Notes under the pieces: generated by a model
The model's database searches: none
What the model saw: only the letters and a program-made list of their open reading frames with translations
Told to the model about the DNA's origin: nothing
Shown: in pieces, positions 1-60,473 of the stretch
Layout of the letters: each line of letters begins with the position of its first letter
Position numbering within the stretch: position 1 is the stretch's first letter
Assembly (NCBI GenBank): GCA_964407715.1
Contig: CAYOWP010000007.1
Coordinates: 1-60,473 of the forward strand
Direction: 5' to 3'
DNA length: 60,473 nt
Source of the DNA: an uncultured archaeon
GTDB taxonomy: Archaea > EX4484-52 > JAADEF01
Position numbers and translations under genes: made by a program

Positions 1-845
1 CCATGCCTTCTTTAATCAAGAAATCCACCTCATAACCCTCACGGGTTTTGTAGTAGTAGATATCTTTTTTTAATCTTTTTAGTTCCAAAAATACATTATT
101 TTCTATAAGCTTTGATAGATCATATTCTACGCTTAGTTTAGTTAAAAATCCAGTATCAGAAAAATATGTTTTACGCTCGACTTCCCGTTTTTGAAATGAT
201 TTGATGTAGTTGTTTATGTGTATTACTAGATAGGCTGAAGAAAGATAATCAAGGTAGGCAAGAACAGTAGGTAGGGAAATGTTAACAAAGGGTTTAATTT
301 TCTTTCGTAAATTGGATGCATTGTAAGGACTTCCGATCATATCTGCTAATTTTAAAGTTAGAATTTTTATGGCTATACCCTCTATTTTATACCTATAATA
401 GAGATCTCTATATAATATAGCATTCATTAATTGTGAAATTACTTCTTCCTTATATTTGGATGTTATTACTTCGTAAAACCCTCCATATCTTAGGTATTCC
501 TCCAAGTATTTTAAGATCTTAGTTTTGTTTTTTAGTATAGAAGCTGCGGAATCAAATTCTATATTTTTTAGTTTTAAGAATTCCTTAAAAGAAAAAGGAA
601 GCAGTTCTATTTCGAACACTCTTCCTGTTAAAGCTGTAGAGATTTCCTTACTTAAAAGTTTTGCATTTGATCCTGTAATAATGATATTGTAATTGCTTTC
701 ATATAACCTTCTAATAATTTTTTCCCAATTTTTTAGTTCTTGGATTTGCATATTTTTTCTTAGCCATATATAAGGCAAGAGTGGTTTTTCCTGCTCTTCT
801 AGGACCTATAATTACCTTTATATGTTTGACATTCTTTTATTAATT
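1..845 (-). pseudogene. AAA+ ATPase (AAA_14 / DUF4143 type), internally deleted and frameshifted, runs off the window edge
   Basis: Manual minus-strand translation gives Walker A GPRRAGKT (783-806) in one frame. A second frame from ATG 751 reads IQELKNW..IITGSNAKLLS..LTGR..YGGF..IEN..EVDFL and stays open to position 1. The Walker B segment and N-terminus are missing. Confidence 0.75.
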
Positions 846-1168
846 AAACTGTAAATTTAAAAAAATTATATTTTTATTAAATTTCTTTTAATATTTTTAG
901 GATTTTTACATTTTTTCTATATCATAAAACCTTTATAAACAATGCCAAAAATTCCTTTAAAATTTTTATTTTTTAACGAATTTAAAAGAAAAATTTTCAT
1001 TTTTGAACAAAAAGAAACAAAAATTTTTTTGATTTTTGATTTATAAGTAATATAGAGCATTGTTACATTTTTAAATTGAAACAGTTTCACGTTAAATTTA
1101 AATATATATATAACCTATTAATATATTATATTTTGTTGTTAATACTAATGAAATCGAGGTGAGAAAGT

Positions 1169-3829
1169 ATGCAAAGAATAAAGAGAGTAATGGCAGGTCT
1201 AGGTTCTGCCTTAATGGCAGGAGCTACATTAGCTGCTCCTGTGTTTGCAGGTAAAACAATAGGCGAGGCTTTTGGTGAGATGACACCTGCAAACACAGTT
1301 GTAGTCGTTGGAGAGAATGCAGCTGTGAGTGATGTTGTAGCAGCCATTGCTGTAGCCGCAAAATTAGGACAACACGGTGCTACTGCAACGGTAACAGGAG
1401 GTACTGCGGTAAGCGAAGTAAGCGGTGGTGTGAGCTTAGACGATCCAAGCGACAAGATTTATCTAGGAGATGAGATTAATAAAGTAAAAGATACATTAAC
1501 ATCTAAAGATTTGCCGAATATTTTAGCAAAAGGATCTTTCGAGGATGATGAGGGTGAAACATATGATTACAGTCAATACATTGAGATTGGAGATAATGTG
1601 GTGAAGTTTGTACAAGAAAATAGCGATGAAGATCCTGTAGTAGAGATAGATATGACGAGTGGAAGTGCGGGTTATACATATAAATATAAGGTAGATTTCA
1701 ACAAAGCAGTAAACTTCTTAAAGAAGGATTCTGATGGAAGAAATGTGATGGCAGGTAACACTTTAGAATTAGGAGGAATTTCCTTTACAATAAGTGCAGA
1801 GACAACTTCCGATAAGCTAGTGTTGTACAAAGCATCTGAGAGTATAACCTTAAATATGGGGGATGAGAAAACAGTTACTGTAGAAGGTAACGAGTATACT
1901 ATAAAAGTGTTAGGATTTGATACAGACAAAGATGAGGTTGTTTTAAGCGTAAATGGAGTGACGGATAGTGTAAAAGAAGGAAGATCTAGAACAATAGGAG
2001 GATTAGAGATTTATGCAAAAACAGTGACTGCATGGAATAATGGACAAGATGGAATTGCAGTATTACAAGTTGGTAGTGAGAAGATAACATTAGAGAATAA
2101 CCAACCAGTTATGGTTGGAGATGATGAGGATGAAATTGATGGAACAAATGTAGTATTTACTTGGGGCAATGGTTCAAGTAATATGTTCAGTGTTGCAGGG
2201 TTTGAGATTCAAGTAAGTTATCCAGATAGTGACAATGACTACATTGCAGCAGGAAGCGAATTTGTAGATCCTGTATTCGGAACATTTAAAGTTAAATTTG
2301 ATAGTGTTGTTCCAGATTTGAAAGATGAAAGTAGAGATGTGATAAAAGTAAAGAACGATGGAGATAGTAAGGGATATGTAGAATTTAAGGATAAAGATGG
2401 AGAGATAAGGAAAATATATTGGGCATATGATGGATCAGGTTTAAATGATGTAATATTAAGAGGATCGGATAGAGACAATGAAATTTTAGTGGTAGAAGGT
2501 GCAGAAGTAGCAGAGAAAAATATAACTTTTGTATCAACAGGAGATGAAAAATATACCCACTTATTGAAAGTTAAGGATATAAAATTAGATGATGAAGAAG
2601 GATATGTAGAATTTGAAGATGTGGTAACCGGAGAAACATATAAAACTGAGGAAGGAACTTTCCAAACAGCTGGAACAGATTCATTAGATTTGATTATTGA
2701 TGGAAAAACATACACAGTGGAATTGGTAGACGATAATTCAGATAGCGATAGTGATGGAATTGCACCAGAGATAACAGTCTCATATGATGCCGACTCAAAG
2801 ACTATTGTTTATCCAACAATTGAGTTGAACAATGGAGAAAAGTTGGCTGTTACTGATGTTGAGACAGGATTAAATCCCGGATTTGCCAATAGTGGAGATA
2901 GCGTAACTTATATCTTACCAACTGGAGAGTTGACTTTGACAGTAACAGCAGGAGATGGAACAAATTCAGATATAGTTGAAACCACAGACGGAAAGAATGT
3001 GTGTGGTGGTACAACTGTAACTGTAGGATCTATTACTTATTCCGTAACTGCCAACGGATGTGATACCGATAATGCGGTTGATGACATTACTCTTGATATA
3101 TCTATAAGTGGTGTATCAACACCAGCACTATTGCTCATTGAAGAAGAAAACGATGCACAAGATGATGCAGAAAATGCAATTGTGATATCTACCGATGACA
3201 GTGATGGAAATGATAAGATATCCTTTGATATAGATATGACAGATCCAAATGCATATGCATATGAAGGTTTAAGTACATCTAACGATGATATCTCAGCCTA
3301 CTTAGATACATATGGTACTTATGCAGAGAAAGATAGCAGTGATGACGACCACACTGTTGTAACTGTTTGGTATCCAGACACTCAGATGATAGCAAGAATA
3401 GCCGTAGGTCCAGAGCCAAAATTCGGTGCTGCTGTAAGTGGTGGAACTGCTGAGATATCATTCCCAGCTGTGAGTGCAAGCATGGCTAAATTGGATAGCG
3501 AGGTGTCAAGTGGAGATAAGAGCGGTTATAACTTAATCCTTGTTGGAGGTCCTGCAATAAACAGCTTAGTTGCTGAATTGGCAGATGCAGGTAAGACCTT
3601 AACATTAGACCAATGGAGAACAGATTATGTAAACAAGGCAATTGTACAAGTTGTTGAAGATGCATTTGCAAGCGGTAAAACCGCTTTGATCGTGGCAGGA
3701 TATGAGGCTGCAGACACCAGAAATGCAGCAGCTAAGTTGTTAAGCGGTGAGCTTGACAACAAAGAGGCTGCTGTAATTTCTGGTGACACTGTAGAAGATT
3801 TAACACTTGAAGCTAGCTCCTCTGAGTGA
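1169..3829 (+). CDS. S-layer protein (Methanococcales/DPANN type)
   Basis: 886 aa and very acidic. Signal peptide MQRIKRVMAGLGSALMAGATLAAPVFA, N-terminal VVVGENAAVSDVVAA and C-terminal NLILVGGPAINSLV...LIVAGYEAADT motifs. SD GAGGTGA at 1156-1162. Confidence 0.9.
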   Translation: MQRIKRVMAGLGSALMAGATLAAPVFAGKTIGEAFGEMTPANTVVVVGENAAVSDVVAAIAVAAKLGQHGATATVTGGTAVSEVSGGVSLDDPSDKIYLGDEINKVKDTLTSKDLPNILAKGSFEDDEGETYDYSQYIEIGDNVVKFVQENSDEDPVVEIDMTSGSAGYTYKYKVDFNKAVNFLKKDSDGRNVMAGNTLELGGISFTISAETTSDKLVLYKASESITLNMGDEKTVTVEGNEYTIKVLGFDTDKDEVVLSVNGVTDSVKEGRSRTIGGLEIYAKTVTAWNNGQDGIAVLQVGSEKITLENNQPVMVGDDEDEIDGTNVVFTWGNGSSNMFSVAGFEIQVSYPDSDNDYIAAGSEFVDPVFGTFKVKFDSVVPDLKDESRDVIKVKNDGDSKGYVEFKDKDGEIRKIYWAYDGSGLNDVILRGSDRDNEILVVEGAEVAEKNITFVSTGDEKYTHLLKVKDIKLDDEEGYVEFEDVVTGETYKTEEGTFQTAGTDSLDLIIDGKTYTVELVDDNSDSDSDGIAPEITVSYDADSKTIVYPTIELNNGEKLAVTDVETGLNPGFANSGDSVTYILPTGELTLTVTAGDGTNSDIVETTDGKNVCGGTTVTVGSITYSVTANGCDTDNAVDDITLDISISGVSTPALLLIEEENDAQDDAENAIVISTDDSDGNDKISFDIDMTDPNAYAYEGLSTSNDDISAYLDTYGTYAEKDSSDDDHTVVTVWYPDTQMIARIAVGPEPKFGAAVSGGTAEISFPAVSASMAKLDSEVSSGDKSGYNLILVGGPAINSLVAELADAGKTLTLDQWRTDYVNKAIVQVVEDAFASGKTALIVAGYEAADTRNAAAKLLSGELDNKEAAVISGDTVEDLTLEASSSE

Positions 3830-3860
3830 GGGGCTTAGCTTCTGATCTTTTTTCTTTTTT
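3809..3860 (+). terminator. Hairpin plus T-tract at the end of the S-layer gene
   Basis: GAAGCTAGCTCCTC-TGAGT-GAGGGGCTTAGCTTC followed by TTTTTTCTTTTTT. Confidence 0.7.
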
Positions 3861-3889
3861 ATATTTAAAGTACGAGGTCTAAAAGTATT

Positions 3890-4322
3890 ATTCTTTTAAT
3901 GTATCTCGGAAATTCTTGATAAATTGTGAAACATTTAAATATCTTTTAACTACTTATATTAATTATGTTGGAGGTTTCGTTGATAAGTAAGGAAGACATT
4001 ATCTCCATAAATAAAGAGATAACGAATATAACACATAATGTATTAAATTTTTCGTCATTGGATTATATAGAAAACAAGATGATTTATTTAAAGAGAAGAT
4101 TTAGAAATAAAAAGAAATCGTGATTTGTCTTTAAACAAATTAAAAAAAGTACTCAAAGAAAAGGTGATCCTAGATGAGTGAAAAAAAAATATATCAGGAG
4201 AGCGGTTTTGCATTCTAATGGAGAAATAACATATATAGAGGTTCCTTATGATAAGGTTTTGAAAGAAATTAGAAAACTATTGGAAGAGGATAAACTTCTT
4301 TTAGAGATTCTTGAGAAATTGT
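3890..4322 (+). repeat. Direct repeat copy 1 (about 430 bp; copy 2 at 7230-7717)
   Basis: Near-identical to 7230-7717 except for a 47-bp insertion plus 9-bp TSD in copy 2 and a few substitutions. Confidence 0.95.
3965..4122 (+). pseudogene. Fic/Doc-like toxin remnant (N-terminus only)
   Basis: MLEVSLISKEDIISINKEITNITHNVLNFSSLDYI resembles Doc/Fic N-termini. No HPFxxGNxR motif is present, and it stops early. Confidence 0.45.
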
Positions 4323-4324
4323 AG
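4178..4324 (+). CDS. Small hypothetical protein (48 aa), possible partner of the Fic remnant; duplicated in the second repeat copy
   Basis: Manual translation from GTG: MKKKYIRRAVLHSNGEITYIEVPYDKVLKEIRKLLEEDKLLLEILEKL*. A GGTGA SD lies upstream. Confidence 0.4.
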   Translation: MKKKYIRRAVLHSNGEITYIEVPYDKVLKEIRKLLEEDKLLLEILEKL

Positions 4325-4416
4325 ATTTTTATTGAAATTAATTATTAGACACTACTAAGATAAATCTGTGATGTTCCTAAAAACATTTAAATATATATAA
4401 GCCCTACTATTAGTAT

Positions 4417-4713
4417 ATGGTAAAAAATAATAGCGAGGATGTTATAGATATCATAATTAAAAAACTCAAGAAGAAAGGTGCCAAAAAAATAGAGATTTTT
4501 GGATCTTACGCTATCGGAGAAGAAAGAGAAGATAGTGATATAGATTTGATAGTAGAATTTAAGAATAATAGAACTCTATTAGAATTAATAGAAATAGAAC
4601 AAGAACTAAGTGAAGCTTTGAACAGAAAAATAGATATGCTTACACCTTCTTCAATCTCTCCTTTAATAATGGAAAAGATATCCAAAGAGAAAAAGGTGAT
4701 ATATAGTGAGTAA
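4417..4713 (+). CDS. Minimal nucleotidyltransferase (MNT) antitoxin
   Basis: FGSYAIGE..DSDIDL motif, 98 aa, overlaps the downstream HEPN gene. Confidence 0.9.
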   Translation: MVKNNSEDVIDIIIKKLKKKGAKKIEIFGSYAIGEEREDSDIDLIVEFKNNRTLLELIEIEQELSEALNRKIDMLTPSSISPLIMEKISKEKKVIYSE

Positions 4714-5038
4714 AAAGGATGATAAGGTTTATTTATATCATATTCTTGAATCTATAGAATGGATTGAAAGATATTTGGAATCTAGAACTTTTGAAGAATT
4801 TCAGAAGGATAAAATGCTACAAGATGCTGTTATAAGAGAACTAGAGGTAATAGGAGAGGCTGCAAAAAATATTTCAGAAGAACTCAAAAATAAATCTCCT
4901 AATATTCCGTGGAAAGCGATATCTGGTATGAGAGATAAGTTGATGCATCATTATTTTGGAGTAGATTTGTTTGCTGTATGGGAAACTGCTACTAAAGATA
5001 TTAAAAAATTAAAGAAATATATAATGAAATTGTTATAA
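4706..5038 (+). CDS. HEPN / DUF86 ribonuclease toxin
   Basis: LEVIGEAAK..IPW..ISGMRDKLMHHYFGVD (RX4H motif). Confidence 0.9.
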   Translation: MSKKDDKVYLYHILESIEWIERYLESRTFEEFQKDKMLQDAVIRELEVIGEAAKNISEELKNKSPNIPWKAISGMRDKLMHHYFGVDLFAVWETATKDIKKLKKYIMKLL

Positions 5039-5079
5039 GTAAAATGTCTTTGTATTCTGAAAAGGTTGACCTAAACTTG

Positions 5080-5130
5080 GCTTAAGCTCCTCTATGAGGA
5101 GCTTAAGCTTTGGTTTTTCTTTTTTATTTA
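5080..5130 (+). terminator. Perfect hairpin plus T-tract, paralogous to the S-layer terminator
   Basis: GCTTAAGCTCCTC-TAT-GAGGAGCTTAAGC followed by TTTGGTTTTTCTTTTTT. Confidence 0.7.
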
Positions 5131-5168
5131 AAAATTTTTTAAAATAGTGATACATACTCTGTATAAAT

Positions 5169-5699
5169 ATGATAGAAACTTTTGTTTCCAATTGGAAACT
5201 TTTGTTTCCAATATTTAAATATCCTACAAAAGGGTTAAGTTTAAGGGAAATTGCAAAGATGTCTTCTTTATCACATACTTATGTTAGAAAGAAAATTAAA
5301 CTTCTAAGTGATAAGAATATTGTTCTTATAGAAAAAAAACATAATGCTCATTATGTTTATGGAAATTATGAAAATGAAAAATTTATAGAGATGAAAAAAT
5401 TTTACAATCTTCTCTCCTTAATTAAACTTAAAGAATATTTAATAAAGGAATGTTCTCCTAGGGTTATTATTTTGTTTGGATCTTATAGTAGGGGTGAAGA
5501 TACAGAGAAGAGCGATATAGATCTATATATTGGAGATATTTCTGTGAGAATAGAGGATATTAATATGAAAAACTTTGAAGAAGAATTAAATAGAAGGATA
5601 GACTTGTTTACACAACCATTGAAAGAGTATCCTCAAGAATTAATAGAAAACATAATTAATGGTATTAAAATATATGGGTGGTTAGATATATGGTTTTAA
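5169..5699 (+). CDS. wHTH-MNT antitoxin (nucleotidyltransferase)
   Basis: N-terminal HTH (LSLREIAKMSSLSHTYV) and LFGSYSRGED..SDIDL. Confidence 0.88.
   Translation: MIETFVSNWKLLFPIFKYPTKGLSLREIAKMSSLSHTYVRKKIKLLSDKNIVLIEKKHNAHYVYGNYENEKFIEMKKFYNLLSLIKLKEYLIKECSPRVIILFGSYSRGEDTEKSDIDLYIGDISVRIEDINMKNFEEELNRRIDLFTQPLKEYPQELIENIINGIKIYGWLDIWF
5175..5212. promoter_or_regulatory. Tandem palindromic operator-like sites at the start of the wHTH-MNT gene
   Basis: GAAACTTTTGTTTCCAAT twice (5175, 5195). TTGGAAAC-TTTT-GTTTCCAA (5192-5211) is a perfect inverted repeat. Confidence 0.5.
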
Positions 5700-6091
5700 A
5701 ATTTTCTTTTTACCTTAAAAAAGGTTTTGTAAAGAAAGTTCAAAGAGATATAAATAGAAAAAATGCCTTGCTAAATATGGCAAGAAAAAGGATAGAGTAT
5801 TCTAAGAAATTAGATGATCCTAATTTTAAGTTAGAGTTTATTTATGAGGCTTTAATAGAGTACATAGAGGCGATAATGGCTGAAAAAGGATATAAGAGTT
5901 ATTCTCATGAGGCTGATATATCTTTCCTTAGAGAATTAGGGTTCAAGGAATCTGAAATAGCAAGAATGGATGAGATAAGAAGATTGAGACATAAGAGTAA
6001 ATACTATGGAGAAGTTATTAAAAAAGAAATTGTTGAAGATATTGAAAAATTTATTCTTTCTCTTATAGAGAAATTGGAAAGTTTAGTGTGA
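5678..6091 (+). CDS. HEPN-like toxin partner
   Basis: SHEA...RRLRHKSKYYG, coupled to the upstream MNT gene. Confidence 0.75.
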   Translation: MVRYMVLKFSFYLKKGFVKKVQRDINRKNALLNMARKRIEYSKKLDDPNFKLEFIYEALIEYIEAIMAEKGYKSYSHEADISFLRELGFKESEIARMDEIRRLRHKSKYYGEVIKKEIVEDIEKFILSLIEKLESLV

Positions 6092-6171
6092 TGTTGTTAT
6101 AATAAATGTTGTTGAGGGGGATTGGAAAGTGATAAACTTACTTTTTAGAAGTTCTAAAAAAGAATCAGAGA

Positions 6172-6603
6172 TTATCTCTCTAATTTCTCTATTTCCTTTA
6201 ATAATATGTTTATTAACTTTTTGCATTGGTTTATTAAGGTAATGGCCAAATCTTTTTCTATAGTATCTCCATAGTACACTAAAGAATTTCTTTTCTTGCG
6301 AAGAAAATTAAATACATCATAATACTCTTTCATATTCAATATATCCTTCAGAAAATATCCTAAGCATATGTGATTGAGTATCTTATATCCTTTTAAATAT
6401 GCTATACTTTGCAGCAACTCATTCAATGAAGTATAATAACTTTCAAATATATATTGAGCATTATGATTTGTTAATTTTATTTTATTGATAAAGTTGATTC
6501 TTCCTAATGCTATTTTCTTTAAAGAGATTGCTTTTTCTTTATCTGGAGATATTTTAATGATATGACCTTCTAATATACATTCTTCTAAACTTCCATCTGT
6601 CAT
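6172..6603 (-). CDS. HEPN-like toxin partner
   Basis: NHICL...RKKRNSLVYYG, directly downstream of a wHTH-MNT gene. Confidence 0.75.
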   Translation of the reverse strand: MTDGSLEECILEGHIIKISPDKEKAISLKKIALGRINFINKIKLTNHNAQYIFESYYTSLNELLQSIAYLKGYKILNHICLGYFLKDILNMKEYYDVFNFLRKKRNSLVYYGDTIEKDLAITLINQCKKLINILLKEIEKLER

Positions 6604-7134
6604 TTAGAACACCTTCAAAAAACCATTCAAAGTTATACCATTTATTATGTTGTTTCTTAAATGTTTGTTTTTGATATCAAATATGTTTTTATATTTATGT
6701 AATTCTATCTTCCGATTAAGTTTTTTTTCGTATTTAATTAAATTAATGTCTTTTTCTGAAGATGTCTCAACATATAAATCTATGTCACTTGATTCTATAT
6801 CTTCTCCCTTACTATATGATCCAAATAAAACTATCACAGGATTGCCATAATTTTCTTTGATTTCTTCAATCAATCCCGAGTTGTATATTGATTTAATATT
6901 AAAAAGTTTTTTTTCTATCTTGTATTCTTCACATTCTATATTAGCGGTATAGAATACTACATTTTCCATTTTGATTGTTTTCAATATTTTTTCTTTTTCA
7001 AGTTCTTTACAATACTTTATGACAGATGGTAATGGTAAAAGAGTTTTTGAAGATAGTTGTCTAACTCTCAATTTTTCAGTAGGATGAATAAAAAAATACT
7101 CTTTTATTTTTTCTTTGATATTTTTTCTTCTCAT
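6604..7134 (-). CDS. wHTH-MNT antitoxin (nucleotidyltransferase)
   Basis: LRVRQLS..LPLPSV HTH and LFGSYSKGED..SDIDL; paralogue of 5169-5699. Confidence 0.88.
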   Translation of the reverse strand: MRRKNIKEKIKEYFFIHPTEKLRVRQLSSKTLLPLPSVIKYCKELEKEKILKTIKMENVVFYTANIECEEYKIEKKLFNIKSIYNSGLIEEIKENYGNPVIVLFGSYSKGEDIESSDIDLYVETSSEKDINLIKYEKKLNRKIELHKYKNIFDIKNKHLRNNIINGITLNGFLKVF

Positions 7135-7209
7135 ATGATATAATATGTTATCATGTGATATTTAAAATTATCGTTATCCTATGTGGATAGTAACAATATC
7201 TTTATATTA

Positions 7210-7717
7210 TTAAGCGGTGAGCTTGACAAATTCTTTTAATGTATATCGGAAATTCTTGGGCATTTTAACACGCAAATAGCACTTGGAGAATTATTGGACA
7301 ATGCCAAATTCTTGAGAAATTGTGAAACATTTAAATATCTTTTAACACTTATATTAATTATGTTGGAGGTTTCGTTGATAAGTAAGGAAGACATTATCTC
7401 CATAAATAAAGAGATAACGAATATAACACATAATGTATTAAATTTTTCGTCATTGGATTATATAGAAAACAAGATGATTTATTTAAAGAGAAGATTTAGA
7501 AATAAAAAGAAATCGTGATTTGTCTTTAAACAAATTAAAAAAAGTACTCAAAGAAAAGGTGATCCTAGATGAGTGAAAAAAAAATATATCAGGAGAGCGG
7601 TTTTGCATTCTAATGGAGAAATAACATATATAGAGGTTCCTTATGATAAGGTTTTGAAAGAAATTAGAAAGCTATTAGAAGAGGATAAACTTCTTTTAGA
7701 GATTCTTGAGAAATTGT
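7210..7717 (+). repeat. Direct repeat copy 2, preceded by a 20-bp exact copy of the S-layer gene 3' region
   Basis: 7210-7229 TTAAGCGGTGAGCTTGACAA equals 3740-3759, and 7230-7717 matches 3890-4322. Confidence 0.92.
7259..7305. mobile_element. MITE A, a 47-bp deletion derivative with a perfect 9-bp TSD
   Basis: GGCATT...GAGAATTATTGGACAATGCC flanked by AAATTCTTG (7250-7258 and 7306-7314). The paralogous site at 3910-3918 has a single AAATTCTTG and no insert. Confidence 0.9.
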
Positions 7718-7775
7718 GAAACATTTAAATATTAGAAATTTATTTAAACTCTTTTAAAATAAATATTATTTCAAG

Positions 7776-8055
7776 GTGTTAATAATGTTGACTTCTAAGG
7801 AAATATTAAGTCTATTGGATAAACATGCAGAAGAGATAAAAAAATTTGGTGTTAAAAAAATAGGGTTATTCGGTTCTTATTCTAGAGATGAATCTAAAGA
7901 AGACAGCGATATTGATATAATAGTTGAATTATTAGAGGTGAAGTATGCCGCGAGAATATAAGCTATATTTAGAAGATATTCTTCGATGTATACACAAGAT
8001 CCAAGAATATACAAATGGAAAGAAAAGAAAAGATATATGTACTAAAGAGATATAA
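7776..8055 (+). pseudogene. Truncated MNT (7776-7961) plus truncated DUF86/HEPN (7945-8055)
   Basis: The MNT has LFGSYSRDE..SDIDI but lacks its C-terminal part. MPREYKLYLEDILRCIHKIQEYT is a DUF86 N-terminus that stops after 36 aa. Confidence 0.75.
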
Positions 8056-8064
8056 AATATCTTT

Positions 8065-8328
8065 ATGACAGGAAATCCTTTGTTGAATATAGTGATAGTT
8101 ATATTGGAGAGTTCTGTGAAGACATCATTGAAAATACTGGAGAATATAGTGAAGATACCTTCCTTCTTTATGGACTATGTGCAGCATGCCTCCTTATTTT
8201 CATTTGTGATACTTATAATAGCGATTTATATTTTCATATATATCATTTTCAAGACATTTTCCTCTACTATAAAGACACTTATCCTCCTTTTTATTGCATT
8301 ATTAATTTTGTTGTTGGTGTTGATATAA
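8065..8328 (+). CDS. Small membrane protein
   Basis: 87 aa with two strongly hydrophobic C-terminal segments. Confidence 0.65.
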   Translation: MTGNPLLNIVIVILESSVKTSLKILENIVKIPSFFMDYVQHASLFSFVILIIAIYIFIYIIFKTFSSTIKTLILLFIALLILLLVLI

Positions 8329-8351
8329 AGATATGTAATGAAATTGGCACT

Positions 8352-9812
8352 TTAATATGCTCTTGCAAATAATACTCTATGCTTTGCTGGCTTTCCACAA
8401 TATACGCATCTGCGATTTTTATAATTCTTATTATAACTTTCAAAAGGAATGCATCTTGATGTAGCTTTTGTTTCTTCCTTTATTTTCTCTTCACATTCAG
8501 GGTTTCCGCACCAATACGCATATGCTATTCCTTTCTTATTCTCTATCACATCTTTAAACTCCTCATATGTCTCAACCTCAATTATATGCTCTTCTAAGAA
8601 CCTCTTGCTTCTTTCATAAAGGTTCTTCTGAATTTCTTCCATCAAGGAAGGAATTTGTTTTCCTAACAAATCCAAGGATATCTGCGTTTTCTTTTGGAGA
8701 TCCCTTCTATAAATCACGACAGTGTTATTTTGAGCATCTCTTGGTCCAACCTCAACTCTTATTGGCACTCCCTTAAGATCCCACTCATTAAATTTAAAGC
8801 CTGGCGTTACATCATCCCTCAAATCAATTTCATATTCCACTCCTAAGGCTTTGATTATATTCTCCACCTTTTCAAGATACTTCAAAACAATTTCCTTGCT
8901 ATCCTGGAACCATATTGGTATTACAACAACTTGCAGAGGAGCTATCCTTGGAGGTAAAACTAAGCCGTTATTATCACCATGTACCATTACCAAAGCACCT
9001 ATTAGCCTGGTACTTACGCCCCAGGATGTCTGCCATGCATACCTTTCCTTACCTCTTTCATCCAAGAATTTAATCTCATATGCCTTAGAAAAGTTCTGAC
9101 CTAAATGATGGCTTGTTCCCATCTGCAATGCTTTCATGTCAGGCATTAAAGATTCGATGGTCGTGGTGTATAAAGCACCAGCAAATTTTTCATTTTCAGT
9201 TTTATATCCCTTTATCGTTGCAATTGCAAGCAATTCTCTGCACATTTCTTCATATAAATCGAGCATTCTCAAAACCATTTTGTCTCCTTCTTCTTTGGTT
9301 TTGTGTACTGTGTGTCCTTCTTGCCATAGGAATTCTCTTGTTCTTAAAAATAGCCTTGTGGATTTTGTTTCCCATCTAACGATGTTAGCCCATTGATTGA
9401 TCATAAAAGGCAAATCTCTATGACTCCTTATCCATTTACTAAACATCTCATACATTATAGTTTCGGAAGTGGGCCTTATAGCTAATGGCTCATCTAAATC
9501 TTTATCTCCTCCTTTTGTGACCCAAGCAACCTCAGGAACAAATCCTTCAACATGCTCTGATTCCTTACTCAATGTAGATTTAGGAATGAATAGCGGAAAG
9601 TACGCATTTTTTATACCTAATTCCTTAAACTTTTTATTTAGATACTCTTGTATCTTCTCCCATATTGCATAACCCCACGGTTTTATGACCATACATCCTT
9701 TTACCGGAGAATAATCCGCTAATCCACTCCTCAAAATTACCTGATGATACCATGTAGAGAAATCTTCTTCTTTCTTAACAGCAACTCCCAAATCTTCCTT
9801 TACTGATCCCAT
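8352..9812 (-). CDS. proS: Proline--tRNA ligase (archaeal/eukaryotic type)
   Basis: RPTSET, FLRTREFLWQEGHT, QTSWGVSTRLIG and C-terminal FARAY. Confidence 0.97.
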   Translation of the reverse strand: MGSVKEDLGVAVKKEEDFSTWYHQVILRSGLADYSPVKGCMVIKPWGYAIWEKIQEYLNKKFKELGIKNAYFPLFIPKSTLSKESEHVEGFVPEVAWVTKGGDKDLDEPLAIRPTSETIMYEMFSKWIRSHRDLPFMINQWANIVRWETKSTRLFLRTREFLWQEGHTVHKTKEEGDKMVLRMLDLYEEMCRELLAIATIKGYKTENEKFAGALYTTTIESLMPDMKALQMGTSHHLGQNFSKAYEIKFLDERGKERYAWQTSWGVSTRLIGALVMVHGDNNGLVLPPRIAPLQVVVIPIWFQDSKEIVLKYLEKVENIIKALGVEYEIDLRDDVTPGFKFNEWDLKGVPIRVEVGPRDAQNNTVVIYRRDLQKKTQISLDLLGKQIPSLMEEIQKNLYERSKRFLEEHIIEVETYEEFKDVIENKKGIAYAYWCGNPECEEKIKEETKATSRCIPFESYNKNYKNRRCVYCGKPAKHRVLFARAY

Positions 9813-9868
9813 AACTAATTACACAGGTATGTAAACTTTAAATAATTTATTGAGATATCTTTGGTATG

Positions 9869-10124
9869 GGCATTGTCCAATAATTCTCCATTTGTTAAGC
9901 GGAAAAGTAACCTTTTAAAGAAGCGCATTAAAGTAGCGAACCTTAAAGATGACATGCTACAAAACCTGTAGTAATAGCGATTTCTTCCCGTTAACAATTT
10001 TTATCCATTCAAAATAATTGGTTAACAGGAAGCATAGCCCTATTCAAAAGGGTTAAACCGCTCTCATGCGCTTCTTTGAGAGGTTATGTTTCCGCTTAAC
10101 AATAAAGAGTTATTGGGTAATGCC
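9869..10124. mobile_element. MITE B (256 bp)
   Basis: TIRs GGCATTGTCCAATAATTCT / AGAGTTATTGGGTAATGCC. TSD TTTGGTATG / TTTGGCATG. Close reverse complement of 54162-54412. Confidence 0.9.
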
Positions 10125-10146
10125 TTTGGCATGATTCTTATGTGGT

Positions 10147-10766
10147 TGTTAACGCAAAATATCACAGCATGCTAACCGCTTAGAAAGTTTATCTGCTCAC
10201 GAACTACTTTGAAAAAAGGTTAGCTGCTTACTATCACTTCATAGAGGTTAGCTGCTGTAATACGCAAAATGAAAAAGGTATGTTTTCCCTTAACCATTTT
10301 AAAAATTGGTTAAGGGGAAGATATTGCTATCACAGACGTATCGCGGCATCGTAACCGCCTTTTAAAAAGATTAACTGCTCTAACGTAATTTCCTGGTATG
10401 GAATGTTTTCCCTTAACCATTTTTATCATTGGTTAATAAGAGGAAATCGCCAATACAAAGGTATTGAAGTGTGTTAACCTTTTCTTGAAGGTTACCTGCT
10501 TCATACACGCGTATAAAAGGTTAGCTGCTGCAAAAATGCTCTCGTAAAGGTTATGTTTTCCCTTAACCATTTATATGGTTTCTCAATAACGCATGCTTTT
10601 GCTTAACCATTTTCAAAAACAAAAAAAGTGTTAACTGGAAGCATAGCCTATAGAGAAAACGTGTTGTGGTATGGTACTACTTGAAAGAGGTTTAGAAGCA
10701 GCTAACCTTGAAAAAGGTTAACTGCTGTGATGTGGTCAATCAAAGGGTCATGTTTCACGTTAACCA
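10147..10766. repeat. Palindromic-unit tandem array 1 (4 units plus 1 collapsed)
   Basis: Units bounded by (TG)GTTAA...TTAACCA at about 10147-10296, 10307-10419, 10430-10569 and 10629-10766, with internal AGGTTAGCTGC motifs. Confidence 0.85.
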
Positions 10767-10806
10767 AAAATACAGGTTTTTTTGCGATACCTATAATACT
10801 TGAGCA

Positions 10807-12693
10807 CTATTCTGGCAAATTCATTAATTTAAGTATGGGCTCAATAAGTAGATTATTAACTTTATAATAAAGCGTTCTATAGAAGATATAGGTAGTGGCA
10901 TCCTTAAAGGATGTTATGTAAGGTTTGCCAAATCTCCATTTTAATGAATGACCAAAGATTTTATCTTCTAAGAAAGAAATAAATTTATTCTCACGGAAAT
11001 TCTTCACATGATAGAAATTTTCCTTATCAAAGATGTAATAAAACTCATTTTTGCTCATCTCACATCCTCTTCTTAAATCCTCTTCCGTTATATTCCTTTC
11101 TTTTAATCTCCTCCTTGTTTCCTCTATTCTCTCTCTATGAATCTTGTACACCCAAGTATTTGGAGAGGCATATATCCATTTTTCAGCAAAGCGAGGAGTA
11201 GGTATAAACTTACCTCCAGATTTGTAATAAGTTGCGATGCTTTTTCCTGGTATCCTGCTTATATGTCCTATAAACTCCTCTACTTCCATATCAAATTCCT
11301 TTGTATGCGCATCATTTTCAATGAGTTTAACTAAAACTGCATTATGGCTGAGAAGTATAGGATTGAATATAAAATCTATATCCTCTAATTCAATTGGGTG
11401 ATAAATGTCATTTTTGACTGTAACATGTGCAAAGATATAATATAGCACATATTTTCTTTTAGATAGGAATCCCCATGCCTTTCTTGCAGAATCATCTGCA
11501 AATTCCTTTGTGATCCACGGATAATCAGCTAACAATCCATAATCATAGTTGAACACAAGATTTTCCTGGGTCCATTTATTATAAGGATTCAAAGGATCAT
11601 CATAATAAGGTTCATGAGGATTTGCTGAGAAATCATATCTTGATAAAGATTTACGATATTCCATTCTATCCCAGGGAAGTATCAAATCCTTTATAATCCA
11701 TAATGTCCCAATATATCTGTATATTCCTGTTATTTGAGTAAATCTTGGAAATTTCTTGTAATGATATTGCCCTGCGGGTGATGAAGTTGATAAATCATGT
11801 CTCATCCTTAATGCTTTCAATCTTATTATATGTGGCTTTACCCATTCTTTGAACTCTTCCAGAGTTTTTTCTCTACTTCTTTTTAATTCTTCTAATCTTT
11901 TTAATCTTGTTTCCACAGCCTCTTTGAAGAGAGTTAACCACTCCTGGAATGCCTTAAACTTGGTGATAAGAACATTTCTCTCTGCTCCAGATATCTTTTT
12001 TTGCTTATATAAGAGTTCATCAATATCCTCTATCCTTTCTATCTCAAGAAAATCATCAACAATTGTTGGCATTAAATTGTTGTTTCTTAAAAATGCCATT
12101 GAGAACCTTCCAGGTCCCTGACCAATAGAGCCTACATGATAATCAACCTGCTCAACAAAAATCATCTTTAGAACCCTATCTGCTAATTTTTTTCTCTTTT
12201 TTCCTTCTTCATCATCCTCAGGAGGATTTGAAAAATAATCATCAATATATCTTTTATATTCCTTGTATTTTCTGATATCATGCTCCAATAACTCGAGATC
12301 TGCAACACTTTGAGAAATTGTAACTAAACCCTGCTTAATCTTTGCTTCCAATTGCTCTTCTTGATGCTCCAACATTTGCATGAATTTTTGATGAGTAGGA
12401 TTACCAAATGATATTTCCTCATCAAATTTTATTATGAGAGCATCGCTATATGCGACTGAGATTGTGAGATATGCCCAAAACGATGAAAATCTTCCAGGAT
12501 ATGTGCTTGGATTGATATCGATGTTATGATAATTATCAGGATATAAAGCGATCATTCTTCCTCTAAATTTACCTGTCCATGTTAAATCTGACATTTCTCC
12601 ATGTCCTCCTGAAGATGGATCATCTATTAAATATTCATCTCTCAACATGAATCCTTTTCCTTCCTTAATCCATTGCTCTATTCTAAGAACCAT
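10807..12693 (-). CDS. Hypothetical protein with coiled-coil segments (628 aa)
   Basis: Long ORF with host-like composition and no motif I recognise. Confidence 0.8.
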   Translation of the reverse strand: MVLRIEQWIKEGKGFMLRDEYLIDDPSSGGHGEMSDLTWTGKFRGRMIALYPDNYHNIDINPSTYPGRFSSFWAYLTISVAYSDALIIKFDEEISFGNPTHQKFMQMLEHQEEQLEAKIKQGLVTISQSVADLELLEHDIRKYKEYKRYIDDYFSNPPEDDEEGKKRKKLADRVLKMIFVEQVDYHVGSIGQGPGRFSMAFLRNNNLMPTIVDDFLEIERIEDIDELLYKQKKISGAERNVLITKFKAFQEWLTLFKEAVETRLKRLEELKRSREKTLEEFKEWVKPHIIRLKALRMRHDLSTSSPAGQYHYKKFPRFTQITGIYRYIGTLWIIKDLILPWDRMEYRKSLSRYDFSANPHEPYYDDPLNPYNKWTQENLVFNYDYGLLADYPWITKEFADDSARKAWGFLSKRKYVLYYIFAHVTVKNDIYHPIELEDIDFIFNPILLSHNAVLVKLIENDAHTKEFDMEVEEFIGHISRIPGKSIATYYKSGGKFIPTPRFAEKWIYASPNTWVYKIHRERIEETRRRLKERNITEEDLRRGCEMSKNEFYYIFDKENFYHVKNFRENKFISFLEDKIFGHSLKWRFGKPYITSFKDATTYIFYRTLYYKVNNLLIEPILKLMNLPE

Positions 12694-12757
12694 ATATATA
12701 ATAAATGCTGAGGAGGTTAATATATTTGAGGTTATTGTCGTGGGCTTTCTCTTTTAA

Positions 12758-13005
12758 GGTATTGTCCAATAATTCTCCATTTGTTAAGCGGAAAAGTAAC
12801 CTCTTAAAAAGCACATTGGAGCAGCAAACCTTATGGAGCTAATGCAATTGTAGGAGCAAATTTTTTCGTTAACAAACCATCATCAAAAAATTATTGGACA
12901 ATTTGTTAATGGAAAGTTAGCCTATTCAAAGGGTTAACTGCTCTCATGCGCTTGTTTGAGAGGTTAAGTTTCCGCTTAACAAATAGAGAATTATTGGACA
13001 AAGCC
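12758..13005. mobile_element. MITE C (248 bp)
   Basis: GGTATTGTCCAATAATTCT ... AGAATTATTGGACAAAGCC with perfect 9-bp TSD CTCTTTTAA (12749-12757 and 13006-13014). Near-identical to 22345-22591. Confidence 0.93.
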
Positions 13006-13070
13006 CTCTTTTAATCAATAACATTAGATTTAAAAACTTTACTAAAATGAAATAATAGAAATATATTGGA

Positions 13071-14366
13071 TTGAATCTCAAATTTAAGAATGGTGATGGC
13101 TATATGAAGGTATATAGAGAGGGTTTAAATCCACTAAGGGAGATGTACTCCAAATGTGGTAATTATTTGAAGAGGGAGATATATAAGAAGATGGTATTTG
13201 TATTGGCTTCTTCTTTATGTGTTGGAGGATGTAGCTCAGTTGTCATAAATAAGATTGGACCTCAATATACACCACAGAAAGTTAAGATTACTGAGGAAAA
13301 AATAAAAGAAAAAAGCATTCTTATCGAAGATATTCTTAAAAAATATAACAATCTTTATCGATGCAGCATCCCTTATGATAATAAATATTTCATAAAACCT
13401 ATAAGGGTTGATATATATTCTCCTGAGAAGCATGAAAGAATTGAGATTCCTACAGAGGAATCTCTTTGGGCTCTCTATCGCAATAGAGCAGATCCAAAGA
13501 GTCTTAGAGAGTGTATATTGGGAGAAACTTTTAAAAAAATATATGACAGGATAAGAAAAGAAGAATACTCTATTTTCGATAAAAAGGAGAATTTATATTT
13601 TTCTTATGTGAATATATTTGGTGTAGAAGATGGAGTTATTGCTCTCTTTAATAATAAACCACGATACAAAGGATTAACATACATGGTATTACATAAAGAG
13701 GGTAAGTATTATCAACATATATATTTACCTTCAGAAGATAACTCGATAAATATAATATATTGCTCAGATAAACCTGTAAACGGATTAATCAGTGGTACAA
13801 TTGCAGGAATCAGTTACGGATTGATTGCTCATGTATCTCTCGCACCAATAATTTCCATTCCAGAAGCATTAAAAAAGTTCTTTTTGGAATATAATATATC
13901 CGAAAATATAAAAGGAAAATTGGAAGATATGAAGGTAGGCATAGGAACAGTAATATATGAAAAGCCACGAGATCTTCTTAAGGCATTTTCTCAGATAGCA
14001 TATATATATGGATCAGGAAATTCTGATAATAATTTGAAGATGATAGTTGCGGAGAATAAGAAATCTCTTATGGTTTATATAGGTAAAAGAGATTTATCTG
14101 TAAGGGAAATTAAAATGAGAAAAAATAATAAACAAATATTTGCTTTAGTTCGATACGAAAATGTTGGTGGAGAGCTAACTCCTGAACAACATATAGTCTC
14201 GGACGTTATGTTAGGAGCTATTATTGGTAAGATTCTTGAGAGGACTGTAAAAGAAAACACTAAAGAAAAGAAGATATTAATAATCAAAGAAAAGGAAAAG
14301 AAGAAGAGTCCTATTTTTGGTCCCGGAAGTGGAAGTGATGAAGGGGGTAATGTGATAGGACCATAG
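13071..14366 (+). CDS. Hypothetical exported or membrane-associated protein
   Basis: 431-aa ORF. The hydrophobic stretch ending in GGCS is lipobox-like. The true start is probably downstream. Confidence 0.7.
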   Translation: MNLKFKNGDGYMKVYREGLNPLREMYSKCGNYLKREIYKKMVFVLASSLCVGGCSSVVINKIGPQYTPQKVKITEEKIKEKSILIEDILKKYNNLYRCSIPYDNKYFIKPIRVDIYSPEKHERIEIPTEESLWALYRNRADPKSLRECILGETFKKIYDRIRKEEYSIFDKKENLYFSYVNIFGVEDGVIALFNNKPRYKGLTYMVLHKEGKYYQHIYLPSEDNSINIIYCSDKPVNGLISGTIAGISYGLIAHVSLAPIISIPEALKKFFLEYNISENIKGKLEDMKVGIGTVIYEKPRDLLKAFSQIAYIYGSGNSDNNLKMIVAENKKSLMVYIGKRDLSVREIKMRKNNKQIFALVRYENVGGELTPEQHIVSDVMLGAIIGKILERTVKENTKEKKILIIKEKEKKKSPIFGPGSGSDEGGNVIGP

Positions 14367-14384
14367 AGATAAAGAGGGAAAATT

Positions 14385-17300
14385 ATGCCATTAAAGAAAA
14401 ATCACCTTTTTCATTTGCTAAAGAAAAGAATGATTATATTAAGTATATTGATATTATTTATATTGCCTACTTATGTATCTGCTGGTGATTTATTTAAGAG
14501 ATATGAGATAATATATTCTCCAAGCATAACCTCAAATACAATGAAAATTTTTGGATATGAATGTCTGAATGATGCATGTTCTGACATGGATGAAACAAAA
14601 GTGAAAATCTACAAGATAGAAGCATGGGAAAACTGCATAAATACTAGCGATGAATATGATGAAGAGAGCTTTGAAGAATGTGTATCACAATATGAGCTTC
14701 TTAAAGAACAGCCTATTGAGATAACTCAAAATCAAAAAATAGTGGTAAGATATATAGGTGCAGAATCCCAAAAGAAGTTTGCGACATATTATTTTGCGAA
14801 GGATTATATAGGATATGTTAATGTCTTTACCGTGGGTTCATGTGAATATAAGTATTGTATTGATAACGCAATTACACAGATAAAGATTGAGAAATTAGAT
14901 AAAGTTGAATTTCAGATAGAGAACTTCCAAGTTGAGAATATGCATAATGAGTCTCAACCATTAAGAATAAATGTGCCTATTAAGGTCTCTTCTGAGATAT
15001 GCAATACATTGAGATTCAACAATCTTGTAGGGTATTATCCTTCTGAAGATGGAGAATATGTGGACTATAGCATAGATGGAATACTACATCTAAACATAAA
15101 TCAGAACAATGCAGAGGTATATTATGCGCAGAAGAAGATTAGCATTGAAGCCTCGGCATGCAGCAGCGAGATAACATTTTCATGGACTCCTTCACAAACC
15201 GGGAACCTTGAGGTTGTGCTTAATGCTGAAACAAAAGATAGTAAGGTAATGCAAAATACAAACAGCACTGCAACAGCTCAGGTATATGTTTATGATTCCA
15301 GTGCTGCTTGCCAAACTGTATTAACGAATCTATATGTTACGGATGCTTCTGGAGATCCAAATATAAGAGATGATGAACAAATAAAGGTATCTTTTTCTTA
15401 TAATTCTCAAGTATATCTTTCATCCTCTGATATAAGACCCTCTAATACCATGGTAACTATAGAGATATTGGATAACAATGATCAAATAGTTAACACTAAA
15501 ACTCTTGAATTGTCATCTCAAAATACATTGAATTTGAAGAATTATGAGGAGATATTATCTGCTTTAAGTTCTGGAAAATATAAGGTTAGAGTAACAGCCA
15601 AAGCATCAGATTCACTATGCTCTCTTCTTGACCTTCCAAATATACCTGCAGTATTATCTCTTGATTTTAATGTTTACAAATCATTATACAAAGTTACTTT
15701 TCATGTAAAAGATGCCGTTACTTCATTGCCAATAGAAGGAGCACAAATCCAAATAGATAATAATAATTTAATAACTGATGAACATGGTATAGCCTCAATA
15801 GATTTACCTGAAGGAGATTACGCATATTGTGTATCCAAAGAAGGATATGAAAGTTTTTCCGGAAATATATATGACTTGAATCAAGATACGGACATCTATG
15901 TTTCCTTAATTCCTATATCTCTTCCACCTCAGAGTAATCCTCCTACAATTGATGAATTCAGTGCAAATACAACAAAAGGATATGCACCATTAAGTGTGAA
16001 ATTTACATATGCAGTATCAGATATTGATAATGATGTATTGACTTGTTACTTTGATTTTGATGGAGATGGTATATATGATAAAAGAATAGATAATTGTGTA
16101 TCAGGAGATATCATATATACATATCCAGATCAAGGGATCTATAATGCTAAGCTTATCGTTAGCGATGGAAGTAACACAGTGGAAAAGGCAATTAGAATAG
16201 AGGTATTGCCTCCATCCATTCCAACGATATTATTATTTGATGCAAATCCAAAGAGCGGATATTCTCCACTAAAAGTTACTTTTAAATTCAATGTTTCTGA
16301 TTCAGATGGAATCTTAAATATAACTTTATATTATGGGGATTCATCTCATACAACATGGGACATATCTGGAAGTAAAACCTATTTTTACAATGAAACCTCT
16401 CATACATATAATCATAAAGGAACATATAATGCAATATTGGAAGTATATAATGTTTTAGGCAATAAAGCAACAGCATCTATAGAGATCACAGTAAAGACTA
16501 AGCCATCAGGTGGCGGCGGTGGAGGAGGTAGTGGAAGAAGATCCACTCGTCATCATGGTGGTGGATATTTTGTTGTATCGAGATTGACATCAGATGATGT
16601 GTATATAAAGGATGTAGGCTTTCCATCAGAAGTGTACTTAGATGAGGATTATACTTTAAAAGTTATAATTAAAAACAATAGAAACAAGGAAATAAAGAAT
16701 TTGAAATTGAAGGTAAATATTGATGGTGTTTTTGAGAAGATTATTTCAGGTATACAACTAAAGGGAGAAGAGGAGAAAAATTATACTTTTTCAGTTAACA
16801 TAACTAAGGACAAATACATCAAAGGAAATACATATAAGATTGAGGTTACATTACTTCAGAATAATTATGTGATAGATAAAAAAGAAAGGAGTTTTATTGT
16901 AAAAGAGAGAATTCCAGAGGTGTATAATGTTAATATAAAGGACGTGTATAATGCAGACGAGCCAATAACATATAGTTTTTGTATAAGAAATTATGTTTCT
17001 AATGTTGTGAGAATATACATTGATAATATCCAAAAGAGAATACACACTTTAACTGGCAAGGACGAGACATGCGTACAAGGTTCCATAGGAAACACATTTG
17101 ATATAGGCAATCACACATTTACAATAGAAAACAAAAACTATAGGTTTAACTATACATTTAGAATTGAGAAGATAATTAAAATAGTAGATGTAAAGGCTCC
17201 AGATACTTTGGAAAAAGGAAAAACTTATAATATTGAGGTAACCATAGAAACTCAAATTCCATCAAAGGTTCATGCATTCCTATATGAGAATGGAGATTTA

Positions 17301-17546
17301 AAAGATAGTGTGGAGGCATTTATATCAGATAGAGAAAGTATAAAAATGAAATACACACCTCAAAGTACAGGAGTAAAGGAGATAAAGATTATTGCTCAGA
17401 ATGATGATGGTAACACAGCGCAATATACATTTAAAGTCAAGGTGATAGAGACATCTTTAACTGGAAAATTATTGAAATATGTGGCACCTGCTGCTGTTAT
17501 ATTAGGTATAATTGTTATATGCGCTCTTATATTTTATTTTCATTAG
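14385..17546 (+). CDS. Large cell-surface protein with PKD and CARDB/Ig-like domains
   Basis: Signal peptide, PKD motifs (GYAPLSVKF..DFDGDG..YTYPDQGIY and GYSPLKVTF..YGD..HTYNHKGTY), Gly-rich linker and C-terminal TM anchor. Confidence 0.85.
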   Translation: MPLKKNHLFHLLKKRMIILSILILFILPTYVSAGDLFKRYEIIYSPSITSNTMKIFGYECLNDACSDMDETKVKIYKIEAWENCINTSDEYDEESFEECVSQYELLKEQPIEITQNQKIVVRYIGAESQKKFATYYFAKDYIGYVNVFTVGSCEYKYCIDNAITQIKIEKLDKVEFQIENFQVENMHNESQPLRINVPIKVSSEICNTLRFNNLVGYYPSEDGEYVDYSIDGILHLNINQNNAEVYYAQKKISIEASACSSEITFSWTPSQTGNLEVVLNAETKDSKVMQNTNSTATAQVYVYDSSAACQTVLTNLYVTDASGDPNIRDDEQIKVSFSYNSQVYLSSSDIRPSNTMVTIEILDNNDQIVNTKTLELSSQNTLNLKNYEEILSALSSGKYKVRVTAKASDSLCSLLDLPNIPAVLSLDFNVYKSLYKVTFHVKDAVTSLPIEGAQIQIDNNNLITDEHGIASIDLPEGDYAYCVSKEGYESFSGNIYDLNQDTDIYVSLIPISLPPQSNPPTIDEFSANTTKGYAPLSVKFTYAVSDIDNDVLTCYFDFDGDGIYDKRIDNCVSGDIIYTYPDQGIYNAKLIVSDGSNTVEKAIRIEVLPPSIPTILLFDANPKSGYSPLKVTFKFNVSDSDGILNITLYYGDSSHTTWDISGSKTYFYNETSHTYNHKGTYNAILEVYNVLGNKATASIEITVKTKPSGGGGGGGSGRRSTRHHGGGYFVVSRLTSDDVYIKDVGFPSEVYLDEDYTLKVIIKNNRNKEIKNLKLKVNIDGVFEKIISGIQLKGEEEKNYTFSVNITKDKYIKGNTYKIEVTLLQNNYVIDKKERSFIVKERIPEVYNVNIKDVYNADEPITYSFCIRNYVSNVVRIYIDNIQKRIHTLTGKDETCVQGSIGNTFDIGNHTFTIENKNYRFNYTFRIEKIIKIVDVKAPDTLEKGKTYNIEVTIETQIPSKVHAFLYENGDLKDSVEAFISDRESIKMKYTPQSTGVKEIKIIAQNDDGNTAQYTFKVKVIETSLTGKLLKYVAPAAVILGIIVICALIFYFH

Positions 17547-18268
17547 AATTTTCTTGCAGATAACATGAAGGCAGTATGAGATAGCATTTCATTTTTTGGT
17601 CTAAGTGGCTTTATTTTCCAATCACGTAAGAGAATTTCCCTTACAGAAATCTCTATAAATCCTAACTTTTCAAGATTTTTGATTCCAATTGATAACTGCT
17701 CAATAACTGGCAAGTATAATACAACATACCCTCCAGGTTTTAGTGTATCATATGCTTTTTTTAAGTATCTCTCATGAATGCTATCTTTGAAATCAAACAA
17801 GACCAAATCAAAATGCTCAGTTAATGTATTCTCTATTATATCCCCAAATATTAGTTCTACGTTTTTAACATTGAAGAGATCCAGATTTTGTCTTGTTATA
17901 TCATAAAATCTCTTATCTTTTTCATAGGAAATAATCTTCTTTGCAAGAAAAGACAAAAACACAGTAGCATGTCCACTACCACTTCCAGCTTCCAAAATTA
18001 CCATATCCTTTTTAAGGAAAAACTTTCTCATGAGATAGCCGAGATCCTTTTCATGAATTATTTGAGCCCCTCTTTTAAATACCTTATCAAATAAATCAGT
18101 ATAATAAGGCTTTGTGATTACCACTTTTTTTCCTTGAGAAGTTGTTTTATATTTTGGAAGGGATTTTAAATCATCTTCGCTTACTTCTATTTTTCCTTCA
18201 TTGTATACATATCTACCTGGCGAATTTATAATGTATGTATTTCCTTCCTCTGTGATGATTAGATACAT
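17543..18268 (-). CDS. trmI: tRNA (adenine57/58-N1)-methyltransferase
   Basis: KRGAQIIHEKD, LEAGSGSG SAM motif, RP..EMLSHTAF. Confidence 0.88.
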   Translation of the reverse strand: MYLIITEEGNTYIINSPGRYVYNEGKIEVSEDDLKSLPKYKTTSQGKKVVITKPYYTDLFDKVFKRGAQIIHEKDLGYLMRKFFLKKDMVILEAGSGSGHATVFLSFLAKKIISYEKDKRFYDITRQNLDLFNVKNVELIFGDIIENTLTEHFDLVLFDFKDSIHERYLKKAYDTLKPGGYVVLYLPVIEQLSIGIKNLEKLGFIEISVREILLRDWKIKPLRPKNEMLSHTAFMLSARKF

Positions 18269-18285
18269 AACAATCCCTTAAAGCT

Positions 18286-19530
18286 CTAATACCTTCCATA
18301 ATCGAACCACTTATTGTATTCTTCAATAATAAGATTTAGATATTCCTCTTGAGTCATAATCTCATTTTTATTTTTAACCCTTAAGGAAATTTTGTTTTCT
18401 TTTACTTCCTTTTCACCTATTACCACTATATGAACATATTTTTTCTTCTCAGCATTCAGAATTCTCTTACTTAATGTTTTTTCTTTTGCTAATATATCAA
18501 CCTGAATCATCATTCTGGTAGCACTTTCTATTTTTTCTTTTAGATGTTTGGCAGCATCTATCTCCTCTTTTGTATTTTTAACAGGAATTATTGCGATTTG
18601 ATATGGTGCAAAAAGCAAAGGAAGCCTGCCTTGAAAATGCTCCAAAAGAACACCTATGAACCTCTCTAAGCTTCCAAGAATAGCACGGTGGATTATAAAT
18701 ACCCTTTCTTTTTTCCCGTTGTTTGCGTAGTAAGTCACATCAAATCTTTCAGGTAGGTTGAAATCTATCTGTATTGTTGAAAGCTGCCATAATCTTCCAA
18801 GCGAATCCTTAACCTCTACATCTATCTTTGGCCCATAAAAAGCACCTTCTCCCTCATTGATTTTGTAGTTTACTCCTTGCTCCTTTAATGCATCTTCCAT
18901 CATATTTTCTATTTCCCTCCATTCTTTTTCATCCCCTAAATGCTCCTCAGGCATTGTTGATAAAAAGAACTTCATTTCCTTTAGTCCAAACATCTTAAAT
19001 GTATAATTTATGAATTCGATAACCTCTCCTATTACCCCTTTTATTTGATTCTTTTTGACAAATATATGGGCATCATCTTGAGTGAAACTTCTTACCCTTA
19101 ACAATCCATTTAATACGCCGCTTAGCTCATGTCTATGTACAAATCCCAACTCAAACATTTTTAGAGGCAAATCCTTCTCAAATCTCCTTTTACTTTTGAA
19201 TATGAGAATGTGTGCAGGACAGTTCATTGGCTTTATACCCCATTCCTCTTCTATATCTTCCTTTTTTATATCAAACAGATAGATAAAGTTTGCATACATT
19301 TTTTTATGACCTGATATTTCCCAGATATCAGATTTATAAATCATAGGAGTTTTGACGCAGAGATATCCTCTTTTTTTATGCTCAAACTCTATCCATGTGG
19401 ATAGGTTTGAATAGATCTTATATCCTCTGGGTTTCCAGAATATATGTCCAGATCCAGCCATATCAAATGTATCAAATAACTCCAATTCTCTTCCTAACTC
19501 ATTATGGGTCATTTTATTATCCGATTTCAT
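18286..19530 (-). CDS. thrS: Threonine--tRNA ligase, bacterial-type catalytic and anticodon domains only
   Basis: KPMNCPAH, GLLRVRSFTQDDAH, GAFYGPKID, IHRAILGSLERF. At 414 aa it has no N-terminal TGS or editing domains. Confidence 0.95.
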   Translation of the reverse strand: MKSDNKMTHNELGRELELFDTFDMAGSGHIFWKPRGYKIYSNLSTWIEFEHKKRGYLCVKTPMIYKSDIWEISGHKKMYANFIYLFDIKKEDIEEEWGIKPMNCPAHILIFKSKRRFEKDLPLKMFELGFVHRHELSGVLNGLLRVRSFTQDDAHIFVKKNQIKGVIGEVIEFINYTFKMFGLKEMKFFLSTMPEEHLGDEKEWREIENMMEDALKEQGVNYKINEGEGAFYGPKIDVEVKDSLGRLWQLSTIQIDFNLPERFDVTYYANNGKKERVFIIHRAILGSLERFIGVLLEHFQGRLPLLFAPYQIAIIPVKNTKEEIDAAKHLKEKIESATRMMIQVDILAKEKTLSKRILNAEKKKYVHIVVIGEKEVKENKISLRVKNKNEIMTQEEYLNLIIEEYNKWFDYGRY

Positions 19531-19591
19531 AAGTAGATTAAATACACGATTAAATTTTTTAAATTTAACGCATAACCCTTTTATATATAAT

Positions 19592-19665
19592 GCCCAGGTG
19601 GTGTAGTCTGGATATCATACAGGACTGTCACTCCTGTGACCCGGGTTCAAATCCCGGCCTGGGCG
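19592..19665 (+). tRNA. tRNA-Asp(GTC)
   Basis: Cloverleaf with anticodon arm CAGGA-CTGTCAC-TCCTG and T-loop GTTCAAATC. Confidence 0.96.
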
Positions 19666-19686
19666 CTTATATTCTTCATAAGCAGA

Positions 19687-19761
19687 GGGCTGGTGGTCTA
19701 GCCTGGTTATGACGCCGCCCTTACAAGGCGGAGGTCCCCGGTTCAAATCCGGGCCGGCCCA
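19687..19761 (+). tRNA. tRNA-Val(TAC)
   Basis: Cloverleaf with anticodon arm CCGCC-CTTACAA-GGCGG. Confidence 0.96.
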
Positions 19762-19776
19762 TGATATCTCTCAGAA

Positions 19777-19972
19777 GGCTTTGTCCAATAATTCGATTCT
19801 TTATTGTTAACCGGAAATTTAACGCGCAAATAGCACTTATAGCGGTTTAACCCTTCATAGCGATTATGAAGCAAGTAACCTTTCAACAATGTTAACCTGC
19901 TCCAAAAACCCTTTGAATAAGACTATGCTTCCCGTTAACAAAATTTTTCAAACCACATTATTGGACAATGCC
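19777..19972. mobile_element. MITE D (196 bp)
   Basis: GGCTTTGTCCAATAATT ... ATTATTGGACAATGCC. TSD TCTCAGAA / TCTCACAA. Lies 15 bp downstream of tRNA-Val. Confidence 0.88.
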
Positions 19973-20026
19973 TCTCACAAAGAATAAATACTATCTTTTA
20001 AAATTTTTAAGGAATTTATATAAATT

Positions 20027-22342
20027 ATGGGTTATAATATCTCCTTACAAAAGTTTATGGAAAAAAGTGCAGAAAGAAAGATTTTTGAGGAAAGTGATAA
20101 ATACCTTAACATACCTTATATTAAACCTAACACAATAGAATTGAGAGAATACCAAAAGAACATAATTGAGAGCATTGATAACAAGAATACACTTGTAGTT
20201 TTACCTACAGGATTAGGAAAAACAATTATTGCTGTTATACTTTCTGCAATGAGATTAAATAGATTTCCATCCAGCAATATCCTTGTTTTAGCACCTACAA
20301 AACCTTTGGTTAATCAACATGCACAATCTTTCAGGAATTTGATGGATTTGCCAGATGATATGTTCATTGTAATTTCAGGAAGTACACAGAAGAGCAAGAG
20401 GAAGGAGTTATGGAACAAGAAAGGCATATTTTTTGCAACGCCACAAACCGTTAAAAATGATTTGGAAGATGGAATTGTAAATTTAAATAATTTTTCTTTG
20501 TTGGTATTTGATGAGGCTCATAGATCAGTGGGAGATTATGCTTATACCTATATTGCAAGAGAATACATATCAAAAGCGCAAAATCCGTTGATATTAGGTC
20601 TGACAGCATCTCCGGGAGGAGAGGTAGAGAAAATAGGGAGTGTGGTTGGGAATCTCTTTATAGAGAATGTTGAAGTGAGAAGTTATAATGATCCAGATGT
20701 TTTACCTTATATTAAGCGAATAGAGATAGAGTGGATAAAGATAGAGATGCCTCCTGAATTAAAACAAGTCGATGCTCTGCTTAAAGCAGCAATGAAAAAG
20801 AGGGTGGATTATCTTTTGGAAAAAGGTTTTCTTTCAAGTAGGACAATCTCGAAAAAGGAACTTCTCGAGATGCAAAAAAGACTTATAACGAGATTAAAAG
20901 AAGAAAAGAGCGATTTTCTTTTTTATGTCCAGACCATTGTGGGCCAATTAGTAAAAATAAATTATGCATTAGAGTTGGTTGAGACACAAGGGTTAAAGCA
21001 GTTTGTTGATTATTATGAGAAGTTAAGAGAGGAGAAAAAAACAAAATCTTCAATGGATCTTCTGGATGATGATGATTTTACTACCGCATATCTTATTGCA
21101 AAGAAAAATGTTGAGAAAGGGATAATTCATCCAAAACTTAAAAAGATAAGGGAGATAGTAAATAAGGAGATGAAAAACGAGAAAAGCAAGATGATAATTT
21201 TTACGCAGTATGTTGAGACGGCTAAGTTGATAACCGAAGAGATCTCTGATTTAGGAGCAGTATTATTTATTGGTCAAAGGAGAGGATACACTCAAAAGAA
21301 ACAAATGGAGATAATTAAGAAATTTAGTGAGGGAAAATACAGGATTTTGGTTGCTACATCTGTGGCTGAGGAGGGTTTGGATATTCCTGCAGTGGATTAT
21401 GTGGTGTTTTATGAACCTATACCAAGTGAGATAAGATCTATACAGAGAAGAGGAAGAACAGGAAGGTTTGATAAAGGGAAAGTAATAATATTGATGACAC
21501 AAAAATCCTTAGATGAGGCATATTACTGGGCATCCATTGCAAAAGAGAGAAATATGAGAAGAACATTACATCTTCTAAAAAGGATGTTTTCAGAAAAGAC
21601 AAAAAAGGTTTCTGAAAAGAAAGTGCCAGAGAATATTAAAAAGGTGGAGACGCTGCAGGCATATACAAAAGAGAAAAAGATTCCAGTAGTTTTTGATTAT
21701 AGGGAGCAGAAAATATATGAGATATTTAAGAGTATTGTTAAGGAAAATGAAAAGACAATTATACCACAAAAATCAAATCTTTCTATGGGGGATGTTATAA
21801 TAAATAATAGGATTGTGATAGAGAGGAAAAGTGCAGAGGATTTTTTGAATTCTATTATTGATGGGAGATTATTCTCTCAGTTAGACAAATTGATATATAC
21901 TTATGAATTGCCTATTTTGATTGTCGAGGGAAATTTATATGATGCCATTAAATTCCGTGAGATTCATGAGAATGTAATAAGAGGAGTGCTAAGCAAGATT
22001 GTTATAGATTATAATGTCCCCATTATATGGACAAGAGATGTAAATGATAGTGCTCAGTATATTTATCTAATTGCAAGAAGAGAAATGGAAGAGAATAAAA
22101 AATCTGAGTCGATTAAGATAATGAAAAAATCTGATAAGTTAGAGAAGCAAATTGAGGTTGTGGTTAGTGCGTTACCCTCTATCAATGTTACACTTGCAAA
22201 AAGAATATTAAAGAAGTTTAAAACAATAAGGAACTTAGCAAATGCAAAGATAGAGCAGCTTAAGAGTGTAGAGGGAATAGGAGATAAAAAGGCAGAAAAG
22301 ATATATAGCATCTTTAATACTGAATACAAAGATGAGACATGA
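20027..22342 (+). CDS. hef: Hef helicase-nuclease (FANCM/XPF-like)
   Basis: PTGLGKT, DEAH, TAS, QRRGRTGR, the ERCC4 nuclease motif ERKS..DF..SI.DGRL and a C-terminal HhH. Confidence 0.95.
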   Translation: MGYNISLQKFMEKSAERKIFEESDKYLNIPYIKPNTIELREYQKNIIESIDNKNTLVVLPTGLGKTIIAVILSAMRLNRFPSSNILVLAPTKPLVNQHAQSFRNLMDLPDDMFIVISGSTQKSKRKELWNKKGIFFATPQTVKNDLEDGIVNLNNFSLLVFDEAHRSVGDYAYTYIAREYISKAQNPLILGLTASPGGEVEKIGSVVGNLFIENVEVRSYNDPDVLPYIKRIEIEWIKIEMPPELKQVDALLKAAMKKRVDYLLEKGFLSSRTISKKELLEMQKRLITRLKEEKSDFLFYVQTIVGQLVKINYALELVETQGLKQFVDYYEKLREEKKTKSSMDLLDDDDFTTAYLIAKKNVEKGIIHPKLKKIREIVNKEMKNEKSKMIIFTQYVETAKLITEEISDLGAVLFIGQRRGYTQKKQMEIIKKFSEGKYRILVATSVAEEGLDIPAVDYVVFYEPIPSEIRSIQRRGRTGRFDKGKVIILMTQKSLDEAYYWASIAKERNMRRTLHLLKRMFSEKTKKVSEKKVPENIKKVETLQAYTKEKKIPVVFDYREQKIYEIFKSIVKENEKTIIPQKSNLSMGDVIINNRIVIERKSAEDFLNSIIDGRLFSQLDKLIYTYELPILIVEGNLYDAIKFREIHENVIRGVLSKIVIDYNVPIIWTRDVNDSAQYIYLIARREMEENKKSESIKIMKKSDKLEKQIEVVVSALPSINVTLAKRILKKFKTIRNLANAKIEQLKSVEGIGDKKAEKIYSIFNTEYKDET

Positions 22343-22344
22343 AG

Positions 22345-22591
22345 AGTATTGTCCAATAAGTCTCTATTTGTTAAGCGGAAAAGTAACCTCTTAAAAAGCA
22401 CATTGGAGCAGCAAACCTTATTGAGCTAATGCGATTGTAAGAACGAGTTTTCTCGTTAACAAACCATCATCAAAAAATTATTAGACAATTTGTTAATGGA
22501 AAGTTAGCCTATTCAAAGGGTTAACTGCTCTAATACGCTTCTTTAAGAGGTTACTTTTCCGCTTAACAATAAGGAATTATTGGGCAATGCT
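22345..22591. mobile_element. MITE E (247 bp)
   Basis: AGTATTGTCCAATAA ... TTATTGGGCAATGCT. TSD GACATGAAG / TACATGAAA. The left TSD copy contains the hef stop codon. Confidence 0.88.
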
Positions 22592-22647
22592 TACATGAAA
22601 TCATTGAAGGTGAATTTTATAAAATTTTGATAGAAATTTAATTTATT

Positions 22648-23712
22648 ATGATTTCAGACGATGCTATATTTTCATGCCCATCAGGAAGAATAATAAAAGA
22701 TATAAAATATCTTGATGAGGAATTCATTCCTGAAAATATATATTATAGGAATAATCAAATAAAGGAAATCGCAAGGAGCATAACCCAATTTTTGGAATAT
22801 AGTTCTTCTTTTCATTTATTCCTTTATGGACCTCCAGGAACAGGAAAAACTACTACTATAAAATTTCTATTTAAAAAATTAAAAGAAGAAACAAAAAGAG
22901 CATTACCAATTTATATAAATTGTTGGAAATATTCCCGAGGATTTGCTCTTTTATCAGAACTTGCATCTCAACTAAATGAAACTCTATCTAATATGCTCCA
23001 ATTTAAAAGAAATATCTCTGAGGCATATTTGTATATCCAGAGATATATAAAAAGAGAGAGGATAAAGATTATTATTGCATTGGATGAGATAGACAAATTA
23101 GAGGATGAAGATATATTATATAACTTTATAAGGGATAATATACCCCTAATTATGATTTCAAACAATGAATTTGCATTAAGTGATTTTGATGAGAGAATAA
23201 GAAGCTCTCTTATCTATCAAAGCATTGAATTTAAAGAGTATTCATTTGAGGAAATGATGCACATTTTGAGGGAGAGACATAAATATGCATTTTATCCAGA
23301 TGCTTTTCCTGTTCATTTCATTAGAGTGTGTGCATCAAATGCCAAGGGGGATGCGAGGGTTGGTATAGGAATGATGAAATTGGCAGCATTAATTGCTGAG
23401 AGGAAAAACAAAGACAAAGTGGAATTGGAAGATATACGTGAGAGCTATAAGGAGGCGAAGAAATTAAAGATATTGCAAATACTTTCAACATTAAAAAAGG
23501 AACATAGCATTCTTTATACTATAATATCAAAAAATAAACAAATGAAGGCATCTGAATTATATGCTGCATATAATGAGGTTTATAAAAAAGAAGGTGGAAA
23601 ATATCTTAGTGATAGAACATTCAGAAATTATATGCAGGATTTAGTAGAGAAGGGATTAATAATTGCGGAAGGAGATACAAGATGGAGAATTTATAAATTA
23701 AAAGATATATAA
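22648..23712 (+). CDS. cdc6: Orc1/Cdc6 replication initiator family AAA+ ATPase
   Basis: GPPGTGKT, INCW, LDEID, GDAR and a C-terminal wHTH. Confidence 0.93.
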   Translation: MISDDAIFSCPSGRIIKDIKYLDEEFIPENIYYRNNQIKEIARSITQFLEYSSSFHLFLYGPPGTGKTTTIKFLFKKLKEETKRALPIYINCWKYSRGFALLSELASQLNETLSNMLQFKRNISEAYLYIQRYIKRERIKIIIALDEIDKLEDEDILYNFIRDNIPLIMISNNEFALSDFDERIRSSLIYQSIEFKEYSFEEMMHILRERHKYAFYPDAFPVHFIRVCASNAKGDARVGIGMMKLAALIAERKNKDKVELEDIRESYKEAKKLKILQILSTLKKEHSILYTIISKNKQMKASELYAAYNEVYKKEGGKYLSDRTFRNYMQDLVEKGLIIAEGDTRWRIYKLKDI

Positions 23713-23739
23713 ATAGGAGTTTGAAGAGTATTAATATTT

Positions 23740-24120
23740 ATGGGAAAGAAATCTAATGAATCTTTAGAGCTTTTAGAGATGGATAGATTAAATCGTAAGA
23801 TTTCCTTACTGGAAGACAATATAGAAAAGATAATAGCAAAATATGAGATAGAGATGGATGCACTTAAGAGGAGAATAGATGAGCTGGAGAATGGGTTTAA
23901 GAATACAGAGGATGACTATTACACAATGAAGAGAGAGATCAAGAAAAAAATTGATGAGATGTCTCCTCTACTTGATGAAGTTAAAGAGATAAAAGATATG
24001 AAGGAGCATATAGAAAAGGATTTGATTTTGATAAAAAGAAGTGTTGAGAAAATGTTAATAATAATAGAGAGATTGTATGAGAAAATGAGAGAGATTGAGA
24101 AAATCTTGCATATGGAGTAA
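23740..24120 (+). CDS. Hypothetical coiled-coil protein
   Basis: 126 aa, E/K-rich heptad pattern. Confidence 0.7.
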   Translation: MGKKSNESLELLEMDRLNRKISLLEDNIEKIIAKYEIEMDALKRRIDELENGFKNTEDDYYTMKREIKKKIDEMSPLLDEVKEIKDMKEHIEKDLILIKRSVEKMLIIIERLYEKMREIEKILHME

Positions 24121-24278
24121 AAAAGAGAAAATAAAGGAGCTTCTGTGCACATCTGCCTGTCCGAGCCCAACCTCCCGCATTTTTGAAAGAGGAATATAAT
24201 ATATTCTATAAATTGTGCTATATATAGATTTTGATTATTGATGTTTTTTAATTTAAAAAATTTTTTGAATTAAAAAAT

Positions 24279-24791
24279 CTAACATACATCTTCTCCTGTT
24301 GATGGAATAGGACCACATGGATAAGATATTTCTATATCTCCCATCTTAATAGCTATTGTATGTAATTTGTTATCTTTTAGATTTAAAGATGTGAATATGT
24401 TAGTATTTATATATACATCAAAGTTTCCATTTGGAGGTATATCTCCAGTGGTTGAGGTTGAAACACCAGCTGATATTCTCTTCTTATCTACCAATACTAC
24501 TATGTTTGTCAATAAATCTCCTGGAATGATATTCTTTCCATTATTATAAACCACAATCACAGTTCGTGAATTTGTACTATCATAATACACACTCAATATT
24601 TCCAATTGAGTACCTAATTGAGAGAGCTTTTCTTTTACAACTGCCTGGACTTCAGATTGAGTTTGTTTTTGGAATGATGTTAACCATATATAAGCTAAAC
24701 CAAAAGCTGCAACTGTCATCATTAACAACAACACTATAGCAATAATTGGCGTTAAACCTTTTATCTTGGTGTTGCATTTTCCTCTTTGCAT
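24279..24791 (-). CDS. Archaeal type IV pilin / archaellin-like protein
   Basis: Class III signal peptide KG/LTPIIAIVLLLMMTVAAFGLAY. Confidence 0.88.
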   Translation of the reverse strand: MQRGKCNTKIKGLTPIIAIVLLLMMTVAAFGLAYIWLTSFQKQTQSEVQAVVKEKLSQLGTQLEILSVYYDSTNSRTVIVVYNNGKNIIPGDLLTNIVVLVDKKRISAGVSTSTTGDIPPNGNFDVYINTNIFTSLNLKDNKLHTIAIKMGDIEISYPCGPIPSTGEDVC

Positions 24792-24814
24792 ATATTATTC
24801 ACCCTTTTATTATT

Positions 24815-25060
24815 TTATTTTATTTTATTCAATATCCTTAAAAGCAAGGTTATAATTATCAATAAAGCACCGAAATTCAAAAGTGATATCATTGCAGTTA
24901 ATGATTGAATGTAGTATCCTTTTGATACTCCAGCACCATATATCAAATACTCTATTATAGTAATCACTGCAAGTATAAATATTGCTATCATTTCTGCACT
25001 GTTATTGATATCAGCCTTTGAAATCTTTTTCAATTTTTTAGCCATTTTTTCACCCTCCAT
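24815..25060 (-). CDS. Small membrane protein (2 TM)
   Basis: Two hydrophobic helices. The start is probably the second Met, after a GGTGA SD. Confidence 0.7.
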   Translation of the reverse strand: MEGEKMAKKLKKISKADINNSAEMIAIFILAVITIIEYLIYGAGVSKGYYIQSLTAMISLLNFGALLIIITLLLRILNKIK

Positions 25061-25621
25061 TTAAGGTGAAGTATTATTAGATGTGCTTAGGATTTCCATC
25101 ATTTTCTCCTTTAAATTACCAACCTCTACATTAGTTGATTGCTGAGGTAAGGTTAATCTCTTTAATCTTTTATCTATACTTACCAACAGATCTGCAATGT
25201 TCTCATTTGTTTCTTTCATCTCTTCACTCATTTTTTCTAATGCCTCTTTTAAAGGAAGTATTGTCTCTTTGACTATTTCTTTAGCGATATTTTCTTCTGT
25301 ATCTTCTCTTGCAGCCTCTTTTACAAGAGTCACAAATTCATCAAACTTATCATATAATCTTTCCATTTTACCTATCATTACTGCTATATCTTCACGTAAT
25401 GCATCGTTGGATCTTATTAATCCCTCTACAGTTTTCTGATTTTGAAGCATTAAATCTATAAATTTTTGTAAGAATTTTTCCATCATTAATATAGCCTCTT
25501 TTTCATCAGAAATTCTTTTTGATTTATTTAATAATACTCCTTCTCTTTCATCAGGATATCCATAATCATCTGAAATTTCAACCTCTTCCTCAATTTTTGG
25601 CATTCTAACACCCAATTTCAC
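25061..25621 (-). CDS. Hypothetical coiled-coil protein
   Basis: 186 aa, helical and E/K-rich. Confidence 0.7.
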   Translation of the reverse strand: MKLGVRMPKIEEEVEISDDYGYPDEREGVLLNKSKRISDEKEAILMMEKFLQKFIDLMLQNQKTVEGLIRSNDALREDIAVMIGKMERLYDKFDEFVTLVKEAAREDTEENIAKEIVKETILPLKEALEKMSEEMKETNENIADLLVSIDKRLKRLTLPQQSTNVEVGNLKEKMMEILSTSNNTSP

Positions 25622-25749
25622 AATACACGCGATTAATCATACTTATACATAAATAAATAAGTAACAAACTTATATATATTAATTTCTCTTATTATTTGAT
25701 TAGGATTTCTTATAGAGGTTTGTTGAATGCATTTTTATTTTAAAATAAT

Positions 25750-26567
25750 TGGTTAAGGAGGAGAATACCTTATCGACAGCACATCAGAGCAGCTAACCTT
25801 TGAGAGCGGTTTGAAGGCAGCTATCCTTTGATAGAGGTTACCATGATGCGATGTGCTTATGATGGCGATTTTTTCCCGTTAACCATTTTTTATTTTTTAA
25901 AGGATATGGTTAACGGGAAGCATACCATATCAATAGCACATTAAAGCAGTTAACCTTTTAAAGCGGTTGCCATTCTCCAAACCCTTTGGTAAAGCGATTT
26001 TCTCCCGTTAACCATATCTCAAAATAAAAATATGGTTAAGGGGAAGATGTCCTCTTAATGAGGCACATTGCAGCAGCTAACCTCATGAAAGCGTTTTGAA
26101 AGCAGCTAACCTTTTTAGAAAAGGTTAGCATGCTACAACTCCTTTGGTAAAGCGATTTCCTCCCGTTAACCATCTTGTATTTTAAATAAGAATGGTTAAG
26201 GGGAATATACCACTCAAGCAACCACATTAGAGCAGCTAACCTTTCTAAGAGAGCACCATGCTGCAAGACTTTTGGAGTAGCGATCTCCTCCCGTTAACCA
26301 TTTTTTATTTTTAAAAATATGGTTAAGGGGAAGATGTCCTCTTAATGAGGCACATTGCAGCAGCTAACCTTTGATAAAGGTTACCATACTGCAAAACCTT
26401 GTGTAATAGCAATTTCTTCCCGTTAACCAATTTTTATTTTTGAAATGGTTAAGGGGAAGAATAACCTTATCAACAGCATATCAGAGCAGCTACCCTATTG
26501 CAAAGGTTTGTAAGCAGTTAACTTTAAAGATGGATTACCATGCTCTAAGATCTTTGTGTAACCGTTA
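25750..26567. repeat. Palindromic-unit tandem array 2 (6 units)
   Basis: Units at 25750-25885, 25907-26014, 26033-26172, 26193-26300, 26320-26429 and 26446-~26567. Each reads TGGTTAAsGGGA...AGCAGCTAACCT...CATG...GCGAT..TCCCGTTAACCA. Spacers are 16-21 bp and AT-rich. Confidence 0.93.
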
Positions 26568-26621
26568 TTATCTCTCATTGAAAAACCTATATTAATTCCT
26601 TTATATAAAAATTAAATATTT

Positions 26622-26909
26622 ATGAAAAAAAGAAAGAAAATGGAAAGAAAGGGAAAATCGAAAGATGTTGATTTGCTTAATAAGATAATTAGGATTCTTA
26701 AATATCAACCTGGAGGATTATGGATACGTGAGATAGCACGTCAAACATCTTCACATCCAGAAAGTATAAGGAGAATTATATCAAAATATGATGGAATTTT
26801 TGAGGAATATGCTGATCTCACACAATATGGAATAAACCTAAAGTTCGTTAGGTTAAAAAAAGATTATCAAAAAGAATATGCGAAAATTGTTATGAATGTT
26901 GTGAAATAA
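26622..26909 (+). CDS. Small winged helix-turn-helix protein
   Basis: IIRILK..PGGLWIREIARQTSSHPESIRRII is an HTH signature. Confidence 0.75.
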   Translation: MKKRKKMERKGKSKDVDLLNKIIRILKYQPGGLWIREIARQTSSHPESIRRIISKYDGIFEEYADLTQYGINLKFVRLKKDYQKEYAKIVMNVVK

Positions 26910-26928
26910 AAGAGAAGGGTAGAGAGAT

Positions 26929-28128
26929 ATGGAGATTATCAAGAGAATTGATCCGAGTTTTTTTGTTGATTATGTGGTTGAGTTCTCTCATTTTCCAACA
27001 TGCAATACTATTGCTGTCTCTGCTTTCAATGTTGTAATTGATAATATCATAAAACTAAATGATAATATAATTTCAGAGATTATTTCCTATAAATCTCAAC
27101 ATGAGATATTCAGAAAAATCTTAGATGAGTTAAAAAAGGAGGAAGATATAGAGATTTCAATATCTGATAAGAATCTTATGAATTTTTTGATAAAATTCTT
27201 TGAAAGATATGTAGAGGAAAGGAGATTTGGAGGAAACGCATATTATGGGTACACTATTTTGAGGCATATCTTTGATGAGACATATCTTTATACAAGAGGA
27301 AGATATTTCAAGGAAATAAGTAGAATTCCAAAAGAACTTTTAAGAAACAATATTGTGTTTGAGTATACTAAGGGGTTAAAAATAGAAGAAAAAACACTTA
27401 GTGAGGATAGCAGATTGATAATAAGTGATAGATCAATTCATGTTGATACTTGGATCAATAAAGAGAATTTTTCTAAGGAGTCATCAAAGAAAGCAGAATT
27501 CTATTTCTTGGCTGGATACCATCATATAAAAAATGAGAATGACCTTATTAGATCAAAAAACGCACTTATGTCTTTGGATGGATTTAAACATGTTGAACTT
27601 AGCGAATTCACAAATACCTCAATGAGAGAGAAAGTAGTTAGGAATCTGTTTAGATATGTGAATTCATTGAGTATGAATGACATAGAAGCAAGGAATGTTT
27701 TTTCTGAAAATCCATTAAATATAAAGCAATTCTCATCAAAGATAGTTAAGACAATATCTGAAGATGTTATTGTTTTTGTTCATTCAAAAAAATATATGAT
27801 TGCCTATTTGCCTAAGCAAAAATCTTTGAGGTATAGTGGGATATTTGATTCTATGATGTTTGCTCAAAAGATAGGTTTGATAAAATCTTTATATGATAAT
27901 AACTTGGAGAATCCTTCAAAATTTTGGAAAATGGATTTGTATGATGTTTCTTATCATATTTTACCTATACCCTTGGGATATGGAGTATATGAGACATCAT
28001 ACCATTCAGTATATTTGGTTCCTACAATTTTAGTTGATGTTAAGCGTCATATTGTTGGATTAGGAGATGTAATCTCAGCATCTTTTGCATCTTATTTGTT
28101 CTGCGAGAACAAAGATGTTTTATTTTAA
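26929..28128 (+). CDS. ADP-dependent glucokinase/phosphofructokinase family (divergent)
   Basis: FNVVID, RFGGNA, LAGYH, HVELS, SLSMNDIE and the catalytic VGLGDVISAS. Confidence 0.8.
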   Translation: MEIIKRIDPSFFVDYVVEFSHFPTCNTIAVSAFNVVIDNIIKLNDNIISEIISYKSQHEIFRKILDELKKEEDIEISISDKNLMNFLIKFFERYVEERRFGGNAYYGYTILRHIFDETYLYTRGRYFKEISRIPKELLRNNIVFEYTKGLKIEEKTLSEDSRLIISDRSIHVDTWINKENFSKESSKKAEFYFLAGYHHIKNENDLIRSKNALMSLDGFKHVELSEFTNTSMREKVVRNLFRYVNSLSMNDIEARNVFSENPLNIKQFSSKIVKTISEDVIVFVHSKKYMIAYLPKQKSLRYSGIFDSMMFAQKIGLIKSLYDNNLENPSKFWKMDLYDVSYHILPIPLGYGVYETSYHSVYLVPTILVDVKRHIVGLGDVISASFASYLFCENKDVLF

Positions 28129-29388
28129 CCATTTCTTTATACCTTTTCTCTTATAGATTGCGTAATAATAGAGCACAGAGAATATCCATATTAACAAGGT
28201 TAATGTTGTATATGTTAGGAAATAAATTATGAAAACAAATATTTCCTTTATTCTTTCTTTGCCATGTTTAAACGCAAGGAAATAAATCGCAAGCGATGCT
28301 AAAATTACAGCAAGAAGGGGAATTATGATTCTATAATTTGATGTAATTAGAAATTCTCTTATAGAATCAATCTCAAAGAGATATATTTTGTTGGTATAAT
28401 AATAAATCTGAATTTTATTTATCAAATTTTTAAGAAAATGATAGGCATTCTTCAATACATACACTATTAATATCATTAAGCTAAAAAGAGAACTTGGATA
28501 TATCACATGACCAAACAAAGATATGTCTTTTTTTGATATAAATTTCCTAAAATATTTTTCTGTGTTATCTATGAAGCCAAGATTCCATCTAAGTCTTTGA
28601 TTTATATATGATTTCAAATTAGATGGAATGTGGGTATAGGAGATAGCATCACTATCAAAGAGGATTTCATAATCATGATACTTTAACCTTAATGCCATCT
28701 CAAAATCCTCGGTTAATGTATTTTCACAGAAGCCTCCCAATTGTTTTATAAGTTTTGTTTTATACAATGAGAAAGCTCCTGGTGTTATATATAGCACGTT
28801 TATTCTGCTCATTAGGTTTCTCATAAATTGTGCATATATATATTCAAATCTCTGAAATTTTTCAATTAAGGATTTAGATTTTTTTACTTTTATGTGTGAT
28901 ATAATACCTCCAATCTTGTTATTTTTATATCCATGATATAAAGATAACATGCTTAAAAGCGCATTTTTATTTATTACGGTATCTGCATCCATCACAACAA
29001 AAAACTCTCCTTTTGCTATCTTTAATGCCTTATTCAATGATTTTGCTTTTCCAATGTTTCTTTTGTTTCTTATAATAACTATGTTTTCCTTAGGATTTTT
29101 ATTAACAAACTTTTCTATCTCTTTGTATGTGTTATCTGTACTTCCATCATCTATCACAATAATTTCCTTTTTTGATTTTGGATATGCAAGATTTTTTAAA
29201 GATTCTAAGGTTGAATAGATATGCTTTCCTTCATTATATGCAGGTACAGCAATTGATACTGAGGGATATCTTGATATGCGAGCCTTATTTGATTTGATAT
29301 CAGGATACATAAGCCAAATCATGATCCAAAACATTGTGAATATACTGCTTATTATTATTATAACCCAAAATAGTATTTCTGATAGCAT
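28120..29388 (-). CDS. GT2 processive glycosyltransferase, membrane-bound
   Basis: PAYNE, DDGSTD, DAD, TED, QRLRW and TM helices. Confidence 0.92.
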   Translation of the reverse strand: MLSEILFWVIIIISSIFTMFWIMIWLMYPDIKSNKARISRYPSVSIAVPAYNEGKHIYSTLESLKNLAYPKSKKEIIVIDDGSTDNTYKEIEKFVNKNPKENIVIIRNKRNIGKAKSLNKALKIAKGEFFVVMDADTVINKNALLSMLSLYHGYKNNKIGGIISHIKVKKSKSLIEKFQRFEYIYAQFMRNLMSRINVLYITPGAFSLYKTKLIKQLGGFCENTLTEDFEMALRLKYHDYEILFDSDAISYTHIPSNLKSYINQRLRWNLGFIDNTEKYFRKFISKKDISLFGHVIYPSSLFSLMILIVYVLKNAYHFLKNLINKIQIYYYTNKIYLFEIDSIREFLITSNYRIIIPLLAVILASLAIYFLAFKHGKERIKEIFVFIIYFLTYTTLTLLIWIFSVLYYYAIYKRKGIKKWLK

Positions 29389-29444
29389 AATATATTCTCT
29401 TAAAAATAAAATTTTTATAAGTTATTTGTAAGAATATAAAGATT

Positions 29445-30092
29445 ATGGCAATAAATCTTTACTTCATTAGACATGGAAAAACAAGATACAATGTGAGAAA
29501 TTTATTTACAGGATGGTTAGATTCATCTCTTCATCCAGATCATATAAAGGACATCATAGATATAAGGAAAGAAATACTTAAAAGAAATATTCAATTCGAT
29601 ATTATAATAACTTCTGACCTCAAAAGAAGTATAGATACAGCTAAAATAGCGTATCCTTTTTTTAAAGATGCATTGCACATAAAGGAACCTCTTATAAGAG
29701 AGAGAGATTATGGATTGCTTTCTGGAAAAAGTAAAATAAGATTAAAGAAAGTTTCTCCAAAGTTATATGAGGTCTATCACAGGAGTTATCTTGTACCTCC
29801 TCCGGGAGGAGAGAGCTTTATAATGGTTGAGCAAAGAGCAAGAAGATTTTTACAAAAACTATTTTTGGAAAAGTATCATCATAAACACATTCTTATTAGT
29901 GCCCACGGGAATTCTTTGAGGGTAATATTTAAGATATTAGAGAATTTAACTGAAAAAGAGGCAGAGAAAATAGAGATCAAGTTTGGAAAAATATATGAGT
30001 ACAGAATATCTCTTGAAGGAGGGATAATTAGCGTGGAAGTAGTTAATGGCATAAAATACAAAAATAAAAAGATATCTCAAATCAAGATTTAG
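29445..30092 (+). CDS. gpmA: 2,3-bisphosphoglycerate-dependent phosphoglycerate mutase
   Basis: RHG..N..N.FTGWLD, RERDYG.L.GK, PPGGES, AHGNSLR. Confidence 0.85.
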   Translation: MAINLYFIRHGKTRYNVRNLFTGWLDSSLHPDHIKDIIDIRKEILKRNIQFDIIITSDLKRSIDTAKIAYPFFKDALHIKEPLIRERDYGLLSGKSKIRLKKVSPKLYEVYHRSYLVPPPGGESFIMVEQRARRFLQKLFLEKYHHKHILISAHGNSLRVIFKILENLTEKEAEKIEIKFGKIYEYRISLEGGIISVEVVNGIKYKNKKISQIKI

Positions 30093-33000
30093 AGCGTTCA
30101 ATTTCCATTATCTCATCATAAAGCGAAAAGAGCACATTGAGATAGTTCTCTTTTCCATCTGATATCTCATCCATTACCTTCTCCATTTTACGTGTTGTCT
30201 CCTCTGAGATATATTGATAATACCTTTGTTTTAGGAAATCATATACCATCATCCCTTTTTGGGTTGGTATGAGACGGTTATTCTTCCTTATAATATAATT
30301 TCTTTTATATAATTTCTGTAAGATTGTGGCATAAGTGCTTGGCCTGCCTATACCCCTCTCCTTCATCAAAGATATTACATCAGCTTCTGTATATAAAGGA
30401 TATTTTGAAATCTTACGTGAGAAGATTTTGCCCTTATATTTTCCTTCTTTGATGTCAAGTGGAATTCCAATATAAGGATATAGGGCATATGCTAATCCTT
30501 CATATCTAAAAATTATCTCCTTCTCAATTTCAATTCTCTCATCAAGTATAAACTTAACTTTACCGCTGACTTCCTTATATGGCGGTGATTGAGATGCCAT
30601 AAATCTGCGGAATATTAAATCATAAACCGCTAAATGTCTCCATTCTAAAGGATTTGCAACTTGCAAGCTCCCTTCTTTAAGCAGGGCTACCAAATCTTCA
30701 CGTGATATTGGCTTAGTTGGTCTTATACATTCATGAGCCCCCTCTTCTCCACTACTCCATGTACGTGGTACTGCATTATCTCCGAGATATATCTTTGCGA
30801 TGTTGAGTCCTCTATCTGATACCCTTGTAGAATCTGTTCTGTGATAGGTTATCAAACCATTTTCAAATAAATCCTGCAATATTTTCATGCTTTCATCAGC
30901 AGGTATTTTCAATATCCTTGATATATCTTTGAGTATCTCATTTGTTGAATAAGGTGGTAAAGGAATCTTCTCTTTTTCCTTGACATCTGTAATCTTTATC
31001 TCAAAGCATACCTCTTTATTAACTAAATCATTTAGATTTCCTATTTCCTCATCATTTCCCAATTGAATCGTGTTATTCTCGAATGAAAGATAATATACAT
31101 TTATTTTTTCTTTATTTTTTTTGTATCTATCAATGATCCATCCTAATACAGGCGTCTGAACTCTTCCTGCAGAGATATTGCTTTCTTGAAATTCTTTTCT
31201 CAATAGAGAGGTAAGAGCATATCCTATCCATCTATCTTCTACTCTCCTCACTATTTGGGATCTTACTAAGTTCTCATTTATTTCCCTCAGATTTTCTAAT
31301 GCATTATCAATAGCTCTCTTTGTAACCTCATGAAATTCTGCACGGTATACGTTTGAGAATAATCTTGTGAAGTTTCCAATGTCCCATGCAATTTTTTCAC
31401 CTTCACTATCAGGATCAGTTGCCACTATAACACCAGCAACATCTTTAGCAATTTGCATTAAATTTGTGATGATTCTCTTTGAATCCATAAGATTTTCACA
31501 CTTACAATTACTAGGTTTGACATCTACAAATTGTATGCCGTGATTGGGACATTTTTTTATTGATCCATAATAAGGCCTTATTATTCCATTTTGTTTATCT
31601 ACTTCCACGCCATATACAAAGCCATTAGAGATTAAATCAACAACATGTCCCAAAGAAGCTGTAATTATAAGGAGGAATTTGCCAGTTGATATCTCATAAA
31701 ATACTTGATCTCCGTGGATGTATATTGCTGGTTTCCCATAGAATCTTGATATTTGTTTTGCTTTTGTTGGAGATTCGACCACAAATATAAAGGGTTTAAT
31801 GATTTCCTTGCTCTCTTTACTCCTTATATATTCTTCTCGTGTTTTGATAACATCCTCTAAACTTTTCTTTAATCTTTCTTCACTTATCTCCATGAAATCA
31901 ATATCATAAAATGATCCTCTATAGAAAAGAGCATCCAAATGCTCTTTATCATCAAAGATTATGCTGATTCCCTTTGTAATCCCAGATGAATACATGCGAG
32001 ATGTCCTTCCTGTGGCTTGTAGATAGGTTCTCAAATCTGGGAAGAAGATGTAATCTTCTTTTACAACAACACCTCTGCTTGCATATTTGAATTCTCTCTT
32101 TTTGAATATCTCCTTTAGTACTTCCTTTGCTATTTGTGGCTTATTTATATATTCATAATATTTTTGTTTAATTAAAGGATGTTCTTTTAATGTGTTTATA
32201 AGCATCACTATAACTCTATCTGAAATATCATCTATATCCTTTAAATATACCTTGAATCCTGGCACTTGATAAAATAATGCATATCTAACAATCAAAGGAG
32301 CATCTATTCCTCTAACCAACTTACCATAACTCACTGCAATTCCAATTATAACATCCAATTCTCCTTTTAAAAATAGCTCTATGTCCTTATCTTCAGATGA
32401 GATACCCAATCCAATATTAATACCTTTTTCTTTCAAATACTCATATAATATCTTAGCAGTTTCTTCTGTTGGAACAAAGATGATTCCCCCTTTACCCAAT
32501 TTTTTTATCATTTTCAGGATATTCTCTTTAATATCTTTTTCATTTGCAGAGTACATGTAATAATCATCAACATTTCTTACTGTATGATATGATTGACTCA
32601 CATCAAAACCCAACAAACTTCTGAATAGAAGAGATGCTCTTCCTTGTTTTGTTGTTGCTGTTGAGATCACCAAGATACCTCTTTTCCTATCTGGATGAAG
32701 CACCTTTGCTTTTTTAATTTCCTCAAAATCAAAATTTATTAATGAAAGAATCTTATCCACATTTCTAGATGTTTTCAACACAGCATCCAAGTCATCAACA
32801 AAGACAAAATCAAAGGTCATATTTCTAAGATGCTCATAGTTTTTTGTAAGAAATGCAGAAGTAGTTACAAGAACACTAAAATCCTTATTATTTATTCTCT
32901 CTAACATTTCCTCCTTTTCCTTTTTAGACAAATCTCCATGATAAAATACTATATTAACCTCTGAGAAATAATCTTCAAACCATGTCTTTATTTGATTAAC

Positions 33001-33399
33001 TAAGGATGTTGTTGGAACTATGATATAAGATTTCTTATTTTTAGTTGAAAGAAATGCAGCCATGGAGATACCAAATAATGTCTTTCCAGATCCTGTTGGA
33101 GCCTCTATAGAGAAGCTTCTCCCGTGGATTATTTTTTTAGCCCATAATCTTTGAATTGACCTTAAATATTTCTTTGTATGCTCATAAAAATACTTCTCGT
33201 ACTCCTCAAGAATAATGTCGCTCTCATCTTTTATATCACTGAATGAGATATTTTTGTTAGAGCATATTCCTCTTTTTATTTCCTCTATGCTAAGCTCTTT
33301 ATTACATACTGGGCATAGAGAGACATATGTTACATAAGTTAAATCCTGGGCCAAACTTTCTTTTTCTTCTTTCTTTTCAATAATGCTCTCCATAGACAT
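30082..33399 (-). CDS. rgy: Reverse gyrase (unsplit)
   Basis: N-terminal Zn finger, helicase-like APTGSGKT/DDLD, and topo IA motifs VESPTKA, DPDSEGE, SAGRVQTP, ITYHRTDS, GIGRPSTY. Confidence 0.97.
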   Translation of the reverse strand: MSMESIIEKKEEKESLAQDLTYVTYVSLCPVCNKELSIEEIKRGICSNKNISFSDIKDESDIILEEYEKYFYEHTKKYLRSIQRLWAKKIIHGRSFSIEAPTGSGKTLFGISMAAFLSTKNKKSYIIVPTTSLVNQIKTWFEDYFSEVNIVFYHGDLSKKEKEEMLERINNKDFSVLVTTSAFLTKNYEHLRNMTFDFVFVDDLDAVLKTSRNVDKILSLINFDFEEIKKAKVLHPDRKRGILVISTATTKQGRASLLFRSLLGFDVSQSYHTVRNVDDYYMYSANEKDIKENILKMIKKLGKGGIIFVPTEETAKILYEYLKEKGINIGLGISSEDKDIELFLKGELDVIIGIAVSYGKLVRGIDAPLIVRYALFYQVPGFKVYLKDIDDISDRVIVMLINTLKEHPLIKQKYYEYINKPQIAKEVLKEIFKKREFKYASRGVVVKEDYIFFPDLRTYLQATGRTSRMYSSGITKGISIIFDDKEHLDALFYRGSFYDIDFMEISEERLKKSLEDVIKTREEYIRSKESKEIIKPFIFVVESPTKAKQISRFYGKPAIYIHGDQVFYEISTGKFLLIITASLGHVVDLISNGFVYGVEVDKQNGIIRPYYGSIKKCPNHGIQFVDVKPSNCKCENLMDSKRIITNLMQIAKDVAGVIVATDPDSEGEKIAWDIGNFTRLFSNVYRAEFHEVTKRAIDNALENLREINENLVRSQIVRRVEDRWIGYALTSLLRKEFQESNISAGRVQTPVLGWIIDRYKKNKEKINVYYLSFENNTIQLGNDEEIGNLNDLVNKEVCFEIKITDVKEKEKIPLPPYSTNEILKDISRILKIPADESMKILQDLFENGLITYHRTDSTRVSDRGLNIAKIYLGDNAVPRTWSSGEEGAHECIRPTKPISREDLVALLKEGSLQVANPLEWRHLAVYDLIFRRFMASQSPPYKEVSGKVKFILDERIEIEKEIIFRYEGLAYALYPYIGIPLDIKEGKYKGKIFSRKISKYPLYTEADVISLMKERGIGRPSTYATILQKLYKRNYIIRKNNRLIPTQKGMMVYDFLKQRYYQYISEETTRKMEKVMDEISDGKENYLNVLFSLYDEIMEIERSKS

Positions 33400-33453
33400 A
33401 AAGATATATTATTCCTTTATTAATATTTTTAAAAAATATAACGTTTTCATGAT

Positions 33454-34001
33454 TTGCCAACTGAAAGAAATCTCTCTCGTTCTCCATAGCAGCATGATAA
33501 TCGGTTTAGAAGGTTAGATGCCTATGAAACGCTTAGAAGAGTTACCTGCTCCAATACGCCAAATGAGGAGGTTATTCCTCCACTTAACCATTTTTTAAAA
33601 TAAAAATGGTTAACGGGAGAATATCGCTATTACCACAAGGTTTGCAGCATGCTAACCCAAGTAAAAGGTTGGCCGCTCCCATGTGCTTTTGTAATTGGTA
33701 TGTCTCCCGTTAACCAATTATTTTGAATAAAAAATGGTTAACGGGAGGAAATCGCATTCCAAAAGTTCTTGAGCATGGTAACCATCCTAAAAGGTTAGCT
33801 GCTTCATATCCTCTGCCCGAAGGTTAGCTGCTCTAATATCATTTCTCGATATGGTATTTTTCTCCTTAACCAATTTTTTAAAATATATTTTGTTAACGCG
33901 AGAAAACTGCCTTTTCAATCACATTACAGAGTGTTAACCTTCTCTTAAATGATAGATGCTATGATGCACGTGATTAAGAGAGTTCATTTCCACCTTAAAC
34001 A
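33454..34001. repeat. Palindromic-unit tandem array 3 (4 units, opposite polarity to array 2)
   Basis: Units at about 33454-33590, 33607-33716, 33735-33872 and 33891-34001, between the divergent rgy and cysS genes. Confidence 0.88.
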
Positions 34002-34066
34002 AAAGAAATTTTCTATTAAGATGGTGGAGAATATCTATTTAAAATTTTTCTATAAAAAATATACTT

Positions 34067-35539
34067 ATGGAAAATAAGAGAGAACTTAAGATATACAATA
34101 CTTTATCTCGTCAAGTTGAAATCTTTAAGCCTCTGAACTCAAAGTTGGTGGGGATGTATGTTTGTGGATTAACACCTTATGATTATGCGCACATTGGACA
34201 TGCGAGAACCTATGTATTTTTTGATGTTCTGAAAAGATTTTTACAATATGTTGGATATAATGTTAAATATGTTCAAAACTTCACTGATGTGGATGATAAG
34301 ATAGTTAATAGAGCTTTAGAAGAAGGAAAAAAATATTATGAGATAAGTAGGAAATATGAGGAGGAGTTTCTTAAAGATATGGATGCATTAAATGTGTTAA
34401 AGCCAGATATAATGCCAAGGGTAAGTGAACACATAAAGGAAATAGATGATTTAATAAGTATACTTAAAAATAAAGGATTTGCATACGAAATCTCAGATGG
34501 CATTTATTTTCATGTTCCTAAGTTCAGAGAATATGGCAAATTATCACATCAAAATCTTGATGAACTAAACAGACATAGAATAGAGCCAAATCCTGAAAAG
34601 AAAGATATAAAGGATTTTGCTTTATGGAAATTTGCAAAAGATGAGGACTATAAAGTAGGGAGTGTATTTGAGATTAATTCTGGTAAGGCAGGTAGACCTG
34701 GATGGCATATAGAGTGTTCTGCAATGAGCATGAAGTATTTGGGAGAGAGCTTTGATATTCATGGTGGTGGTAAGGATTTGATATTTCCACATCATGAGAA
34801 TGAGATTGCTCAAAGTGAAGCTGCTACAGGTAAAAGATTTGCTAAATATTGGATACATGTGCACTTTGTAAATATCCAAGGAGAAAAAATGAGTAAGAGT
34901 TTAAGGAACTTTGTTAGAATAAGGGATGCTCTCAAAATCTACGAAGCATCTACTTTAAGATTATTCCTTCTAAGCGCCCATTATCGTAAGGACATTGATT
35001 ACAATAAAGAGATTCTTGAGCAGATGAGAAAAATAGATAGAGAGATAAGAAGGGGTATTGGTATTATGGTTTATGAACTTAACTCAAAGAATGCATATCT
35101 TGAAAGAAGGAATGAGCATGTTAAAGAAATAAAGGAGAAAATAAATGAGTTTCATGAGAGATTTTTAGATGCCTTATATAATGATTTGCATACTGAAAAA
35201 GCAATAGCAGTCATGAAATCTTTTATGGAGTATTTTGTTAAGATATCTCAGGAATATGCTAAAAAACAAGAAGAGATGCAAGAACAGGTATTGCACCACT
35301 TTTATGATGTTTTTGGTATAATGAATGACATATTAGGAATATATAAAGATGACATTTTTGATTTCTCATTATCTCAAGAGATTTTGGATTTAATAAAGAG
35401 GAGAGAGCAATATAGAGAGCAAGGTAAATTTGACGATGCAGATAAGATAAGGAGCATTCTAAATGAAAAGGGATATGTTGTTGAGGATTTCTATTCAAAA
35501 ACAATAGCATATCCAAGAACATTAGTTGAGATTAAATGA
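34067..35539 (+). CDS. cysS: Cysteine--tRNA ligase
   Basis: YVCG, HIGH, GRPGWHIECSAM, FPHHENE, KMSKS. Confidence 0.97.
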   Translation: MENKRELKIYNTLSRQVEIFKPLNSKLVGMYVCGLTPYDYAHIGHARTYVFFDVLKRFLQYVGYNVKYVQNFTDVDDKIVNRALEEGKKYYEISRKYEEEFLKDMDALNVLKPDIMPRVSEHIKEIDDLISILKNKGFAYEISDGIYFHVPKFREYGKLSHQNLDELNRHRIEPNPEKKDIKDFALWKFAKDEDYKVGSVFEINSGKAGRPGWHIECSAMSMKYLGESFDIHGGGKDLIFPHHENEIAQSEAATGKRFAKYWIHVHFVNIQGEKMSKSLRNFVRIRDALKIYEASTLRLFLLSAHYRKDIDYNKEILEQMRKIDREIRRGIGIMVYELNSKNAYLERRNEHVKEIKEKINEFHERFLDALYNDLHTEKAIAVMKSFMEYFVKISQEYAKKQEEMQEQVLHHFYDVFGIMNDILGIYKDDIFDFSLSQEILDLIKRREQYREQGKFDDADKIRSILNEKGYVVEDFYSKTIAYPRTLVEIK

Positions 35540-35554
35540 TGGCGAGGGAGAAAA

Positions 35555-36412
35555 ATGGTAATTTATGTCATCAAAAATAGCGGAGAAAGAGACGTTTTTG
35601 ACAAATCCAAGATAATACAAAGTTGTTTGAGGGCAGGTGCAAGGTTAGAAGATGCTGAAAAAATAGCAGATGAAGTTGAGAAGAAAATATATGATGGCAT
35701 TAGAACGAGAGATGTAATGAAACTAGTAAAGGAGAATCTTAGGAAATTGAAATTGCATCCTGTTTATGTAAGATATCCGCTAAAGGATGCTCTATTCAAA
35801 TTAAATCCAGACAATTATGAGTTTGAGTATTATATAGCGAATTTATTTAGGTATTTAGGATATGAAGCACAGAGAAGCCTTTTGCCTAAATTACGCGGAT
35901 TTTGTGTTGATCATGAGATAGATGTCTTCTTACTCAAAGATGGAAAGGCAGGGTTTGTTGAGGTAAAGCATAGATCACGAGAAGATAAATATGTGCATTT
36001 GGATGTGGTAATGTATCATTATGCCAGATTCTTGGATTTTGTTAAAGGATATAAAGAGGGAAAGGTTAACTTTAAAGGAAAACCTGATTCATGTTGGGTA
36101 GTAACCAATACAAAGTTCACATATCATGCTATAAAATATTCTCAATGCTATGGAATTAAGCTGTTAGGATGGAATTTTCCATATGATAACGGAATCAATG
36201 CTATAATTGAGAGATACAAGGCATATCCTCTTACCCTTTTCAATATCAAGTCATATATACGCGAGATCTTATTTGAAAAATATGGGGTTATAGATGCCAA
36301 TGATTTGTATAATATGGACAAGGAAGTCCTGAAAAAATATTTAAAGAAAGATTACAATTCTGTTATTAAGAAACTTTATATGGTAATGGAGGAACCATCA
36401 TTGAAAAAATAG
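35555..36412 (+). CDS. ATP-cone plus PD-(D/E)XK (Mrr-like) nuclease fusion
   Basis: VIKNSGERDVFDKSKI ATP-cone, and FEYYIA..HEIDV..FVEVK..VTNTKFT nuclease motifs. Confidence 0.85.
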   Translation: MVIYVIKNSGERDVFDKSKIIQSCLRAGARLEDAEKIADEVEKKIYDGIRTRDVMKLVKENLRKLKLHPVYVRYPLKDALFKLNPDNYEFEYYIANLFRYLGYEAQRSLLPKLRGFCVDHEIDVFLLKDGKAGFVEVKHRSREDKYVHLDVVMYHYARFLDFVKGYKEGKVNFKGKPDSCWVVTNTKFTYHAIKYSQCYGIKLLGWNFPYDNGINAIIERYKAYPLTLFNIKSYIREILFEKYGVIDANDLYNMDKEVLKKYLKKDYNSVIKKLYMVMEEPSLKK

Positions 36413-36420
36413 GTGGTTTT

Positions 36421-36912
36421 ATGGGCAATAAATATGACAGGATGAAGATATGCGTAATCATAATATTATTGCTCTTTGTTGGAAGTTCTATTGGATTGGG
36501 GATTCTTATGATGCCTTCATCAAACACCAATCCTGAAATCCCTAAATCAATGGTGGTTTCATCATTAACACCTCAACAAGAGCAAACTATAATCAAATAT
36601 GGAGGCACAATAATTTACTTTGAGCATGAGCCTTCATGTAGGTATTGTAGTATTCTCTTAGATAGAATGGAAGGTGCTCTATCAAAATTGCGACCTTATG
36701 TGTTCATAGTATATAAGGAAAGCGATGCAACATTATTAAGAGTTGTTAATGTTTATGGTGAGAAAAGCTTAACATCTGGCGGATTAAAGGATCTCCTTAC
36801 ATTTGTATGTACTGCTATACCACCCAATACTAAACAACACGACATATGCCTTGATTTGGTGATAACTGTTAAAAATGAGTCATTGATGAATGCCTCTTAT
36901 TCATCGGAGTGA
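36421..36912 (+). CDS. Membrane-anchored protein with CxxC (thioredoxin-like, tentative)
   Basis: N-terminal TM segment and CRYC motif. Confidence 0.6.
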   Translation: MGNKYDRMKICVIIILLLFVGSSIGLGILMMPSSNTNPEIPKSMVVSSLTPQQEQTIIKYGGTIIYFEHEPSCRYCSILLDRMEGALSKLRPYVFIVYKESDATLLRVVNVYGEKSLTSGGLKDLLTFVCTAIPPNTKQHDICLDLVITVKNESLMNASYSSE

Positions 36913-36916
36913 GAAT

Positions 36917-39571
36917 ATGGATGAGAAAGCAATAAAAGAGGAGTTTAAAAAGAAGGCTCAAAAAAATCCTGAGAAGTATTATCCTATTAACTTTCTTAAA
37001 GAAAGAGGGTTTGTAAGGAAAAAATGCTCAAAATGTGGAAACTTTTTCTGGACATTAGATAGTGAGCGCGAGATTTGTGGTGATCCAATATGTATTGGAG
37101 GATATGCTTTTATAGGTAAAAAGAATACCTCAGTAAAGTTGGATTTCATAGCTTCTTGGAAACTATTTAGCAAGATATTCAAAAAACTTGGGTATAAGCC
37201 GATACCTAGATATCCTGTACTCGCAAGATGGAGGGATGACTTAGAATTTGTTATAGCATCAATTGCTGATTTTCAGCCATATGTTGTTAATGGTATAGTA
37301 GAACCCCCTGCCAATCCTTTAGTAGTTCCGCAGTTCTGTCTTAGGTTCACGGATATTGATAATGTGGGATATACAGGCAGACATTATACAGGATTTGTTA
37401 TGATTGGGCAACATGCCTTTGTTCCAAAGCATGAATATGATAAAGAGAAATATCTTTCAGATATACATTACTGGTTAACTCATGGCATGGGAATAAAAGA
37501 GGAGGAGATCATATATCATGAGGATGTGTGGGCTGGTGGTGGGAATCTTGGTCCAAGTATGGAATTCTTTAGCAGGGGTTTGGAGATAGGTAATCAGGTA
37601 TACATGGAGTATGATATCACTTCAGGAGATATTAAAGATTTAAATATCTCTGTGTTGGATATGGGGATGGGTCAGGAAAGAGTTGCATGGTTCTCTCAAG
37701 GAAGTTTTACAAGTTATGAGGCAAATTTTCCTACAGTCATGAGGATGCTCTATGAAAAGACAGGCATTAAACCTGATCATGAGGTGTGGGATAGATTTTT
37801 GCCATTATCTGCTTTACTTAATATTGATGAGGTGGCAGATATTGATAAGGTGTGGTTTAATATAAGTCAGCGATTAGGTATGGATATGGAGACATTAAAA
37901 GAAAAAATAGAGCCTTTAGCAGGTTTATATGCTGTTGCTGAACACTCAAGAACATTGCTTTTTGCTATCTCAGATGGTGCAATACTTAGTAATGTTGGTG
38001 GCGGATATAACTTGCGTGTGATTGCAAGAAGATGCTTTGATATAATTCGAAAATTCTCTTTTTCCATCGATATATACGAGATAATGGAGGAACATGCAAA
38101 ATACTTAAAAAAGCAATATCCTGAGTTAATGGAGAACCTTGAAAGCGTAAGGAAAATAATAGATGTGGAATATAAAAAGTATCTTAAGAGCAAGGAAACT
38201 GCAAGAAATATTTTATCAAAATACAAAAATAAAAAAATAACTGTTGATGAGATGATTATGCTCTATGACACTTATGGTATCTCACCTCAAATCCTTAAAG
38301 AAGAAAAGCTTATAGAGAAAATACCAGATAACTTCTATGTTTTGGTTTCGCAAATGCATAAAGATAAGAGAAGCATTGCTAAAGCACAGACAAAGAGAGA
38401 TTTGGAGATAACATTGGAAAACATTCCAGAAACAAAGATCCTTTACTGGGGAGATTGGAAGTTAACTTCTTTTGAGGCAAGGGTTTTAGAGGTGCATGAT
38501 AATTATGTAATCTTGGATCGCACTGCCTTTTACCCAACTTCTGGAGGTCAATTACATGATACAGGTTGGCTAATCATAGAAAATGGCAAGAGATGTTTTG
38601 TAAGAGATGTATTAAAGAAGGATAATTATGTGGTGCATGTGGTTGATCATAGCGGCAAAATTAAGAGAGGTATGAAGGTGAGAGGAGAGGTTGATTTTGA
38701 AAGAAGAAAACAGCTTACCCAACATCACACAGCAACTCACATATTAAATGATGCATGTAGAAAAGTCTTGGGAAATCATATATGGCAAGCAGGTGCAGAA
38801 AAAACAATGGAAAAAGCGAGGTTGGATGTGACCCATTATGAATTGCCAACCTTTGAAGAGGTTCAAGCAATTGAGAGAGTAGCAAATGAAATCATCCAGA
38901 AGGATTTGCCAGTAGAAAAGATGATTGTTGAGAGAAATATTGCTGAAAAAGAATATGGCTTTAGGATTTATCAAGGTGGTGCTCCTCCAGGAAAATACTT
39001 GAGAATTGTTAAGATTGGCGATGATGTTGAGGCATGTGGAGGTACTCATCTAAATTCTACTTTAGAGGCAAACTTTATCAAGATTATCTCTGTTAGCAAA
39101 CTTCAGGATGGAGTGATAAGATTTGAATTTGTTGCTGGAAAGAGAGCAGTGGAATATGTTCAAGAGATGGAAAGGATTCTTCATGACTCATCACAAGTTT
39201 TTTCAGTATCTTATAAACACTTGCCAAGCACTGCAAAGAAATTCTTTGAGGAATGGAAATCTCAGCGCAAGGAAATTGAGCGCTTGAAGGAAATGGAGAT
39301 TCTACTTCTTAAGGATAAGATACTTAGAAATGTTAAGGAAGAGAAAGACATGGCAATATCTTATATAAGAACAGATGTAGATATCAAGAATGTTATGAGA
39401 GCATTTGATAGCATAAAAGAAATTAACATTTCTGCTTTAGTGATAGAAAGAGAGAAAGATAGAATCATTATCTCCAAAAAAGATAACGCTCGCGAAATAG
39501 CGAAATTGATTTTTAATGTGTCCGAGAAAAACATCAAAGGAAAGAATAGACTCGCTATCATAAATAAATAA
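36917..39571 (+). CDS. alaS: Alanine--tRNA ligase (archaeal type, unsplit)
   Basis: ASIADFQP, GRHYTGF, WAGGG, FYPTSGGQLHDTG, HTATH, EACGGTH. The start is placed at ATG 36917. Confidence 0.97.
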   Translation: MDEKAIKEEFKKKAQKNPEKYYPINFLKERGFVRKKCSKCGNFFWTLDSEREICGDPICIGGYAFIGKKNTSVKLDFIASWKLFSKIFKKLGYKPIPRYPVLARWRDDLEFVIASIADFQPYVVNGIVEPPANPLVVPQFCLRFTDIDNVGYTGRHYTGFVMIGQHAFVPKHEYDKEKYLSDIHYWLTHGMGIKEEEIIYHEDVWAGGGNLGPSMEFFSRGLEIGNQVYMEYDITSGDIKDLNISVLDMGMGQERVAWFSQGSFTSYEANFPTVMRMLYEKTGIKPDHEVWDRFLPLSALLNIDEVADIDKVWFNISQRLGMDMETLKEKIEPLAGLYAVAEHSRTLLFAISDGAILSNVGGGYNLRVIARRCFDIIRKFSFSIDIYEIMEEHAKYLKKQYPELMENLESVRKIIDVEYKKYLKSKETARNILSKYKNKKITVDEMIMLYDTYGISPQILKEEKLIEKIPDNFYVLVSQMHKDKRSIAKAQTKRDLEITLENIPETKILYWGDWKLTSFEARVLEVHDNYVILDRTAFYPTSGGQLHDTGWLIIENGKRCFVRDVLKKDNYVVHVVDHSGKIKRGMKVRGEVDFERRKQLTQHHTATHILNDACRKVLGNHIWQAGAEKTMEKARLDVTHYELPTFEEVQAIERVANEIIQKDLPVEKMIVERNIAEKEYGFRIYQGGAPPGKYLRIVKIGDDVEACGGTHLNSTLEANFIKIISVSKLQDGVIRFEFVAGKRAVEYVQEMERILHDSSQVFSVSYKHLPSTAKKFFEEWKSQRKEIERLKEMEILLLKDKILRNVKEEKDMAISYIRTDVDIKNVMRAFDSIKEINISALVIEREKDRIIISKKDNAREIAKLIFNVSEKNIKGKNRLAIINK

Positions 39572-39576
39572 CTCAT

Positions 39577-40674
39577 TTACTGGATTTTACAGCATCTTAC
39601 ATAGCATGTAGCTGCTAAATCATCTGCACCACATTTCCAACCATTTCCTACAGGATAAGACTGAACCCAATATAGTTTATCTGAGCCATGAATGGCCATT
39701 CCTCCACCTGTCATTACAGTTCCTGCTGGACAATAAACGGTACACGTTCCATCAGCTGGTGCACTACAAGTATAAGTAGAGCAGGATAAACTCCCACCAC
39801 CAACCTCACTCCACTTACTCTTACATCCATCACTTAAACATAATCTTCCAGCTTTGATTGTACCATCTCTTGTCATATATGCAGTTAAACTACCTCCACT
39901 TCCAACTCCTACAGTTCCTTCAGCATAAACATCCCATGTATGGATTCCACCTCCCCAACCGCTAGGATATCCACTATCAGGATCAAATCCATAAGTCCCT
40001 AATCTTCCACTAACCTTAACAGATCCACCACTAATCGTTAATTTATCGGTTGGTGAGCTTGTACCTATACCAACCTTACCATTAACATATAAGTTTCCAA
40101 CATTCTTTATATCTCTCCCTCCAGCATCATTTCCTCTACTTAAAACCTGCGATAAAGTTTGCAATTCATTAGTAGGATCAGCATCAGCATCATTTACTTG
40201 ATCAACTCCACATCTTATTCTTCCACTACTATCTGTATATAACTTACCATTACAACTAACTAAAGATGATATTTTCACATCTCCACTAACATCCAACTTT
40301 GCTGTTGGTGAAGCTGTTCCTATTCCAACTCTTCCAGTGCTAACATCCACAAATAACTTACCAGAACCGATGTTCAAGTTACCTGATGCGATAATAGCGC
40401 CAGCAGAGTTTAATCCGCCTACATTGATTGTGTGCGTAGTGGTGGCTCCATTGTTTGTTATGTCTTGTAATGTGTCTTCTATGATTCCAGCATCTATCCT
40501 TCCATTATTATCTGAGTCAATGGTTGTTAAATCACTTTTAGTTTTTGCAATTTGCGAGAGATAATGCCATGGTCTTGTTATGTCAACTTTTACAGCTAAG
40601 GCTAATGAATAAAAGAGCACGAGGATTATCAAGACCTGGATTCCTATTGATATGAGTTTTTGTGAGCGTTTCAT
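39577..40674 (-). CDS. Secreted fibre/adhesin-like protein with Cys-rich tip domain
   Basis: N-terminal signal/TM segment, two G(R/K)VGIGT.SPT.KL.(V/I)SG repeats, and C-terminal CPAGTVMTGGG..SYP..GWKC..CYVRCC. Confidence 0.75.
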   Translation of the reverse strand: MKRSQKLISIGIQVLIILVLFYSLALAVKVDITRPWHYLSQIAKTKSDLTTIDSDNNGRIDAGIIEDTLQDITNNGATTTHTINVGGLNSAGAIIASGNLNIGSGKLFVDVSTGRVGIGTASPTAKLDVSGDVKISSLVSCNGKLYTDSSGRIRCGVDQVNDADADPTNELQTLSQVLSRGNDAGGRDIKNVGNLYVNGKVGIGTSSPTDKLTISGGSVKVSGRLGTYGFDPDSGYPSGWGGGIHTWDVYAEGTVGVGSGGSLTAYMTRDGTIKAGRLCLSDGCKSKWSEVGGGSLSCSTYTCSAPADGTCTVYCPAGTVMTGGGMAIHGSDKLYWVQSYPVGNGWKCGADDLAATCYVRCCKIQ

Positions 40675-40718
40675 ATATTTTTATAGAGGTTAAAGGAGTA
40701 TATATAGATTTCAATGAA

Positions 40719-40804
40719 TGCGAGGGGCGGGATTTGAACCCGCGCAGGCACTAAGCCACTACCCCCTCAAGGTAGCGCGATTGACCAGGCTACGCGACCC
40801 TCGC
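40719..40804 (-). tRNA. tRNA-Leu(GAG)
   Basis: Reverse complement folds with anticodon arm CTACC-TTGAGGG-GGTAG and a long variable arm. Confidence 0.95.
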
Positions 40805-40806
40805 AC

Positions 40807-42789
40807 CTATATGGAGAGATATTCCCCCTCTCTTTTTATATACTCAATTAGTCCTTTATATATTTTATCTTTACTTAATGTCTTTTCATTTCCAATAACT
40901 ATCATTTTTTTCCTAGCGCGTGTTATTGCTACATTCAATCTTCTATAATCAGATAAAAATCCTATATTCTTTTTAATATTTCCTCTAACCAAACTTAAAA
41001 TAATGATTTCTTTTTCCCTCCCTTGGAAACCATCAATTGTTTTAACCTCTAAATTATTATATTTTCTAAGGATTTTTTTAATAGTTTCAACTTGATCCTT
41101 ATAAGGTGAAATAATTCCAATATCTTCCTCTCTATACCTTTTTAGAAGATCCTCAACAATTCTTTTTACTAACTCGGCTTCTTTATAATTTAAAAATGAA
41201 GTGCTATTACACTTTTTTGTTTCATGAGCATTGACATTTACAAATGTGATAGGAATGGAAGATACAAATCCATTGTACTCTTCTATCACATGATCCCTTA
41301 TACTTTCATGTGCAATTAAGTTGTTGGAATAGAACATTTCATTTGAGAAATTCATGATTTTTTCATTCATTCTATACTGGACCTTAAGCATAATTGAAAG
41401 ATGAGGATATAAAGAAATCAGCCTTTCAAACAAACTCTTTTCTAAACCCTCTCTTTTTGCTTTCTCGCTAAGGATAGTAGGGGGTAATTGCTTATGATCC
41501 CCAGCTAATATAAGGTTTTTACCTTTTATCAATGGCACTAAGGATGATGGCTCAGTAGCTTGTGTGGACTCATCTATCATAACAACATCAAAATCCACGT
41601 TTCTAAGTATTTCACTACCTGCTGTGGAATTTGTTGTAAATACTACCTGTGAGCTATTTATAATTTCATTGATTATTTTATCTCTCTTTTTATTGATTTT
41701 GCTTTTCAACAATTCTATTTCTCTTTTGAGTTTGATATATTTTGCCATACTTTTTATTCTCTTCAAAGGTAACCCTCTAAGTGATTTTCCAATTATAGAT
41801 AACTTCAAAATATCATCAAAACTTAGACCTCTTCTGTTTGACATCGTAGGTTTTACACACCTTGCAATTTCTCTTTCCCTTTTCTCTATTTCCTGATATA
41901 GCTTCATAGTCTCTTCATCATTGAGAATCTTGCTTACCTTATAATCCAAAGTTTTTTCTATGATGTTCTTATTTATTCGTGAGATACTTCCTATTCTTAC
42001 ATATTCTATGCCAAATTGATCAGCATATATACTAAATTTTTCTATGAAATTATCAACTGCCGTATTGGAGTCGGCTGTTACCAATATCTTATTTCCTTCC
42101 TTAACCAATTGCATAGCAATCTCAACTAATGTTGTTGTTTTTCCTGTGCCAGGAGGTCCATGGATTAGATATAGAACCTCGGAAGATAATGCTTTTATAA
42201 CTGCCTCTTTTTGAGTTTCATTTAGGTTTTCATTATAAAATTCCACTTTTTTATTCTGCTTTTCTTTTAGAGAGATTTGCTTTTGACCAAAAAGTATCTC
42301 TAATGGAAATAAACTTTTCTTTGCGCGTACATTTGAGAATGCCTCTTTTATTCTTCTATACGTGACCTCATTGATATATAAATCAAGACGATATTTTTTG
42401 TGTTTATTCAAGATTATCTTTGAAGGAAGTTTATCGAAAAGAAGCACAACTATGTTTTTACCTATAAAATCCACGTTTCCTTGAATGCCATGCTCTATAG
42501 GGCTCTCGTCCTCAGATGAAATAAGCACTACATCTCCTTCCTTGATTTCAGTATCCTTAATCTCTTTGTTTCTTTTTAAGTAGATAAGATATTTCCCTAA
42601 GCTATTTATTTCCTTTTTATAGAACTTTAGACCTGTGATACACCTTCCAAGTTTCTCTCTTTGTTTTGCACTAAGTTTTACAATTTCCTCTTCATGAAAT
42701 TTCATCTCTTCTTGTCTCTCTATTTCAATTAATCGTGAGAAATAGCTCACATACTCCTTCTCATGCAAGAATTTATTTCTCCTTATCAT
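40807..42789 (-). CDS. IGHMBP2/Upf1-like SF1 helicase
   Basis: HGPPGTGKT, DESTQATEP, GDHKQLPP, QYRM, DGFQGREK, RRLNVAITRA. Confidence 0.93.
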   Translation of the reverse strand: MIRRNKFLHEKEYVSYFSRLIEIERQEEMKFHEEEIVKLSAKQREKLGRCITGLKFYKKEINSLGKYLIYLKRNKEIKDTEIKEGDVVLISSEDESPIEHGIQGNVDFIGKNIVVLLFDKLPSKIILNKHKKYRLDLYINEVTYRRIKEAFSNVRAKKSLFPLEILFGQKQISLKEKQNKKVEFYNENLNETQKEAVIKALSSEVLYLIHGPPGTGKTTTLVEIAMQLVKEGNKILVTADSNTAVDNFIEKFSIYADQFGIEYVRIGSISRINKNIIEKTLDYKVSKILNDEETMKLYQEIEKREREIARCVKPTMSNRRGLSFDDILKLSIIGKSLRGLPLKRIKSMAKYIKLKREIELLKSKINKKRDKIINEIINSSQVVFTTNSTAGSEILRNVDFDVVMIDESTQATEPSSLVPLIKGKNLILAGDHKQLPPTILSEKAKREGLEKSLFERLISLYPHLSIMLKVQYRMNEKIMNFSNEMFYSNNLIAHESIRDHVIEEYNGFVSSIPITFVNVNAHETKKCNSTSFLNYKEAELVKRIVEDLLKRYREEDIGIISPYKDQVETIKKILRKYNNLEVKTIDGFQGREKEIIILSLVRGNIKKNIGFLSDYRRLNVAITRARKKMIVIGNEKTLSKDKIYKGLIEYIKREGEYLSI

Positions 42790-42823
42790 GTAGATTTACC
42801 TTATCTTCAAATCATGCATGTTA

Positions 42824-42991
42824 TTAAGGACCTGTAAAGCCGCATTTTGGACAAGTATATGAATTACCATGCGCTTTACAGGTTTCGCATCTCATGATAA
42901 CAACTTCTTTACATGAAGGACATTTAAATACGGAATAGTGAGATCCTACATATATATTTCCACCACATGATGTGCATTTCCCTATTATCAT
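42824..42991 (-). CDS. Small double zinc-finger protein (DUF1610 type), missing from the ORF track
   Basis: Manual translation gives MIIGKCTSCGGNIYVGSHYSVFKCPSCKEVVIMRCETCKAHGNSYTCPKCGFTGP* (55 aa) with a GGTGA SD. Confidence 0.88.
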   Translation of the reverse strand: MIIGKCTSCGGNIYVGSHYSVFKCPSCKEVVIMRCETCKAHGNSYTCPKCGFTGP

Positions 42992-43010
42992 TCTTCTCAC
43001 CTTTTAGAGG

Positions 43011-43280
43011 CTATTTTAATATTCCAATCATAAATACTGTGAAAGGTTTCCCAAGCTTTGTACCTATTTGCTTGCTGTTTTCCTCTAACTCAACCAACTC
43101 AATCCCTAATGCCTTTGCAATTATTTTTGCTTCGTTTTTTAATTCTTTTGGAGCATTGCTTGCAATGAAAATTGATTTTAATTTATTGTTTTTTGCAAAT
43201 TTCAATGTTCTTTCACTTCCTATAATGAGCTTGTTTTTTTCTAAAAGGCCCTTTATATTTAATTTCTCAAGTTTAGTCAT
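43011..43280 (-). CDS. rpl30e: 50S ribosomal protein eL30
   Basis: IIGSERTLK..IFIASNAP..IGTKLGKPF. Confidence 0.88.
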   Translation of the reverse strand: MTKLEKLNIKGLLEKNKLIIGSERTLKFAKNNKLKSIFIASNAPKELKNEAKIIAKALGIELVELEENSKQIGTKLGKPFTVFMIGILK

Positions 43281-43339
43281 GCTCTCTCCCCGATGCCCTA
43301 TTTTTAAAATAGTGAAGGTATAAATTTAAAAAGATTAAA

Positions 43340-43969
43340 GGTTAACGCGAGAATGCTATTCAAAGAATAGGAATTTTTGAGAGTTAGCATGCGAAGATAT
43401 CGCTATCACTGAGGTATGGAAAGAAAGAGAAGGATGCAAATCTCTTTTTAAGGTTAGCTGCTTCAAAAACGCTCATAAAGGTTAGCTGTTGTTGGACTGT
43501 CTCTTACGAGGTTAGACTTCCCGTTAACCATTTTTTATTTTTTAAGGAATATGGTTAACGCGAGGAATAGCCATTCCAAAGGTTCTTGAGCATGGTACCT
43601 CTTGAAGGGGTTAGCTGCTTTTGAACCTCATCAAAAGGTTAGCTGCTGTGATGTGCTATTGATAAGGTATGGTTCCCGTTAACCATTCTTTATTTTTTAA
43701 AAATAATTGGTTAACGCGAGGAAATCGCTTTCCAAAGGTTCTGAAGCATGGTACCTCTTGAAGGGGTTAGCTGCTTTTGAACCTCATCAAAAGGTTAGCT
43801 GCTGTGATGTGCTATTGATGAGGTATGGTTCCCGTTAACCATTCTTTATTTTTAAAAATAATTGGTTAACGGGAGAATATCGGTAACATAAAGGGTTTTC
43901 AGCATGCTAATCGCTTAGAAAGGTTAGCTGCTCTAATCTGCTATTGATGAGGTACACTTCCAGTTAACA
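43340..43969. repeat. Palindromic-unit tandem array 4 (4 units)
   Basis: Units at 43340-43530, 43552-43685, 43708-43841 and 43863-43969. Units 2 and 3 are nearly identical with a 156-bp period. Confidence 0.92.
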
Positions 43970-44000
43970 AACTATTTCAAAAATTTAATCAATAATATTT

Positions 44001-46730
44001 TTATATTTCAATCACAATTATGAACTCAAAACCTTTGTACTTATATGCTAAATAGACATTTCCTCCTCTATTGATAATGTATTTTGTTTTGCAAAGATAA
44101 AGGTTTTTAAGATTGGTGTTTCCATCAGAGCATAAGCAACCTGTAGAAATGCTTTGGGATTTATCTTCAACTTCCTCCTTTATTTCAACATTTTTTATCT
44201 CTAAGGATATCTCATTTTTGTAATCCTGAAGTATCTTTTCCACTTCTTCCTTTAACTCATCTTCTTGAATTCTTTTCAAAGGATTTGGAGCAAATTCACA
44301 TTTACCGCATTGAAGTGTTTCAAATTCAAACTCATTCTCTTTTATTTCATTTATTCTAGTTTTTATCCTTTTCCTTATCTCTATAAGCGTATCTTTATGC
44401 TCTTGTAAATTATTAATTGCATCTTCATAATCCTTAAAAATTGCATTTTTAGAATGTAAATCAAAAAAGGGATAATATGTTGCATCATAATTCTCAAATT
44501 TTTTCTTTAGAGGAGCATTAAAGAGAGCAATACCTAAGCCATTTGAGAAATTGTAAACATAAGCATCATATGACATCTCTCCAAAATCAGCATAATAGCA
44601 TGAGGATAGATAATCTGGTGGTTTGTCCTTCATCATTTGTGACATGTATAGCAGAGTTAAAGCTACCTTTTTGATATCTAAAAACTTTGAGCAACTTTCT
44701 ATATCTATCAAATCAAAATCTTTGATGTTGGGTAGTATGTCTATAACATCTCCATACTTATATGCTATATCTTTAGAGAGGGATATCTTTATCATTCTTT
44801 CAGGATCAAAATTTCTTTTAAGGATAGCATATCCATTCATAGCAAGATTAAAGTCGAAAATTCTACTTGAAGATACAGCATAGTTACATGTTTCAGTAAT
44901 AAAGCTTAGCCCTAAGGACAATTTGAGATTCCCAACTAATTCCTTAACCATCACATCGCTCAGTGAAGGATAAGAGAGCATTCTATCAATAATGGAAACA
45001 TAATCATATTTCTTAAGATTCTTATAAATCTCTCTAAGAGATTTTAAGTCATCAACGCTTTTTATTTTTCCTTTAAGAAGGATATCCTTTGCCTTATCTA
45101 AGTCCTTCTCCTCTATTCCCATGTCCTTTAAAAGAGAATCAACATTTTCCAGTTTTTCTTTATTAAATATCTCTATTGTGCCATCAAGAATCCCAAAACT
45201 TTCCATTCTTTCATATCCCACTTTGACATCATATGAAGGAGAAAAGGAAATCTCTGTTGTATCCATAATCTCCATTAGTGTTTTATATTTCTTCAAATTG
45301 ACACATCTTTTATAAGCATCCTCAAGCTCTGAGAGAGAATATAAATTTGATGACCACTTATACATATCATTTATAAAATTGATATCAAGATACTCATATT
45401 CCATATCTAAAATTATTTTGAGATCATTATCATCTATACCGAATTTTTTGTATTCATTAATATGTTTTTTAATAGATGTGATATCCACTCCTGAAATGCC
45501 AAGTTGTGATGTCTTGGATTCTATCTCATCTATAAGATGTGAGCTATCCCAACGTGAGAGTTCATCCAGAGAGTGTTGATCAAGTAGAGCCTCTAATACC
45601 TCTCTCTCTTCTTTCTTTAATGAGGAAGTGTATTTCAAGATTTCATCTGCATCATCATATTTATTAAAGATTTCCATAACTTCAGAACTAAAGAAACTGT
45701 TAACATTTAAGCTGGTCTTGTCGATTAATTCTCCAAGTTCATATATTTTTTCTTTATCTATTCCTTCAATTTTTTCTTTTTCTATAATTTGTGAAATAGC
45801 ATCTTTGACATCTCCTCCTTTTGCGAGGGCATCATAAAGAATTTTCTTCTCATTATCATTCAGCGATGATATTTGATGGACAATGTTTTTTCTGATTTCC
45901 TCTTTAAGGAAAAGAAAATTGCTCAGCTTTTCTCTAATTTCTTCATAACCATTAATTTCATTATTGAGGTTTAACATATCTATGATTTCAACTCTCTTAC
46001 CAAAGAGATTTTTTAATTCATTTAAGAAGGTATTAAGTTTTTCCTGAGGTAAAGAAAGAAATTGGATTGGAAAATCTATATTATTAACTAAACTTAGAAG
46101 ATTAAATTCTAAGAATCTCACGTCGATGGGTTTTGAGTACTCATTTATTATAAATGGATATTCGCTTTTGATGATGCATTCTCCAGATCTTAAATTGAAC
46201 GCATATATTTTCACTTTATTGTTATATTTTCTATTAAATACGATTTCATATTCACACTTCTCAAGAGTTATCTTATCGGAAGGATTTGAGAATATCACTA
46301 TCCCTTTTGATGACGAATGAGTAGTATATGGGGATTTAAGAACTACTCTGCTTCTTAAAAGTAATGGAGAAAAAAAGATACCTTTATCATTTACCCTTGC
46401 TATTACATAATGCCCATCATATACCTCAATATTGTTGTATTTATAACTTCCTTTAGTACAGAACATACCTGAAGATTTAAGAGAATTTCCAAGGTTATAA
46501 ATCAAAAAATCTTTTGAATACAATCCATATTTTATATTTTCGATTTCGTATTTTTCCATATCACGAATATCTTCAAAGATTTGATTTACAAAAGGATCTC
46601 TCATCTTTACAGAGGATTGCATATATTTGAATAGGAGAGAATACGTAATAGCAACACCAACAACCACAGCCAATCCTAAAATTGACACAAAACCTTTAAA
46701 AAATAATCTCTTAAAGTATTTATTTTCCAT
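44001..46730 (-). CDS. Large membrane-anchored protein with pilin-like N-terminus
   Basis: KG/FVSILGLAVVVGVAITY followed by a 909-aa body. Confidence 0.75.
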   Translation of the reverse strand: MENKYFKRLFFKGFVSILGLAVVVGVAITYSLLFKYMQSSVKMRDPFVNQIFEDIRDMEKYEIENIKYGLYSKDFLIYNLGNSLKSSGMFCTKGSYKYNNIEVYDGHYVIARVNDKGIFFSPLLLRSRVVLKSPYTTHSSSKGIVIFSNPSDKITLEKCEYEIVFNRKYNNKVKIYAFNLRSGECIIKSEYPFIINEYSKPIDVRFLEFNLLSLVNNIDFPIQFLSLPQEKLNTFLNELKNLFGKRVEIIDMLNLNNEINGYEEIREKLSNFLFLKEEIRKNIVHQISSLNDNEKKILYDALAKGGDVKDAISQIIEKEKIEGIDKEKIYELGELIDKTSLNVNSFFSSEVMEIFNKYDDADEILKYTSSLKKEEREVLEALLDQHSLDELSRWDSSHLIDEIESKTSQLGISGVDITSIKKHINEYKKFGIDDNDLKIILDMEYEYLDINFINDMYKWSSNLYSLSELEDAYKRCVNLKKYKTLMEIMDTTEISFSPSYDVKVGYERMESFGILDGTIEIFNKEKLENVDSLLKDMGIEEKDLDKAKDILLKGKIKSVDDLKSLREIYKNLKKYDYVSIIDRMLSYPSLSDVMVKELVGNLKLSLGLSFITETCNYAVSSSRIFDFNLAMNGYAILKRNFDPERMIKISLSKDIAYKYGDVIDILPNIKDFDLIDIESCSKFLDIKKVALTLLYMSQMMKDKPPDYLSSCYYADFGEMSYDAYVYNFSNGLGIALFNAPLKKKFENYDATYYPFFDLHSKNAIFKDYEDAINNLQEHKDTLIEIRKRIKTRINEIKENEFEFETLQCGKCEFAPNPLKRIQEDELKEEVEKILQDYKNEISLEIKNVEIKEEVEDKSQSISTGCLCSDGNTNLKNLYLCKTKYIINRGGNVYLAYKYKGFEFIIVIEI

Positions 46731-47211
46731 ATCCTACCTCCACGCTTAATGTAACTCTTTTAGGAGTATAGATATCTATAAAATATCTCTCTGAAATTGA
46801 TGTTTCTCCTTCTCCATTATAAGAAAATATTACATCTCTATTGAGATATAAAATTGTAAAATACGTTACACGCATAGCTCCTTTATTGTTATACTTGTCA
46901 AGGTACGTTTTCATACATTTTCTTATCTCCTCTTTTTGATTCTCATTTATATCTGAAAGTAGAGCATATAAAAAATTCTCATTAATATTTAGGATGCGAT
47001 GTGTGCATGACTCATCTAAAATTACTGCATCTAAAAGAAAAGAATCATATCTTACCCCCTCATCAAATCCCGGCGCAATATGAGAGCGAGTAATAAAATT
47101 CTTAAGTTTTATTAATTTGAGAACTCCATAAAAAACCAAAGTTAAAAAAAGCACTATAAGGAGAACAACTGGAAGTGCTATCATTCCTTTTCTAATTTTT
47201 TTCCATCTCAT
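46720..47211 (-). CDS. Pilin-like protein
   Basis: RKG/MIALPVVLLIVLFL, resembling a class III signal peptide. Confidence 0.7.
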   Translation of the reverse strand: MRWKKIRKGMIALPVVLLIVLFLTLVFYGVLKLIKLKNFITRSHIAPGFDEGVRYDSFLLDAVILDESCTHRILNINENFLYALLSDINENQKEEIRKCMKTYLDKYNNKGAMRVTYFTILYLNRDVIFSYNGEGETSISERYFIDIYTPKRVTLSVEVGYGK

Positions 47212-47675
47212 TTGCCAACACCTATCTCAAGCCATCCAAAATTTTTTAGTCCATTATACTCAATTAATAGTGGAGTTCTATAGATAATCTTATATTCCTT
47301 TCCACCAGGGATATTCAATAATGTGGATTCACCCCCTGTGTCTGTGATATGATAAATTTTGACATGATAATTATTAGGAATTGAAATATGAAGACAATTC
47401 TCAAAGTTCTCATATCCTTTACCACATTTTTTGATGAAGGTTTCAGGTATATAATAGGATCCGTTTAAGTAGTATATCTCGTGAATGGACGATAATATAG
47501 CATTCAAGATTAGATATTGATCAACATTATATTCTTTAGTAACCTTTACTGTATTTCGTACAGCCATTATGCCGATACCTATAGATAATGCAAAAATAAG
47601 GATATATATAATACCTGCCATTATCTCTCCAAACTCATGTGATGAATCGCTTCCCATTATGAATCCCCTCAACAT
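47208..47675 (-). CDS. Pilin-like protein
   Basis: MLRG/F followed by a TM helix; overlaps its neighbours. Confidence 0.65.
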   Translation of the reverse strand: MLRGFIMGSDSSHEFGEIMAGIIYILIFALSIGIGIMAVRNTVKVTKEYNVDQYLILNAILSSIHEIYYLNGSYYIPETFIKKCGKGYENFENCLHISIPNNYHVKIYHITDTGGESTLLNIPGGKEYKIIYRTPLLIEYNGLKNFGWLEIGVGK

Positions 47676-48067
47676 AACTTAATATGTCCTTTTTCTTTTT
47701 TAACACAAAAATCGATTCCTTCATATGTTGATGGTTTTACATTGTTTAAGTTGTGTTTCAGTGAGATGAAATTCTTGGAAGATTTGCAACTTCCTTTATA
47801 ATAAATAATAATGTTTTCATTGGAAAGAAAATATTTGAAGTGATCTCCTATTTTCATAGAAAAAGTACCTTCATCTAATCGATTTACAGCATATAATGCA
47901 TTTAATATGTGTAATGCAAACTCTTCATAGTGTTTTTCAACTAAATCACAGGAAAAAGTGAAGTTATATTTTTCTGAAACAGTAAATATCACTCCCAAAA
48001 CAACGACAATTCCTGCCGCGATTATCAAATATGAACTTCCACTCTTTTTTCTCTCTAAAATCCCCAT
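47669..48067 (-). CDS. Pilin-like protein
   Basis: RKKSG/SSYLIIAAGIVVVLGVIF. Confidence 0.65.
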   Translation of the reverse strand: MGILERKKSGSSYLIIAAGIVVVLGVIFTVSEKYNFTFSCDLVEKHYEEFALHILNALYAVNRLDEGTFSMKIGDHFKYFLSNENIIIYYKGSCKSSKNFISLKHNLNNVKPSTYEGIDFCVKKEKGHIKLC

Positions 48068-48156
48068 AATATTATTTTATAGTGTTTAGGAATATAATAA
48101 AATACAGAAATTTCGAAATATATTTGTTTCATTTAAAGTTTGGTTTTGGACATTCT

Positions 48157-48285
48157 TTTCCGGTAACAAAATTTTTAAAATTGGTTATCTGGAAGAAGTT
48201 GCTTTTTTCAAGTATATAAAAGGAATGATACCTTATTTTGTGGGTTAGATGCTTTTTACCACTATAAAAAGCTAGTTCTCAAGTT
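48157..48285. repeat. Decayed palindromic-unit remnant
   Basis: TTTTCCGGTAACAA-AT spacer-TTGGTTATCTGGAAGA is a degenerate junction, followed by GGTTAGATGC. Confidence 0.55.
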
Positions 48286-48365
48286 GTTTTGAAAAACTAC
48301 AAATTTTTTAAATATAACGGGTTTTTAGAGATATTTAACTAATATTCGGGAGATGAGGTTATCAT

Positions 48366-48923
48366 ATGGTTACAAGAGCAGATGAAAAGGGAAAAGATAC
48401 CAAACAAAAAAAAGAAAATCCGATGAGAAAAATAAGAATAGAGAAGGTCACATTAAATATAGGAGTTAAACAACCTCAAGATGCTGAAAAAGCATATAAA
48501 TTATTGGAGAAAATAACAAATAGAAAACCCATTTATACCATAGCAACACGAAGAGCAAGGACATTTAAAGTAAGGAGAGGATTGCCAATAGGTGCTAAGA
48601 TAACATTACGTAAAGAATATGCAGAGGAAATACTAAAAAAATTATTTGAGGCAAAGGACAATAAGATAAAAGAAAGTAACTTTGATGAATATGGAAATTT
48701 TGGATTTGGAATAGAGGAATACTTAGAAATTCCAGGAATAAAATATGACCCATCCATAGGAGTTATGGGATTAGATGTATTTGTGAACCTTGAGAGACCT
48801 GGATATAGAGTCAAAAGAAGAAAATACAGAAAATCAAAGATAGGCAAGAATCATTTGATAACAAAAGAAGAAGCCATTGAATTTATAAAAAATAAATTTA
48901 ATGTTCAAATACTAAGAGAATAG
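48366..48923 (+). CDS. rpl5: 50S ribosomal protein uL5
   Basis: NPMRKIRIEKVTLNIGV, GNFGFGI, YDPSIGVMGLDV. Confidence 0.97.
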   Translation: MVTRADEKGKDTKQKKENPMRKIRIEKVTLNIGVKQPQDAEKAYKLLEKITNRKPIYTIATRRARTFKVRRGLPIGAKITLRKEYAEEILKKLFEAKDNKIKESNFDEYGNFGFGIEEYLEIPGIKYDPSIGVMGLDVFVNLERPGYRVKRRKYRKSKIGKNHLITKEEAIEFIKNKFNVQILRE

Positions 48924-48946
48924 GTGTAATCATGAGGGGATGAAAT

Positions 48947-49177
48947 ATGGCATCACATCCAGAAAGAATGCTAAGGCAGATCGAACACAAACCCGGAAAA
49001 AAAGCAGTATTTATAAAACATAATATGCCAAAAAAGAGAAAGACAGGTTTTGTGACATCTGTTTGTATTAGATGTGGAAGAAAAGGATGGGGACATACTG
49101 GGAAGTATGGTTTGCAATATTGCAGGATTTGTTTTAGAGAAATTGCAAAAGAATTAGGATTTGAAAAATATATGTAA
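48947..49177 (+). CDS. rps14: 30S ribosomal protein uS14 (Zn-binding, N-terminally extended)
   Basis: CIRCG...[21 protein letters not shown]. Confidence 0.93.
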
Positions 49178-49193
49178 TTGCGGTGAGGTGGAA

Positions 49194-49583
49194 ATGGGAA
49201 CAAAACTTTTGGCAGATGCATTATCGGCTATAAGGAATGGCATTCTTCATGGAAAAAAGAAGGTGATATTGAAAAATAAATATTCAAGGTTGCTCATGAA
49301 TGTGTTGGAGGTTATGAAAAAGCATGGATATGTGGAGGATTATAAGATATTAGATGAGTCAAGGGGTAAAGTTATAGAGGTTACTTTATCTGAATATCTA
49401 AATGAATGCAAGGCTATCCTTCCAAGATTTTTCATAAAGAAAAATGAATATTTAGAATGGGAAAAGCAGTTTTTACCTGCAGTAGATACAGGCATCTTAA
49501 TAGTGTCCACATCTCGCGGTGTAATGACGAACAAGGAAGCTAAGGGCAAGATAGGTGGTGCATTGATAGCATATGTATATTAA
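49194..49583 (+). CDS. rps8: 30S ribosomal protein uS8
   Basis: [34 protein letters not shown]. The start follows SD GAGGTG. Confidence 0.96.
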
Positions 49584-49599
49584 TATTATGGGGGTTATA

Positions 49600-50178
49600 A
49601 TGGCGAGTACAACCTCTAAAGGAAGTGATAAAAGCAAGGGTGATGGATATAATGTAATGTTAGAGATTCCTGACGGTATTGATGTGAAATATGAAAACAA
49701 TATTTTAGAAGTTAAAGGCGAAAAAGGTACGTTAATAAGAAAATTTTTCCATCCTAGAATTGTCATTTCAATAGAGGATAACAAAATTAATATAGAGTAT
49801 AAAGATAAAAAGTTAAGGAGAAAGGATAAAGCTATAATGCATACATGGAGGGCGCATATTAGAAATATGTTTAAGGGAGTCACTAAAGGTTACAAATATA
49901 AGTTAAAGATATATTATAGTCACTTTCCTATGACAGTTAAGGTTGAGGGAGATAAGGTTGTTATCTCAAACTTTCTTGGTGAAAAGGGAAATAGATATGC
50001 AAAGATACTTGATGGAGTAAAGGTTGAGGTTAAAGGTGACGAGGTTATTGTGAGTGGTATAGATAAAGAAAAGGTTGGACAAACGGCAGCAAATATAGAG
50101 TTAGCAACAAAAAATAAATCAGGTAGGGATCCAAGAAAGTTTGCAGACGGAATTTATATTATTTACAAGGATAGGTGA
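49600..50178 (+). CDS. rpl6: 50S ribosomal protein uL6
   Basis: [33 protein letters not shown]. Confidence 0.96.
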
Positions 50179-50186
50179 TATGAACT

Positions 50187-50759
50187 ATGCCAGGTCCATT
50201 TAAGCAGTTGGTGGAGATAAGAGCAAGATTGAAGGAGAGAATACCTAAGTTTTTGAGAGTTAACTATGCACGTTATAAGAGGATAAAGGACTCTTGGAGA
50301 AAACAAAGGGGAAGGGATAATAAAATAAGAAAAAGCATAAAAGGAGCTGGTGCCAAGGTTTCAGTAGGATACGGAACTCCAAAAAATTTAAAACATATAC
50401 ATCCATCAGGATATAGGGAGATACTTATAAGGTCATTAAGGGATCTTGAGAATGTTGATCCAAAAACAGATGCGATAAGAATATCTTCTTCTATAGGATT
50501 AAAGAAAAGATTGGAGATCTTAAAGATAGCAAAAGAAAGAGGAATTCATGTGATAAATCCAAATGTGATATCAAGAGTAAGAGATAAAGGATATAGCAGC
50601 GTAAAGGAAATGTTAGAGGCCATGTCTTTATCATCTAAAAGGATTACTCAAAAGGAAGAGGAAGAGAAAAAAGAGGATAAGGAGGAGGAAAAGAAAGAAG
50701 AAAAACCAAAAAAATCTCAGAAAAAGAAAACTACTAAGGGTAAGAAATCAAATGAATGA
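50187..50759 (+). CDS. rpl32e: 50S ribosomal protein eL32 with charged C-terminal tail
   Basis: PKFLR..SWRKQRGRDNK..GYGTP..HPSGY. Confidence 0.94.
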   Translation: MPGPFKQLVEIRARLKERIPKFLRVNYARYKRIKDSWRKQRGRDNKIRKSIKGAGAKVSVGYGTPKNLKHIHPSGYREILIRSLRDLENVDPKTDAIRISSSIGLKKRLEILKIAKERGIHVINPNVISRVRDKGYSSVKEMLEAMSLSSKRITQKEEEEKKEDKEEEKKEEKPKKSQKKKTTKGKKSNE

Positions 50760-50773
50760 TATGTGGTGATTAT

Positions 50774-51229
50774 ATGAGGTTGGATTATCAAAGAAAACTT
50801 GCAGCGAAAATCCTAAAGGTTGGGCAAGATAGAGTGTGGTTTGATCCTGAGCACTTAGAAGAGATAAAAAATGCACTTACTAGGGAAAGCATAAGAATTC
50901 TGATTAATAAGGGATACATTGCCAAGAAACAAAAGAAGGGAGTAAGCAGGGTGAGAGCAAATTATATTGCTGAGCAAAAAAAGAAAGGAAGAAGAAAAGG
51001 ACCAGGAAGTAGAAGAGGTAAAAAAACAGCACGTATGCCAAAGAAGGAAAGTTGGATGAATAGGATAAGAGCTGTGAGGAGGCTTCTAAGAGAATTCAAA
51101 GAAAAAGGGATCATCACAAGATCTGAATATAGAATGCTTTATGGACAAGCATCTGCAGGTAGAATAAGATCAAAGGCATATTTAAAATTACTTATTAGCA
51201 AAATGAAGTCCCGAAAAGTTGAGGAATGA
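50774..51229 (+). CDS. rpl19e: 50S ribosomal protein eL19
   Basis: QRKLAAKILKVG..RVWFDP, GRRKGPGSRRG, WMNRIRA. Confidence 0.96.
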   Translation: MRLDYQRKLAAKILKVGQDRVWFDPEHLEEIKNALTRESIRILINKGYIAKKQKKGVSRVRANYIAEQKKKGRRKGPGSRRGKKTARMPKKESWMNRIRAVRRLLREFKEKGIITRSEYRMLYGQASAGRIRSKAYLKLLISKMKSRKVEE

Positions 51230-51239
51230 TGTTGAAAAA

Positions 51240-51731
51240 ATGGGAACCTCATCAGAATTTGATGTGGTGTATGCGGATGTTACCTTAAATCATGTATGTA
51301 AACTTCTTAGAATGTTAAATTTTCGTTGTGAAATTATCTCTTCTTTGACTTCACATTCATTAAAAGAAAGGGGAATTATCATAACGAGATCAAAGGAGAT
51401 ATATAAAAAGGCACAAGAATACAATCTCAAGAGCATATATCTAACCACAACCAATAAATATGAGATATTAAAACTGTTGATAGAAAAGTTCAATATAAAA
51501 ATAGATGTGGATTTAAAAAATCCAAGAAAATTTTGCTCTCTATGCGGAGGAACATTAAAAGTGATCAAGAATCCGTCAAAAGATATTCAACAAAAATACA
51601 AAATTCCTCCAAAAGCATCTCAATACCACACCACTTTCTTCATATGTGAAAAATGCAAAAAGAGTTATTGGTACGGCAAGCATTTGGAAAACATGTTGAG
51701 AGAGTTAAAGAAAAATGAGATAATAGGATAG
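51240..51731 (+). CDS. Mut7-C RNase-domain protein (PIN-like plus Zn ribbon)
   Basis: ADVTL..VCKLLRML, CSLCGG, CEKCKKSYWYGKH. Confidence 0.8.
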   Translation: MGTSSEFDVVYADVTLNHVCKLLRMLNFRCEIISSLTSHSLKERGIIITRSKEIYKKAQEYNLKSIYLTTTNKYEILKLLIEKFNIKIDVDLKNPRKFCSLCGGTLKVIKNPSKDIQQKYKIPPKASQYHTTFFICEKCKKSYWYGKHLENMLRELKKNEIIG

Positions 51732-51733
51732 TT

Positions 51734-52324
51734 TTATTTTTTCCTATCGTTTGCTCTGATGCTTGGTCTTACTTTTTCCGCACCTTTACCTTTATTTAGT
51801 AAACCTCTTGATTTTTTACCTGCTGCAGTTAAGCCTCTAAAAACCCTGCCTTTATGCTTTCCAGAGGAAATCCACCCAATCTCTTTATCATTTATTATTG
51901 CAGGATGATGAGGATCAACTAAAATAACCTCAAACCACTTATATACTCCATCCTCTGCCACATAATATGAATTAAGAACTTCCAAATTTGGGTATTTACG
52001 TGCTGCTTTCTCTTCTGCTATCCATCTTAAAGATTTCTTAGGAGTGAACAATAATTGACCTGCTCTCTTTGGCCTTCTTCTTTTGTTTATCCTTTCCCTA
52101 TCTCTCCCCCCTTTTCTTACTCTTACTCTTACCACAACAAAACCTTGCTTTGCTTTATAGCCGATTCTTCTTGCTTTATCTATTCTTGTAGGTTTTTCAA
52201 TCCTTGTAACGACCTCTTCCTTTCTCCATTGAATTAACCTTGCTTTCCACACATCTTTTAGAGCAGCATTAGAATATCTTGTTTTCCACATCTCATTCAT
52301 ATAGTGATATGCACTCTTTGCCAT
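51734..52324 (-). CDS. rpl15e: 50S ribosomal protein eL15
   Basis: [32 protein letters not shown]. Confidence 0.97.
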
Positions 52325-52340
52325 TTTCTACACCTCTAAA

Positions 52341-52388
52341 GAAGTTTTCGTGTTCAGCACTTAGAGTGCTACATCCATACATCACTCT
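52341..52388 (-). promoter_or_regulatory. Candidate structured 5' leader of rpl15e
   Basis: Minus strand GAGTGATGTATGGATGT-AGCAC-TCTAA-GTGCT-GAACACG forms a hairpin just upstream of the SD. Confidence 0.4.
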
Positions 52389-52445
52389 AAAAAGGATAAT
52401 GATATTAGGATATCTTAAATTTTAAAATATTTTGCAAGATTTTTA

Positions 52446-52799
52446 GATATTGTCCAATAATTCTTATCAACAAAAAATTTGTTAACGGAAAACATATCCT
52501 TTTTAAAGAGCGACATCGGAGCAGTTAAGCTTCTAAGGCGTTTAGGAAGCAACTAAACCTTAATGAAGGCTAACATGCTGTAAGACCTCTGCAAGAGCGA
52601 ATTTCTCCCGTTAACAAACCATTAATAAATTTTGTTAACTGGAAACACAACCTTTTTAAAGAGTACATTAGAGCAGTAAACCTTATAAAGCATCTATATG
52701 TAGAATACTCCAAGGCAGGTTAGCATGCTGTAGGACCTTTGGAGAATTGAATTTCTCCCGTTAACAAATTTTATTAAAAGAGAATTATTGGACAAAATT
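52446..52799. mobile_element. MITE F, two full tandem palindromic units between eroded TIRs
   Basis: ATTGTCCAATAATTCT ... AGAATTATTGGACAA with units at 52480-52616 and 52633-52766. The terminal GG/CC and the TSD are not recognisable. Confidence 0.82.
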
Positions 52800-52863
52800 T
52801 CATTACATTTTCATTCTGAATTCATCGTTTATTTTTTAAAGTTATTTCACAATTATTTTTTCT

Positions 52864-53976
52864 ATGAATAGAAAAGGAAATCTTAGGGGCAATACTTTAT
52901 TGTATATTTCTTATATAATTTTTATAATTGTTATCTTTTTATTGGTTTCTGAGATTATGACTCTAAAGAATGAGTTGGCTCTAAGAGATACAGAGCTTGA
53001 AAAATGTAAAAGAAATATAGATGAGTATAAAAGATATACCTCTTCTCTTGAAGAAAAAATAATATCATTAAACGAGTCCTTAAATAACCTCTCATCGAGA
53101 TATAGAGAACTTGAGGAATATATTTCAAGTACAATAAAAGAGCTGAGATTATATGAAGAGGAAATAAATGAGGCACTTGTGTGGTTTAAAGAAAATGCAA
53201 ATTTACAAAATAGTGGATTAAGTGAATATCAAATGAATCTTCTTGTTAAGAGATGTTTAAAGGTCGAGGATGATTATTGCGAGATAAATTTAGGTTGCAT
53301 TTATTTATTAAATGATGAAGTATATGGATTTCACTATAAATATGACAATCAAACCACAAATAAAAGCGAGAATTTATTATCGCTTAGAGAATTTGTTGAG
53401 AAGGGCGGAGGAGATTGCGAGGATTATGCCTTTTTCTATAAAGCAGAATTTAATTATCTAAAAAACTACTGTTTTAATAAAGGAATCAAAAATATACTTT
53501 TAAGAACTTATTCATCCCAAAAATTTCCTGAGAGTAAAGAGCAAGAGAGCAATTTCTTTTTAGACAATGCAAAAACATGGTATGTACCAGATGTTTATGA
53601 GAACATTTTCTATAACTATAATCACATATTTGTTGTATGCGGAAATATGGAAGATACAGAAGGAAAGTCTGGGGGACATTGTGTTGTTGCATTAGCACAG
53701 GAAACTATCACAACTCCATACGATTTAGAGAATGAAAATGCGATACTCATTGAACCACAAACAGGAGCTTACCTTGGCAAAATAGGAAGAGAGATTGCTC
53801 TCTATAGACATGGGACATGGGAGGAGCTTAAAGACAAGAAAGGGCTATACTATATCATTTCGGATGAGGATCAATATCTCTATCTTTTTACATTAGAGAA
53901 ATGGACATCATATAAGGAATTTAAGGAAAAGATAGAAGATGCATTTAGAAGATATCGGGAGTTATATTTTGAATAA
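52864..53976 (+). CDS. Membrane-anchored coiled-coil protein with transglutaminase-like domain
   Basis: N-terminal TM, coiled coil, then GGDCEDYA, GHCVVA and IEPQTG. Confidence 0.75.
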   Translation: MNRKGNLRGNTLLYISYIIFIIVIFLLVSEIMTLKNELALRDTELEKCKRNIDEYKRYTSSLEEKIISLNESLNNLSSRYRELEEYISSTIKELRLYEEEINEALVWFKENANLQNSGLSEYQMNLLVKRCLKVEDDYCEINLGCIYLLNDEVYGFHYKYDNQTTNKSENLLSLREFVEKGGGDCEDYAFFYKAEFNYLKNYCFNKGIKNILLRTYSSQKFPESKEQESNFFLDNAKTWYVPDVYENIFYNYNHIFVVCGNMEDTEGKSGGHCVVALAQETITTPYDLENENAILIEPQTGAYLGKIGREIALYRHGTWEELKDKKGLYYIISDEDQYLYLFTLEKWTSYKEFKEKIEDAFRRYRELYFE

Positions 53977-53985
53977 GAAAAAGGG

Positions 53986-54105
53986 TGTTGGCAGCGTCGC
54001 CCTGTTCCCACCCCCGCCGGGGCAGTACTTAGGGCATCGCTGGCGGGCTTAACTTCCGGGTTCGGGATGGGTCCGGGTGTTTCCCCGCCGCTATGGCCGC
54101 CAACA
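53986..54105 (-). rRNA. rrf: 5S rRNA (stand-alone)
   Basis: GC-rich 120 nt. The reverse complement reads GGCCATAGCGGCGGGGAAACACCCGGACCCATCCCGAACCCGGAAGTTAAGCC...AAGTACTG, with terminal helix TGTTGGC/GCCAACA. Confidence 0.96.
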
Positions 54106-54161
54106 AATATTAGTTATAAAAAGAGATTTTTAAAATACTTTTTTTCAGAAATTTCAGTTCT

Positions 54162-54412
54162 GGCATTGCACAATAATTCTTTATTGTTAAGCGGAAACAT
54201 ATCCTCTCAAAGAAGCGCATGAGAGCAGTTAACCCTTTTGAATAGGGCTATGCTTCCCGTTAACAAATTATTTTGAATAGATAAAAATTGTTAACCGGAA
54301 AAAATCGCTATTACTACAGGTTTTGTAGCATGTCATCTTTAAGATTCGCTACTTTAATGCGCTTCTTTAAAAGGATGCTCAGCTTAACAATAAAGAATTA
54401 TTGGACAACGCC
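54162..54412. mobile_element. MITE G (251 bp), left arm of a composite around relE-antitoxin
   Basis: GGCATTGCACAATAATTCT ... AGAATTATTGGACAACGCC, flanked by TCAGTTCT on the left and AACATCAAA on the right. Confidence 0.92.
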
Positions 54413-54416
54413 AACA

Positions 54417-54674
54417 TCAAATCCTTTTATAAACCCTTGACCTTTTGTCTATTAAGACAATATAAATGACCTTCTCTTTTTCATCTATTTTATAAATTAT
54501 CCTAAATTTGCCAATCCTTATTCTATAAAGAGAGTCAAACCCTCTTAACTTTTTGCCAATGTATGGGCTGTGCTTTAAAGACAGAATAGCTTTATGAATT
54601 CTATAAAGAATATTTTTATCTTTTATGCTTTTCATATCCCTCTGGGCAGATTTCAATATTTTTAACTCATACAT
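54417..54674 (-). CDS. relE: RelE/ParE family toxin
   Basis: KKLRG..LYRIRIGKFRIIY.IDE..VIYIV..DKRSRVY. Confidence 0.92.
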   Translation of the reverse strand: MYELKILKSAQRDMKSIKDKNILYRIHKAILSLKHSPYIGKKLRGFDSLYRIRIGKFRIIYKIDEKEKVIYIVLIDKRSRVYKRI

Positions 54675-54858
54675 CTATTTTCAACTCCTTTTTAGCAAAT
54701 TCTTCATAATCATCATATTCTTCGTTCTCAATTTCCTTTAATCTTTTCTCTATTATGATTTCTTCATCTAAAAATTCCCTTATAACTTGAGTTAAGTTGT
54801 CAATTTTCCTTTCTAATCTCTCTATATCCTCCTTAGTTGCATACCTTACTCGAGACAT
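54667..54858 (-). CDS. Cognate antitoxin (RelB-like)
   Basis: 63 aa, acidic C-terminus, overlaps the relE start. Confidence 0.75.
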   Translation of the reverse strand: MSRVRYATKEDIERLERKIDNLTQVIREFLDEEIIIEKRLKEIENEEYDDYEEFAKKELKIDV

Positions 54859-54924
54859 TCTACCACCTTATAAAATATAGTTCATCTGAACTTTAAAAAT
54901 GTTGTTTAATGAAAAACATCAAAG

Positions 54925-55078
54925 GGCATTGCACAAAAATTCTTTATTGTTAAGCAGAAATTTAACGCGCAAATAGCACTTATAACGGTAATCGCATTAG
55001 CTCTACAAGATTCGCTACTTTAATGCGCTTCTTTAAAAGGATGCTCAGCTTAACAATAAAGAATTATTGGACAATGCC
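54925..55078. mobile_element. MITE H (154 bp), right arm of the composite
   Basis: GGCATTGCACAAAAATTCT ... AGAATTATTGGACAATGCC, flanked by AACATCAAA(G) on the left and TCAGTTCT on the right. The last ~70 bp are essentially identical to MITE G. Confidence 0.92.
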
Positions 55079-55149
55079 TCAGTTCTTGGGCTTTGTATCT
55101 TTGTATAATAGCACTTTTATCAAATAAAACTTAATTATCATCTGGATTA

Positions 55150-55223
55150 CGAGCCCGGTGGGATTTGAACCCACGACAACCCGGTCCGAAGCCGGGCACT
55201 CTACCAAGCTGAGTTACGGGCCC
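55150..55223 (-). tRNA. tRNA-Arg(TCG)
   Basis: Reverse-complement cloverleaf with anticodon arm CCCGG-CTTCGGA-CCGGG. Confidence 0.96.
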
Positions 55224-55281
55224 ATATTTACAAATTTAATTTTTGGATTTATAAAAATATTTCCACTTCTTTATAAGATTA

Positions 55282-55416
55282 GGCATTGTTCGATAATCCT
55301 TTATTGTTAAGCGGAAACATAACCTCTCACAGAAGCACATGAGAGCAGTTAACCCCTTGAATAGAGCTCTGATTCCCGTTAACCAAATTTCTCAAAATAT
55401 ATTATTGGACAATGCT
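55282..55416. mobile_element. MITE I (135 bp)
   Basis: GGCATTGTTCGATAATCCT ... ATTATTGGACAATGCT with flanking direct repeat TTATAAGATTA / TTGTAAGATTA. Confidence 0.87.
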
Positions 55417-55457
55417 TTGTAAGATTACTTTTTTAAATAATTCTTTCTTTCATTATA

Positions 55458-58355
55458 ATGATTATGTCTAAGCAACATGGAGAGAATACCTCAACTAAGT
55501 TTGCATCTCCTTTTAATGAACTTGTTAGGAAATGGCATGAAAAGTGGATGAGAGAAGGAAAATATAATGCTGATCCATGTATTAACAAAAAGAAATTTTT
55601 TGTTAACTTTCCTTATCCATATATTAATGGATATCTGCATTTGGGACATGGATATACATCATTAAAAGTTGATTTAATTTCTCGTTTAAAGAGAAAAGAA
55701 GGATTCAATGTTCTATTTCCTCAAGGATTTCATGCTACCGGACAACCCATTATTGCTGCAGCCCAAAGAATAGCTGAAGGAGAGAAGAAGCAGATAGAGA
55801 TTTTAAAGAGGATGGGAATAAAGGATATAGAAAAATTTAAGGATCCAATGGAATGGATAAGGTTCTTTTCAGAGAAAGCTTATGAGCATCTTAATTTATT
55901 GGGATATGGAATCGATTGGAGAAGAAGATTTATCACAACAGAAATCAATAAGGCATATGATAAGTTCATAAAATGGCAATATAAAAAACTTTATGATAAA
56001 GGCTACATTTATAAGGGTTCACATCCAGTAGTGTATTGCCCAAAAGATAAATGTGCAATAGGGGATCATGATAGAGTAGAGGGAGAGGGAGTAGTGCCTG
56101 AGAGGGTTGTGATGATAAAGTTTAAATTGTTAGATTCAGATAAATATCTCCTTGCAATGACATATAGACCTGAAACTTTGTGGGGAGTAACAAATATTTG
56201 GGTTAATCCTGCTGGAGAGTATGTGGTGTATGAGACAAACCAAGGAGAAAGATTAATCATTTCAAAAGAGGTGATAGAGAATTTCAAATTCCAGGATATT
56301 GATGGAAACATTATAGAGCAAATAAAAGGAGAGGATCTTCTTGGCAAAGAGGTTGAGAATCTTGTTACAGGAGATGTGGTTAAGGTATTACCTGCATCCT
56401 TTGTTGATACAAAAGTAGGCTCTGGAATAGTGATGTCAGTACCTTCACATGCACCTTATGATTATGCTGCCTTGAAGGATCTTGAAAATGATAAAAGATG
56501 GGCAGAGACTGTGAAAAATATGAAGATGATTTCTTTGATTAATTTGAAGGGATATGGTGAGTTTCCGGCTAAGGAAATCTGCGAGCGAATGGGAATTTCA
56601 TCACAGAAAGATAAAGATAAATTGGAAAAAGCAACCAAGAACATCTATAAACTGGAATATCATCAAGGTATCCTGAAGGATATATTCGGGAGATTTGCAG
56701 GAATGTACGTTAAGGATGCAAAAGAGAAAATTATTTCCTTTTTAAAGGAGAAAGGAATTGCTTTTGAGTTTTATATTTTACCTGAGAGAGTTGTATGCAG
56801 ATGTTTAACACATGCAGTTGTTAAGATAGTTCATGATCAGTGGTTTATAAAGTACTCAGACAGAAAATGGAAGGATCTTGTGCATAAAGCCATAGATAAA
56901 ATGAGATTTTATCCTCCAAATCTCAAAGATGCCTTTCATGAGGCTGTAGAATGGCTATGTGATTGGGCTTTTACAAGAGAAAAGGGTTTAGGGTCAAGAT
57001 TACCTTTTGATAAGGAGAAATTGATAGAATCTTTAAGTGACTCCACAATATACATGGCATACTATCCTTTAGCAAAGTATTTGGAGCATCCTGATGAATA
57101 TGATATTGATATTGATTCTTTACAAGATTCGTTTTTTGATTATGTCTTTTTGGGTATAGGAGATATAGAACACGTTGCAAAAGAAAACAAAATCTCTAAG
57201 GATTTACTTAAGAAGATAAGAGATGAGTTCATTTATTGGTATGATGGTGGTTTTGAGTTAAGAATTTCTGGTAAGGATTTGGTGAAAAATCATTTAATTA
57301 TGATGCTTTTCCATCATGTTGCTATATTTCCTGAGGAGTTTTATCCTAAGGGAGTAGGGGTTAATGGTTATGTGATGGTTGATGGAAAAAAGATGAGTAA
57401 AAGCTTGGGCAATTTCTATACTTTAAAGGATGCATATGAGTTATTTGGTGCAGAGGAAACGAGATTTGTTTTGGCATATGCAGGGAACGTTGGATTTGAT
57501 GATCCTAACTTTGAAACATCCTTAGTTAAGGAAATCCGCGAAAAACTGATTTGGTTTGAAAATTTTGCTTTGAGATATTACAACAATGGAAGGGAAGATG
57601 TGAGGGAGATAGATAAGTGGTTTGTTAGCAAAATCAAAATTTTGAGTGATTTATTTATTGAGAGTATGAATGCTTTGATGACAAGAGATGCTATCAAATA
57701 TGGGTTTTTTGACATGCTCAATGCTTTGAGGTGGTATATGCGTAGGTGTTTAAATAATCCAAATAAAGAGGTTATGAGGGTTTATGTGGAACAACAACTT
57801 CATATTCTGAGTGTGGTAATACCTCATTATGCCCAAGAAATTTGGAGCAAACTAAATAAGGATGGAGATATCATTGATTTGCCTTTTATAGAGTTTGATG
57901 ATGTTGTTATTAACAAAGAAGCAGAGGAGTTTGAGGATTATCTTGCAAAGCTAATTGATGATGCAAAAGAGCTTTTGGAATTGATAAAAAGGAAAAGAGA
58001 TTTTGAGCCTAAGGAGTTAGAGATAGTTATTGCGGATAATTGGAAATACATGGGATATGAGATGATCAAAGGTATGAATAATGTTAAAGAGGTCATTAAT
58101 TATGCGAAAAATGAGGATTTCTTTGGAGTGCCACCAAGCATATTTGCAGAGTTTGTAAGCAAGAATTTTGTTAAGATTAAGAAGATGCCATATAAAAACC
58201 TTTTAAGAGATAATGAGATTGCATGGTTAAAAGAAAGCAAAGAGTTTTTAGAAAACGAGCTGGGCATCAATATAAAGATTACTGAGGAGGCATGTTGCAA
58301 AGAAGAGAAAGCAAAGTTTTCTATGCCATATAAGCCAGCTATGATTGTAAGATAA
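55458..58355 (+). CDS. leuS: Leucine--tRNA ligase (archaeal type)
   Basis: PYPYINGYLHLGH, RPETLWG, SVPSHAPYD, IESLSDSTIY, KMSKS. Confidence 0.97.
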   Translation: MIMSKQHGENTSTKFASPFNELVRKWHEKWMREGKYNADPCINKKKFFVNFPYPYINGYLHLGHGYTSLKVDLISRLKRKEGFNVLFPQGFHATGQPIIAAAQRIAEGEKKQIEILKRMGIKDIEKFKDPMEWIRFFSEKAYEHLNLLGYGIDWRRRFITTEINKAYDKFIKWQYKKLYDKGYIYKGSHPVVYCPKDKCAIGDHDRVEGEGVVPERVVMIKFKLLDSDKYLLAMTYRPETLWGVTNIWVNPAGEYVVYETNQGERLIISKEVIENFKFQDIDGNIIEQIKGEDLLGKEVENLVTGDVVKVLPASFVDTKVGSGIVMSVPSHAPYDYAALKDLENDKRWAETVKNMKMISLINLKGYGEFPAKEICERMGISSQKDKDKLEKATKNIYKLEYHQGILKDIFGRFAGMYVKDAKEKIISFLKEKGIAFEFYILPERVVCRCLTHAVVKIVHDQWFIKYSDRKWKDLVHKAIDKMRFYPPNLKDAFHEAVEWLCDWAFTREKGLGSRLPFDKEKLIESLSDSTIYMAYYPLAKYLEHPDEYDIDIDSLQDSFFDYVFLGIGDIEHVAKENKISKDLLKKIRDEFIYWYDGGFELRISGKDLVKNHLIMMLFHHVAIFPEEFYPKGVGVNGYVMVDGKKMSKSLGNFYTLKDAYELFGAEETRFVLAYAGNVGFDDPNFETSLVKEIREKLIWFENFALRYYNNGREDVREIDKWFVSKIKILSDLFIESMNALMTRDAIKYGFFDMLNALRWYMRRCLNNPNKEVMRVYVEQQLHILSVVIPHYAQEIWSKLNKDGDIIDLPFIEFDDVVINKEAEEFEDYLAKLIDDAKELLELIKRKRDFEPKELEIVIADNWKYMGYEMIKGMNNVKEVINYAKNEDFFGVPPSIFAEFVSKNFVKIKKMPYKNLLRDNEIAWLKESKEFLENELGINIKITEEACCKEEKAKFSMPYKPAMIVR

Positions 58356-58404
58356 GCGAGTGCGTTTAAATTTAAATAGATATCTCTTCTATAGAGAATA
58401 GTAT

Positions 58405-59076
58405 ATGAAGAAAATAAAATGCATAATATGTGGGAGAGATTTAGATATCAACAAAAAGAAAGAAGTTATTTGTGATGTATGCAAAAGCAAAATAGGAAAA
58501 TATAAAAAAGAAAAGATCCACATCACATTTTGCAGGTTATGTTTTCGATATAAAATTGGTAAAAAGTGGAATACACCACAAGAACAATATGATAACTTAA
58601 AGGAGTACGTGTCGCATATTCTTAATATTCCCTTAGAGAACATAGAGGAAATAAAAGGAAATAGTTATAGATGTGTGGATTCAAAAAATAAGGTGATAAA
58701 GGAGATACAAATTGGATTTGGAACATGTGATGAATGCTCAAGGATGTTTGGTGGCTATTATGAATGTATTGTTCAAATAAGGGGTGATAATGCATTTATA
58801 AGAAAAATGGAGGAAAAGCTAACAACCTTTGTTGAGAAATCTAATATGCCTCGCGCCTTTATTACAAAGATAGAGAGAGTGCGTGGAGGAAAAGATATAT
58901 ATCTTGGATCAAAGAAGATAGGAAAAAAATTTATAAAAACCCTTGATAAAAAACAATATATATTGAAGATGAGCACTTCATTTTATGGAGTAAAAGACGG
59001 AAAAAGAATTACAAGAGATGTGTTCCTAATAAGGCAAAGAGAGGGTGATATGATTGGTAGAAAAGGAAAGGATTGA
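58405..59076 (+). CDS. nmd3: NMD3 family ribosome biogenesis protein
   Basis: CxxC Zn motifs, CDECSR..GGYYECIVQIRG, KDIYLGS. Confidence 0.88.
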   Translation: MKKIKCIICGRDLDINKKKEVICDVCKSKIGKYKKEKIHITFCRLCFRYKIGKKWNTPQEQYDNLKEYVSHILNIPLENIEEIKGNSYRCVDSKNKVIKEIQIGFGTCDECSRMFGGYYECIVQIRGDNAFIRKMEEKLTTFVEKSNMPRAFITKIERVRGGKDIYLGSKKIGKKFIKTLDKKQYILKMSTSFYGVKDGKRITRDVFLIRQREGDMIGRKGKD

Positions 59077-59383
59077 TGATGTGTTAGAGGGAGAGGAAGA
59101 GATTATAAGGGCAAAGCTTCCAGAAGGAAATCAGGTTATAGGTATTATAGAGGCAAGATTAGGATATGGAAGGTTTAGTGTGGTTTGCTCTGATAAGAGA
59201 ATAAGGGTGTGCAGAGTACCTGGTAGGTTAAGAAGAAAGTTGTGGTTGAGGGAAGGGGATTATGTTATTGTGGAGCCATGGGAAATTGAAGGTGAGAAAA
59301 AAGGAGATATAATATATAAATATCGAAAAGCAGAGGTTGCATGGTTAGAAAGAGAGGGATATCTTAAAGATCTCTCCTTATAG
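59054..59383 (+). CDS. eif1a: Translation initiation factor aIF-1A
   Basis: RVCRVPGRLRRKLWLREGDYVIVEPW..KGDIIYKY. Confidence 0.95.
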   Translation: MVEKERIDDVLEGEEEIIRAKLPEGNQVIGIIEARLGYGRFSVVCSDKRIRVCRVPGRLRRKLWLREGDYVIVEPWEIEGEKKGDIIYKYRKAEVAWLEREGYLKDLSL

Positions 59384-59392
59384 CTTGGTAGA

Positions 59393-59998
59393 TTACCAGA
59401 TTTCTCTGACATTATCTAAATACCAATGAACTATTGTGATGCATTGTGTTGTTAAATATTCTTCATTGCCAAGAGAGATTATCCTCATTTTTCCTTTACA
59501 TACTTTGTTTATAATTGCCAAATCATCCTCTTCCAAACCCCTATTATCTCCAAGGATGATAGAGATATCTCTAAATTTTATTTTATCGCTTAAGATGAAA
59601 TCTCCGCTTTTATCTAGCAATAGGATGAGAGATGACTTATTTCTTAGATATCGCACTATCTCCTCAAAATTGCACTCATATACATGAACTCCATTATATG
59701 TGATTTCATATTTATTTTTGTGATATAAAGTATATGCTTTAGAGATGTATATGCCTATTTCTCTTTCATTTGGTGAGAGCTTTCTTATCTTTTTTCCTTT
59801 AAATGCCATTACTGTTCCTTTGTCCCTTTTTCCAAAATAGAGATACACGTCAGTGTCTTTTCTTATGTTGTTTGATTTCCACAAACCATAAAGCACGCTT
59901 CTTGCTGCTATATCAATTCTTCCTAAGGAAGACATTTCCCTTACCTTAAAATTGGGTTTAAGTTTTGCATTTGTTAATTTTACAAGTATATTTCTCAT
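59393..59998 (-). CDS. trmY: tRNA (pseudouridine54-N1)-methyltransferase (SPOUT)
   Basis: GRIDIAAR..IRKD..PNER..ILGDNRGL..ISLG..QCITIVH. Confidence 0.87.
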   Translation of the reverse strand: MRNILVKLTNAKLKPNFKVREMSSLGRIDIAARSVLYGLWKSNNIRKDTDVYLYFGKRDKGTVMAFKGKKIRKLSPNEREIGIYISKAYTLYHKNKYEITYNGVHVYECNFEEIVRYLRNKSSLILLLDKSGDFILSDKIKFRDISIILGDNRGLEEDDLAIINKVCKGKMRIISLGNEEYLTTQCITIVHWYLDNVREIW

Positions 59999-60258
59999 AC
60001 TTTCATCCCTTTATAAAATATTAATGCGGTGATGAGAAAAAGTATAAGAAAGAGGATTAGGGAGAATATAAGCATCTTTTTGGATGTTGCAAATCCAAAT
60101 GGAATTGGGCCTATGAATCCTATAACCCCTGCTTCAATGCTCTCTTTTGATGCATCTCCTTTTTCATGTATTGATTTATAGGAAGCATACAATATCAGAA
60201 CCATCCCAATCAAGATAAAAGCAAAACCCAACAAATACAACTCTGACGAATTTCCCAT
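59995..60258 (-). CDS. DUF131-like membrane protein
   Basis: GVIGFIGPIPFGF between two TM helices. Confidence 0.8.
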   Translation of the reverse strand: MGNSSELYLLGFAFILIGMVLILYASYKSIHEKGDASKESIEAGVIGFIGPIPFGFATSKKMLIFSLILFLILFLITALIFYKGMKV

Positions 60259-60324
60259 AGATTTTTAAGATATATTGAAAAAATTTAAATTTATTTAATA
60301 ACTTCCCAGAGTGTTTCCTTGAGA

Positions 60325-60473
60325 TGGTTAACTGGAAGCATATGAAAGCAATTAATCTCAAAAAAGGTTACCATGCTGAAAACCTTGTGGTAATAAGGAT
60401 TTGTGCGCGTTAACCAGATTTTATTTTAAATAAAATGGTTAAGGGGAGATGTAACCTCTTAAAAGGCACATTA
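60325..60473. repeat. Palindromic-unit tandem array 5 (runs off the window edge)
   Basis: TGGTTAACTGGAAG...AGGTTACCATGCT...CGTTAACCA, an AT spacer, then TGGTTAAGGGGAGATGT. Confidence 0.85.

Follow-up and report, generated by a model that had tools for sequence, protein, structure and literature searches.

A MITE family with IS903-type ends in an uncultured hydrothermal-vent archaeon and its relation to TIR-less repeat arrays

A 60,473-nt stretch of DNA from an uncultured archaeon (the window) contains short elements bounded by terminal inverted repeats (TIRs), and their interiors resemble palindromic units that also form arrays devoid of TIRs. The locus raises the questions of which kind of transposase moved these MITEs and whether the palindromic unit was picked up as cargo. 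The host, which lives at hydrothermal vents, has a small genome that encodes reverse gyrase, and its assembly is a metagenome bin of ~855 kb that is 92% complete. The results below indicate, with a probability of about 0.85, that the MITE family descends from, or parasitizes, an IS903-type insertion sequence of the IS5 family. The MITEs add another instance to a well-known class of elements and do not constitute a new one.

Results and Discussion

Terminal repeats and target-site duplications

The 19-nt TIR motif GGCATTGTCCAATAATTCT was matched 15 times in the window at ≤3 mismatches, compared with 0.05 matches expected from shuffles, and 15 matches were reached by 0 of 100 shuffles. Genome-wide, the 16-nt TIR gave 112 matches at ≤2 mismatches, and the reversed control gave none. 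Pairing with ≤3 mismatches per 16-nt end yielded 48 paired elements and left 35 unpaired ends; contig C9, which duplicates C8 at 100% over 43.7 kb, was excluded from the genome-wide counts. The paired elements were 89 to 390 bp long (median, 248 bp), and the MITEs make up roughly 1.2% of the 855-kb genome. Every complete copy is intergenic. Both flanks lay within an ORF of at least 120 aa in 0 of the 48 elements, and such ORFs cover 84% of the genome.

The nine elements of the original prediction were all located in the window where it had placed them, together with every flanking repeat that it quoted (Table 1). The 248-bp MITE folds as a single hairpin over its full length (-113 kcal/mol; z, -13.8). 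The 247-bp MITE, which is 91% identical to it, follows the Hef nuclease gene (20027-22342) directly after its stop codon. The 196-bp MITE begins 16 bp 3' of tRNA-Val (19687-19761), and the 135-bp MITE sits between tRNA-Arg (55149-55224) and leuS (55458-58355).

Table 1. Repeat elements and associated features of the window
Feature	Position	Strand	Structure	Flanking repeat
MITE remnant, internally deleted, 47 bp	7259..7305	.	Left TIR cut to GGCATT, right TIR intact	Exact 9 bp, AAATTCTTG (7250-7258 and 7306-7314)
MITE, 256 bp	9869..10124	.	Long unit (102 nt) and inverted short unit (80 nt)	TTTGGTATG / TTTGGCATG (9860-9868, 10125-10133)
MITE, 248 bp	12758..13005	.	TIR, 91-nt unit, internal TIR-like core, inverted short unit, TIR (commonest architecture)	Exact 9 bp, CTCTTTTAA
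MITE, 196 bp	19777..19972	.		8 bp, TCTCAGAA / TCTCACAA
MITE, 247 bp	22345..22591	.		GACATGAAG / TACATGAAA, 2 mismatches
Element, 354 bp	52446..52799	.	Left TIR with 2 mismatches, right TIR degenerate; two long array-type units in direct orientation	No duplication detected
MITE, 251 bp, left member of composite	54162..54412	+		
Toxin-antitoxin cassette, 512 bp, between two MITEs	54413..54924	-		
MITE, 154 bp, right member of composite	54925..55078	+		
MITE, 135 bp	55282..55416	.	Single unit	TTATAAGATTA / TTGTAAGATTA
TIR-less head-to-tail array (context, outside the MITE family)	25730..26560	+	Units of ~105-135 nt, AT-rich spacers of ~23 nt	
Further TIR-less arrays	near 10148-10770, 33609-33994, 43340-43968, 60327-60473			

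The 9-mers abutting the paired elements agreed with ≤1 mismatch in 21 of the 48 elements genome-wide and had ≥2 mismatches in the other 27. When the flanks were shifted outwards at the same loci, 6/816 comparisons agreed at ≤1 mismatch, and when the flanks were taken from different elements, 1/2256 did. The flanking repeats are thus far more frequent than chance, and these controls, together with the TIR pairs, bear out the original prediction of non-autonomous TIR elements with target-site duplications. The longest repeat with ≤1 mismatch was 9 bp in 21 elements, 10 bp in 4, 8 bp in 2, and 7 bp and 11 bp in 1 each, with none in the remaining 19; the modal duplication length was 9 bp. Two nested insertions were detected (C13:20753-21054 and C1:28833-28991), and in both cases excision of the inner element with one 9-bp repeat regenerated the terminal repeat of the host element. 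In a genome of the same genus, the coding DNA of which is 66 to 74% identical, gene order differed around all sites examined, and the orthologous sites were not alignable.

Source transposase

The window encodes no transposase, as predicted, nor were IS5, IS1, IS1595, IS6, TnpB, or Y1 transposases found in the 92%-complete assembly, so that the record of mobilization in this organism is limited to footprints. Multicopy insertion sequences are often absent from metagenome bins. The check proposed in the original prediction, a search for the TIR flanking a DDE transposase ORF, found no autonomous element with this TIR in this genome; one was found in a metagenome contig from a distant organism, L123. 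The element in this contig (L123:980-2093; 1,114 bp) has TIRs that equal the MITE consensus at 17/19 and 19/19 positions and encodes an IS5-family transposase of 316 aa, a protein for which the paired elements are too short. The L123 ORF matched PF01609 (85 bits; cutoff, 23), PF13737 (42 bits; cutoff, 28), and NF033579 (199 bits; cutoff, 140). Its alignment with the IS903B transposase covered 282 positions at 28% identity (E, 4e-30) and included the stretches DSTG, DGAYD, and Y..(R/H)...E. The flanks of the L123 element agree at 7 of 8 bases (AAATTTGG / AAATTTAG), and the neighboring genes share ~40% protein identity with this genome, indicating a distantly related organism.

In L158, an annotated IS903B copy ends in the terminal repeat GGCTTTGTTGAATAAATC and is flanked by a duplication of 9 bp, GTTTTCAAA. 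The MITE TIR equals the IS903B terminal repeat at 14/18 bases, a degree of conservation that suffices for recognition against an enterobacterial insertion sequence, and the ends GGC...TTGT...AATAA..TC agree with IS903B. IS903 and IS903B are assigned to the "IS903 group" of ISfinder within the IS5 family. This group is defined by a 9-bp duplication and GGC-ended repeats of ~18 bp, and the MITEs resemble IS903/IS903B in both respects. IS903B and the L123 element are also alike in having a single DDE transposase of ~310 to 320 aa in an element of ~1.05 to 1.1 kb. IS903B differs in that its transposase is only 28% identical to that of the archaeal partner of the MITEs, the L123 element, in that its host is an enterobacterium whereas the MITEs reside in a vent archaeon with reverse gyrase, and in that the copies in this archaeon are non-autonomous.

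Beyond the TIR, no similarity was found between the L123 element and the MITEs (best subterminal alignment, 9.0, versus 8.5 for the best shuffle). Short elements bounded by this TIR, with 9-bp duplications and unrelated interiors, are also present in two further metagenome contigs (L109 and L122). By analogy with IS903, a DDE transposase supplied in trans would bind the 19-bp GGC-ended terminal repeats, and insertion at cuts staggered by 9 bp would produce the 9-bp duplication. The best identity between any two MITE copies was 93%, and the matching transposase gene is absent from the assembly, indicating that transposition of the family has probably ceased in this lineage.

Composite with a ParE cassette

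At 54162-55078, two direct sister copies of the MITE surround a toxin-antitoxin cassette as a composite. Neither copy has a flanking repeat of its own; the outer flanks, TCAGTTCT, are common to the pair (54154-54161 to the left and 55079-55086 after the right MITE). The members have in common a TIR variant private to them, GGCATTGCAC, as well as their right ends over ~75 bp. The cassette encodes a ParE-family toxin (54417-54674; PF05016; E, 3e-12) and, upstream of it, a 63-aa ORF (54667-54858), presumed to be the antitoxin, that had no Pfam match. At each edge of the cassette lies one copy of a direct repeat of 9 bp, AACATCAAA (54413-54421 and 54915-54923), which the right TIR of the left MITE abuts. 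The left copy of this repeat is native sequence, as shown by its overlap with the toxin stop codon and its alignment with the cassette of the same-genus genome; the right copy is non-native. That genome has the cassette without any MITE, between direct repeats of ~55 bp. A second copy of the composite (C15:14144-15152) lacks a flanking duplication; its inner junctions are identical to those of the first, which shows a later duplication or movement of the composite.

The inner 9-bp repeat is suggestive of a cointegrate. A resident MITE would have transposed replicatively into a circular cassette, and in the resulting cointegrate the outer 8-bp duplication would be old and the inner 9-bp duplication new. 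It is quite possible, if somewhat short of an even chance, that the composite was instead formed without replicative transposition, either through homologous recombination of a chromosomal MITE with one carried by the circularized cassette or through composite transposition on its own. Every route predicts a direct MITE copy on either side of the cassette, the outer 8-bp repeat is equally explicable as a duplication from insertion of the composite, and the ~55-bp direct repeat could loop the cassette out as a circle. However, insertion of the composite alone leaves the presence of AACATCAAA at both inner junctions unexplained, and the native left and non-native right copies of this repeat also count against these alternatives. 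The recombination route requires an earlier MITE insertion into the circle, which is the same first step as in the cointegrate route.

The composite illustrates the movement of a toxin-antitoxin cassette by elements that encode nothing. Tn3-derived TIMEs are reported to build mosaic non-autonomous transposons, in which two non-autonomous elements likewise bracket host genes and can move them (PMC4133298). The composite of the vent archaeon differs in being of the IS5/IS903 type, in its 512-bp ParE cargo, and in the inner repeat that suggests a cointegrate.

Interiors and TIR-less arrays

Profiles built from the MITE interiors detected 270 unit loci at E ≤ 1e-3, 191 of them outside the paired elements, indicating that the predicted homology of the interiors with the TIR-less arrays is real. 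The TIR-less units, ~190 copies in head-to-tail arrays of up to 6, occupy together with the units inside elements 24 kb, or ~2.8% of the 0.85-Mb genome. The proposal that the elements carry the palindromic unit as cargo held only in part: the units are homologous to those of the arrays, but the unit end beside the TIR is MITE specific. This TIR-proximal end, GTTAAGCGGAA, lay ≤40 nt from a TIR core in 73/81 occurrences, whereas the array-type unit start did so in 7/178. The near exclusivity of the variant to TIRs favors a single old origin over repeated capture. One old fusion of unit and TIR, followed by mosaic exchange with the arrays, fits these data, and repeated pick-up of cargo does not.

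The two "units" of a 250-bp element together form a single long hairpin, one unit per arm. Each arm consists of the TIR, a linker of 5 to 25 nt, and a hairpin-prone unit, which belongs to a diverged, element-specific subfamily of the second repeat that forms TIR-less head-to-tail arrays elsewhere. The inner parts of the arms have probably been reshuffled with array units, giving several architectures, of 135, 157, 250, and 256 to 390 bp.

It is also conceivable, though unlikely, that the GTTAA-bounded unit was the primary mobile or expanding repeat. A piece of an array would then have happened to gain two IS903-type ends, and the MITE would be a side branch that served as the vehicle for dispersal of an independent module, structured and possibly functional. 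In line with this, the TIR-less units outnumber the in-element units, are spread over ~100 loci, and are more diverged (median identity, 0.69 to 0.74, versus 0.79 to 0.84 among in-element units). In addition, array-type units are present inside some elements (52446-52799, C14:107-496, and C4:53815-54190), and elements of other organisms combine this TIR with different interiors. The distinct TIR-proximal variant speaks against this order of events, and no mechanism of spread was found: the Y1 (HUH) transposase profile PF01797 had 0 matches in the genome at E ≤ 1, the TnpB profile PF07282 had 4 weak matches, none over the cutoff, and inspection of the array edges by eye revealed no evident flanking duplication. 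For a single TIR-less unit, the fold was only slightly better than those of shuffles (z, -2.0). Rfam 15 identified solely 5S rRNA and 4 tRNAs in the window at the gathering score and gave only subthreshold matches on the array and MITE stretches. An assignment of the TIR-less units to REP/BIME with RAYT, or to palindromes derived from IS200/IS605, was not supported, as no Y1 or TnpB match in the genome exceeded the cutoff.

In a wider version, offered tentatively and with the odds against it, the GTTAA-bounded units (~80 to 135 nt) may be an independent, lineage-specific repeat system, one branch of which was fused to IS903-type ends and dispersed as the MITE, the same shell also having captured and moved the toxin-antitoxin cassette via a cointegrate. 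If true, a transposon shell would serve, in the reduced genome of a hyperthermophile, as the carrier of a second structured module, of DNA or RNA and possibly functional. The TIR-less arrays are of wider interest as a repeat that occupies more of the genome than the MITEs with no spreading mechanism found.

Other sources of the elements

Mobilization by an IS1-family, IS1595 (ISPna2-group), or IS6 transposase, as originally predicted, is very improbable and already largely refuted. The ends do fit the loose pattern GGnnnTG with duplications of 8 to 9 bp, and the composite resembles a cointegrate, which recalls IS6/IS26, an element that transposes via cointegrates. However, this TIR was found on a single autonomous element, that of L123, which is of the IS5 family, and PF03400, PF12762, and PF13610 were not among the matches of its transposase at E ≤ 0.1. 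In the genome, no IS1 (PF03400), IS1595 (PF12762), or IS240/IS6 (PF13610) domain was found at E ≤ 1. The 9-bp mode of the duplications and the identity of the TIR to that of IS903B also argue against these families. That the elements are host palindromes (terminators or protein-binding sites) multiplied by recombination, and not transposons, is scarcely credible, since the exclusively intergenic positions and very stable hairpins would suit it but the locus-specific 9-bp duplications contradict it, and neither these nor the nested insertions nor the same ends on a transposase-bearing element are expected from recombination.

Comparison with known MITEs

A close parallel is MITEAba12 of Acinetobacter, which is likewise short and non-autonomous, has GGCTTTGT... 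terminal repeats, and generates duplications of 9 bp (PMC6382973). It favors AT-rich sites, its identity to the candidate parents (ISAba12 and relatives) is limited to the terminal repeats, and recognizable duplications are found in a minority of copies, 36/90 (PMC6382973). The MITEs of the vent archaeon resemble it in all of these features, the preference for AT-rich sites included. As described there, MITEAba12 differs in being 113 bp long, in its uniform core, and in having its parent insertion sequence in the same genome (PMC6382973), whereas the vent-archaeon MITEs have long hairpin arms, several architectures, a repeat in common with TIR-less arrays, and no assembled parent.

Archaeal MITEs are known from Sulfolobus, Halobacterium, Haloquadratum, and others, and they are similarly non-autonomous and mobilized in trans by resident insertion sequences (PMC10969869). 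Those named in the accessible part of the review include none from this lineage, and the term "IS903" had 0 occurrences in its text (PMC10969869). The family described here provides a worked case in which a miniature element of the IS903 type inhabits the small genome of an uncultured vent archaeon with reverse gyrase. Its TIR and 9-bp footprint can be used by annotators to mask ~1.2% of the genome, and the TIR elements account for many of the contig breaks.

Terminal repeats and target-site duplications

The nine elements that the original prediction placed in the window, with their lengths and flanking repeats, were all borne out when the sequence was read. When up to three mismatches were allowed, the window had 15 matches to the 19-nt terminal inverted repeat (TIR), compared to 0.05 expected. 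The 16-nt end of the TIR, with up to two mismatches, was found 112 times genome-wide and not once with a reversed control. When each left end was joined to the nearest right end within 1.5 kb, 48 paired elements of 89 to 390 bp (median, 248 bp) were obtained, totaling 10.5 kb or 1.2% of the nonredundant genome, and 35 ends remained unpaired.

The direct repeats flanking the elements, also part of that prediction, were far more frequent than chance. Abutting 9-mers with at most one mismatch were present at 21/48 elements (9 exact, 12 with one mismatch), versus 6/816 when the same flanks were moved 12 to 60 bp outwards and 1/2,256 when flanks of different elements were compared. If no more than one mismatch was allowed, the longest repeat was 9 bp at 21 elements, 10 bp at four, 8 bp at two, and 7 bp and 11 bp at one each; 19 elements had none. 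Two nested copies each lie within the terminal repeat of another copy, with an exact 9-bp repeat on either side, and in both cases deletion of the inner copy together with one 9-bp repeat gives back a normal family end. These nested copies are insertion footprints and not chance arrangements. None of the 48 elements has both flanks in an open reading frame (ORF) of at least 120 amino acids, while such ORFs take up 84% of the genome. Several elements adjoin tRNA genes, 5S rRNA genes, or stop codons.

Coordinates of repeats, composites, and associated features
Feature	Sequence	Coordinates	Remarks
TIR-less arrays	Window (C7)	10148-10770, 25730-26560, 33609-33994, 43340-43968, 60327-60473	
Nested copies	C13; C1	20753-21054; 28833-28991	
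First composite	Window (C7)	54162-55078	Two directly oriented elements enclosing 512 bp
Cassette of first composite	Window (C7)	54413-54924	
Second composite	C15	14144-15152	
Cassette of second composite	C15	14393-14903	
Stretch past second composite	C15	15152-15256	Unpaired family end
Duplicated segments	C8; C9	7161-50856; 262-43957	Reverse complements
Repeat-rich ORF family 1	C1; C10; C11	30197-31246; 13385-14503; 16798-17805	
Repeat-rich ORF family 2	C3; C10; C13	37241-38182; 17738-18421; 114-1085	
Elements of related family	Metagenome contig L109	1296-1499, 1509-1663, 8340-8544	9-bp duplications at 2/3 copies; interiors with GC-rich hairpins
ParE cassette locus (L150)	Same-genus genome G001, C129	4405-5158	

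Genome and assembly

The assembly consists of 16 contigs and 898,521 bp, is rated 92% complete, and includes the window as contig C7. Segments of C8 and C9, 43.7 kb long and 100% identical, are reverse-complement duplicates, which makes the assembly approximately 5% redundant and calls for corrected copy counts; contig C9 was excluded from the counts. The organism is an archaeon. The G+C content is approximately 32%, and the window encodes an intact reverse gyrase (TIGR01054, 1,067 bits), a Hef nuclease, and archaeal-type alanyl-, leucyl-, and prolyl-tRNA synthetases. Its sequence is present in runs labeled hydrothermal vent metagenome, with at least half of its words in 2/6 of the runs listed, one of which may be the source run. 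The genome also carries two multicopy families of repeat-rich ORFs, 80 to 95% identical in DNA, some of which adjoin the elements; judged by eye, both are taken to be surface proteins.

Parent transposase family

The genome contains no match to PF01609 or PF13737, to the transposase domains of IS1595, IS1, and IS6, or to the Y1 transposase, and no TnpB match over its cutoff. Metagenome contigs scanned for the exact 19-mer yielded 18 loci. Seven of these are one conserved gene of another organism, and eight higher-GC loci with a single match were left aside, leaving contigs L109, L122, and L123 as relevant. On L123, an inverted copy of the motif lies 1,114 bp from the first (17/19 and 19/19 bases), and the two enclose an ORF of 316 amino acids whose product matches DDE_Tnp_1, DDE_Tnp_1_5, and the NCBIfam IS5 model NF033579 (199 bits; cutoff, 140). 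Its relatives in plasmid records, at 27 to 32% identity over 75 to 96% of the length, belong to ISAav2, ISVa1, ISEc35, and, in most of the matches listed, IS903B. Direct alignment with an IS903B transposase gave 28% identity (E value, 4e-30) with the catalytic stretches in register. The annotated IS903B copy concerned has the end GGCTTTGTTGAATAAATC and the 9-bp flanking repeat GTTTTCAAA, and its end shares 14/18 bases with that of the elements. In the ends, the duplication length, and the partner protein alike, these sequence comparisons point to a parent of the IS903 type of the IS5 family. An IS1, IS1595, or IS6 parent, as originally proposed, is indicated by none of the three.

This assignment has its limits. 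The host of L123 is only distantly related to the organism studied here, with neighboring genes approximately 40% identical in protein. The similarity between its element and the miniature elements ends at the terminal repeat, and the flanks of the L123 element match at only 7/8 bases. Homologues of its protein at 65% identity or more are rare, forming eight clusters among 5.8 billion proteins; the closer ones (P0003 to P0009) are 66 to 92% identical. IS5-family genes occur in 7/42 genomes of the lineage (the phylum in the genome set, the present genome included) at 27 to 34% identity to the L123 protein, and the TIR was absent from the ends of these elements at the four loci examined. Short elements on L109 and L122 have the ends of the present family and 9-bp repeats but unrelated interiors, which identifies the terminal repeat as the portable part. 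L109 (G+C content, 29%) also carries a related family, in which the left end matches the TIR and the right end differs.

The elements form a genuine new family, of a kind already familiar. The closest described analogue is MITEAba12 of Acinetobacter, for which PMC6382973 gives GGCTTTGT... ends, 9-bp duplications, and identity to the parent insertion sequence only at the ends. Archaeal miniature elements are already known from several genera, according to PMC10969869. A literature search of limited coverage found no description of an IS903-type miniature element in archaea or of a toxin-antitoxin cassette bracketed by such elements. The link to a second, unexplained repeat, the TIR-less units, adds modest interest.

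Interior units and TIR-less arrays

From either end inwards, an arm consists of the terminal repeat, a short linker, and a unit that starts with GTTAAGCGGAA and ends with CGTTAAC. The units inside elements fall into three main length classes of approximately 78, 92, and 102 nt. Profiles built from them detected 270 loci (24 kb) in the genome, 191 of them outside paired elements. TIR-less units occur at approximately 100 places genome-wide, where arrays of up to six units run head to tail, separated by AT-rich spacers of approximately 23 nt that resemble each other. These array units are approximately 105 to 135 nt long and are bounded by GGTTAA and TTAACC. Many contigs end within such arrays, and no mechanism for their spread was identified.

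The original prediction that the elements carry the palindromic units as cargo held in part. The interiors are homologous to the array units, as the profile loci indicate, but 73/81 occurrences of the start GTTAAGCGGAA are no more than 40 nt from a terminal-repeat core, versus 7/178 for the array-type start GTTAA[GC]GGGAA. The outer part of the arm is therefore an element-specific variant. Median identity is higher among units inside elements (0.79 to 0.84) than among TIR-less units (0.69 to 0.74), and array-type units are found within larger copies. A third, internal terminal-repeat core is present in 16/48 elements. The 157-bp forms begin exactly at this core with a proper GGC end and have duplications of their own, indicating that they are subelements that moved independently. 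We interpret this as a single old event that fused a unit to IS903-type ends, with later recombination with the arrays, the direction being unrooted.

In the common 250-bp form, the two units make up the opposite arms of a single hairpin (-113 kcal/mol; z score, -13.8), and the stability of a lone TIR-less unit hardly exceeds that of its shuffles (z score, -2.0). The units match no Rfam family, and RNAalifold gave no consensus structure for the pooled unit alignments. In the seed sets, the hairpins hold, variation within families is too low for a covariation test, and G-U pairs are in modest excess over A-C pairs (57 versus 40 and 43 versus 16).

Distribution and age

Among 40 relatives including the same-genus genome, all incomplete bins, the terminal repeat has zero to one match each versus 73 in the present genome, and the array units have none versus 69. 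Of the single TIR-like matches fetched from five relatives, only that in a same-family genome (G003:C94:34) resembles a true end, with no partner within 700 bp. Seven single matches in viral contigs had neither a second repeat nor a transposase. A one-genome-per-species scan for the 16-nt TIR, which excludes the present genome, gave at least 105 single matches and was uninformative; the single match inspected (L032) falls within a coding gene. The two full-length copies closest to each other share 93% identity; for pairs in which 90% or more of the length is aligned, the median is 79%. This divergence and the missing transposase suggest that the family is old and now silent.

Contigs of four vent runs placed on window positions 5000 to 24000 stop at element edges, and those of one run extend into the elements at 9869 and 19972. 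No joint skipping exactly one element was present among the 15 joints listed out of 44, contig joints (not reads) being silent on empty alleles. In the same-genus genome, each gene neighboring the element sites is on a different contig, and the intergenic DNA is not alignable. A putative element-free allele at the ends of C10 and C14 proved to be merely a shared 100-bp contig overlap.

Composite elements enclosing a ParE cassette

The 512-bp stretch in the window encodes a ParE-family toxin (PF05016; E value, 3e-12) and an overlapping upstream ORF of 63 amino acids. The two enclosing elements have private variants in common (GGCATTGCAC at the left end and a right end of approximately 75 bp) and different interiors. 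TCAGTTCT is present outside both elements, and AACATCAAA is present at both inner junctions. Of these two AACATCAAA copies, the left overlaps the toxin stop codon and can be aligned to the element-free cassette in the same-genus genome, whereas the right cannot, indicating that the inner repeat is duplicated native cassette sequence. Replicative events have been described for IS903. A resident element already lying between the TCAGTTCT copies would have moved by replicative transposition into a circular cassette copy, and the layout is that expected from such an event.

The second composite has the same inner junctions, including the GGACAACGCC variant, and different outer flanks with no duplication; it follows that the composite has been copied or moved one or more times. 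The outer 190 and 135 bp (approximately) of the two cassettes are nearly identical, and the middle 330 bp or so, comprising the toxin N terminus and the antitoxin C terminus, is approximately half identical. The C15 version, not that of the window, resembles the same-genus cassette. Approximately 85 bp past the second composite, an unpaired family end lies beside a short perfect palindrome unrelated to the units. At L150, the ParE cassette directly follows the 3' end of an ORF, by eye an AAA-type ATPase, and the last 55 bp or so of that ORF recur on the other side of the cassette, where the contig ends. This arrangement resembles what a small integrated or duplicative insertion would leave behind.

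Follow-up and report, generated by a model that had tools for sequence, protein, structure and literature searches.

Tandem arrays of palindromic units in a compact archaeal genome, probably a noncoding MITE/REPIN-like family of mobile repeats

For small, symbiont-like archaeal genomes, strong pressure to shed DNA is generally assumed. The described repeats that come closest to the arrays reported here are REPINs/BIMEs and MITEs. The former, known from bacteria, are REP doublets that RAYT transposases mobilize; they are extragenic imperfect palindromes that form long hairpins and occur in hundreds of copies per genome. REP sequences measure 20 to 60 bp, and in one Pseudomonas genome the REPINs are mostly single, with nearly identical copies where they stand in tandem. 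MITEs are small, ORF-less, intergenic elements with terminal inverted repeats and a narrow taxonomic range. The BOX elements of Streptococcus pneumoniae, ordered boxA-boxB-boxC, are modular with the middle module in varying number, and they are not known to form multi-unit palindromic arrays of the present kind. BIMEs are described as clusters of alternating inverted repeats (PMC2817692). A published census ranks DPANN genomes first among archaea in MITE density, with 146 and 105 per Mb (PMC11602168).

The family analyzed here, from an uncultured archaeon, comprises type-A units, which form the arrays, and a sister subfamily, type B. It shares with REPINs and BIMEs that its units are extragenic imperfect palindromes forming long hairpins, present in hundreds of copies and clustered in alternating orientation, and that type A shows no detected target-site duplication. 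A first, sequence-only reading had held that the pattern does not fit REP/BIME. This stands for size, for sequence, and for the missing RAYT, but not for the layout, since alternating inverted half-units are the BIME/REPIN arrangement. The units differ from REPINs in being 110 to 138 bp long with two or three stems, in having arrays as their main form with neighbors 72% identical, in their archaeal host, and in the lack of any match to the Y1/RAYT family PF01797 in the 92%-complete assembly, a search in which control genomes did give matches. Like MITEs, they are small, intergenic, ORF-less, and narrow in taxonomic range; type A has inverted 14-bp ends and many dispersed copies, and type B has inverted GGCATTGTCCAATAAT ends and 9-bp duplications. 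Unlike MITEs, type A stands in same-polarity tandem arrays with no detectable duplication, and no parent insertion sequence with matching ends and a transposase was found in the 92%-complete assembly. For MITEs it is unusual that tandem arrays of one polarity should be the chief form. A module in varying number, as in BOX, is seen in the 28-bp module of type A and the one to three inner units of type B, but the sequences are not related to BOX. The repeat load of 4.9% exceeds the 1.23% that the census gives for its densest genomes (PMC11602168), a rough comparison because the methods differ.

Regularly spaced palindromic repeats in arrays also recall CRISPR, which the earlier reading had rightly set aside. 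In the present arrays the whole period is homologous among units (68 to 72% identity), there are no unique spacers, and there are at least 60 loci, whereas a separate, true CRISPR on contig C4 has 20 identical 30-bp repeats and unique 36- to 39-bp spacers. The sole Cas1 match (G000:C4:75076-75891) lies beside that CRISPR and away from the arrays, and the CRISPR spacers gave no match to the units. GTTAAC resembles the attC core. The arrays differ from integron attC sites in that their 8- to 30-bp spacers contain no ORF where gene cassettes would be expected, and in that there are 64 arrays rather than one platform with an integrase next to it. Compared with IS200/IS605, neither TnpA nor TnpB was found over the cutoff: PF01797 had no match, and PF07282 had two matches of 16 to 17 bits against a cutoff of 26.3 bits.

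The window, that is, the whole stretch of DNA analyzed, is 60,473 nucleotides long. A profile search recovered every array that the sequence-only reading had named in it, including the one starting at 60325 and, as a weak match, the relic placed near 48157. The type-A features are as follows.

25750-26572, + strand: array of six type-A units
25750-25885, + strand: first unit of this array, L136
25907-26014, + strand: second unit, S108
26033-26172, + strand: third unit, L140
26193-26300, + strand: fourth unit, S108
26320-26429, + strand: fifth unit, S110
26446-26572, + strand: sixth unit, L, 3′-truncated
10156-10766, - strand: partly degenerate type-A array, five matches
10156-10213, 10213-10296, 10307-10419, and 10430-10569, - strand: matches in this array
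10630-10766, + strand: match in this array on the opposite strand
33459-33997, - strand: four-unit type-A array (L, S, L, S)
43390-43970, - strand: four-unit type-A array (L, L, L, S)
60325-60473, + strand: start of a type-A array whose remainder is cut off by the contig end (match at 60329-60416)
48182-48275, - strand: weak unit relic (19 bits, profile positions 46 to 138)

The six-unit array, of uniform + polarity, is flanked by divergent ORFs at 25061-25621 (-) and 26622-26909 (+). As had been noted from the letters, units in an array mostly share polarity and no genes lie between them. Two further matches at 9894-10100, near the array at 10156-10766, belong to the sister subfamily. The array at 43390-43970 contains a recent tandem duplicate, units 43552-43685 and 43708-43841, within a tandem-repeat stretch at 43518-43882 (period of 156 bp, 92% matches). 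The 12-mer TCCCGTTAACCA, with at most one mismatch, occurs 30 times in the window compared to 0.03 times expected, and 0 of 100 shuffles were as high. Contigs from four runs were compared with the window; most rows reflected cross-mapping of other units, and the informative ones were three contigs from a second DNA sample (X2). The window arrays are real and no assembly artifact, because these three contigs cover 25768-26739 with zero differences and an independent metagenome contig (L052) bears a 7-unit array.

Full units fall into two sharp size classes of ~110 bp and ~138 bp. Every unit reads as a long and imperfect palindrome (in the short form, a 110-bp imperfect hairpin), with ends that are 14-bp inverted repeats (TGGTTAAsGGGAAG ... 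CTTCCCGTTAACCA) and with an inner 11-bp stem (AGCAGCTAACC/GGTTAGCATGCT). The 138-bp form has a second copy of the inner half-hairpin added, and 28 columns of the profile that short units lack represent the optional module. A consensus drawn from 84 short units and 75 long ones bears out the motif order proposed from the sequence, namely for the motifs at the ends, AGCAGCTAACC, the 28-bp optional module, GGTTAGCATGCT, and GCGAT. GGTTARC heptamers number four per short unit and six per long unit and are arranged as inverted pairs on a ~65-bp lattice. Spacers are 8 to 30 bp long, with a mode of 18 to 21 bp. An A-run at the left and a T-run at the right of each unit make neighbors join in a palindromic AT spacer, and this T-run-then-A-run order holds regardless of unit polarity (49 of 53 spacers of ++ arrays, all 63 of -- arrays). 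An array is therefore a chain of alternating inverted half-units, in which successive left ends are direct repeats of 12 to 14 bp.

Conservation is unevenly distributed along the unit. Departures from the consensus amount to ~33% in the variable stretches, 11% in the inner stem, and ~2% in the terminal heptamers, the last value overstating conservation because units were selected by their ends. The inner hairpin arm, which had no role in unit selection, was off consensus at 231 of 2147 sites compared to 1541 of 4564 and 1432 of 4332 in two variable stretches. The conserved motif islands seen earlier thus reflect motif-specific conservation and not uniform decay. The stretches that had been described as about 20 variable bp are indeed less conserved, but they are not free, as a consensus is retained.

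The observation is larger than first reported. The proposed element family is genuine. Motif-bounded complete units number 219 (26,326 bp, or 2.9% of a genome of 898,521 bp), and nhmmer gave 366 nonoverlapping matches across the genome (39,104 bp). With spacers, and with the sister subfamily counted in, the loci cover 43,708 bp, or 4.9% of the genome, which is ~31% of the DNA left noncoding by crude ORF calls. There are 64 arrays with at least two full units, arrays hold 2 to 8 units, and the total number of loci is 127 to 141, varying with the gap allowed. All arrays lie outside ORF calls, and 28 of 59 are between divergent genes compared to 150 of 750 intergenic regions overall (a 20% baseline). 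Unit polarity shows no relation to the strand of the flanking genes. Several contigs of the assembly terminate in arrays.

The sister subfamily, which the sequence-only reading missed, bears directly on the nature of the arrays. Type B is built on inner units of the same kind, which the A-unit profile matches and which align with A units end to end, and its two ends are inverted copies of the 13-mer ATTGTCCAATAAT (134 copies in the genome). Among 78 candidate end pairs, which include many wrong pairings with inner copies, the flanking 9-bp duplications were perfect in 14 and matched at 8 of 9 positions in 15, compared to 0.4% and 1%, respectively, in 2000 random flank pairings. Subfamily B is proven to be a true MITE and is shown to have moved by cut-or-copy transposition leaving 9-bp target-site duplications; with its inverted ends and duplications, it places the family among mobile elements. 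The type-B features in the window are given below, with strand where assigned.

9869-10124: type-B MITE adjoining the array at 10156-10766, with GGCATTGTCCAATAAT-type inverted ends and two inverted TTGTTAA-type inner units; flanking 9-mers TTTGGTATG and TTTGGCATG, 8 of 9 alike (by eye)
12758-13005: type-B MITE whose inner units form an inverted dimer; target-site duplication CTCTTTTAA, 9 bp and perfect
19777-19971: type-B MITE immediately downstream of tRNA-Val; 9-mers CTCTCAGAA/CTCTCACAA, 8 of 9 alike
22346-22592: type-B MITE, inverted dimer; flanking 9-mers 7 of 9 alike
52446-52799, + strand: direct tandem pair of long units ending in TTGTTAA/TTAACAA, enclosed by inverted 13-mers; flanking 9-mers 6 of 9 alike, no clear duplication
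54162-54412: type-B element upstream of the 5S rRNA gene (53986-54104, -); no target-site duplication detected (flanks 5 of 9 alike)
55282-55418: short type-B element upstream of tRNA-Arg (55149-55224, -); 9-mers 8 of 9 alike

The element at 52446-52799 is an intermediate form between types A and B. No 13-mer pair spaced 1 to 1.5 kb with a flanking duplication was found in the 92%-complete assembly.

Target-site duplications of type A showed no excess over a composition-matched null, either for single units (k = 4 to 10) or for array flanks, in a test weakened by AT-rich low-complexity flanks, and no clear nested insertion showing a type-A target was seen among the partial profile matches. An apparent split unit on contig C9 proved to be a scaffold gap of N. 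Because 41 of the 46 arrays with at least three full units are without a B-type 13-mer on both sides, the A arrays are not simply expanded B elements. The copies are old, the median identity of a unit to its nearest relative being 82%. Arrays turn over, as seen between contig L052 and its counterpart G000:C11, in which the flanks are 99% identical on both sides and units 1 to 4 are 99 to 100% identical. In L052 a whole unit is added, unit 5 reaches only 89% identity, and the 28-bp module is missing from the last unit; the whole-unit indel is bordered by 12-bp direct repeats. Rolling-hairpin amplification of a half-unit was rejected, as the two halves differ family-wide and match each other no better than they match the halves of other units.

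The family is so far limited to this organism. A scan of related genomes, which the sequence-only reading had proposed, and a search for transposases gave negative results. The family was found in 0 of 40 relatives by BLAST and 0 of 100 by covariance model, species-representative genomes had single sites only, at chance level, and no unit was found in viral contigs; 65 single viral-contig matches to the type-B-end 16-mer are chance matches, none carrying a unit. A genome of the same genus has 35 to 67% protein identity and no synteny at the array locus. In nine relatives' loci no tandem repeat with a period of at least 40 bp was found, too little sequence to exclude arrays of their own. None of eight transposase families searched in the 92%-complete assembly exceeded the cutoff, with zero matches to PF01609, PF00872, PF01797, PF03400, PF00665, PF12762, and PF01548. 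The sole tyrosine recombinase (C1:72424-72912) is >3.6 kb from the nearest array (C1:76556). Multicopy ORF families comprise AAA ATPases, NosD-like proteins, a nucleotidyltransferase, and a secreted Cys-rich family; none is transposase-like. No description of the family was found in the literature searched, in line with the earlier reading, and the supplementary tables of the census may already list the MITEs of this genome (PMC11602168).

On balance, the arrays are probably a noncoding, MITE/REPIN-like family of selfish mobile repeats. A trans-acting enzyme, recognizing the conserved ends together with the inner boxes, would disperse A units singly, and new units would insert beside existing ones in the same polarity. 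The outcome would be arrays of 2 to 8 units in the few sites tolerated by a compact genome, mainly between divergent promoters. Slippage or unequal exchange between the 12- to 14-bp direct repeats of successive left ends may account for unit loss and occasional doubling. The conserved islands would be the enzyme's requirements, and the lack of compensatory change fits a sequence-level requirement and not base pairing; what is conserved is sequence rather than pairing. Inner-stem conservation in old copies could equally mean host selection on the motifs, and the enrichment between divergent genes could reflect function, not just tolerance. A rather unlikely variant is that an unrecognized hairpin-reading enzyme moved the A units and inserted them without duplication beside existing copies, in the same polarity, and that the arrays have since been co-opted, their TATA-like spacers and GGTTARC boxes serving together as promoter-proximal binding arrays between divergent genes.

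Growth mainly by local tandem duplication, as in a minisatellite, with spread as a secondary effect of rare segmental moves or ectopic conversion, would account for the 92% identical tandem pair at 43518-43882, the direct repeats bordering the indel, the shared polarity within arrays, and the 21 of 158 units that have their nearest relative in their own array compared to 1.6% by chance. However, the other 137 of the 158 have it in another array; adjacent units are 72.4% identical on average and units of the same array 71.4%, barely above the 67.7% between arrays; multiunit blocks are not common to loci, as neighboring pairs whose nearest outside relatives are also neighbors number 4 of 109 (null mean of 1.1, null maximum of 6); and at least 64 separate arrays require seeding of new sites, so that we regard this as very unlikely. 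Host-functional binding arrays are unlikely, too. Here, a dimeric protein would read the GGTTARC heptamers and the TATA-like palindromic spacers would bind TBP/TFB, and between divergent promoters the arrays would then function as architectural elements, as insulators, or as reservoirs for factors; such arrays may have originated as mobile DNA that was then co-opted. Motifs kept as sequence without compensatory change, an inner stem three times better conserved than the variable stretches although unused for unit selection, the excess between divergent genes, and the keeping of ~5% of a streamlined genome as repeats all argue for it. Tolerance of insertion in a compact genome predicts the same divergent-gene enrichment, however, and unit number and content vary between 99%-identical populations. 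No candidate protein was identified, and absence from 100 relatives would make any function very young or lineage peculiar. Also in its favor, spacers score a median of 6.24 on the genome's own TATA matrix compared to 5.34 for promoter windows and 4.11 for shuffled spacers, but at 32% G+C this matrix is little informative, its threshold being passed also by 73% of shuffled spacers.

The same spacers enter a further suggestion, in which an array would consist of tandemly placed genes, each encoding a structured noncoding RNA of ~110 to 140 nt, transcribed from a TATA-like spacer and ending at the T-run or excised from a long precursor. Every unit is preceded by a TATA-like box and trailed by a T-run, and single units are more stable than shuffles in 9 of 10 folds (z of -2.7 to -6.1). 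In the alignment, GCGA, GTGA, or GGGA stands between short complementary tetramers in many units (by eye, with no tally), and on the profile strand A.C mismatches outnumber G.U (243 versus 131), which would favor pairing on the opposite strand; the tetraloop and G.U hints, however, indicate opposite strands. Covariation equals that of shuffles, with 86.3% of cells paired compared to 86.0% (79 of 500 shuffles reach the observed value) and a score of 0.065 compared to 0.062 (reached by 121 of 500). RNAalifold predicted no pairs from the first alignment and, from trimmed alignments, two palindromic stems only, on both strands. The strands fold about equally (-38.2 versus -39.5 kcal/mol), pairing of the variable stretches within a unit is no stronger than between different units (-7.59 versus -7.83), and the indifference of unit polarity to flanking-gene strand also speaks against RNA genes. 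An Rfam match, which the sequence-only reading had named as evidence against a new family, was looked for; no family reached the gathering score, and 23 loose matches were all far below it. With no covariation in either stem and equal strand folding, we found no support for a structured RNA, which we regard as very unlikely, and the structure-selected options of the earlier reading gain nothing. A cloverleaf idea was also dropped: local hairpins in the first variable stretch, which by eye resembled covariation, show only a small excess (-2.37 versus -1.64 kcal/mol, reverse strand), and the second variable stretch has no excess over shuffles.

Approximately one base in twenty, and a third of the noncoding DNA, thus belongs to one family of palindromic repeats for which no enzyme is visible. 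Should this family be purely selfish, it illustrates the extent to which a minimal genome can be overrun by mobile DNA and explains why such assemblies break there; if its boxes are read by a host protein or a new hairpin-specific enzyme, it would represent a new archaeal system worth isolating. Finally, the outer ends of type-B elements lie 35 to 80 nt upstream of a start codon in 46 of 114 cases and make neat promoter markers.

The arrays of palindromic units are best explained, with moderate confidence, as a MITE/REPIN-like selfish repeat family so far seen only in this organism. The array at 25750-26572 consists of six head-to-tail units, each starting with TGGTTAAsGGGAA and ending with TCCCGTTAACCA. 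The end 12-mer (≤1 mismatch) is present in 30 copies in the window compared to 0.03 expected, a number reached in 0 of 100 shuffles, and in 446 copies genome-wide (898,521 bp, 16 contigs). When left ends were paired with right ends, 219 units resulted; their lengths fall into two sharp classes (105-114 bp and 133-141 bp), and they add up to 26,326 bp (2.9% of the genome). A search with profiles trained on 84 short and 75 long units returned 366 non-overlapping matches covering 39,104 bp, and every place named by the sequence-only reading was confirmed. With their spacers, the repeat loci occupy 43,708 bp, which is 4.9% of the genome and ∼31% of the DNA left non-coding by crude ORF calls (ATG starts only, minimum 70 aa, greedy selection; 84.6% coding). 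A 76-aa ORF at 26036-26266 (-), entirely within the array, is almost certainly spurious. Three contigs from a second DNA sample tile 25768-26739 with zero differences, and a 7-unit array is also found on L052, a contig of an independent metagenome; together these rule out an assembly artefact as the source of the arrays. Many contigs of the assembly start or end inside an array (C1, 126425-126651; C3, 92270-92315; C5, 76897-77409; C7, the contig of the window, 60325-60473; C8, 50636-50910; C9, 2-482; C12, 88-810; C14, 160-472), so it is at these repeats that the assembly breaks.

Parts of the repeat unit
Outer stem: 14 bp
First stretch: ∼26 nt
Inner stem: 11 bp with one bulged A, AGCAGCTAACC / GGTTAGCATGCT
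Second stretch: ∼24 nt

Long units are extended by 28 profile columns, in which the inner half-hairpin is present a second time. Spacers range from 8 to 30 bp (mostly 18-21 bp) and on the + strand proceed from a T-run to an A-run regardless of unit polarity, that is, orientation relative to the profile (49/53 in ++ arrays and 63/63 in -- arrays). It follows that the spacers are themselves palindromes and that inverted half-units alternate along the chain of an array. A family-wide difference between the two halves gives each unit its polarity, and a single polarity is kept along most arrays. The nearest relative of a unit has a median identity of only 82%, so the motif islands must be preserved by selection of some form, which could act either on the element, if further copies arise from intact ones alone, or by way of the host.

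Departures from consensus (terminal-heptamer rates are biased because units were chosen by their ends; the inner-stem rate is unbiased)
Terminal heptamer TGGTTAA: 26/1246, ∼2%
Terminal heptamer TTAACCA: 18/1239, ∼1.5%
Inner stem arm: 231/2147, ∼11%
First variable stretch: 1541/4564, ∼34%
Second variable stretch: 1432/4332, ∼33%

The arrays are not CRISPR, as had been argued from their pattern: the genome's normal CRISPR-Cas locus, outside the window on contig C4 (cas genes at 66585-76311, including Cas1 at 75076-75891; array at ∼76560-77880 with 20 identical 30-bp repeats and unique 36-39-bp spacers), looks quite unlike them. The spacers of that locus had zero matches to the units or to the genome's own repeats. 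No Rfam family reached its gathering score in the arrays, and the 23 loose matches were generic hairpins far under threshold. A structured RNA, one of the options suggested from the sequence alone, found no support. Among 73 short units (those in the window plus 25 fetched loci, of 106 distinct short units that exist), the two stems were paired in 86.3% of cells compared to 86.0% after shuffling, with 79 of 500 shuffles reaching the observed value. Covariation was no better than in shuffles (score 0.065 versus 0.062, reached by 121 of 500), variable stretches of the same unit paired no better than those of different units (-7.59 versus -7.83 kcal/mol), and the two strands folded nearly alike (-38.2 versus -39.5 kcal/mol). 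The excess of A.C over G.U mismatches on the profile strand (243 versus 131) and the GCGA tetraloop-like motifs, picked out by eye, point to opposite strands, and these two hints cancel. An RNA role is unlikely.

Evidence for mobility came from ∼45 loci of distinct look that were also matched by the unit profiles. These type B copies, a sister subfamily to the array-forming type A, have an interior of one or two units that end in TTGTTAA...TTAACAA, capped by inverted copies of a 13-mer, ATTGTCCAATAAT, and are frequently inverted dimers of ∼240 bp. The 13-mer (≤1 mismatch) has 134 copies in the genome, nearly always outside ORFs.

Sites in the window of the 13-mer ATTGTCCAATAAT, or of spans whose ends it marks
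7290-7302
9872-9884
12761-13002
19780-19969
22348-22588
52449-52796
54397-54409
55063-55075
55401-55413

Among 78 candidate pairs of type B ends, which include many mispairings with inner copies, 14 showed perfect 9-bp target-site duplications and 15 showed 8/9 matches, compared to 0.4% and 1%, respectively, in 2000 random flank pairings. Elements with perfect duplications were 110 to 365 bp long, meaning that one- to three-module forms each moved, or grew in place. At C13:20756-21069, one type B element, at 20756-21051, lies inside the terminal 13-mer of another; this is a nested insertion, since the duplicated 9-mer, CATTGTCTA, belongs to the 13-mer of the host element. By these duplications, type B is a true MITE, and the whole repeat family is mobile or was so in the past.

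For type A, neither single units nor whole arrays showed target-site duplication in excess of a composition-matched null, a test weakened by AT-rich flanks, and the 13-mer was absent from both flanks in 41 of 46 arrays of at least three full units. Units of the same array were on average 71.4% identical (72.4% for neighbours), compared to 67.7% for units of different arrays, and the nearest relative was in the same array for 21 of 158 units (1.6% by chance) and elsewhere for 137. Only 4 of 109 neighbour pairs had nearest outside relatives that also neighbour each other (null mean 1.1, null maximum 6). These counts use the 187 units left after dropping those outside the two size classes and contig C9, whose arrays mirror those on C8. 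Such relationships argue against simple local duplication, although it does occur, as at 43518-43882 (period 156 bp, 92% identity). Within the selfish family favoured here, the type A branch may pile up beside itself, giving rise to arrays. The arrays also turn over. Between L052 and contig C11, both flanks are 99% identical and units 1-4 are 99-100% identical, but identity falls to 89% in unit 5, the last unit has the short form in L052 and the long form in C11, and L052 has one additional whole unit, for which the closest relative in this genome is 82% identical. The extra unit is bounded by a 12-bp direct repeat, TGGTTAACGGGA, the pattern expected from slippage or unequal exchange. The identical mirror-image arrays and flanking ORFs of C8 and C9 (C8:15679-16625 and C9:34493-35439; C8:39917-40596 and C9:10522-11201) are either a large inverted duplication or one region assembled twice.

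Arrays with ORFs on both sides (n=59) lie in 28 divergent, 12 convergent, and 19 co-directional gaps, compared to 150, 152, and 448, respectively, for all intergenic regions (n=750); in these arrays, unit polarity showed no correspondence with the strand of neighbouring genes. Conservation of type B stops sharply at ...ATTATTGGACAAT GCC, with a TATA-like box ∼20 nt beyond and a start codon another ∼25-30 nt on, and for 46 of 114 type B outer ends an ORF in the same direction starts 35-80 nt away (mode, 50-59 nt). On a TATA matrix trained on 245 upstream regions of the genome, spacers resemble promoters in score (median 6.24 versus 5.34; shuffled spacers, 4.11), but it is a weak matrix, with 73% of shuffles also passing threshold. 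In the window, 5S rRNA and tRNA-Arg have type B copies upstream and tRNA-Val has one downstream, and the 7-unit array of L052 is directly upstream of the 23S rRNA gene. L052 (7743 bp) carries at 738-5726 the rRNA genes missing from the assembly, linking the starts of C1 and C11, in an unusual order with 23S (2760-5726) ahead of 16S (738-2199) on the same strand.

The rRNA genes identify the organism as archaeal, and its genome size suggests that it belongs to the DPANN. High MITE density is described for DPANN genomes in PMC11602168. Compared to REPINs, the present units are modular and far larger, the host is archaeal, and a RAYT gene was not found. Our full-text literature search found no description of such an architecture. 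The arrays may have a co-opted protein-binding role. The family was detected in 0 of 40 relatives by BLAST and in 0 of 100 by covariance model (a set with 66 genomes of ≥90% completeness), the nearest genome available for comparison being distant (35-67% protein identity). It was likewise not found in viral contigs or in species-representative genomes, where just 15 single chance-level sites occurred, in unrelated bacteria. The 92%-complete assembly had zero matches to the transposase families PF01609, PF00872, PF01797, PF03400, PF00665, PF12762, and PF01548 and only sub-threshold matches to PF07282, and none of its multi-copy ORF families was transposase-like. The one tyrosine recombinase in the genome does not adjoin any array. 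A five-member protein family without Pfam or NCBIfam matches, encoded at 39577-40674 (-) in the window with four paralogues on C1, C5, C10, and C11, is made up of proteins 365-480 aa long that have a hydrophobic segment near the N-terminus, repeats rich in Gly, and a Cys-rich C-terminus.

Follow-up and report, generated by a model that had tools for sequence, protein, structure and literature searches.

The 917-bp block at 54162-55078 is most likely a non-autonomous compound element in which two direct, non-identical MITEs (G and H) surround an intact toxin-antitoxin (TA) operon. Positions are those of the whole 60,473-nt stretch of DNA analysed (the window); direct reading of the window returned every coordinate of an earlier sequence-only reading of this DNA unchanged. 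An outer direct repeat (a) abuts the outer tips of the two MITEs and an inner repeat (b) abuts the inner tips, giving the order a-MITE-b...b-MITE-a, in a locus composed as follows:

53986-54104, minus strand: 5S rRNA gene, to the left of the insertion site (Rfam RF00001, 89.3 bits)
54154-54161: outer direct repeat a, left copy, TCAGTTCT, abutting MITE G (exact in-register 8-mer with 55079-55086)
54162-54412, plus strand: MITE G, 251 bp, 250-bp subfamily, right tip ...ACGCC (direct reading and comparison)
54341-54408, plus strand: 68-nt tract equal to 55007-55074 of MITE H, candidate crossover or conversion tract (exact identity)
54413-54422: inner repeat b1, AACATCAAAT, the toxin gene's native 3' terminus with its stop codon (from comparison of the toxin ends of relatives)
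54417-54674, minus strand: toxin of the RelE/ParE superfamily, 85 aa, intact (PF05016, E 3.1e-12)
54667-54858, minus strand: putative antitoxin, 63 aa, overlapping the toxin start by 8 nt (ORF)
54576-54795, minus strand: replaced operon centre, comprising toxin residues 1-33 and antitoxin residues 22-63 (drop in identity between contigs C7, that of the window, and C15)
54915-54924: inner repeat b2, AACATCAAAG, the displaced copy, next to MITE H (direct reading)
54925-55078, plus strand: MITE H, 154 bp, 157-bp subfamily, right tip ...ATGCC (direct reading)
55079-55086: outer direct repeat a, right copy, TCAGTTCT (direct reading)
55149-55224, minus strand: tRNA-Arg(TCG), right neighbour (ARAGORN, Rfam)
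55282-55416, plus strand: third MITE, behind tRNA-Arg and independent of G and H (own duplication TAAGATTA)

The toxin stop codon (54417-54419) lies inside inner repeat b1. At the right tip of the MITE at 55282-55416, its duplication TAAGATTA is shifted by 2-3 nt.

The swapped flanks described in the sequence-only reading are present in register, with the outer repeat matching at 8 of 8 positions and the inner repeat at 9 of 10. The inner comparison sets the last 10 bases before H against the first 10 bases after G, with a single mismatch; read as a 10-bp duplication in this way, the 1-bp offset at H that had been attached to the inner repeat vanishes. As had also been noted, the two flanks of G do not match each other, and nor do those of H (at least 7 mismatches at 8, 9 or 10 bp). 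We estimated the expectation by chance from 3,000,000 random flank pairs drawn from the same genome, among which an exact in-register 8-mer occurred at a frequency of 5.7e-5, a 10-mer with at most one mismatch at 1.2e-4, and a match by any criterion used at 5.4e-4 for each pair. The swapped-flank pattern is real and is not due to chance. The 127 MITE ends of the genome contain only two other exact swapped-flank matches, which lie in A/T-rich flanks and do not exceed the number expected by chance.

Cassette edges are indeed places where MITEs insert; the copy at C5:17585-17743 sits exactly at a cassette boundary in the array behind cdc48 (see below). Such landings would be in keeping with two independent insertions beside a resident TA operon whose flanks match by chance or through a hot spot. 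The joint chance of the two matches, however, is approximately (5.4e-4)^2, the duplications of the other MITE copies lack any consensus from which a 9-10-bp hot spot could result, and relatives carry the TA operon elsewhere and not at the window locus. We regard independent insertion as very improbable.

G and H belong to a family of 89-390 bp elements with terminal inverted repeats and no transposase-sized ORF inside. The family has the properties of MITEs: inverted ends, no coded transposase, many copies and target duplications. Ends with at most one mismatch number 81 in this genome versus 0-1 in each of 40 relatives; judged by these counts, the family is specific to this genome (lineage-specific). 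Target duplications of 8-10 bp with at most one mismatch are present in 26 of 47 paired copies: 20 at 9 bp, which is the family norm, 4 at 10 bp, and 2 at 8 bp, the rarest length, each with a mismatch. Lengths of 8 and 10 bp are therefore ones that the family makes. The MITE tip matches the IS903B inverted repeat (PMC10569121) at 14 of 18 positions in the family consensus and at 16 of 18 in the right-hand copy on C15, a resemblance only, and the 9-bp target duplication is like the IS903B direct repeat printed in the same source.

Searches of the 92%-complete assembly gave 0 matches to DDE_Tnp_1 (PF01609), for which control genomes gave matches, and 0 matches to the IS6/IS240-type transposase (PF13610). 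The cognate transposase may be unassembled or on another replicon. An autonomous element was sought in the DNA inside 23 unpaired MITE ends, which holds no transposase, and none lies near the single tip-like matches in the relatives G003 and G022. Scanned against genome contigs, a 17-nt tip gave at least 88 single, unrelated matches, as expected by chance, the exception being a MITE-like element in one bacterial MAG (L032); a 25-nt degenerate tip gave 0 matches in viral contigs.

By its profile match (47.3 bits to PF05016 versus a cut-off of 23) and gene order, the operon is classed as a type II TA system of the RelE/ParE superfamily with a small overlapping upstream partner gene. The antitoxin had no match among Pfam and NCBIfam models. 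A model of the antitoxin-toxin complex scored an ipSAE of 0.80, compared with 0.01 for the best of 3 controls; among solved complexes 51 of 78 attain that mark, and among mismatched pairs 2 of 108. Between the three runs, no fewer than 88% of contacts are the same, and the partner pLDDT is 78 or higher. The model supports the prediction that the antitoxin binds the toxin, with a score that may reflect memorised structures, like complexes having been solved. Metagenome contigs searched by means of an alignment of the toxin gave 15 loci, all at most 51% identical and none with a MITE tip.

A second MITE-TA-MITE unit, at C15:14144-15152, repeats the b1 and b2 junctions of the window. Its tip beside b1 is likewise the rare ...ACGCC (3 occurrences in the genome; the common tip rests on a single nucleotide), an extra G again adjoins b2, and an outer duplication is absent. 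The TA end blocks of the two composites are 94-95% identical, whereas their MITE bodies are only ~78-80% identical. With the TA ends conserved and the MITE bodies diverged, it follows that the TA operon and the adjoining tips travel and the bodies do not. Since the inner junctions are the same in the C15 unit, the b...b junction is inherited and need not have originated at the window locus.

The toxin is 71% identical to its C15 copy, with all differences but one in residues 1-34. The operon centre (54576-54795) is 48% identical between C7 and C15, versus 94-95% in the flanking blocks, and 72% identical between C15 and the relative G001. What distinguishes the two TA copies is precisely the predicted toxin-antitoxin interface, a divergence that would be expected if a cell holds two addictive modules that have to avoid cross-neutralisation.

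Recurrence of the whole unit with its own MITEs and a fresh duplication is not what the C15 copy presents, as the bodies differ. This bears on block transposition, in which a transposase supplied in trans used the outer ends to move a pre-existing MITE-b-TA-b-MITE unit whole, making the 8-bp TCAGTTCT duplication and leaving b...b as a relic of the building of the unit. The outer repeat abuts both outer tips exactly, like a target duplication, the architecture exists in two copies with the same inner junctions, the tips and 9-bp duplications are like those of IS903B, and movement of MITE-driven compound elements has been captured in bacteria, as described for TIME-COMP (PMC4133298). Against this, the identities of bodies and end blocks show that the two units are not simply block copies, the C15 copy has no outer duplication, 8 bp is the length that the family makes least often, and the assembly contains no transposase. 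We consider block transposition unlikely.

The positions of b1 and b2 argue for an earlier step. Inner repeat b1 holds the last codon and the stop of the toxin, placed as in relatives, and is therefore the native end; b2, upstream of the antitoxin promoter, must then be a displaced copy. A displaced b2 in turn requires a past MITE insertion into a TA cassette whose head was linked to its own tail, as a circle or as a tandem. Homology to the upstream regions of other cassettes stops a few bases before b2.

G and H lie in direct orientation (positions 180-251 of G align plus/plus with 55007-55078 at 98.6%) and have two private variants in common, GGCATTGCAC and AGGATGCTCAGC, each with 2 occurrences in the genome, one per MITE; on both points the sequence-only reading holds. 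The inverted ends of G extend over 31 nt (GGCATTGCAC...AAGC versus the reverse complement of ...GCTT...ACGCC). Sequence comparison places G and H in different subfamilies, with different interiors, and their best other copies lie at C7:9869-10124 (91%) and C1:10227-10383 (87%), respectively. The longest exact stretch common to G and H is the 68-nt tract, which ranks 8th among 1081 MITE pairs, and the corresponding stretch in the MITE pair of the C15 composite is 77 nt and ranks 6th of 1081. Swapping partners within the 68-nt tract yields a-MITE-a and a 666-bp circle, b-MITE-b-TA. Once the crossover is undone in this way, the MITE of a-MITE-a has its own 8-bp duplication and the MITE of the circle its own 10-bp duplication.

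An explanation that may well be correct, and to which we give a little less than even credence, is that homologous recombination inserted a circle of TA operon and MITE into a MITE already present, in the manner of an IS26 translocatable unit. The cassette would have come from a pool that this lineage keeps behind cdc48. A MITE would have transposed into it at the toxin stop codon, duplicating 10 bp, and the result would have been a small circle of ~666 bp consisting of the TA cassette and one MITE. An ordinary MITE with its own 8-bp duplication would already have been resident between the 5S rRNA and tRNA-Arg genes, and one homologous crossover in the 68-nt tract between the circle and this resident would amount to a Campbell-type integration, by which the flanks are swapped. 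The repeats, the second copy, the 68-nt tract, the different MITE bodies and the MITE-free context in relatives are observed; the circle, the crossover, its direction and any mobility at present are inferred. A reverse crossover between the direct MITEs would free the circle again, and a TA operon with adjoining MITE tips, if mobile at present, could hop among many resident MITEs without a transposase, driven by host recombination.

Two features call for additions to circle integration. The private variant GGCATTGCAC at the left tips of G and H is outside the reach of a single crossover in the right-hand tract, so that an extra conversion or a common origin is needed. Among G, H and the left and right MITEs of the C15 composite (C15L and C15R), no pair fits the MITE of the circle in both composites, and several rounds of exchange are therefore assumed. 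The genealogy of MITE modules was considered as a discriminator between models and set aside, one right-hand variant occurring in 7 copies and thus not being diagnostic. C15L and C15R are 93.2% identical, and C12:2377 is as near to them (92.8%) as they are to one another.

Capture of a TA mini-circle at the locus had been proposed in the sequence-only reading; the topology described there is supported, while the replicative cointegrate offered with it is not the simplest route because the interiors of G and H differ. Replicative transposition of a MITE from its residence at TCAGTTCT into the b site on a TA circle would produce a-MITE-b...b-MITE-a in one step and would leave the private variants common to G and H at both tips, and the IS5 family, notably IS903, is described in PMC11708052 as transposing both conservatively and replicatively with cointegrates. 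Such a cointegrate nevertheless predicts identical MITEs, so that with G at 251 bp and H at 154 bp a later replacement of ~150 nt is needed; to account for the same b...b junction on C15, either these 10 bp would have to be struck again or the unit copied as a block; and no transposase was found in the assembly. A cointegrate formed at this locus is in our judgement distinctly unlikely.

The relatives place the TA operon in a MITE-free context. The closest TA operons, in G001 and G003, are without MITEs and lie in a cassette array behind cdc48. The sequence-only reading would have yielded to relatives with this TA pair between 5S rRNA and tRNA-Arg and without MITEs; in the relatives the pair lies elsewhere. 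The 5S flank is present in 34 of 41 genomes, with differing sequence on its upstream side; in G001-G004 tRNA-Arg does not adjoin 5S, and there the flanks of the C15 composite are 67-74% identical or unmatched. The TA cassette of G001 lies between 61-nt direct repeats that are 93% identical, which makes loop-out circles of such cassettes plausible. Cassettes of the cdc48 array would loop out carrying a cdc48 fragment, and the composite has none, which counts against circle integration, since this presupposes a TA-only circle or tandem of 502 bp. Our search of the literature for a cdc48-linked cassette array found nothing relevant.

We also examined public runs, comprising four vent metagenomes as k=31 contigs, which break in MITEs and are unable to bridge the 68-nt tract. 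An empty site (54161 to 55079), a single-MITE allele and a MITE-free circle junction (~54924 to 54413) are absent from the 9 joints listed, and since k=31 contigs drop rare forms this is no evidence of absence. In run X1 the contig with the C7-type TA core has a depth of 14.6 (flanking contigs 16.9 and 18.5), and in run X2 a depth of 6.66 (flanking contigs 7.36 and 5.63); the similar depths of core and flanks fit one chromosomal copy. A 2170-nt contig of X1 has a 93-nt end identical to the interior of H (54944-55036) and a remainder that is not on this stretch, so H-like sequence is also linked to other DNA there.

These contigs bear on an assembly artefact, in which the locus consists of a simple MITE insertion at TCAGTTCT and a separate circular or tandem MITE and TA sequence, mis-threaded at the 68-nt tract. 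If the tract is threaded the other way, each MITE acquires a proper duplication, and the tract (68 nt; 77 nt in C15) is longer than the k of many assemblers. The assembly is flawed elsewhere, contig C9 duplicating C8:7161-50856 at 100%. The only X1 contig covering 54850, 54888 and 54891 has C15-type letters, and the b2-H junction of the window is thus without independent confirmation from X1 contigs. On the other hand, ordinary reads are longer than 68-77 nt, assembly arrived at this architecture on two occasions, each with its own MITEs and TA allele, and a 0.67-kb circle is too small for a replication function, yet the TA-core contigs stand at chromosomal depth in two runs from two studies. 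We hold an artefact to be quite improbable.

The kind of event proposed, a small circle joined into the chromosome, is known; the parts are unusual. In Tn903, inverted IS903 copies flank a resistance gene, unlike the window block, whose MITE copies are direct. The MITE family has a tip resembling that of IS903 (IS5 family) and, like it, makes 9-bp duplications; it is unlike IS903 in that the assembly has no DDE_Tnp_1 transposase. MITE-flanked integrons occur in Acinetobacter. Integron cassettes, too, measure ~0.5 kb, frequently encode TA pairs, occur in circular form and are arranged in arrays; here the cassettes are separated by repeats consisting of MITEs or 3' cdc48 fragments, and no attC-like site or IntI integrase came to notice in the sequences read. 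Integrons have been reported in Archaea (bioRxiv 10.1101/2022.02.06.479319).

As outlined in PMC7986276, the cargo of an IS26 translocatable unit and one flanking copy are thought to exit as a circle, which re-enters beside or into another copy, so that the outer flanks are those of the resident copy. The window block is like IS26/IS6 pseudo-compound transposons, as far as that account describes them, in having direct flanking elements around a small cargo. It differs in that the flanking elements are non-coding, non-identical MITEs of 154-251 bp, the family duplication is 9 bp and not 8, no IS6 transposase (PF13610) was found, the joining proposed is by host homologous recombination, and the host is an archaeon. 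In the TIME-COMP elements of Pseudomonas, two MITEs are described as mobilising the DNA between them with a transposase in trans (PMC4133298), and these elements, as portrayed there, are Tn3-derived, make 5-6-bp duplications and were caught by block transposition. Swapped flanks, TA cargo and MITE bodies that differ between copies set the window block apart from TIME-COMP. Type II TA pairs are described as passengers of Tn3-family transposons (PMC7157771), among them Tn4662a (PMC4133298), and the window block likewise has a type II TA pair inside a transposable unit; the Tn3-family carriers in these accounts are autonomous, with transposase and resolvase, unlike the MITE composite.

The sequence-only reading had called these MITEs a gene-cassette mobilisation system. 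This is over-generalised, as the other swapped matches are at the level of chance and the sole cargo is one TA family at 2 loci. A broader proposal, which we think rather doubtful, is that small cassettes in this vent lineage, mostly TA, form a pool able to circularise and to integrate by host recombination through a carried homology handle, either a 3' cdc48 fragment or a MITE. If so, a cdc48-fragment handle would give an array behind cdc48 in which each cassette ends in a copy of the tail of the gene, and a MITE handle would give MITE-TA-MITE units at any of ~50 MITE sites. The lineage would then have an integron-like cassette economy without an integrase, with MITEs as portable landing pads.

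MITEs are usually seen as passive litter or as regulators. Here, in a small-genome hot-vent archaeon without a visible transposase, they carry a swapped-duplication footprint around a functional-looking gene pair. If the cycle of circle and crossover is real, a reduced genome would hold ~50 ready-made integration sites for small cassettes, and TA modules would spread and persist as cargo.

The RelE/ParE toxin-antitoxin (TA) operon between the 5S rRNA and tRNA-Arg genes is enclosed by two MITEs, G and H, in a block with the following features (a, outer direct repeat; b1 and b2, inner repeat at the toxin end and upstream of the antitoxin, respectively):

54154-61, outer repeat a, left copy, TCAGTTCT
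54162-54412, MITE G
54413-22, inner repeat b1, AACATCAAAT
54417-54674, minus strand, RelE/ParE toxin (PF05016, E 3e-12)
54667-54858, minus strand, antitoxin, 63 aa
54915-24, inner repeat b2, AACATCAAAG
54925-55078, MITE H
55079-86, outer repeat a, right copy, TCAGTTCT

Neither G nor H has a duplication of its own, and the swapped repeats described in the sequence-only reading are confirmed. Direct re-reading of the block gave an exact match to that description; the offset it reported arises only when the inner repeat is taken as 9 bp, the 10-mers being in register with one mismatch. The outer (8/8) and inner (9/10) matches are real duplications of lengths seen elsewhere in the family, since random flank pairs satisfy the duplication criteria at a rate of 5.4e-4. 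A third MITE (55282-55419) lies directly behind the tRNA-Arg gene, which is thus bracketed by this element and H. The third element has a duplication of its own, TAAGATTA, shifted by 2-3 nt at its right tip, which is irregular.

The MAG containing the window (contig C7) comprises 898 kb in 16 contigs (92% complete), and its LeuRS (archaeal equivalog TIGR00395, 930 bits) identifies the organism as archaeal. Among the public runs searched, the window stretch was found in hydrothermal-vent metagenomes only. Contig C9 (44,012 bp) duplicates C8:7161-50856 in reverse complement (100% identity over 43,696 bp), so the real genome size is ~855 kb.

The MITE family represents a genome-specific burst: its 17-nt tip, GGCATTGTCCAATAATT, occurs 81 times at ≤1 mismatch, whereas 40 relatives have 0-1 occurrences each. 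A search at ≤3 mismatches gave 140 ends; exclusion of 13 that represent an internal look-alike starting CAAATT left 127 ends and 47 paired elements (the C9/C8 duplication double-counts two of the 127 ends and affects none of the pairs). Duplications of 9 bp (≤1 mismatch) flank 20 of the 47 pairs, 10-bp duplications a further four and 8-bp duplications two; 12 pairs lack one, not counting the four MITEs of the two composites or the element behind tRNA-Arg. The MITE tip equals the IS903B inverted repeat at 14-16 of 18 positions, and the IS903B direct repeat is 9 bp (PMC10569121); we treat this resemblance as a lead only. DDE_Tnp_1 and IS240-type transposases were absent from the 92%-complete assembly, and no transposase lies inside the 23 unpaired MITE ends. 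Individual copies are mosaics built from a small set of internal modules with GTTAAC-like motifs at the borders, and at some loci long module chains follow a single tip (e.g. 52446-52870 of the window and C2:3706-4120). At C13:20753-21054 one MITE is inserted in the tip of another with a 9-bp duplication, GCATTGTCT, the two tips abutting at 21054. Short elements with the same 17-nt start tip and a similar inverted tip at their end occur in a Candidatus Hydrothermia bacterium MAG contig (L032:6917-7130 and 1-240) and may be a related family in another organism, or chance.

The inner repeats constrain how the block arose. Repeat b1 contains the last codon and stop of the toxin, in the same position as in relatives, and is thus the native copy; b2 is located slightly beyond the position at which the antitoxin upstream region loses its similarity to other cassettes, and is thus the displaced copy. 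A MITE therefore entered b while the promoter end was joined to the toxin end. Judged from the repeat arrangement, this joined state would have been a ~502-bp circle or a head-to-tail tandem. We obtained no derivation of the swapped pattern from linear events; on our reasoning, a replicative transposition confined to a single molecule, or one between sister chromosomes, would leave unlike inner flanks.

Toxin relatives occur in 22 of 42 genomes of the order. The two closest, in genomes G003 and G001, lie directly behind a CDC48-type ATPase gene and are free of MITE sequence; the G001 RelE cassette sits between two copies (93% identical) of the last ~61 nt of that gene. Behind cdc48 (TIGR01243) the present genome likewise has a cassette array, at C5:11775-19028 (L134:276-7529), and the relatives' arrays follow the same pattern (L118, G001:C129; L117, G003:C139). 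The five cassettes of the C5 array (small membrane ORFs, an AAA_14/DUF4143 ATPase, a methyltransferase, a PemK/MazF TA pair and a DUF2283/DUF4258 pair) all terminate in a 16-56-codon copy of the cdc48 tail, the older tails (…KESVERRK) being downstream of the one currently used (…KETINRRK), and a MITE lies exactly at one cassette boundary. The arrangement suggests that cassettes integrated one after another at the tail of cdc48; the arrays showed no integrase, and a limited literature search found no published description of such an array. In the G003 array the RelE cassette comes after the DUF2283/DUF4258 one. That position is empty here, and the RelE cassette is confined to two MITE composites. 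The two closest relatives thus carry the TA behind cdc48, and the arrangement that would have refuted the sequence-only reading, a MITE-free TA pair at the present locus, was not found.

The second composite (C15:14144-15152, read on the reverse strand) consists of a MITE (249 bp), AACATCAAAT, toxin and antitoxin, AACATCAAAGG and a MITE (249 bp), and has no outer duplication. Its TA end blocks are 94-95% identical to those of the window (145/153 and 112/119). The centres (54576-54795 of the window and C15:14521-14741) are unrelated, with 105/217 identical positions (48%) and sharp borders. Because the C15 centre resembles that of the same-genus relative G001 (157/217), the window allele is the replaced one. 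The replacement spans the codons for residues 1-33 of the toxin and 22-63 of the antitoxin. A model of the complex supports, short of proof, antitoxin binding to the toxin (ipSAE 0.80, a mark attained by 51/78 solved complexes and 2/108 mismatched pairs; best control 0.01), although similar complexes have been solved and the pass may derive from such known structures. Contacts agree between model runs at 88% or more, with partner pLDDT of at least 78. The replaced centre holds every one of the 18 listed contact residues of the antitoxin and 16 of the 26 of the toxin, and is predicted to encode the toxin-antitoxin interface.

MITE bodies are ~78-80% identical between the composites (194/241, 196/241, 120/154 and 121/154). 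Both composites have an extra G beside b2 and, beside b1, the rare tip ...ACGCC, which occurs three times genome-wide. Transposition of the entire block predicts co-inherited MITE bodies and would need added conversions; we consider it unlikely. Capture of a TA mini-circle by a replicative cointegrate, as the sequence-only reading proposed, predicts identical MITE copies and likewise needs added conversions. The swapped topology and the need for a circle (or tandem) stand, so that proposal is partly supported; the cointegrate step itself appears quite unlikely.

G and H belong to subfamilies of 250 bp and 157 bp, respectively, and share one exact 68-nt tract (54341-54408 = 55007-55074), which ranks 8th among 1081 MITE pairs; the C15 pair ranks 6th. 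Partner exchange within this tract yields two products. One is a simple MITE insertion at TCAGTTCT, flanked by an 8-bp duplication of its own and bearing the consensus tip; the other is a circle of 666 bp in which the MITE likewise has a duplication to itself, of 10 bp, and carries the ...ACGCC tip. Such a TA-MITE circle could have met a resident MITE at TCAGTTCT, where one homologous crossover within the tract (Campbell integration) would generate the swapped flanks. We favor this joining step, at slightly short of an even chance. It would account for the differing interiors of G and H and the tract they have in common, for the exchange of flanks, for a tip that moves along with the TA, for MITE bodies that are not inherited with it, and for the missing transposase. 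Against it, the two composites have no MITE in common, and the crossover explains neither the private left tip shared by G and H nor the source of a TA-only circle. The same partner-exchange logic fits a mis-threading of the 68-nt repeat in the assembly, which we judge very unlikely.

Two public vent metagenome runs, compared as k=31 contigs, bear on the junctions. A 10,377-nt contig in run X1 spans 53700-54200 with zero differences, and a 240-nt contig in run X2 (a strain with a few differences) spans 53951-54191, reaching just 30 nt into G; the left junction with G is thus present in two studies, although X1 may be the source sample. The run contigs are unable to bridge MITEs and gave no confirmation of the b2-H junction. 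Both TA alleles occur in both runs, the window-type core being at chromosomal depth in X1 (14.6 vs 16.9 and 18.5). In X1, the last 93 nt of a 2170-nt contig, which is likewise at chromosomal depth (16.9), match the H interior (54944-55036) without a difference; the remainder of that contig lies off the window stretch, linking an H-like interior to other DNA. The MAG holds no other copy sharing >68 nt with H, and the contig may derive from a MITE copy that escaped binning, or from a strain in which H has different surroundings.

Tn3-family transposons are known to carry TA passengers (PMC7157771), and MITEs are known from archaea (PMC10969869). A limited literature search, which is no proof of absence, did not turn up any archaeal TA between MITEs whose duplications are swapped. 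The unit falls outside the IS6 kind, since no IS6-type transposase was found, the two copies differ, and the duplication usual for the family is 9 bp. In its working it resembles an IS26 pseudo-compound transposon or translocatable unit (PMC7986276), or a MITE-driven compound element (PMC4133298).
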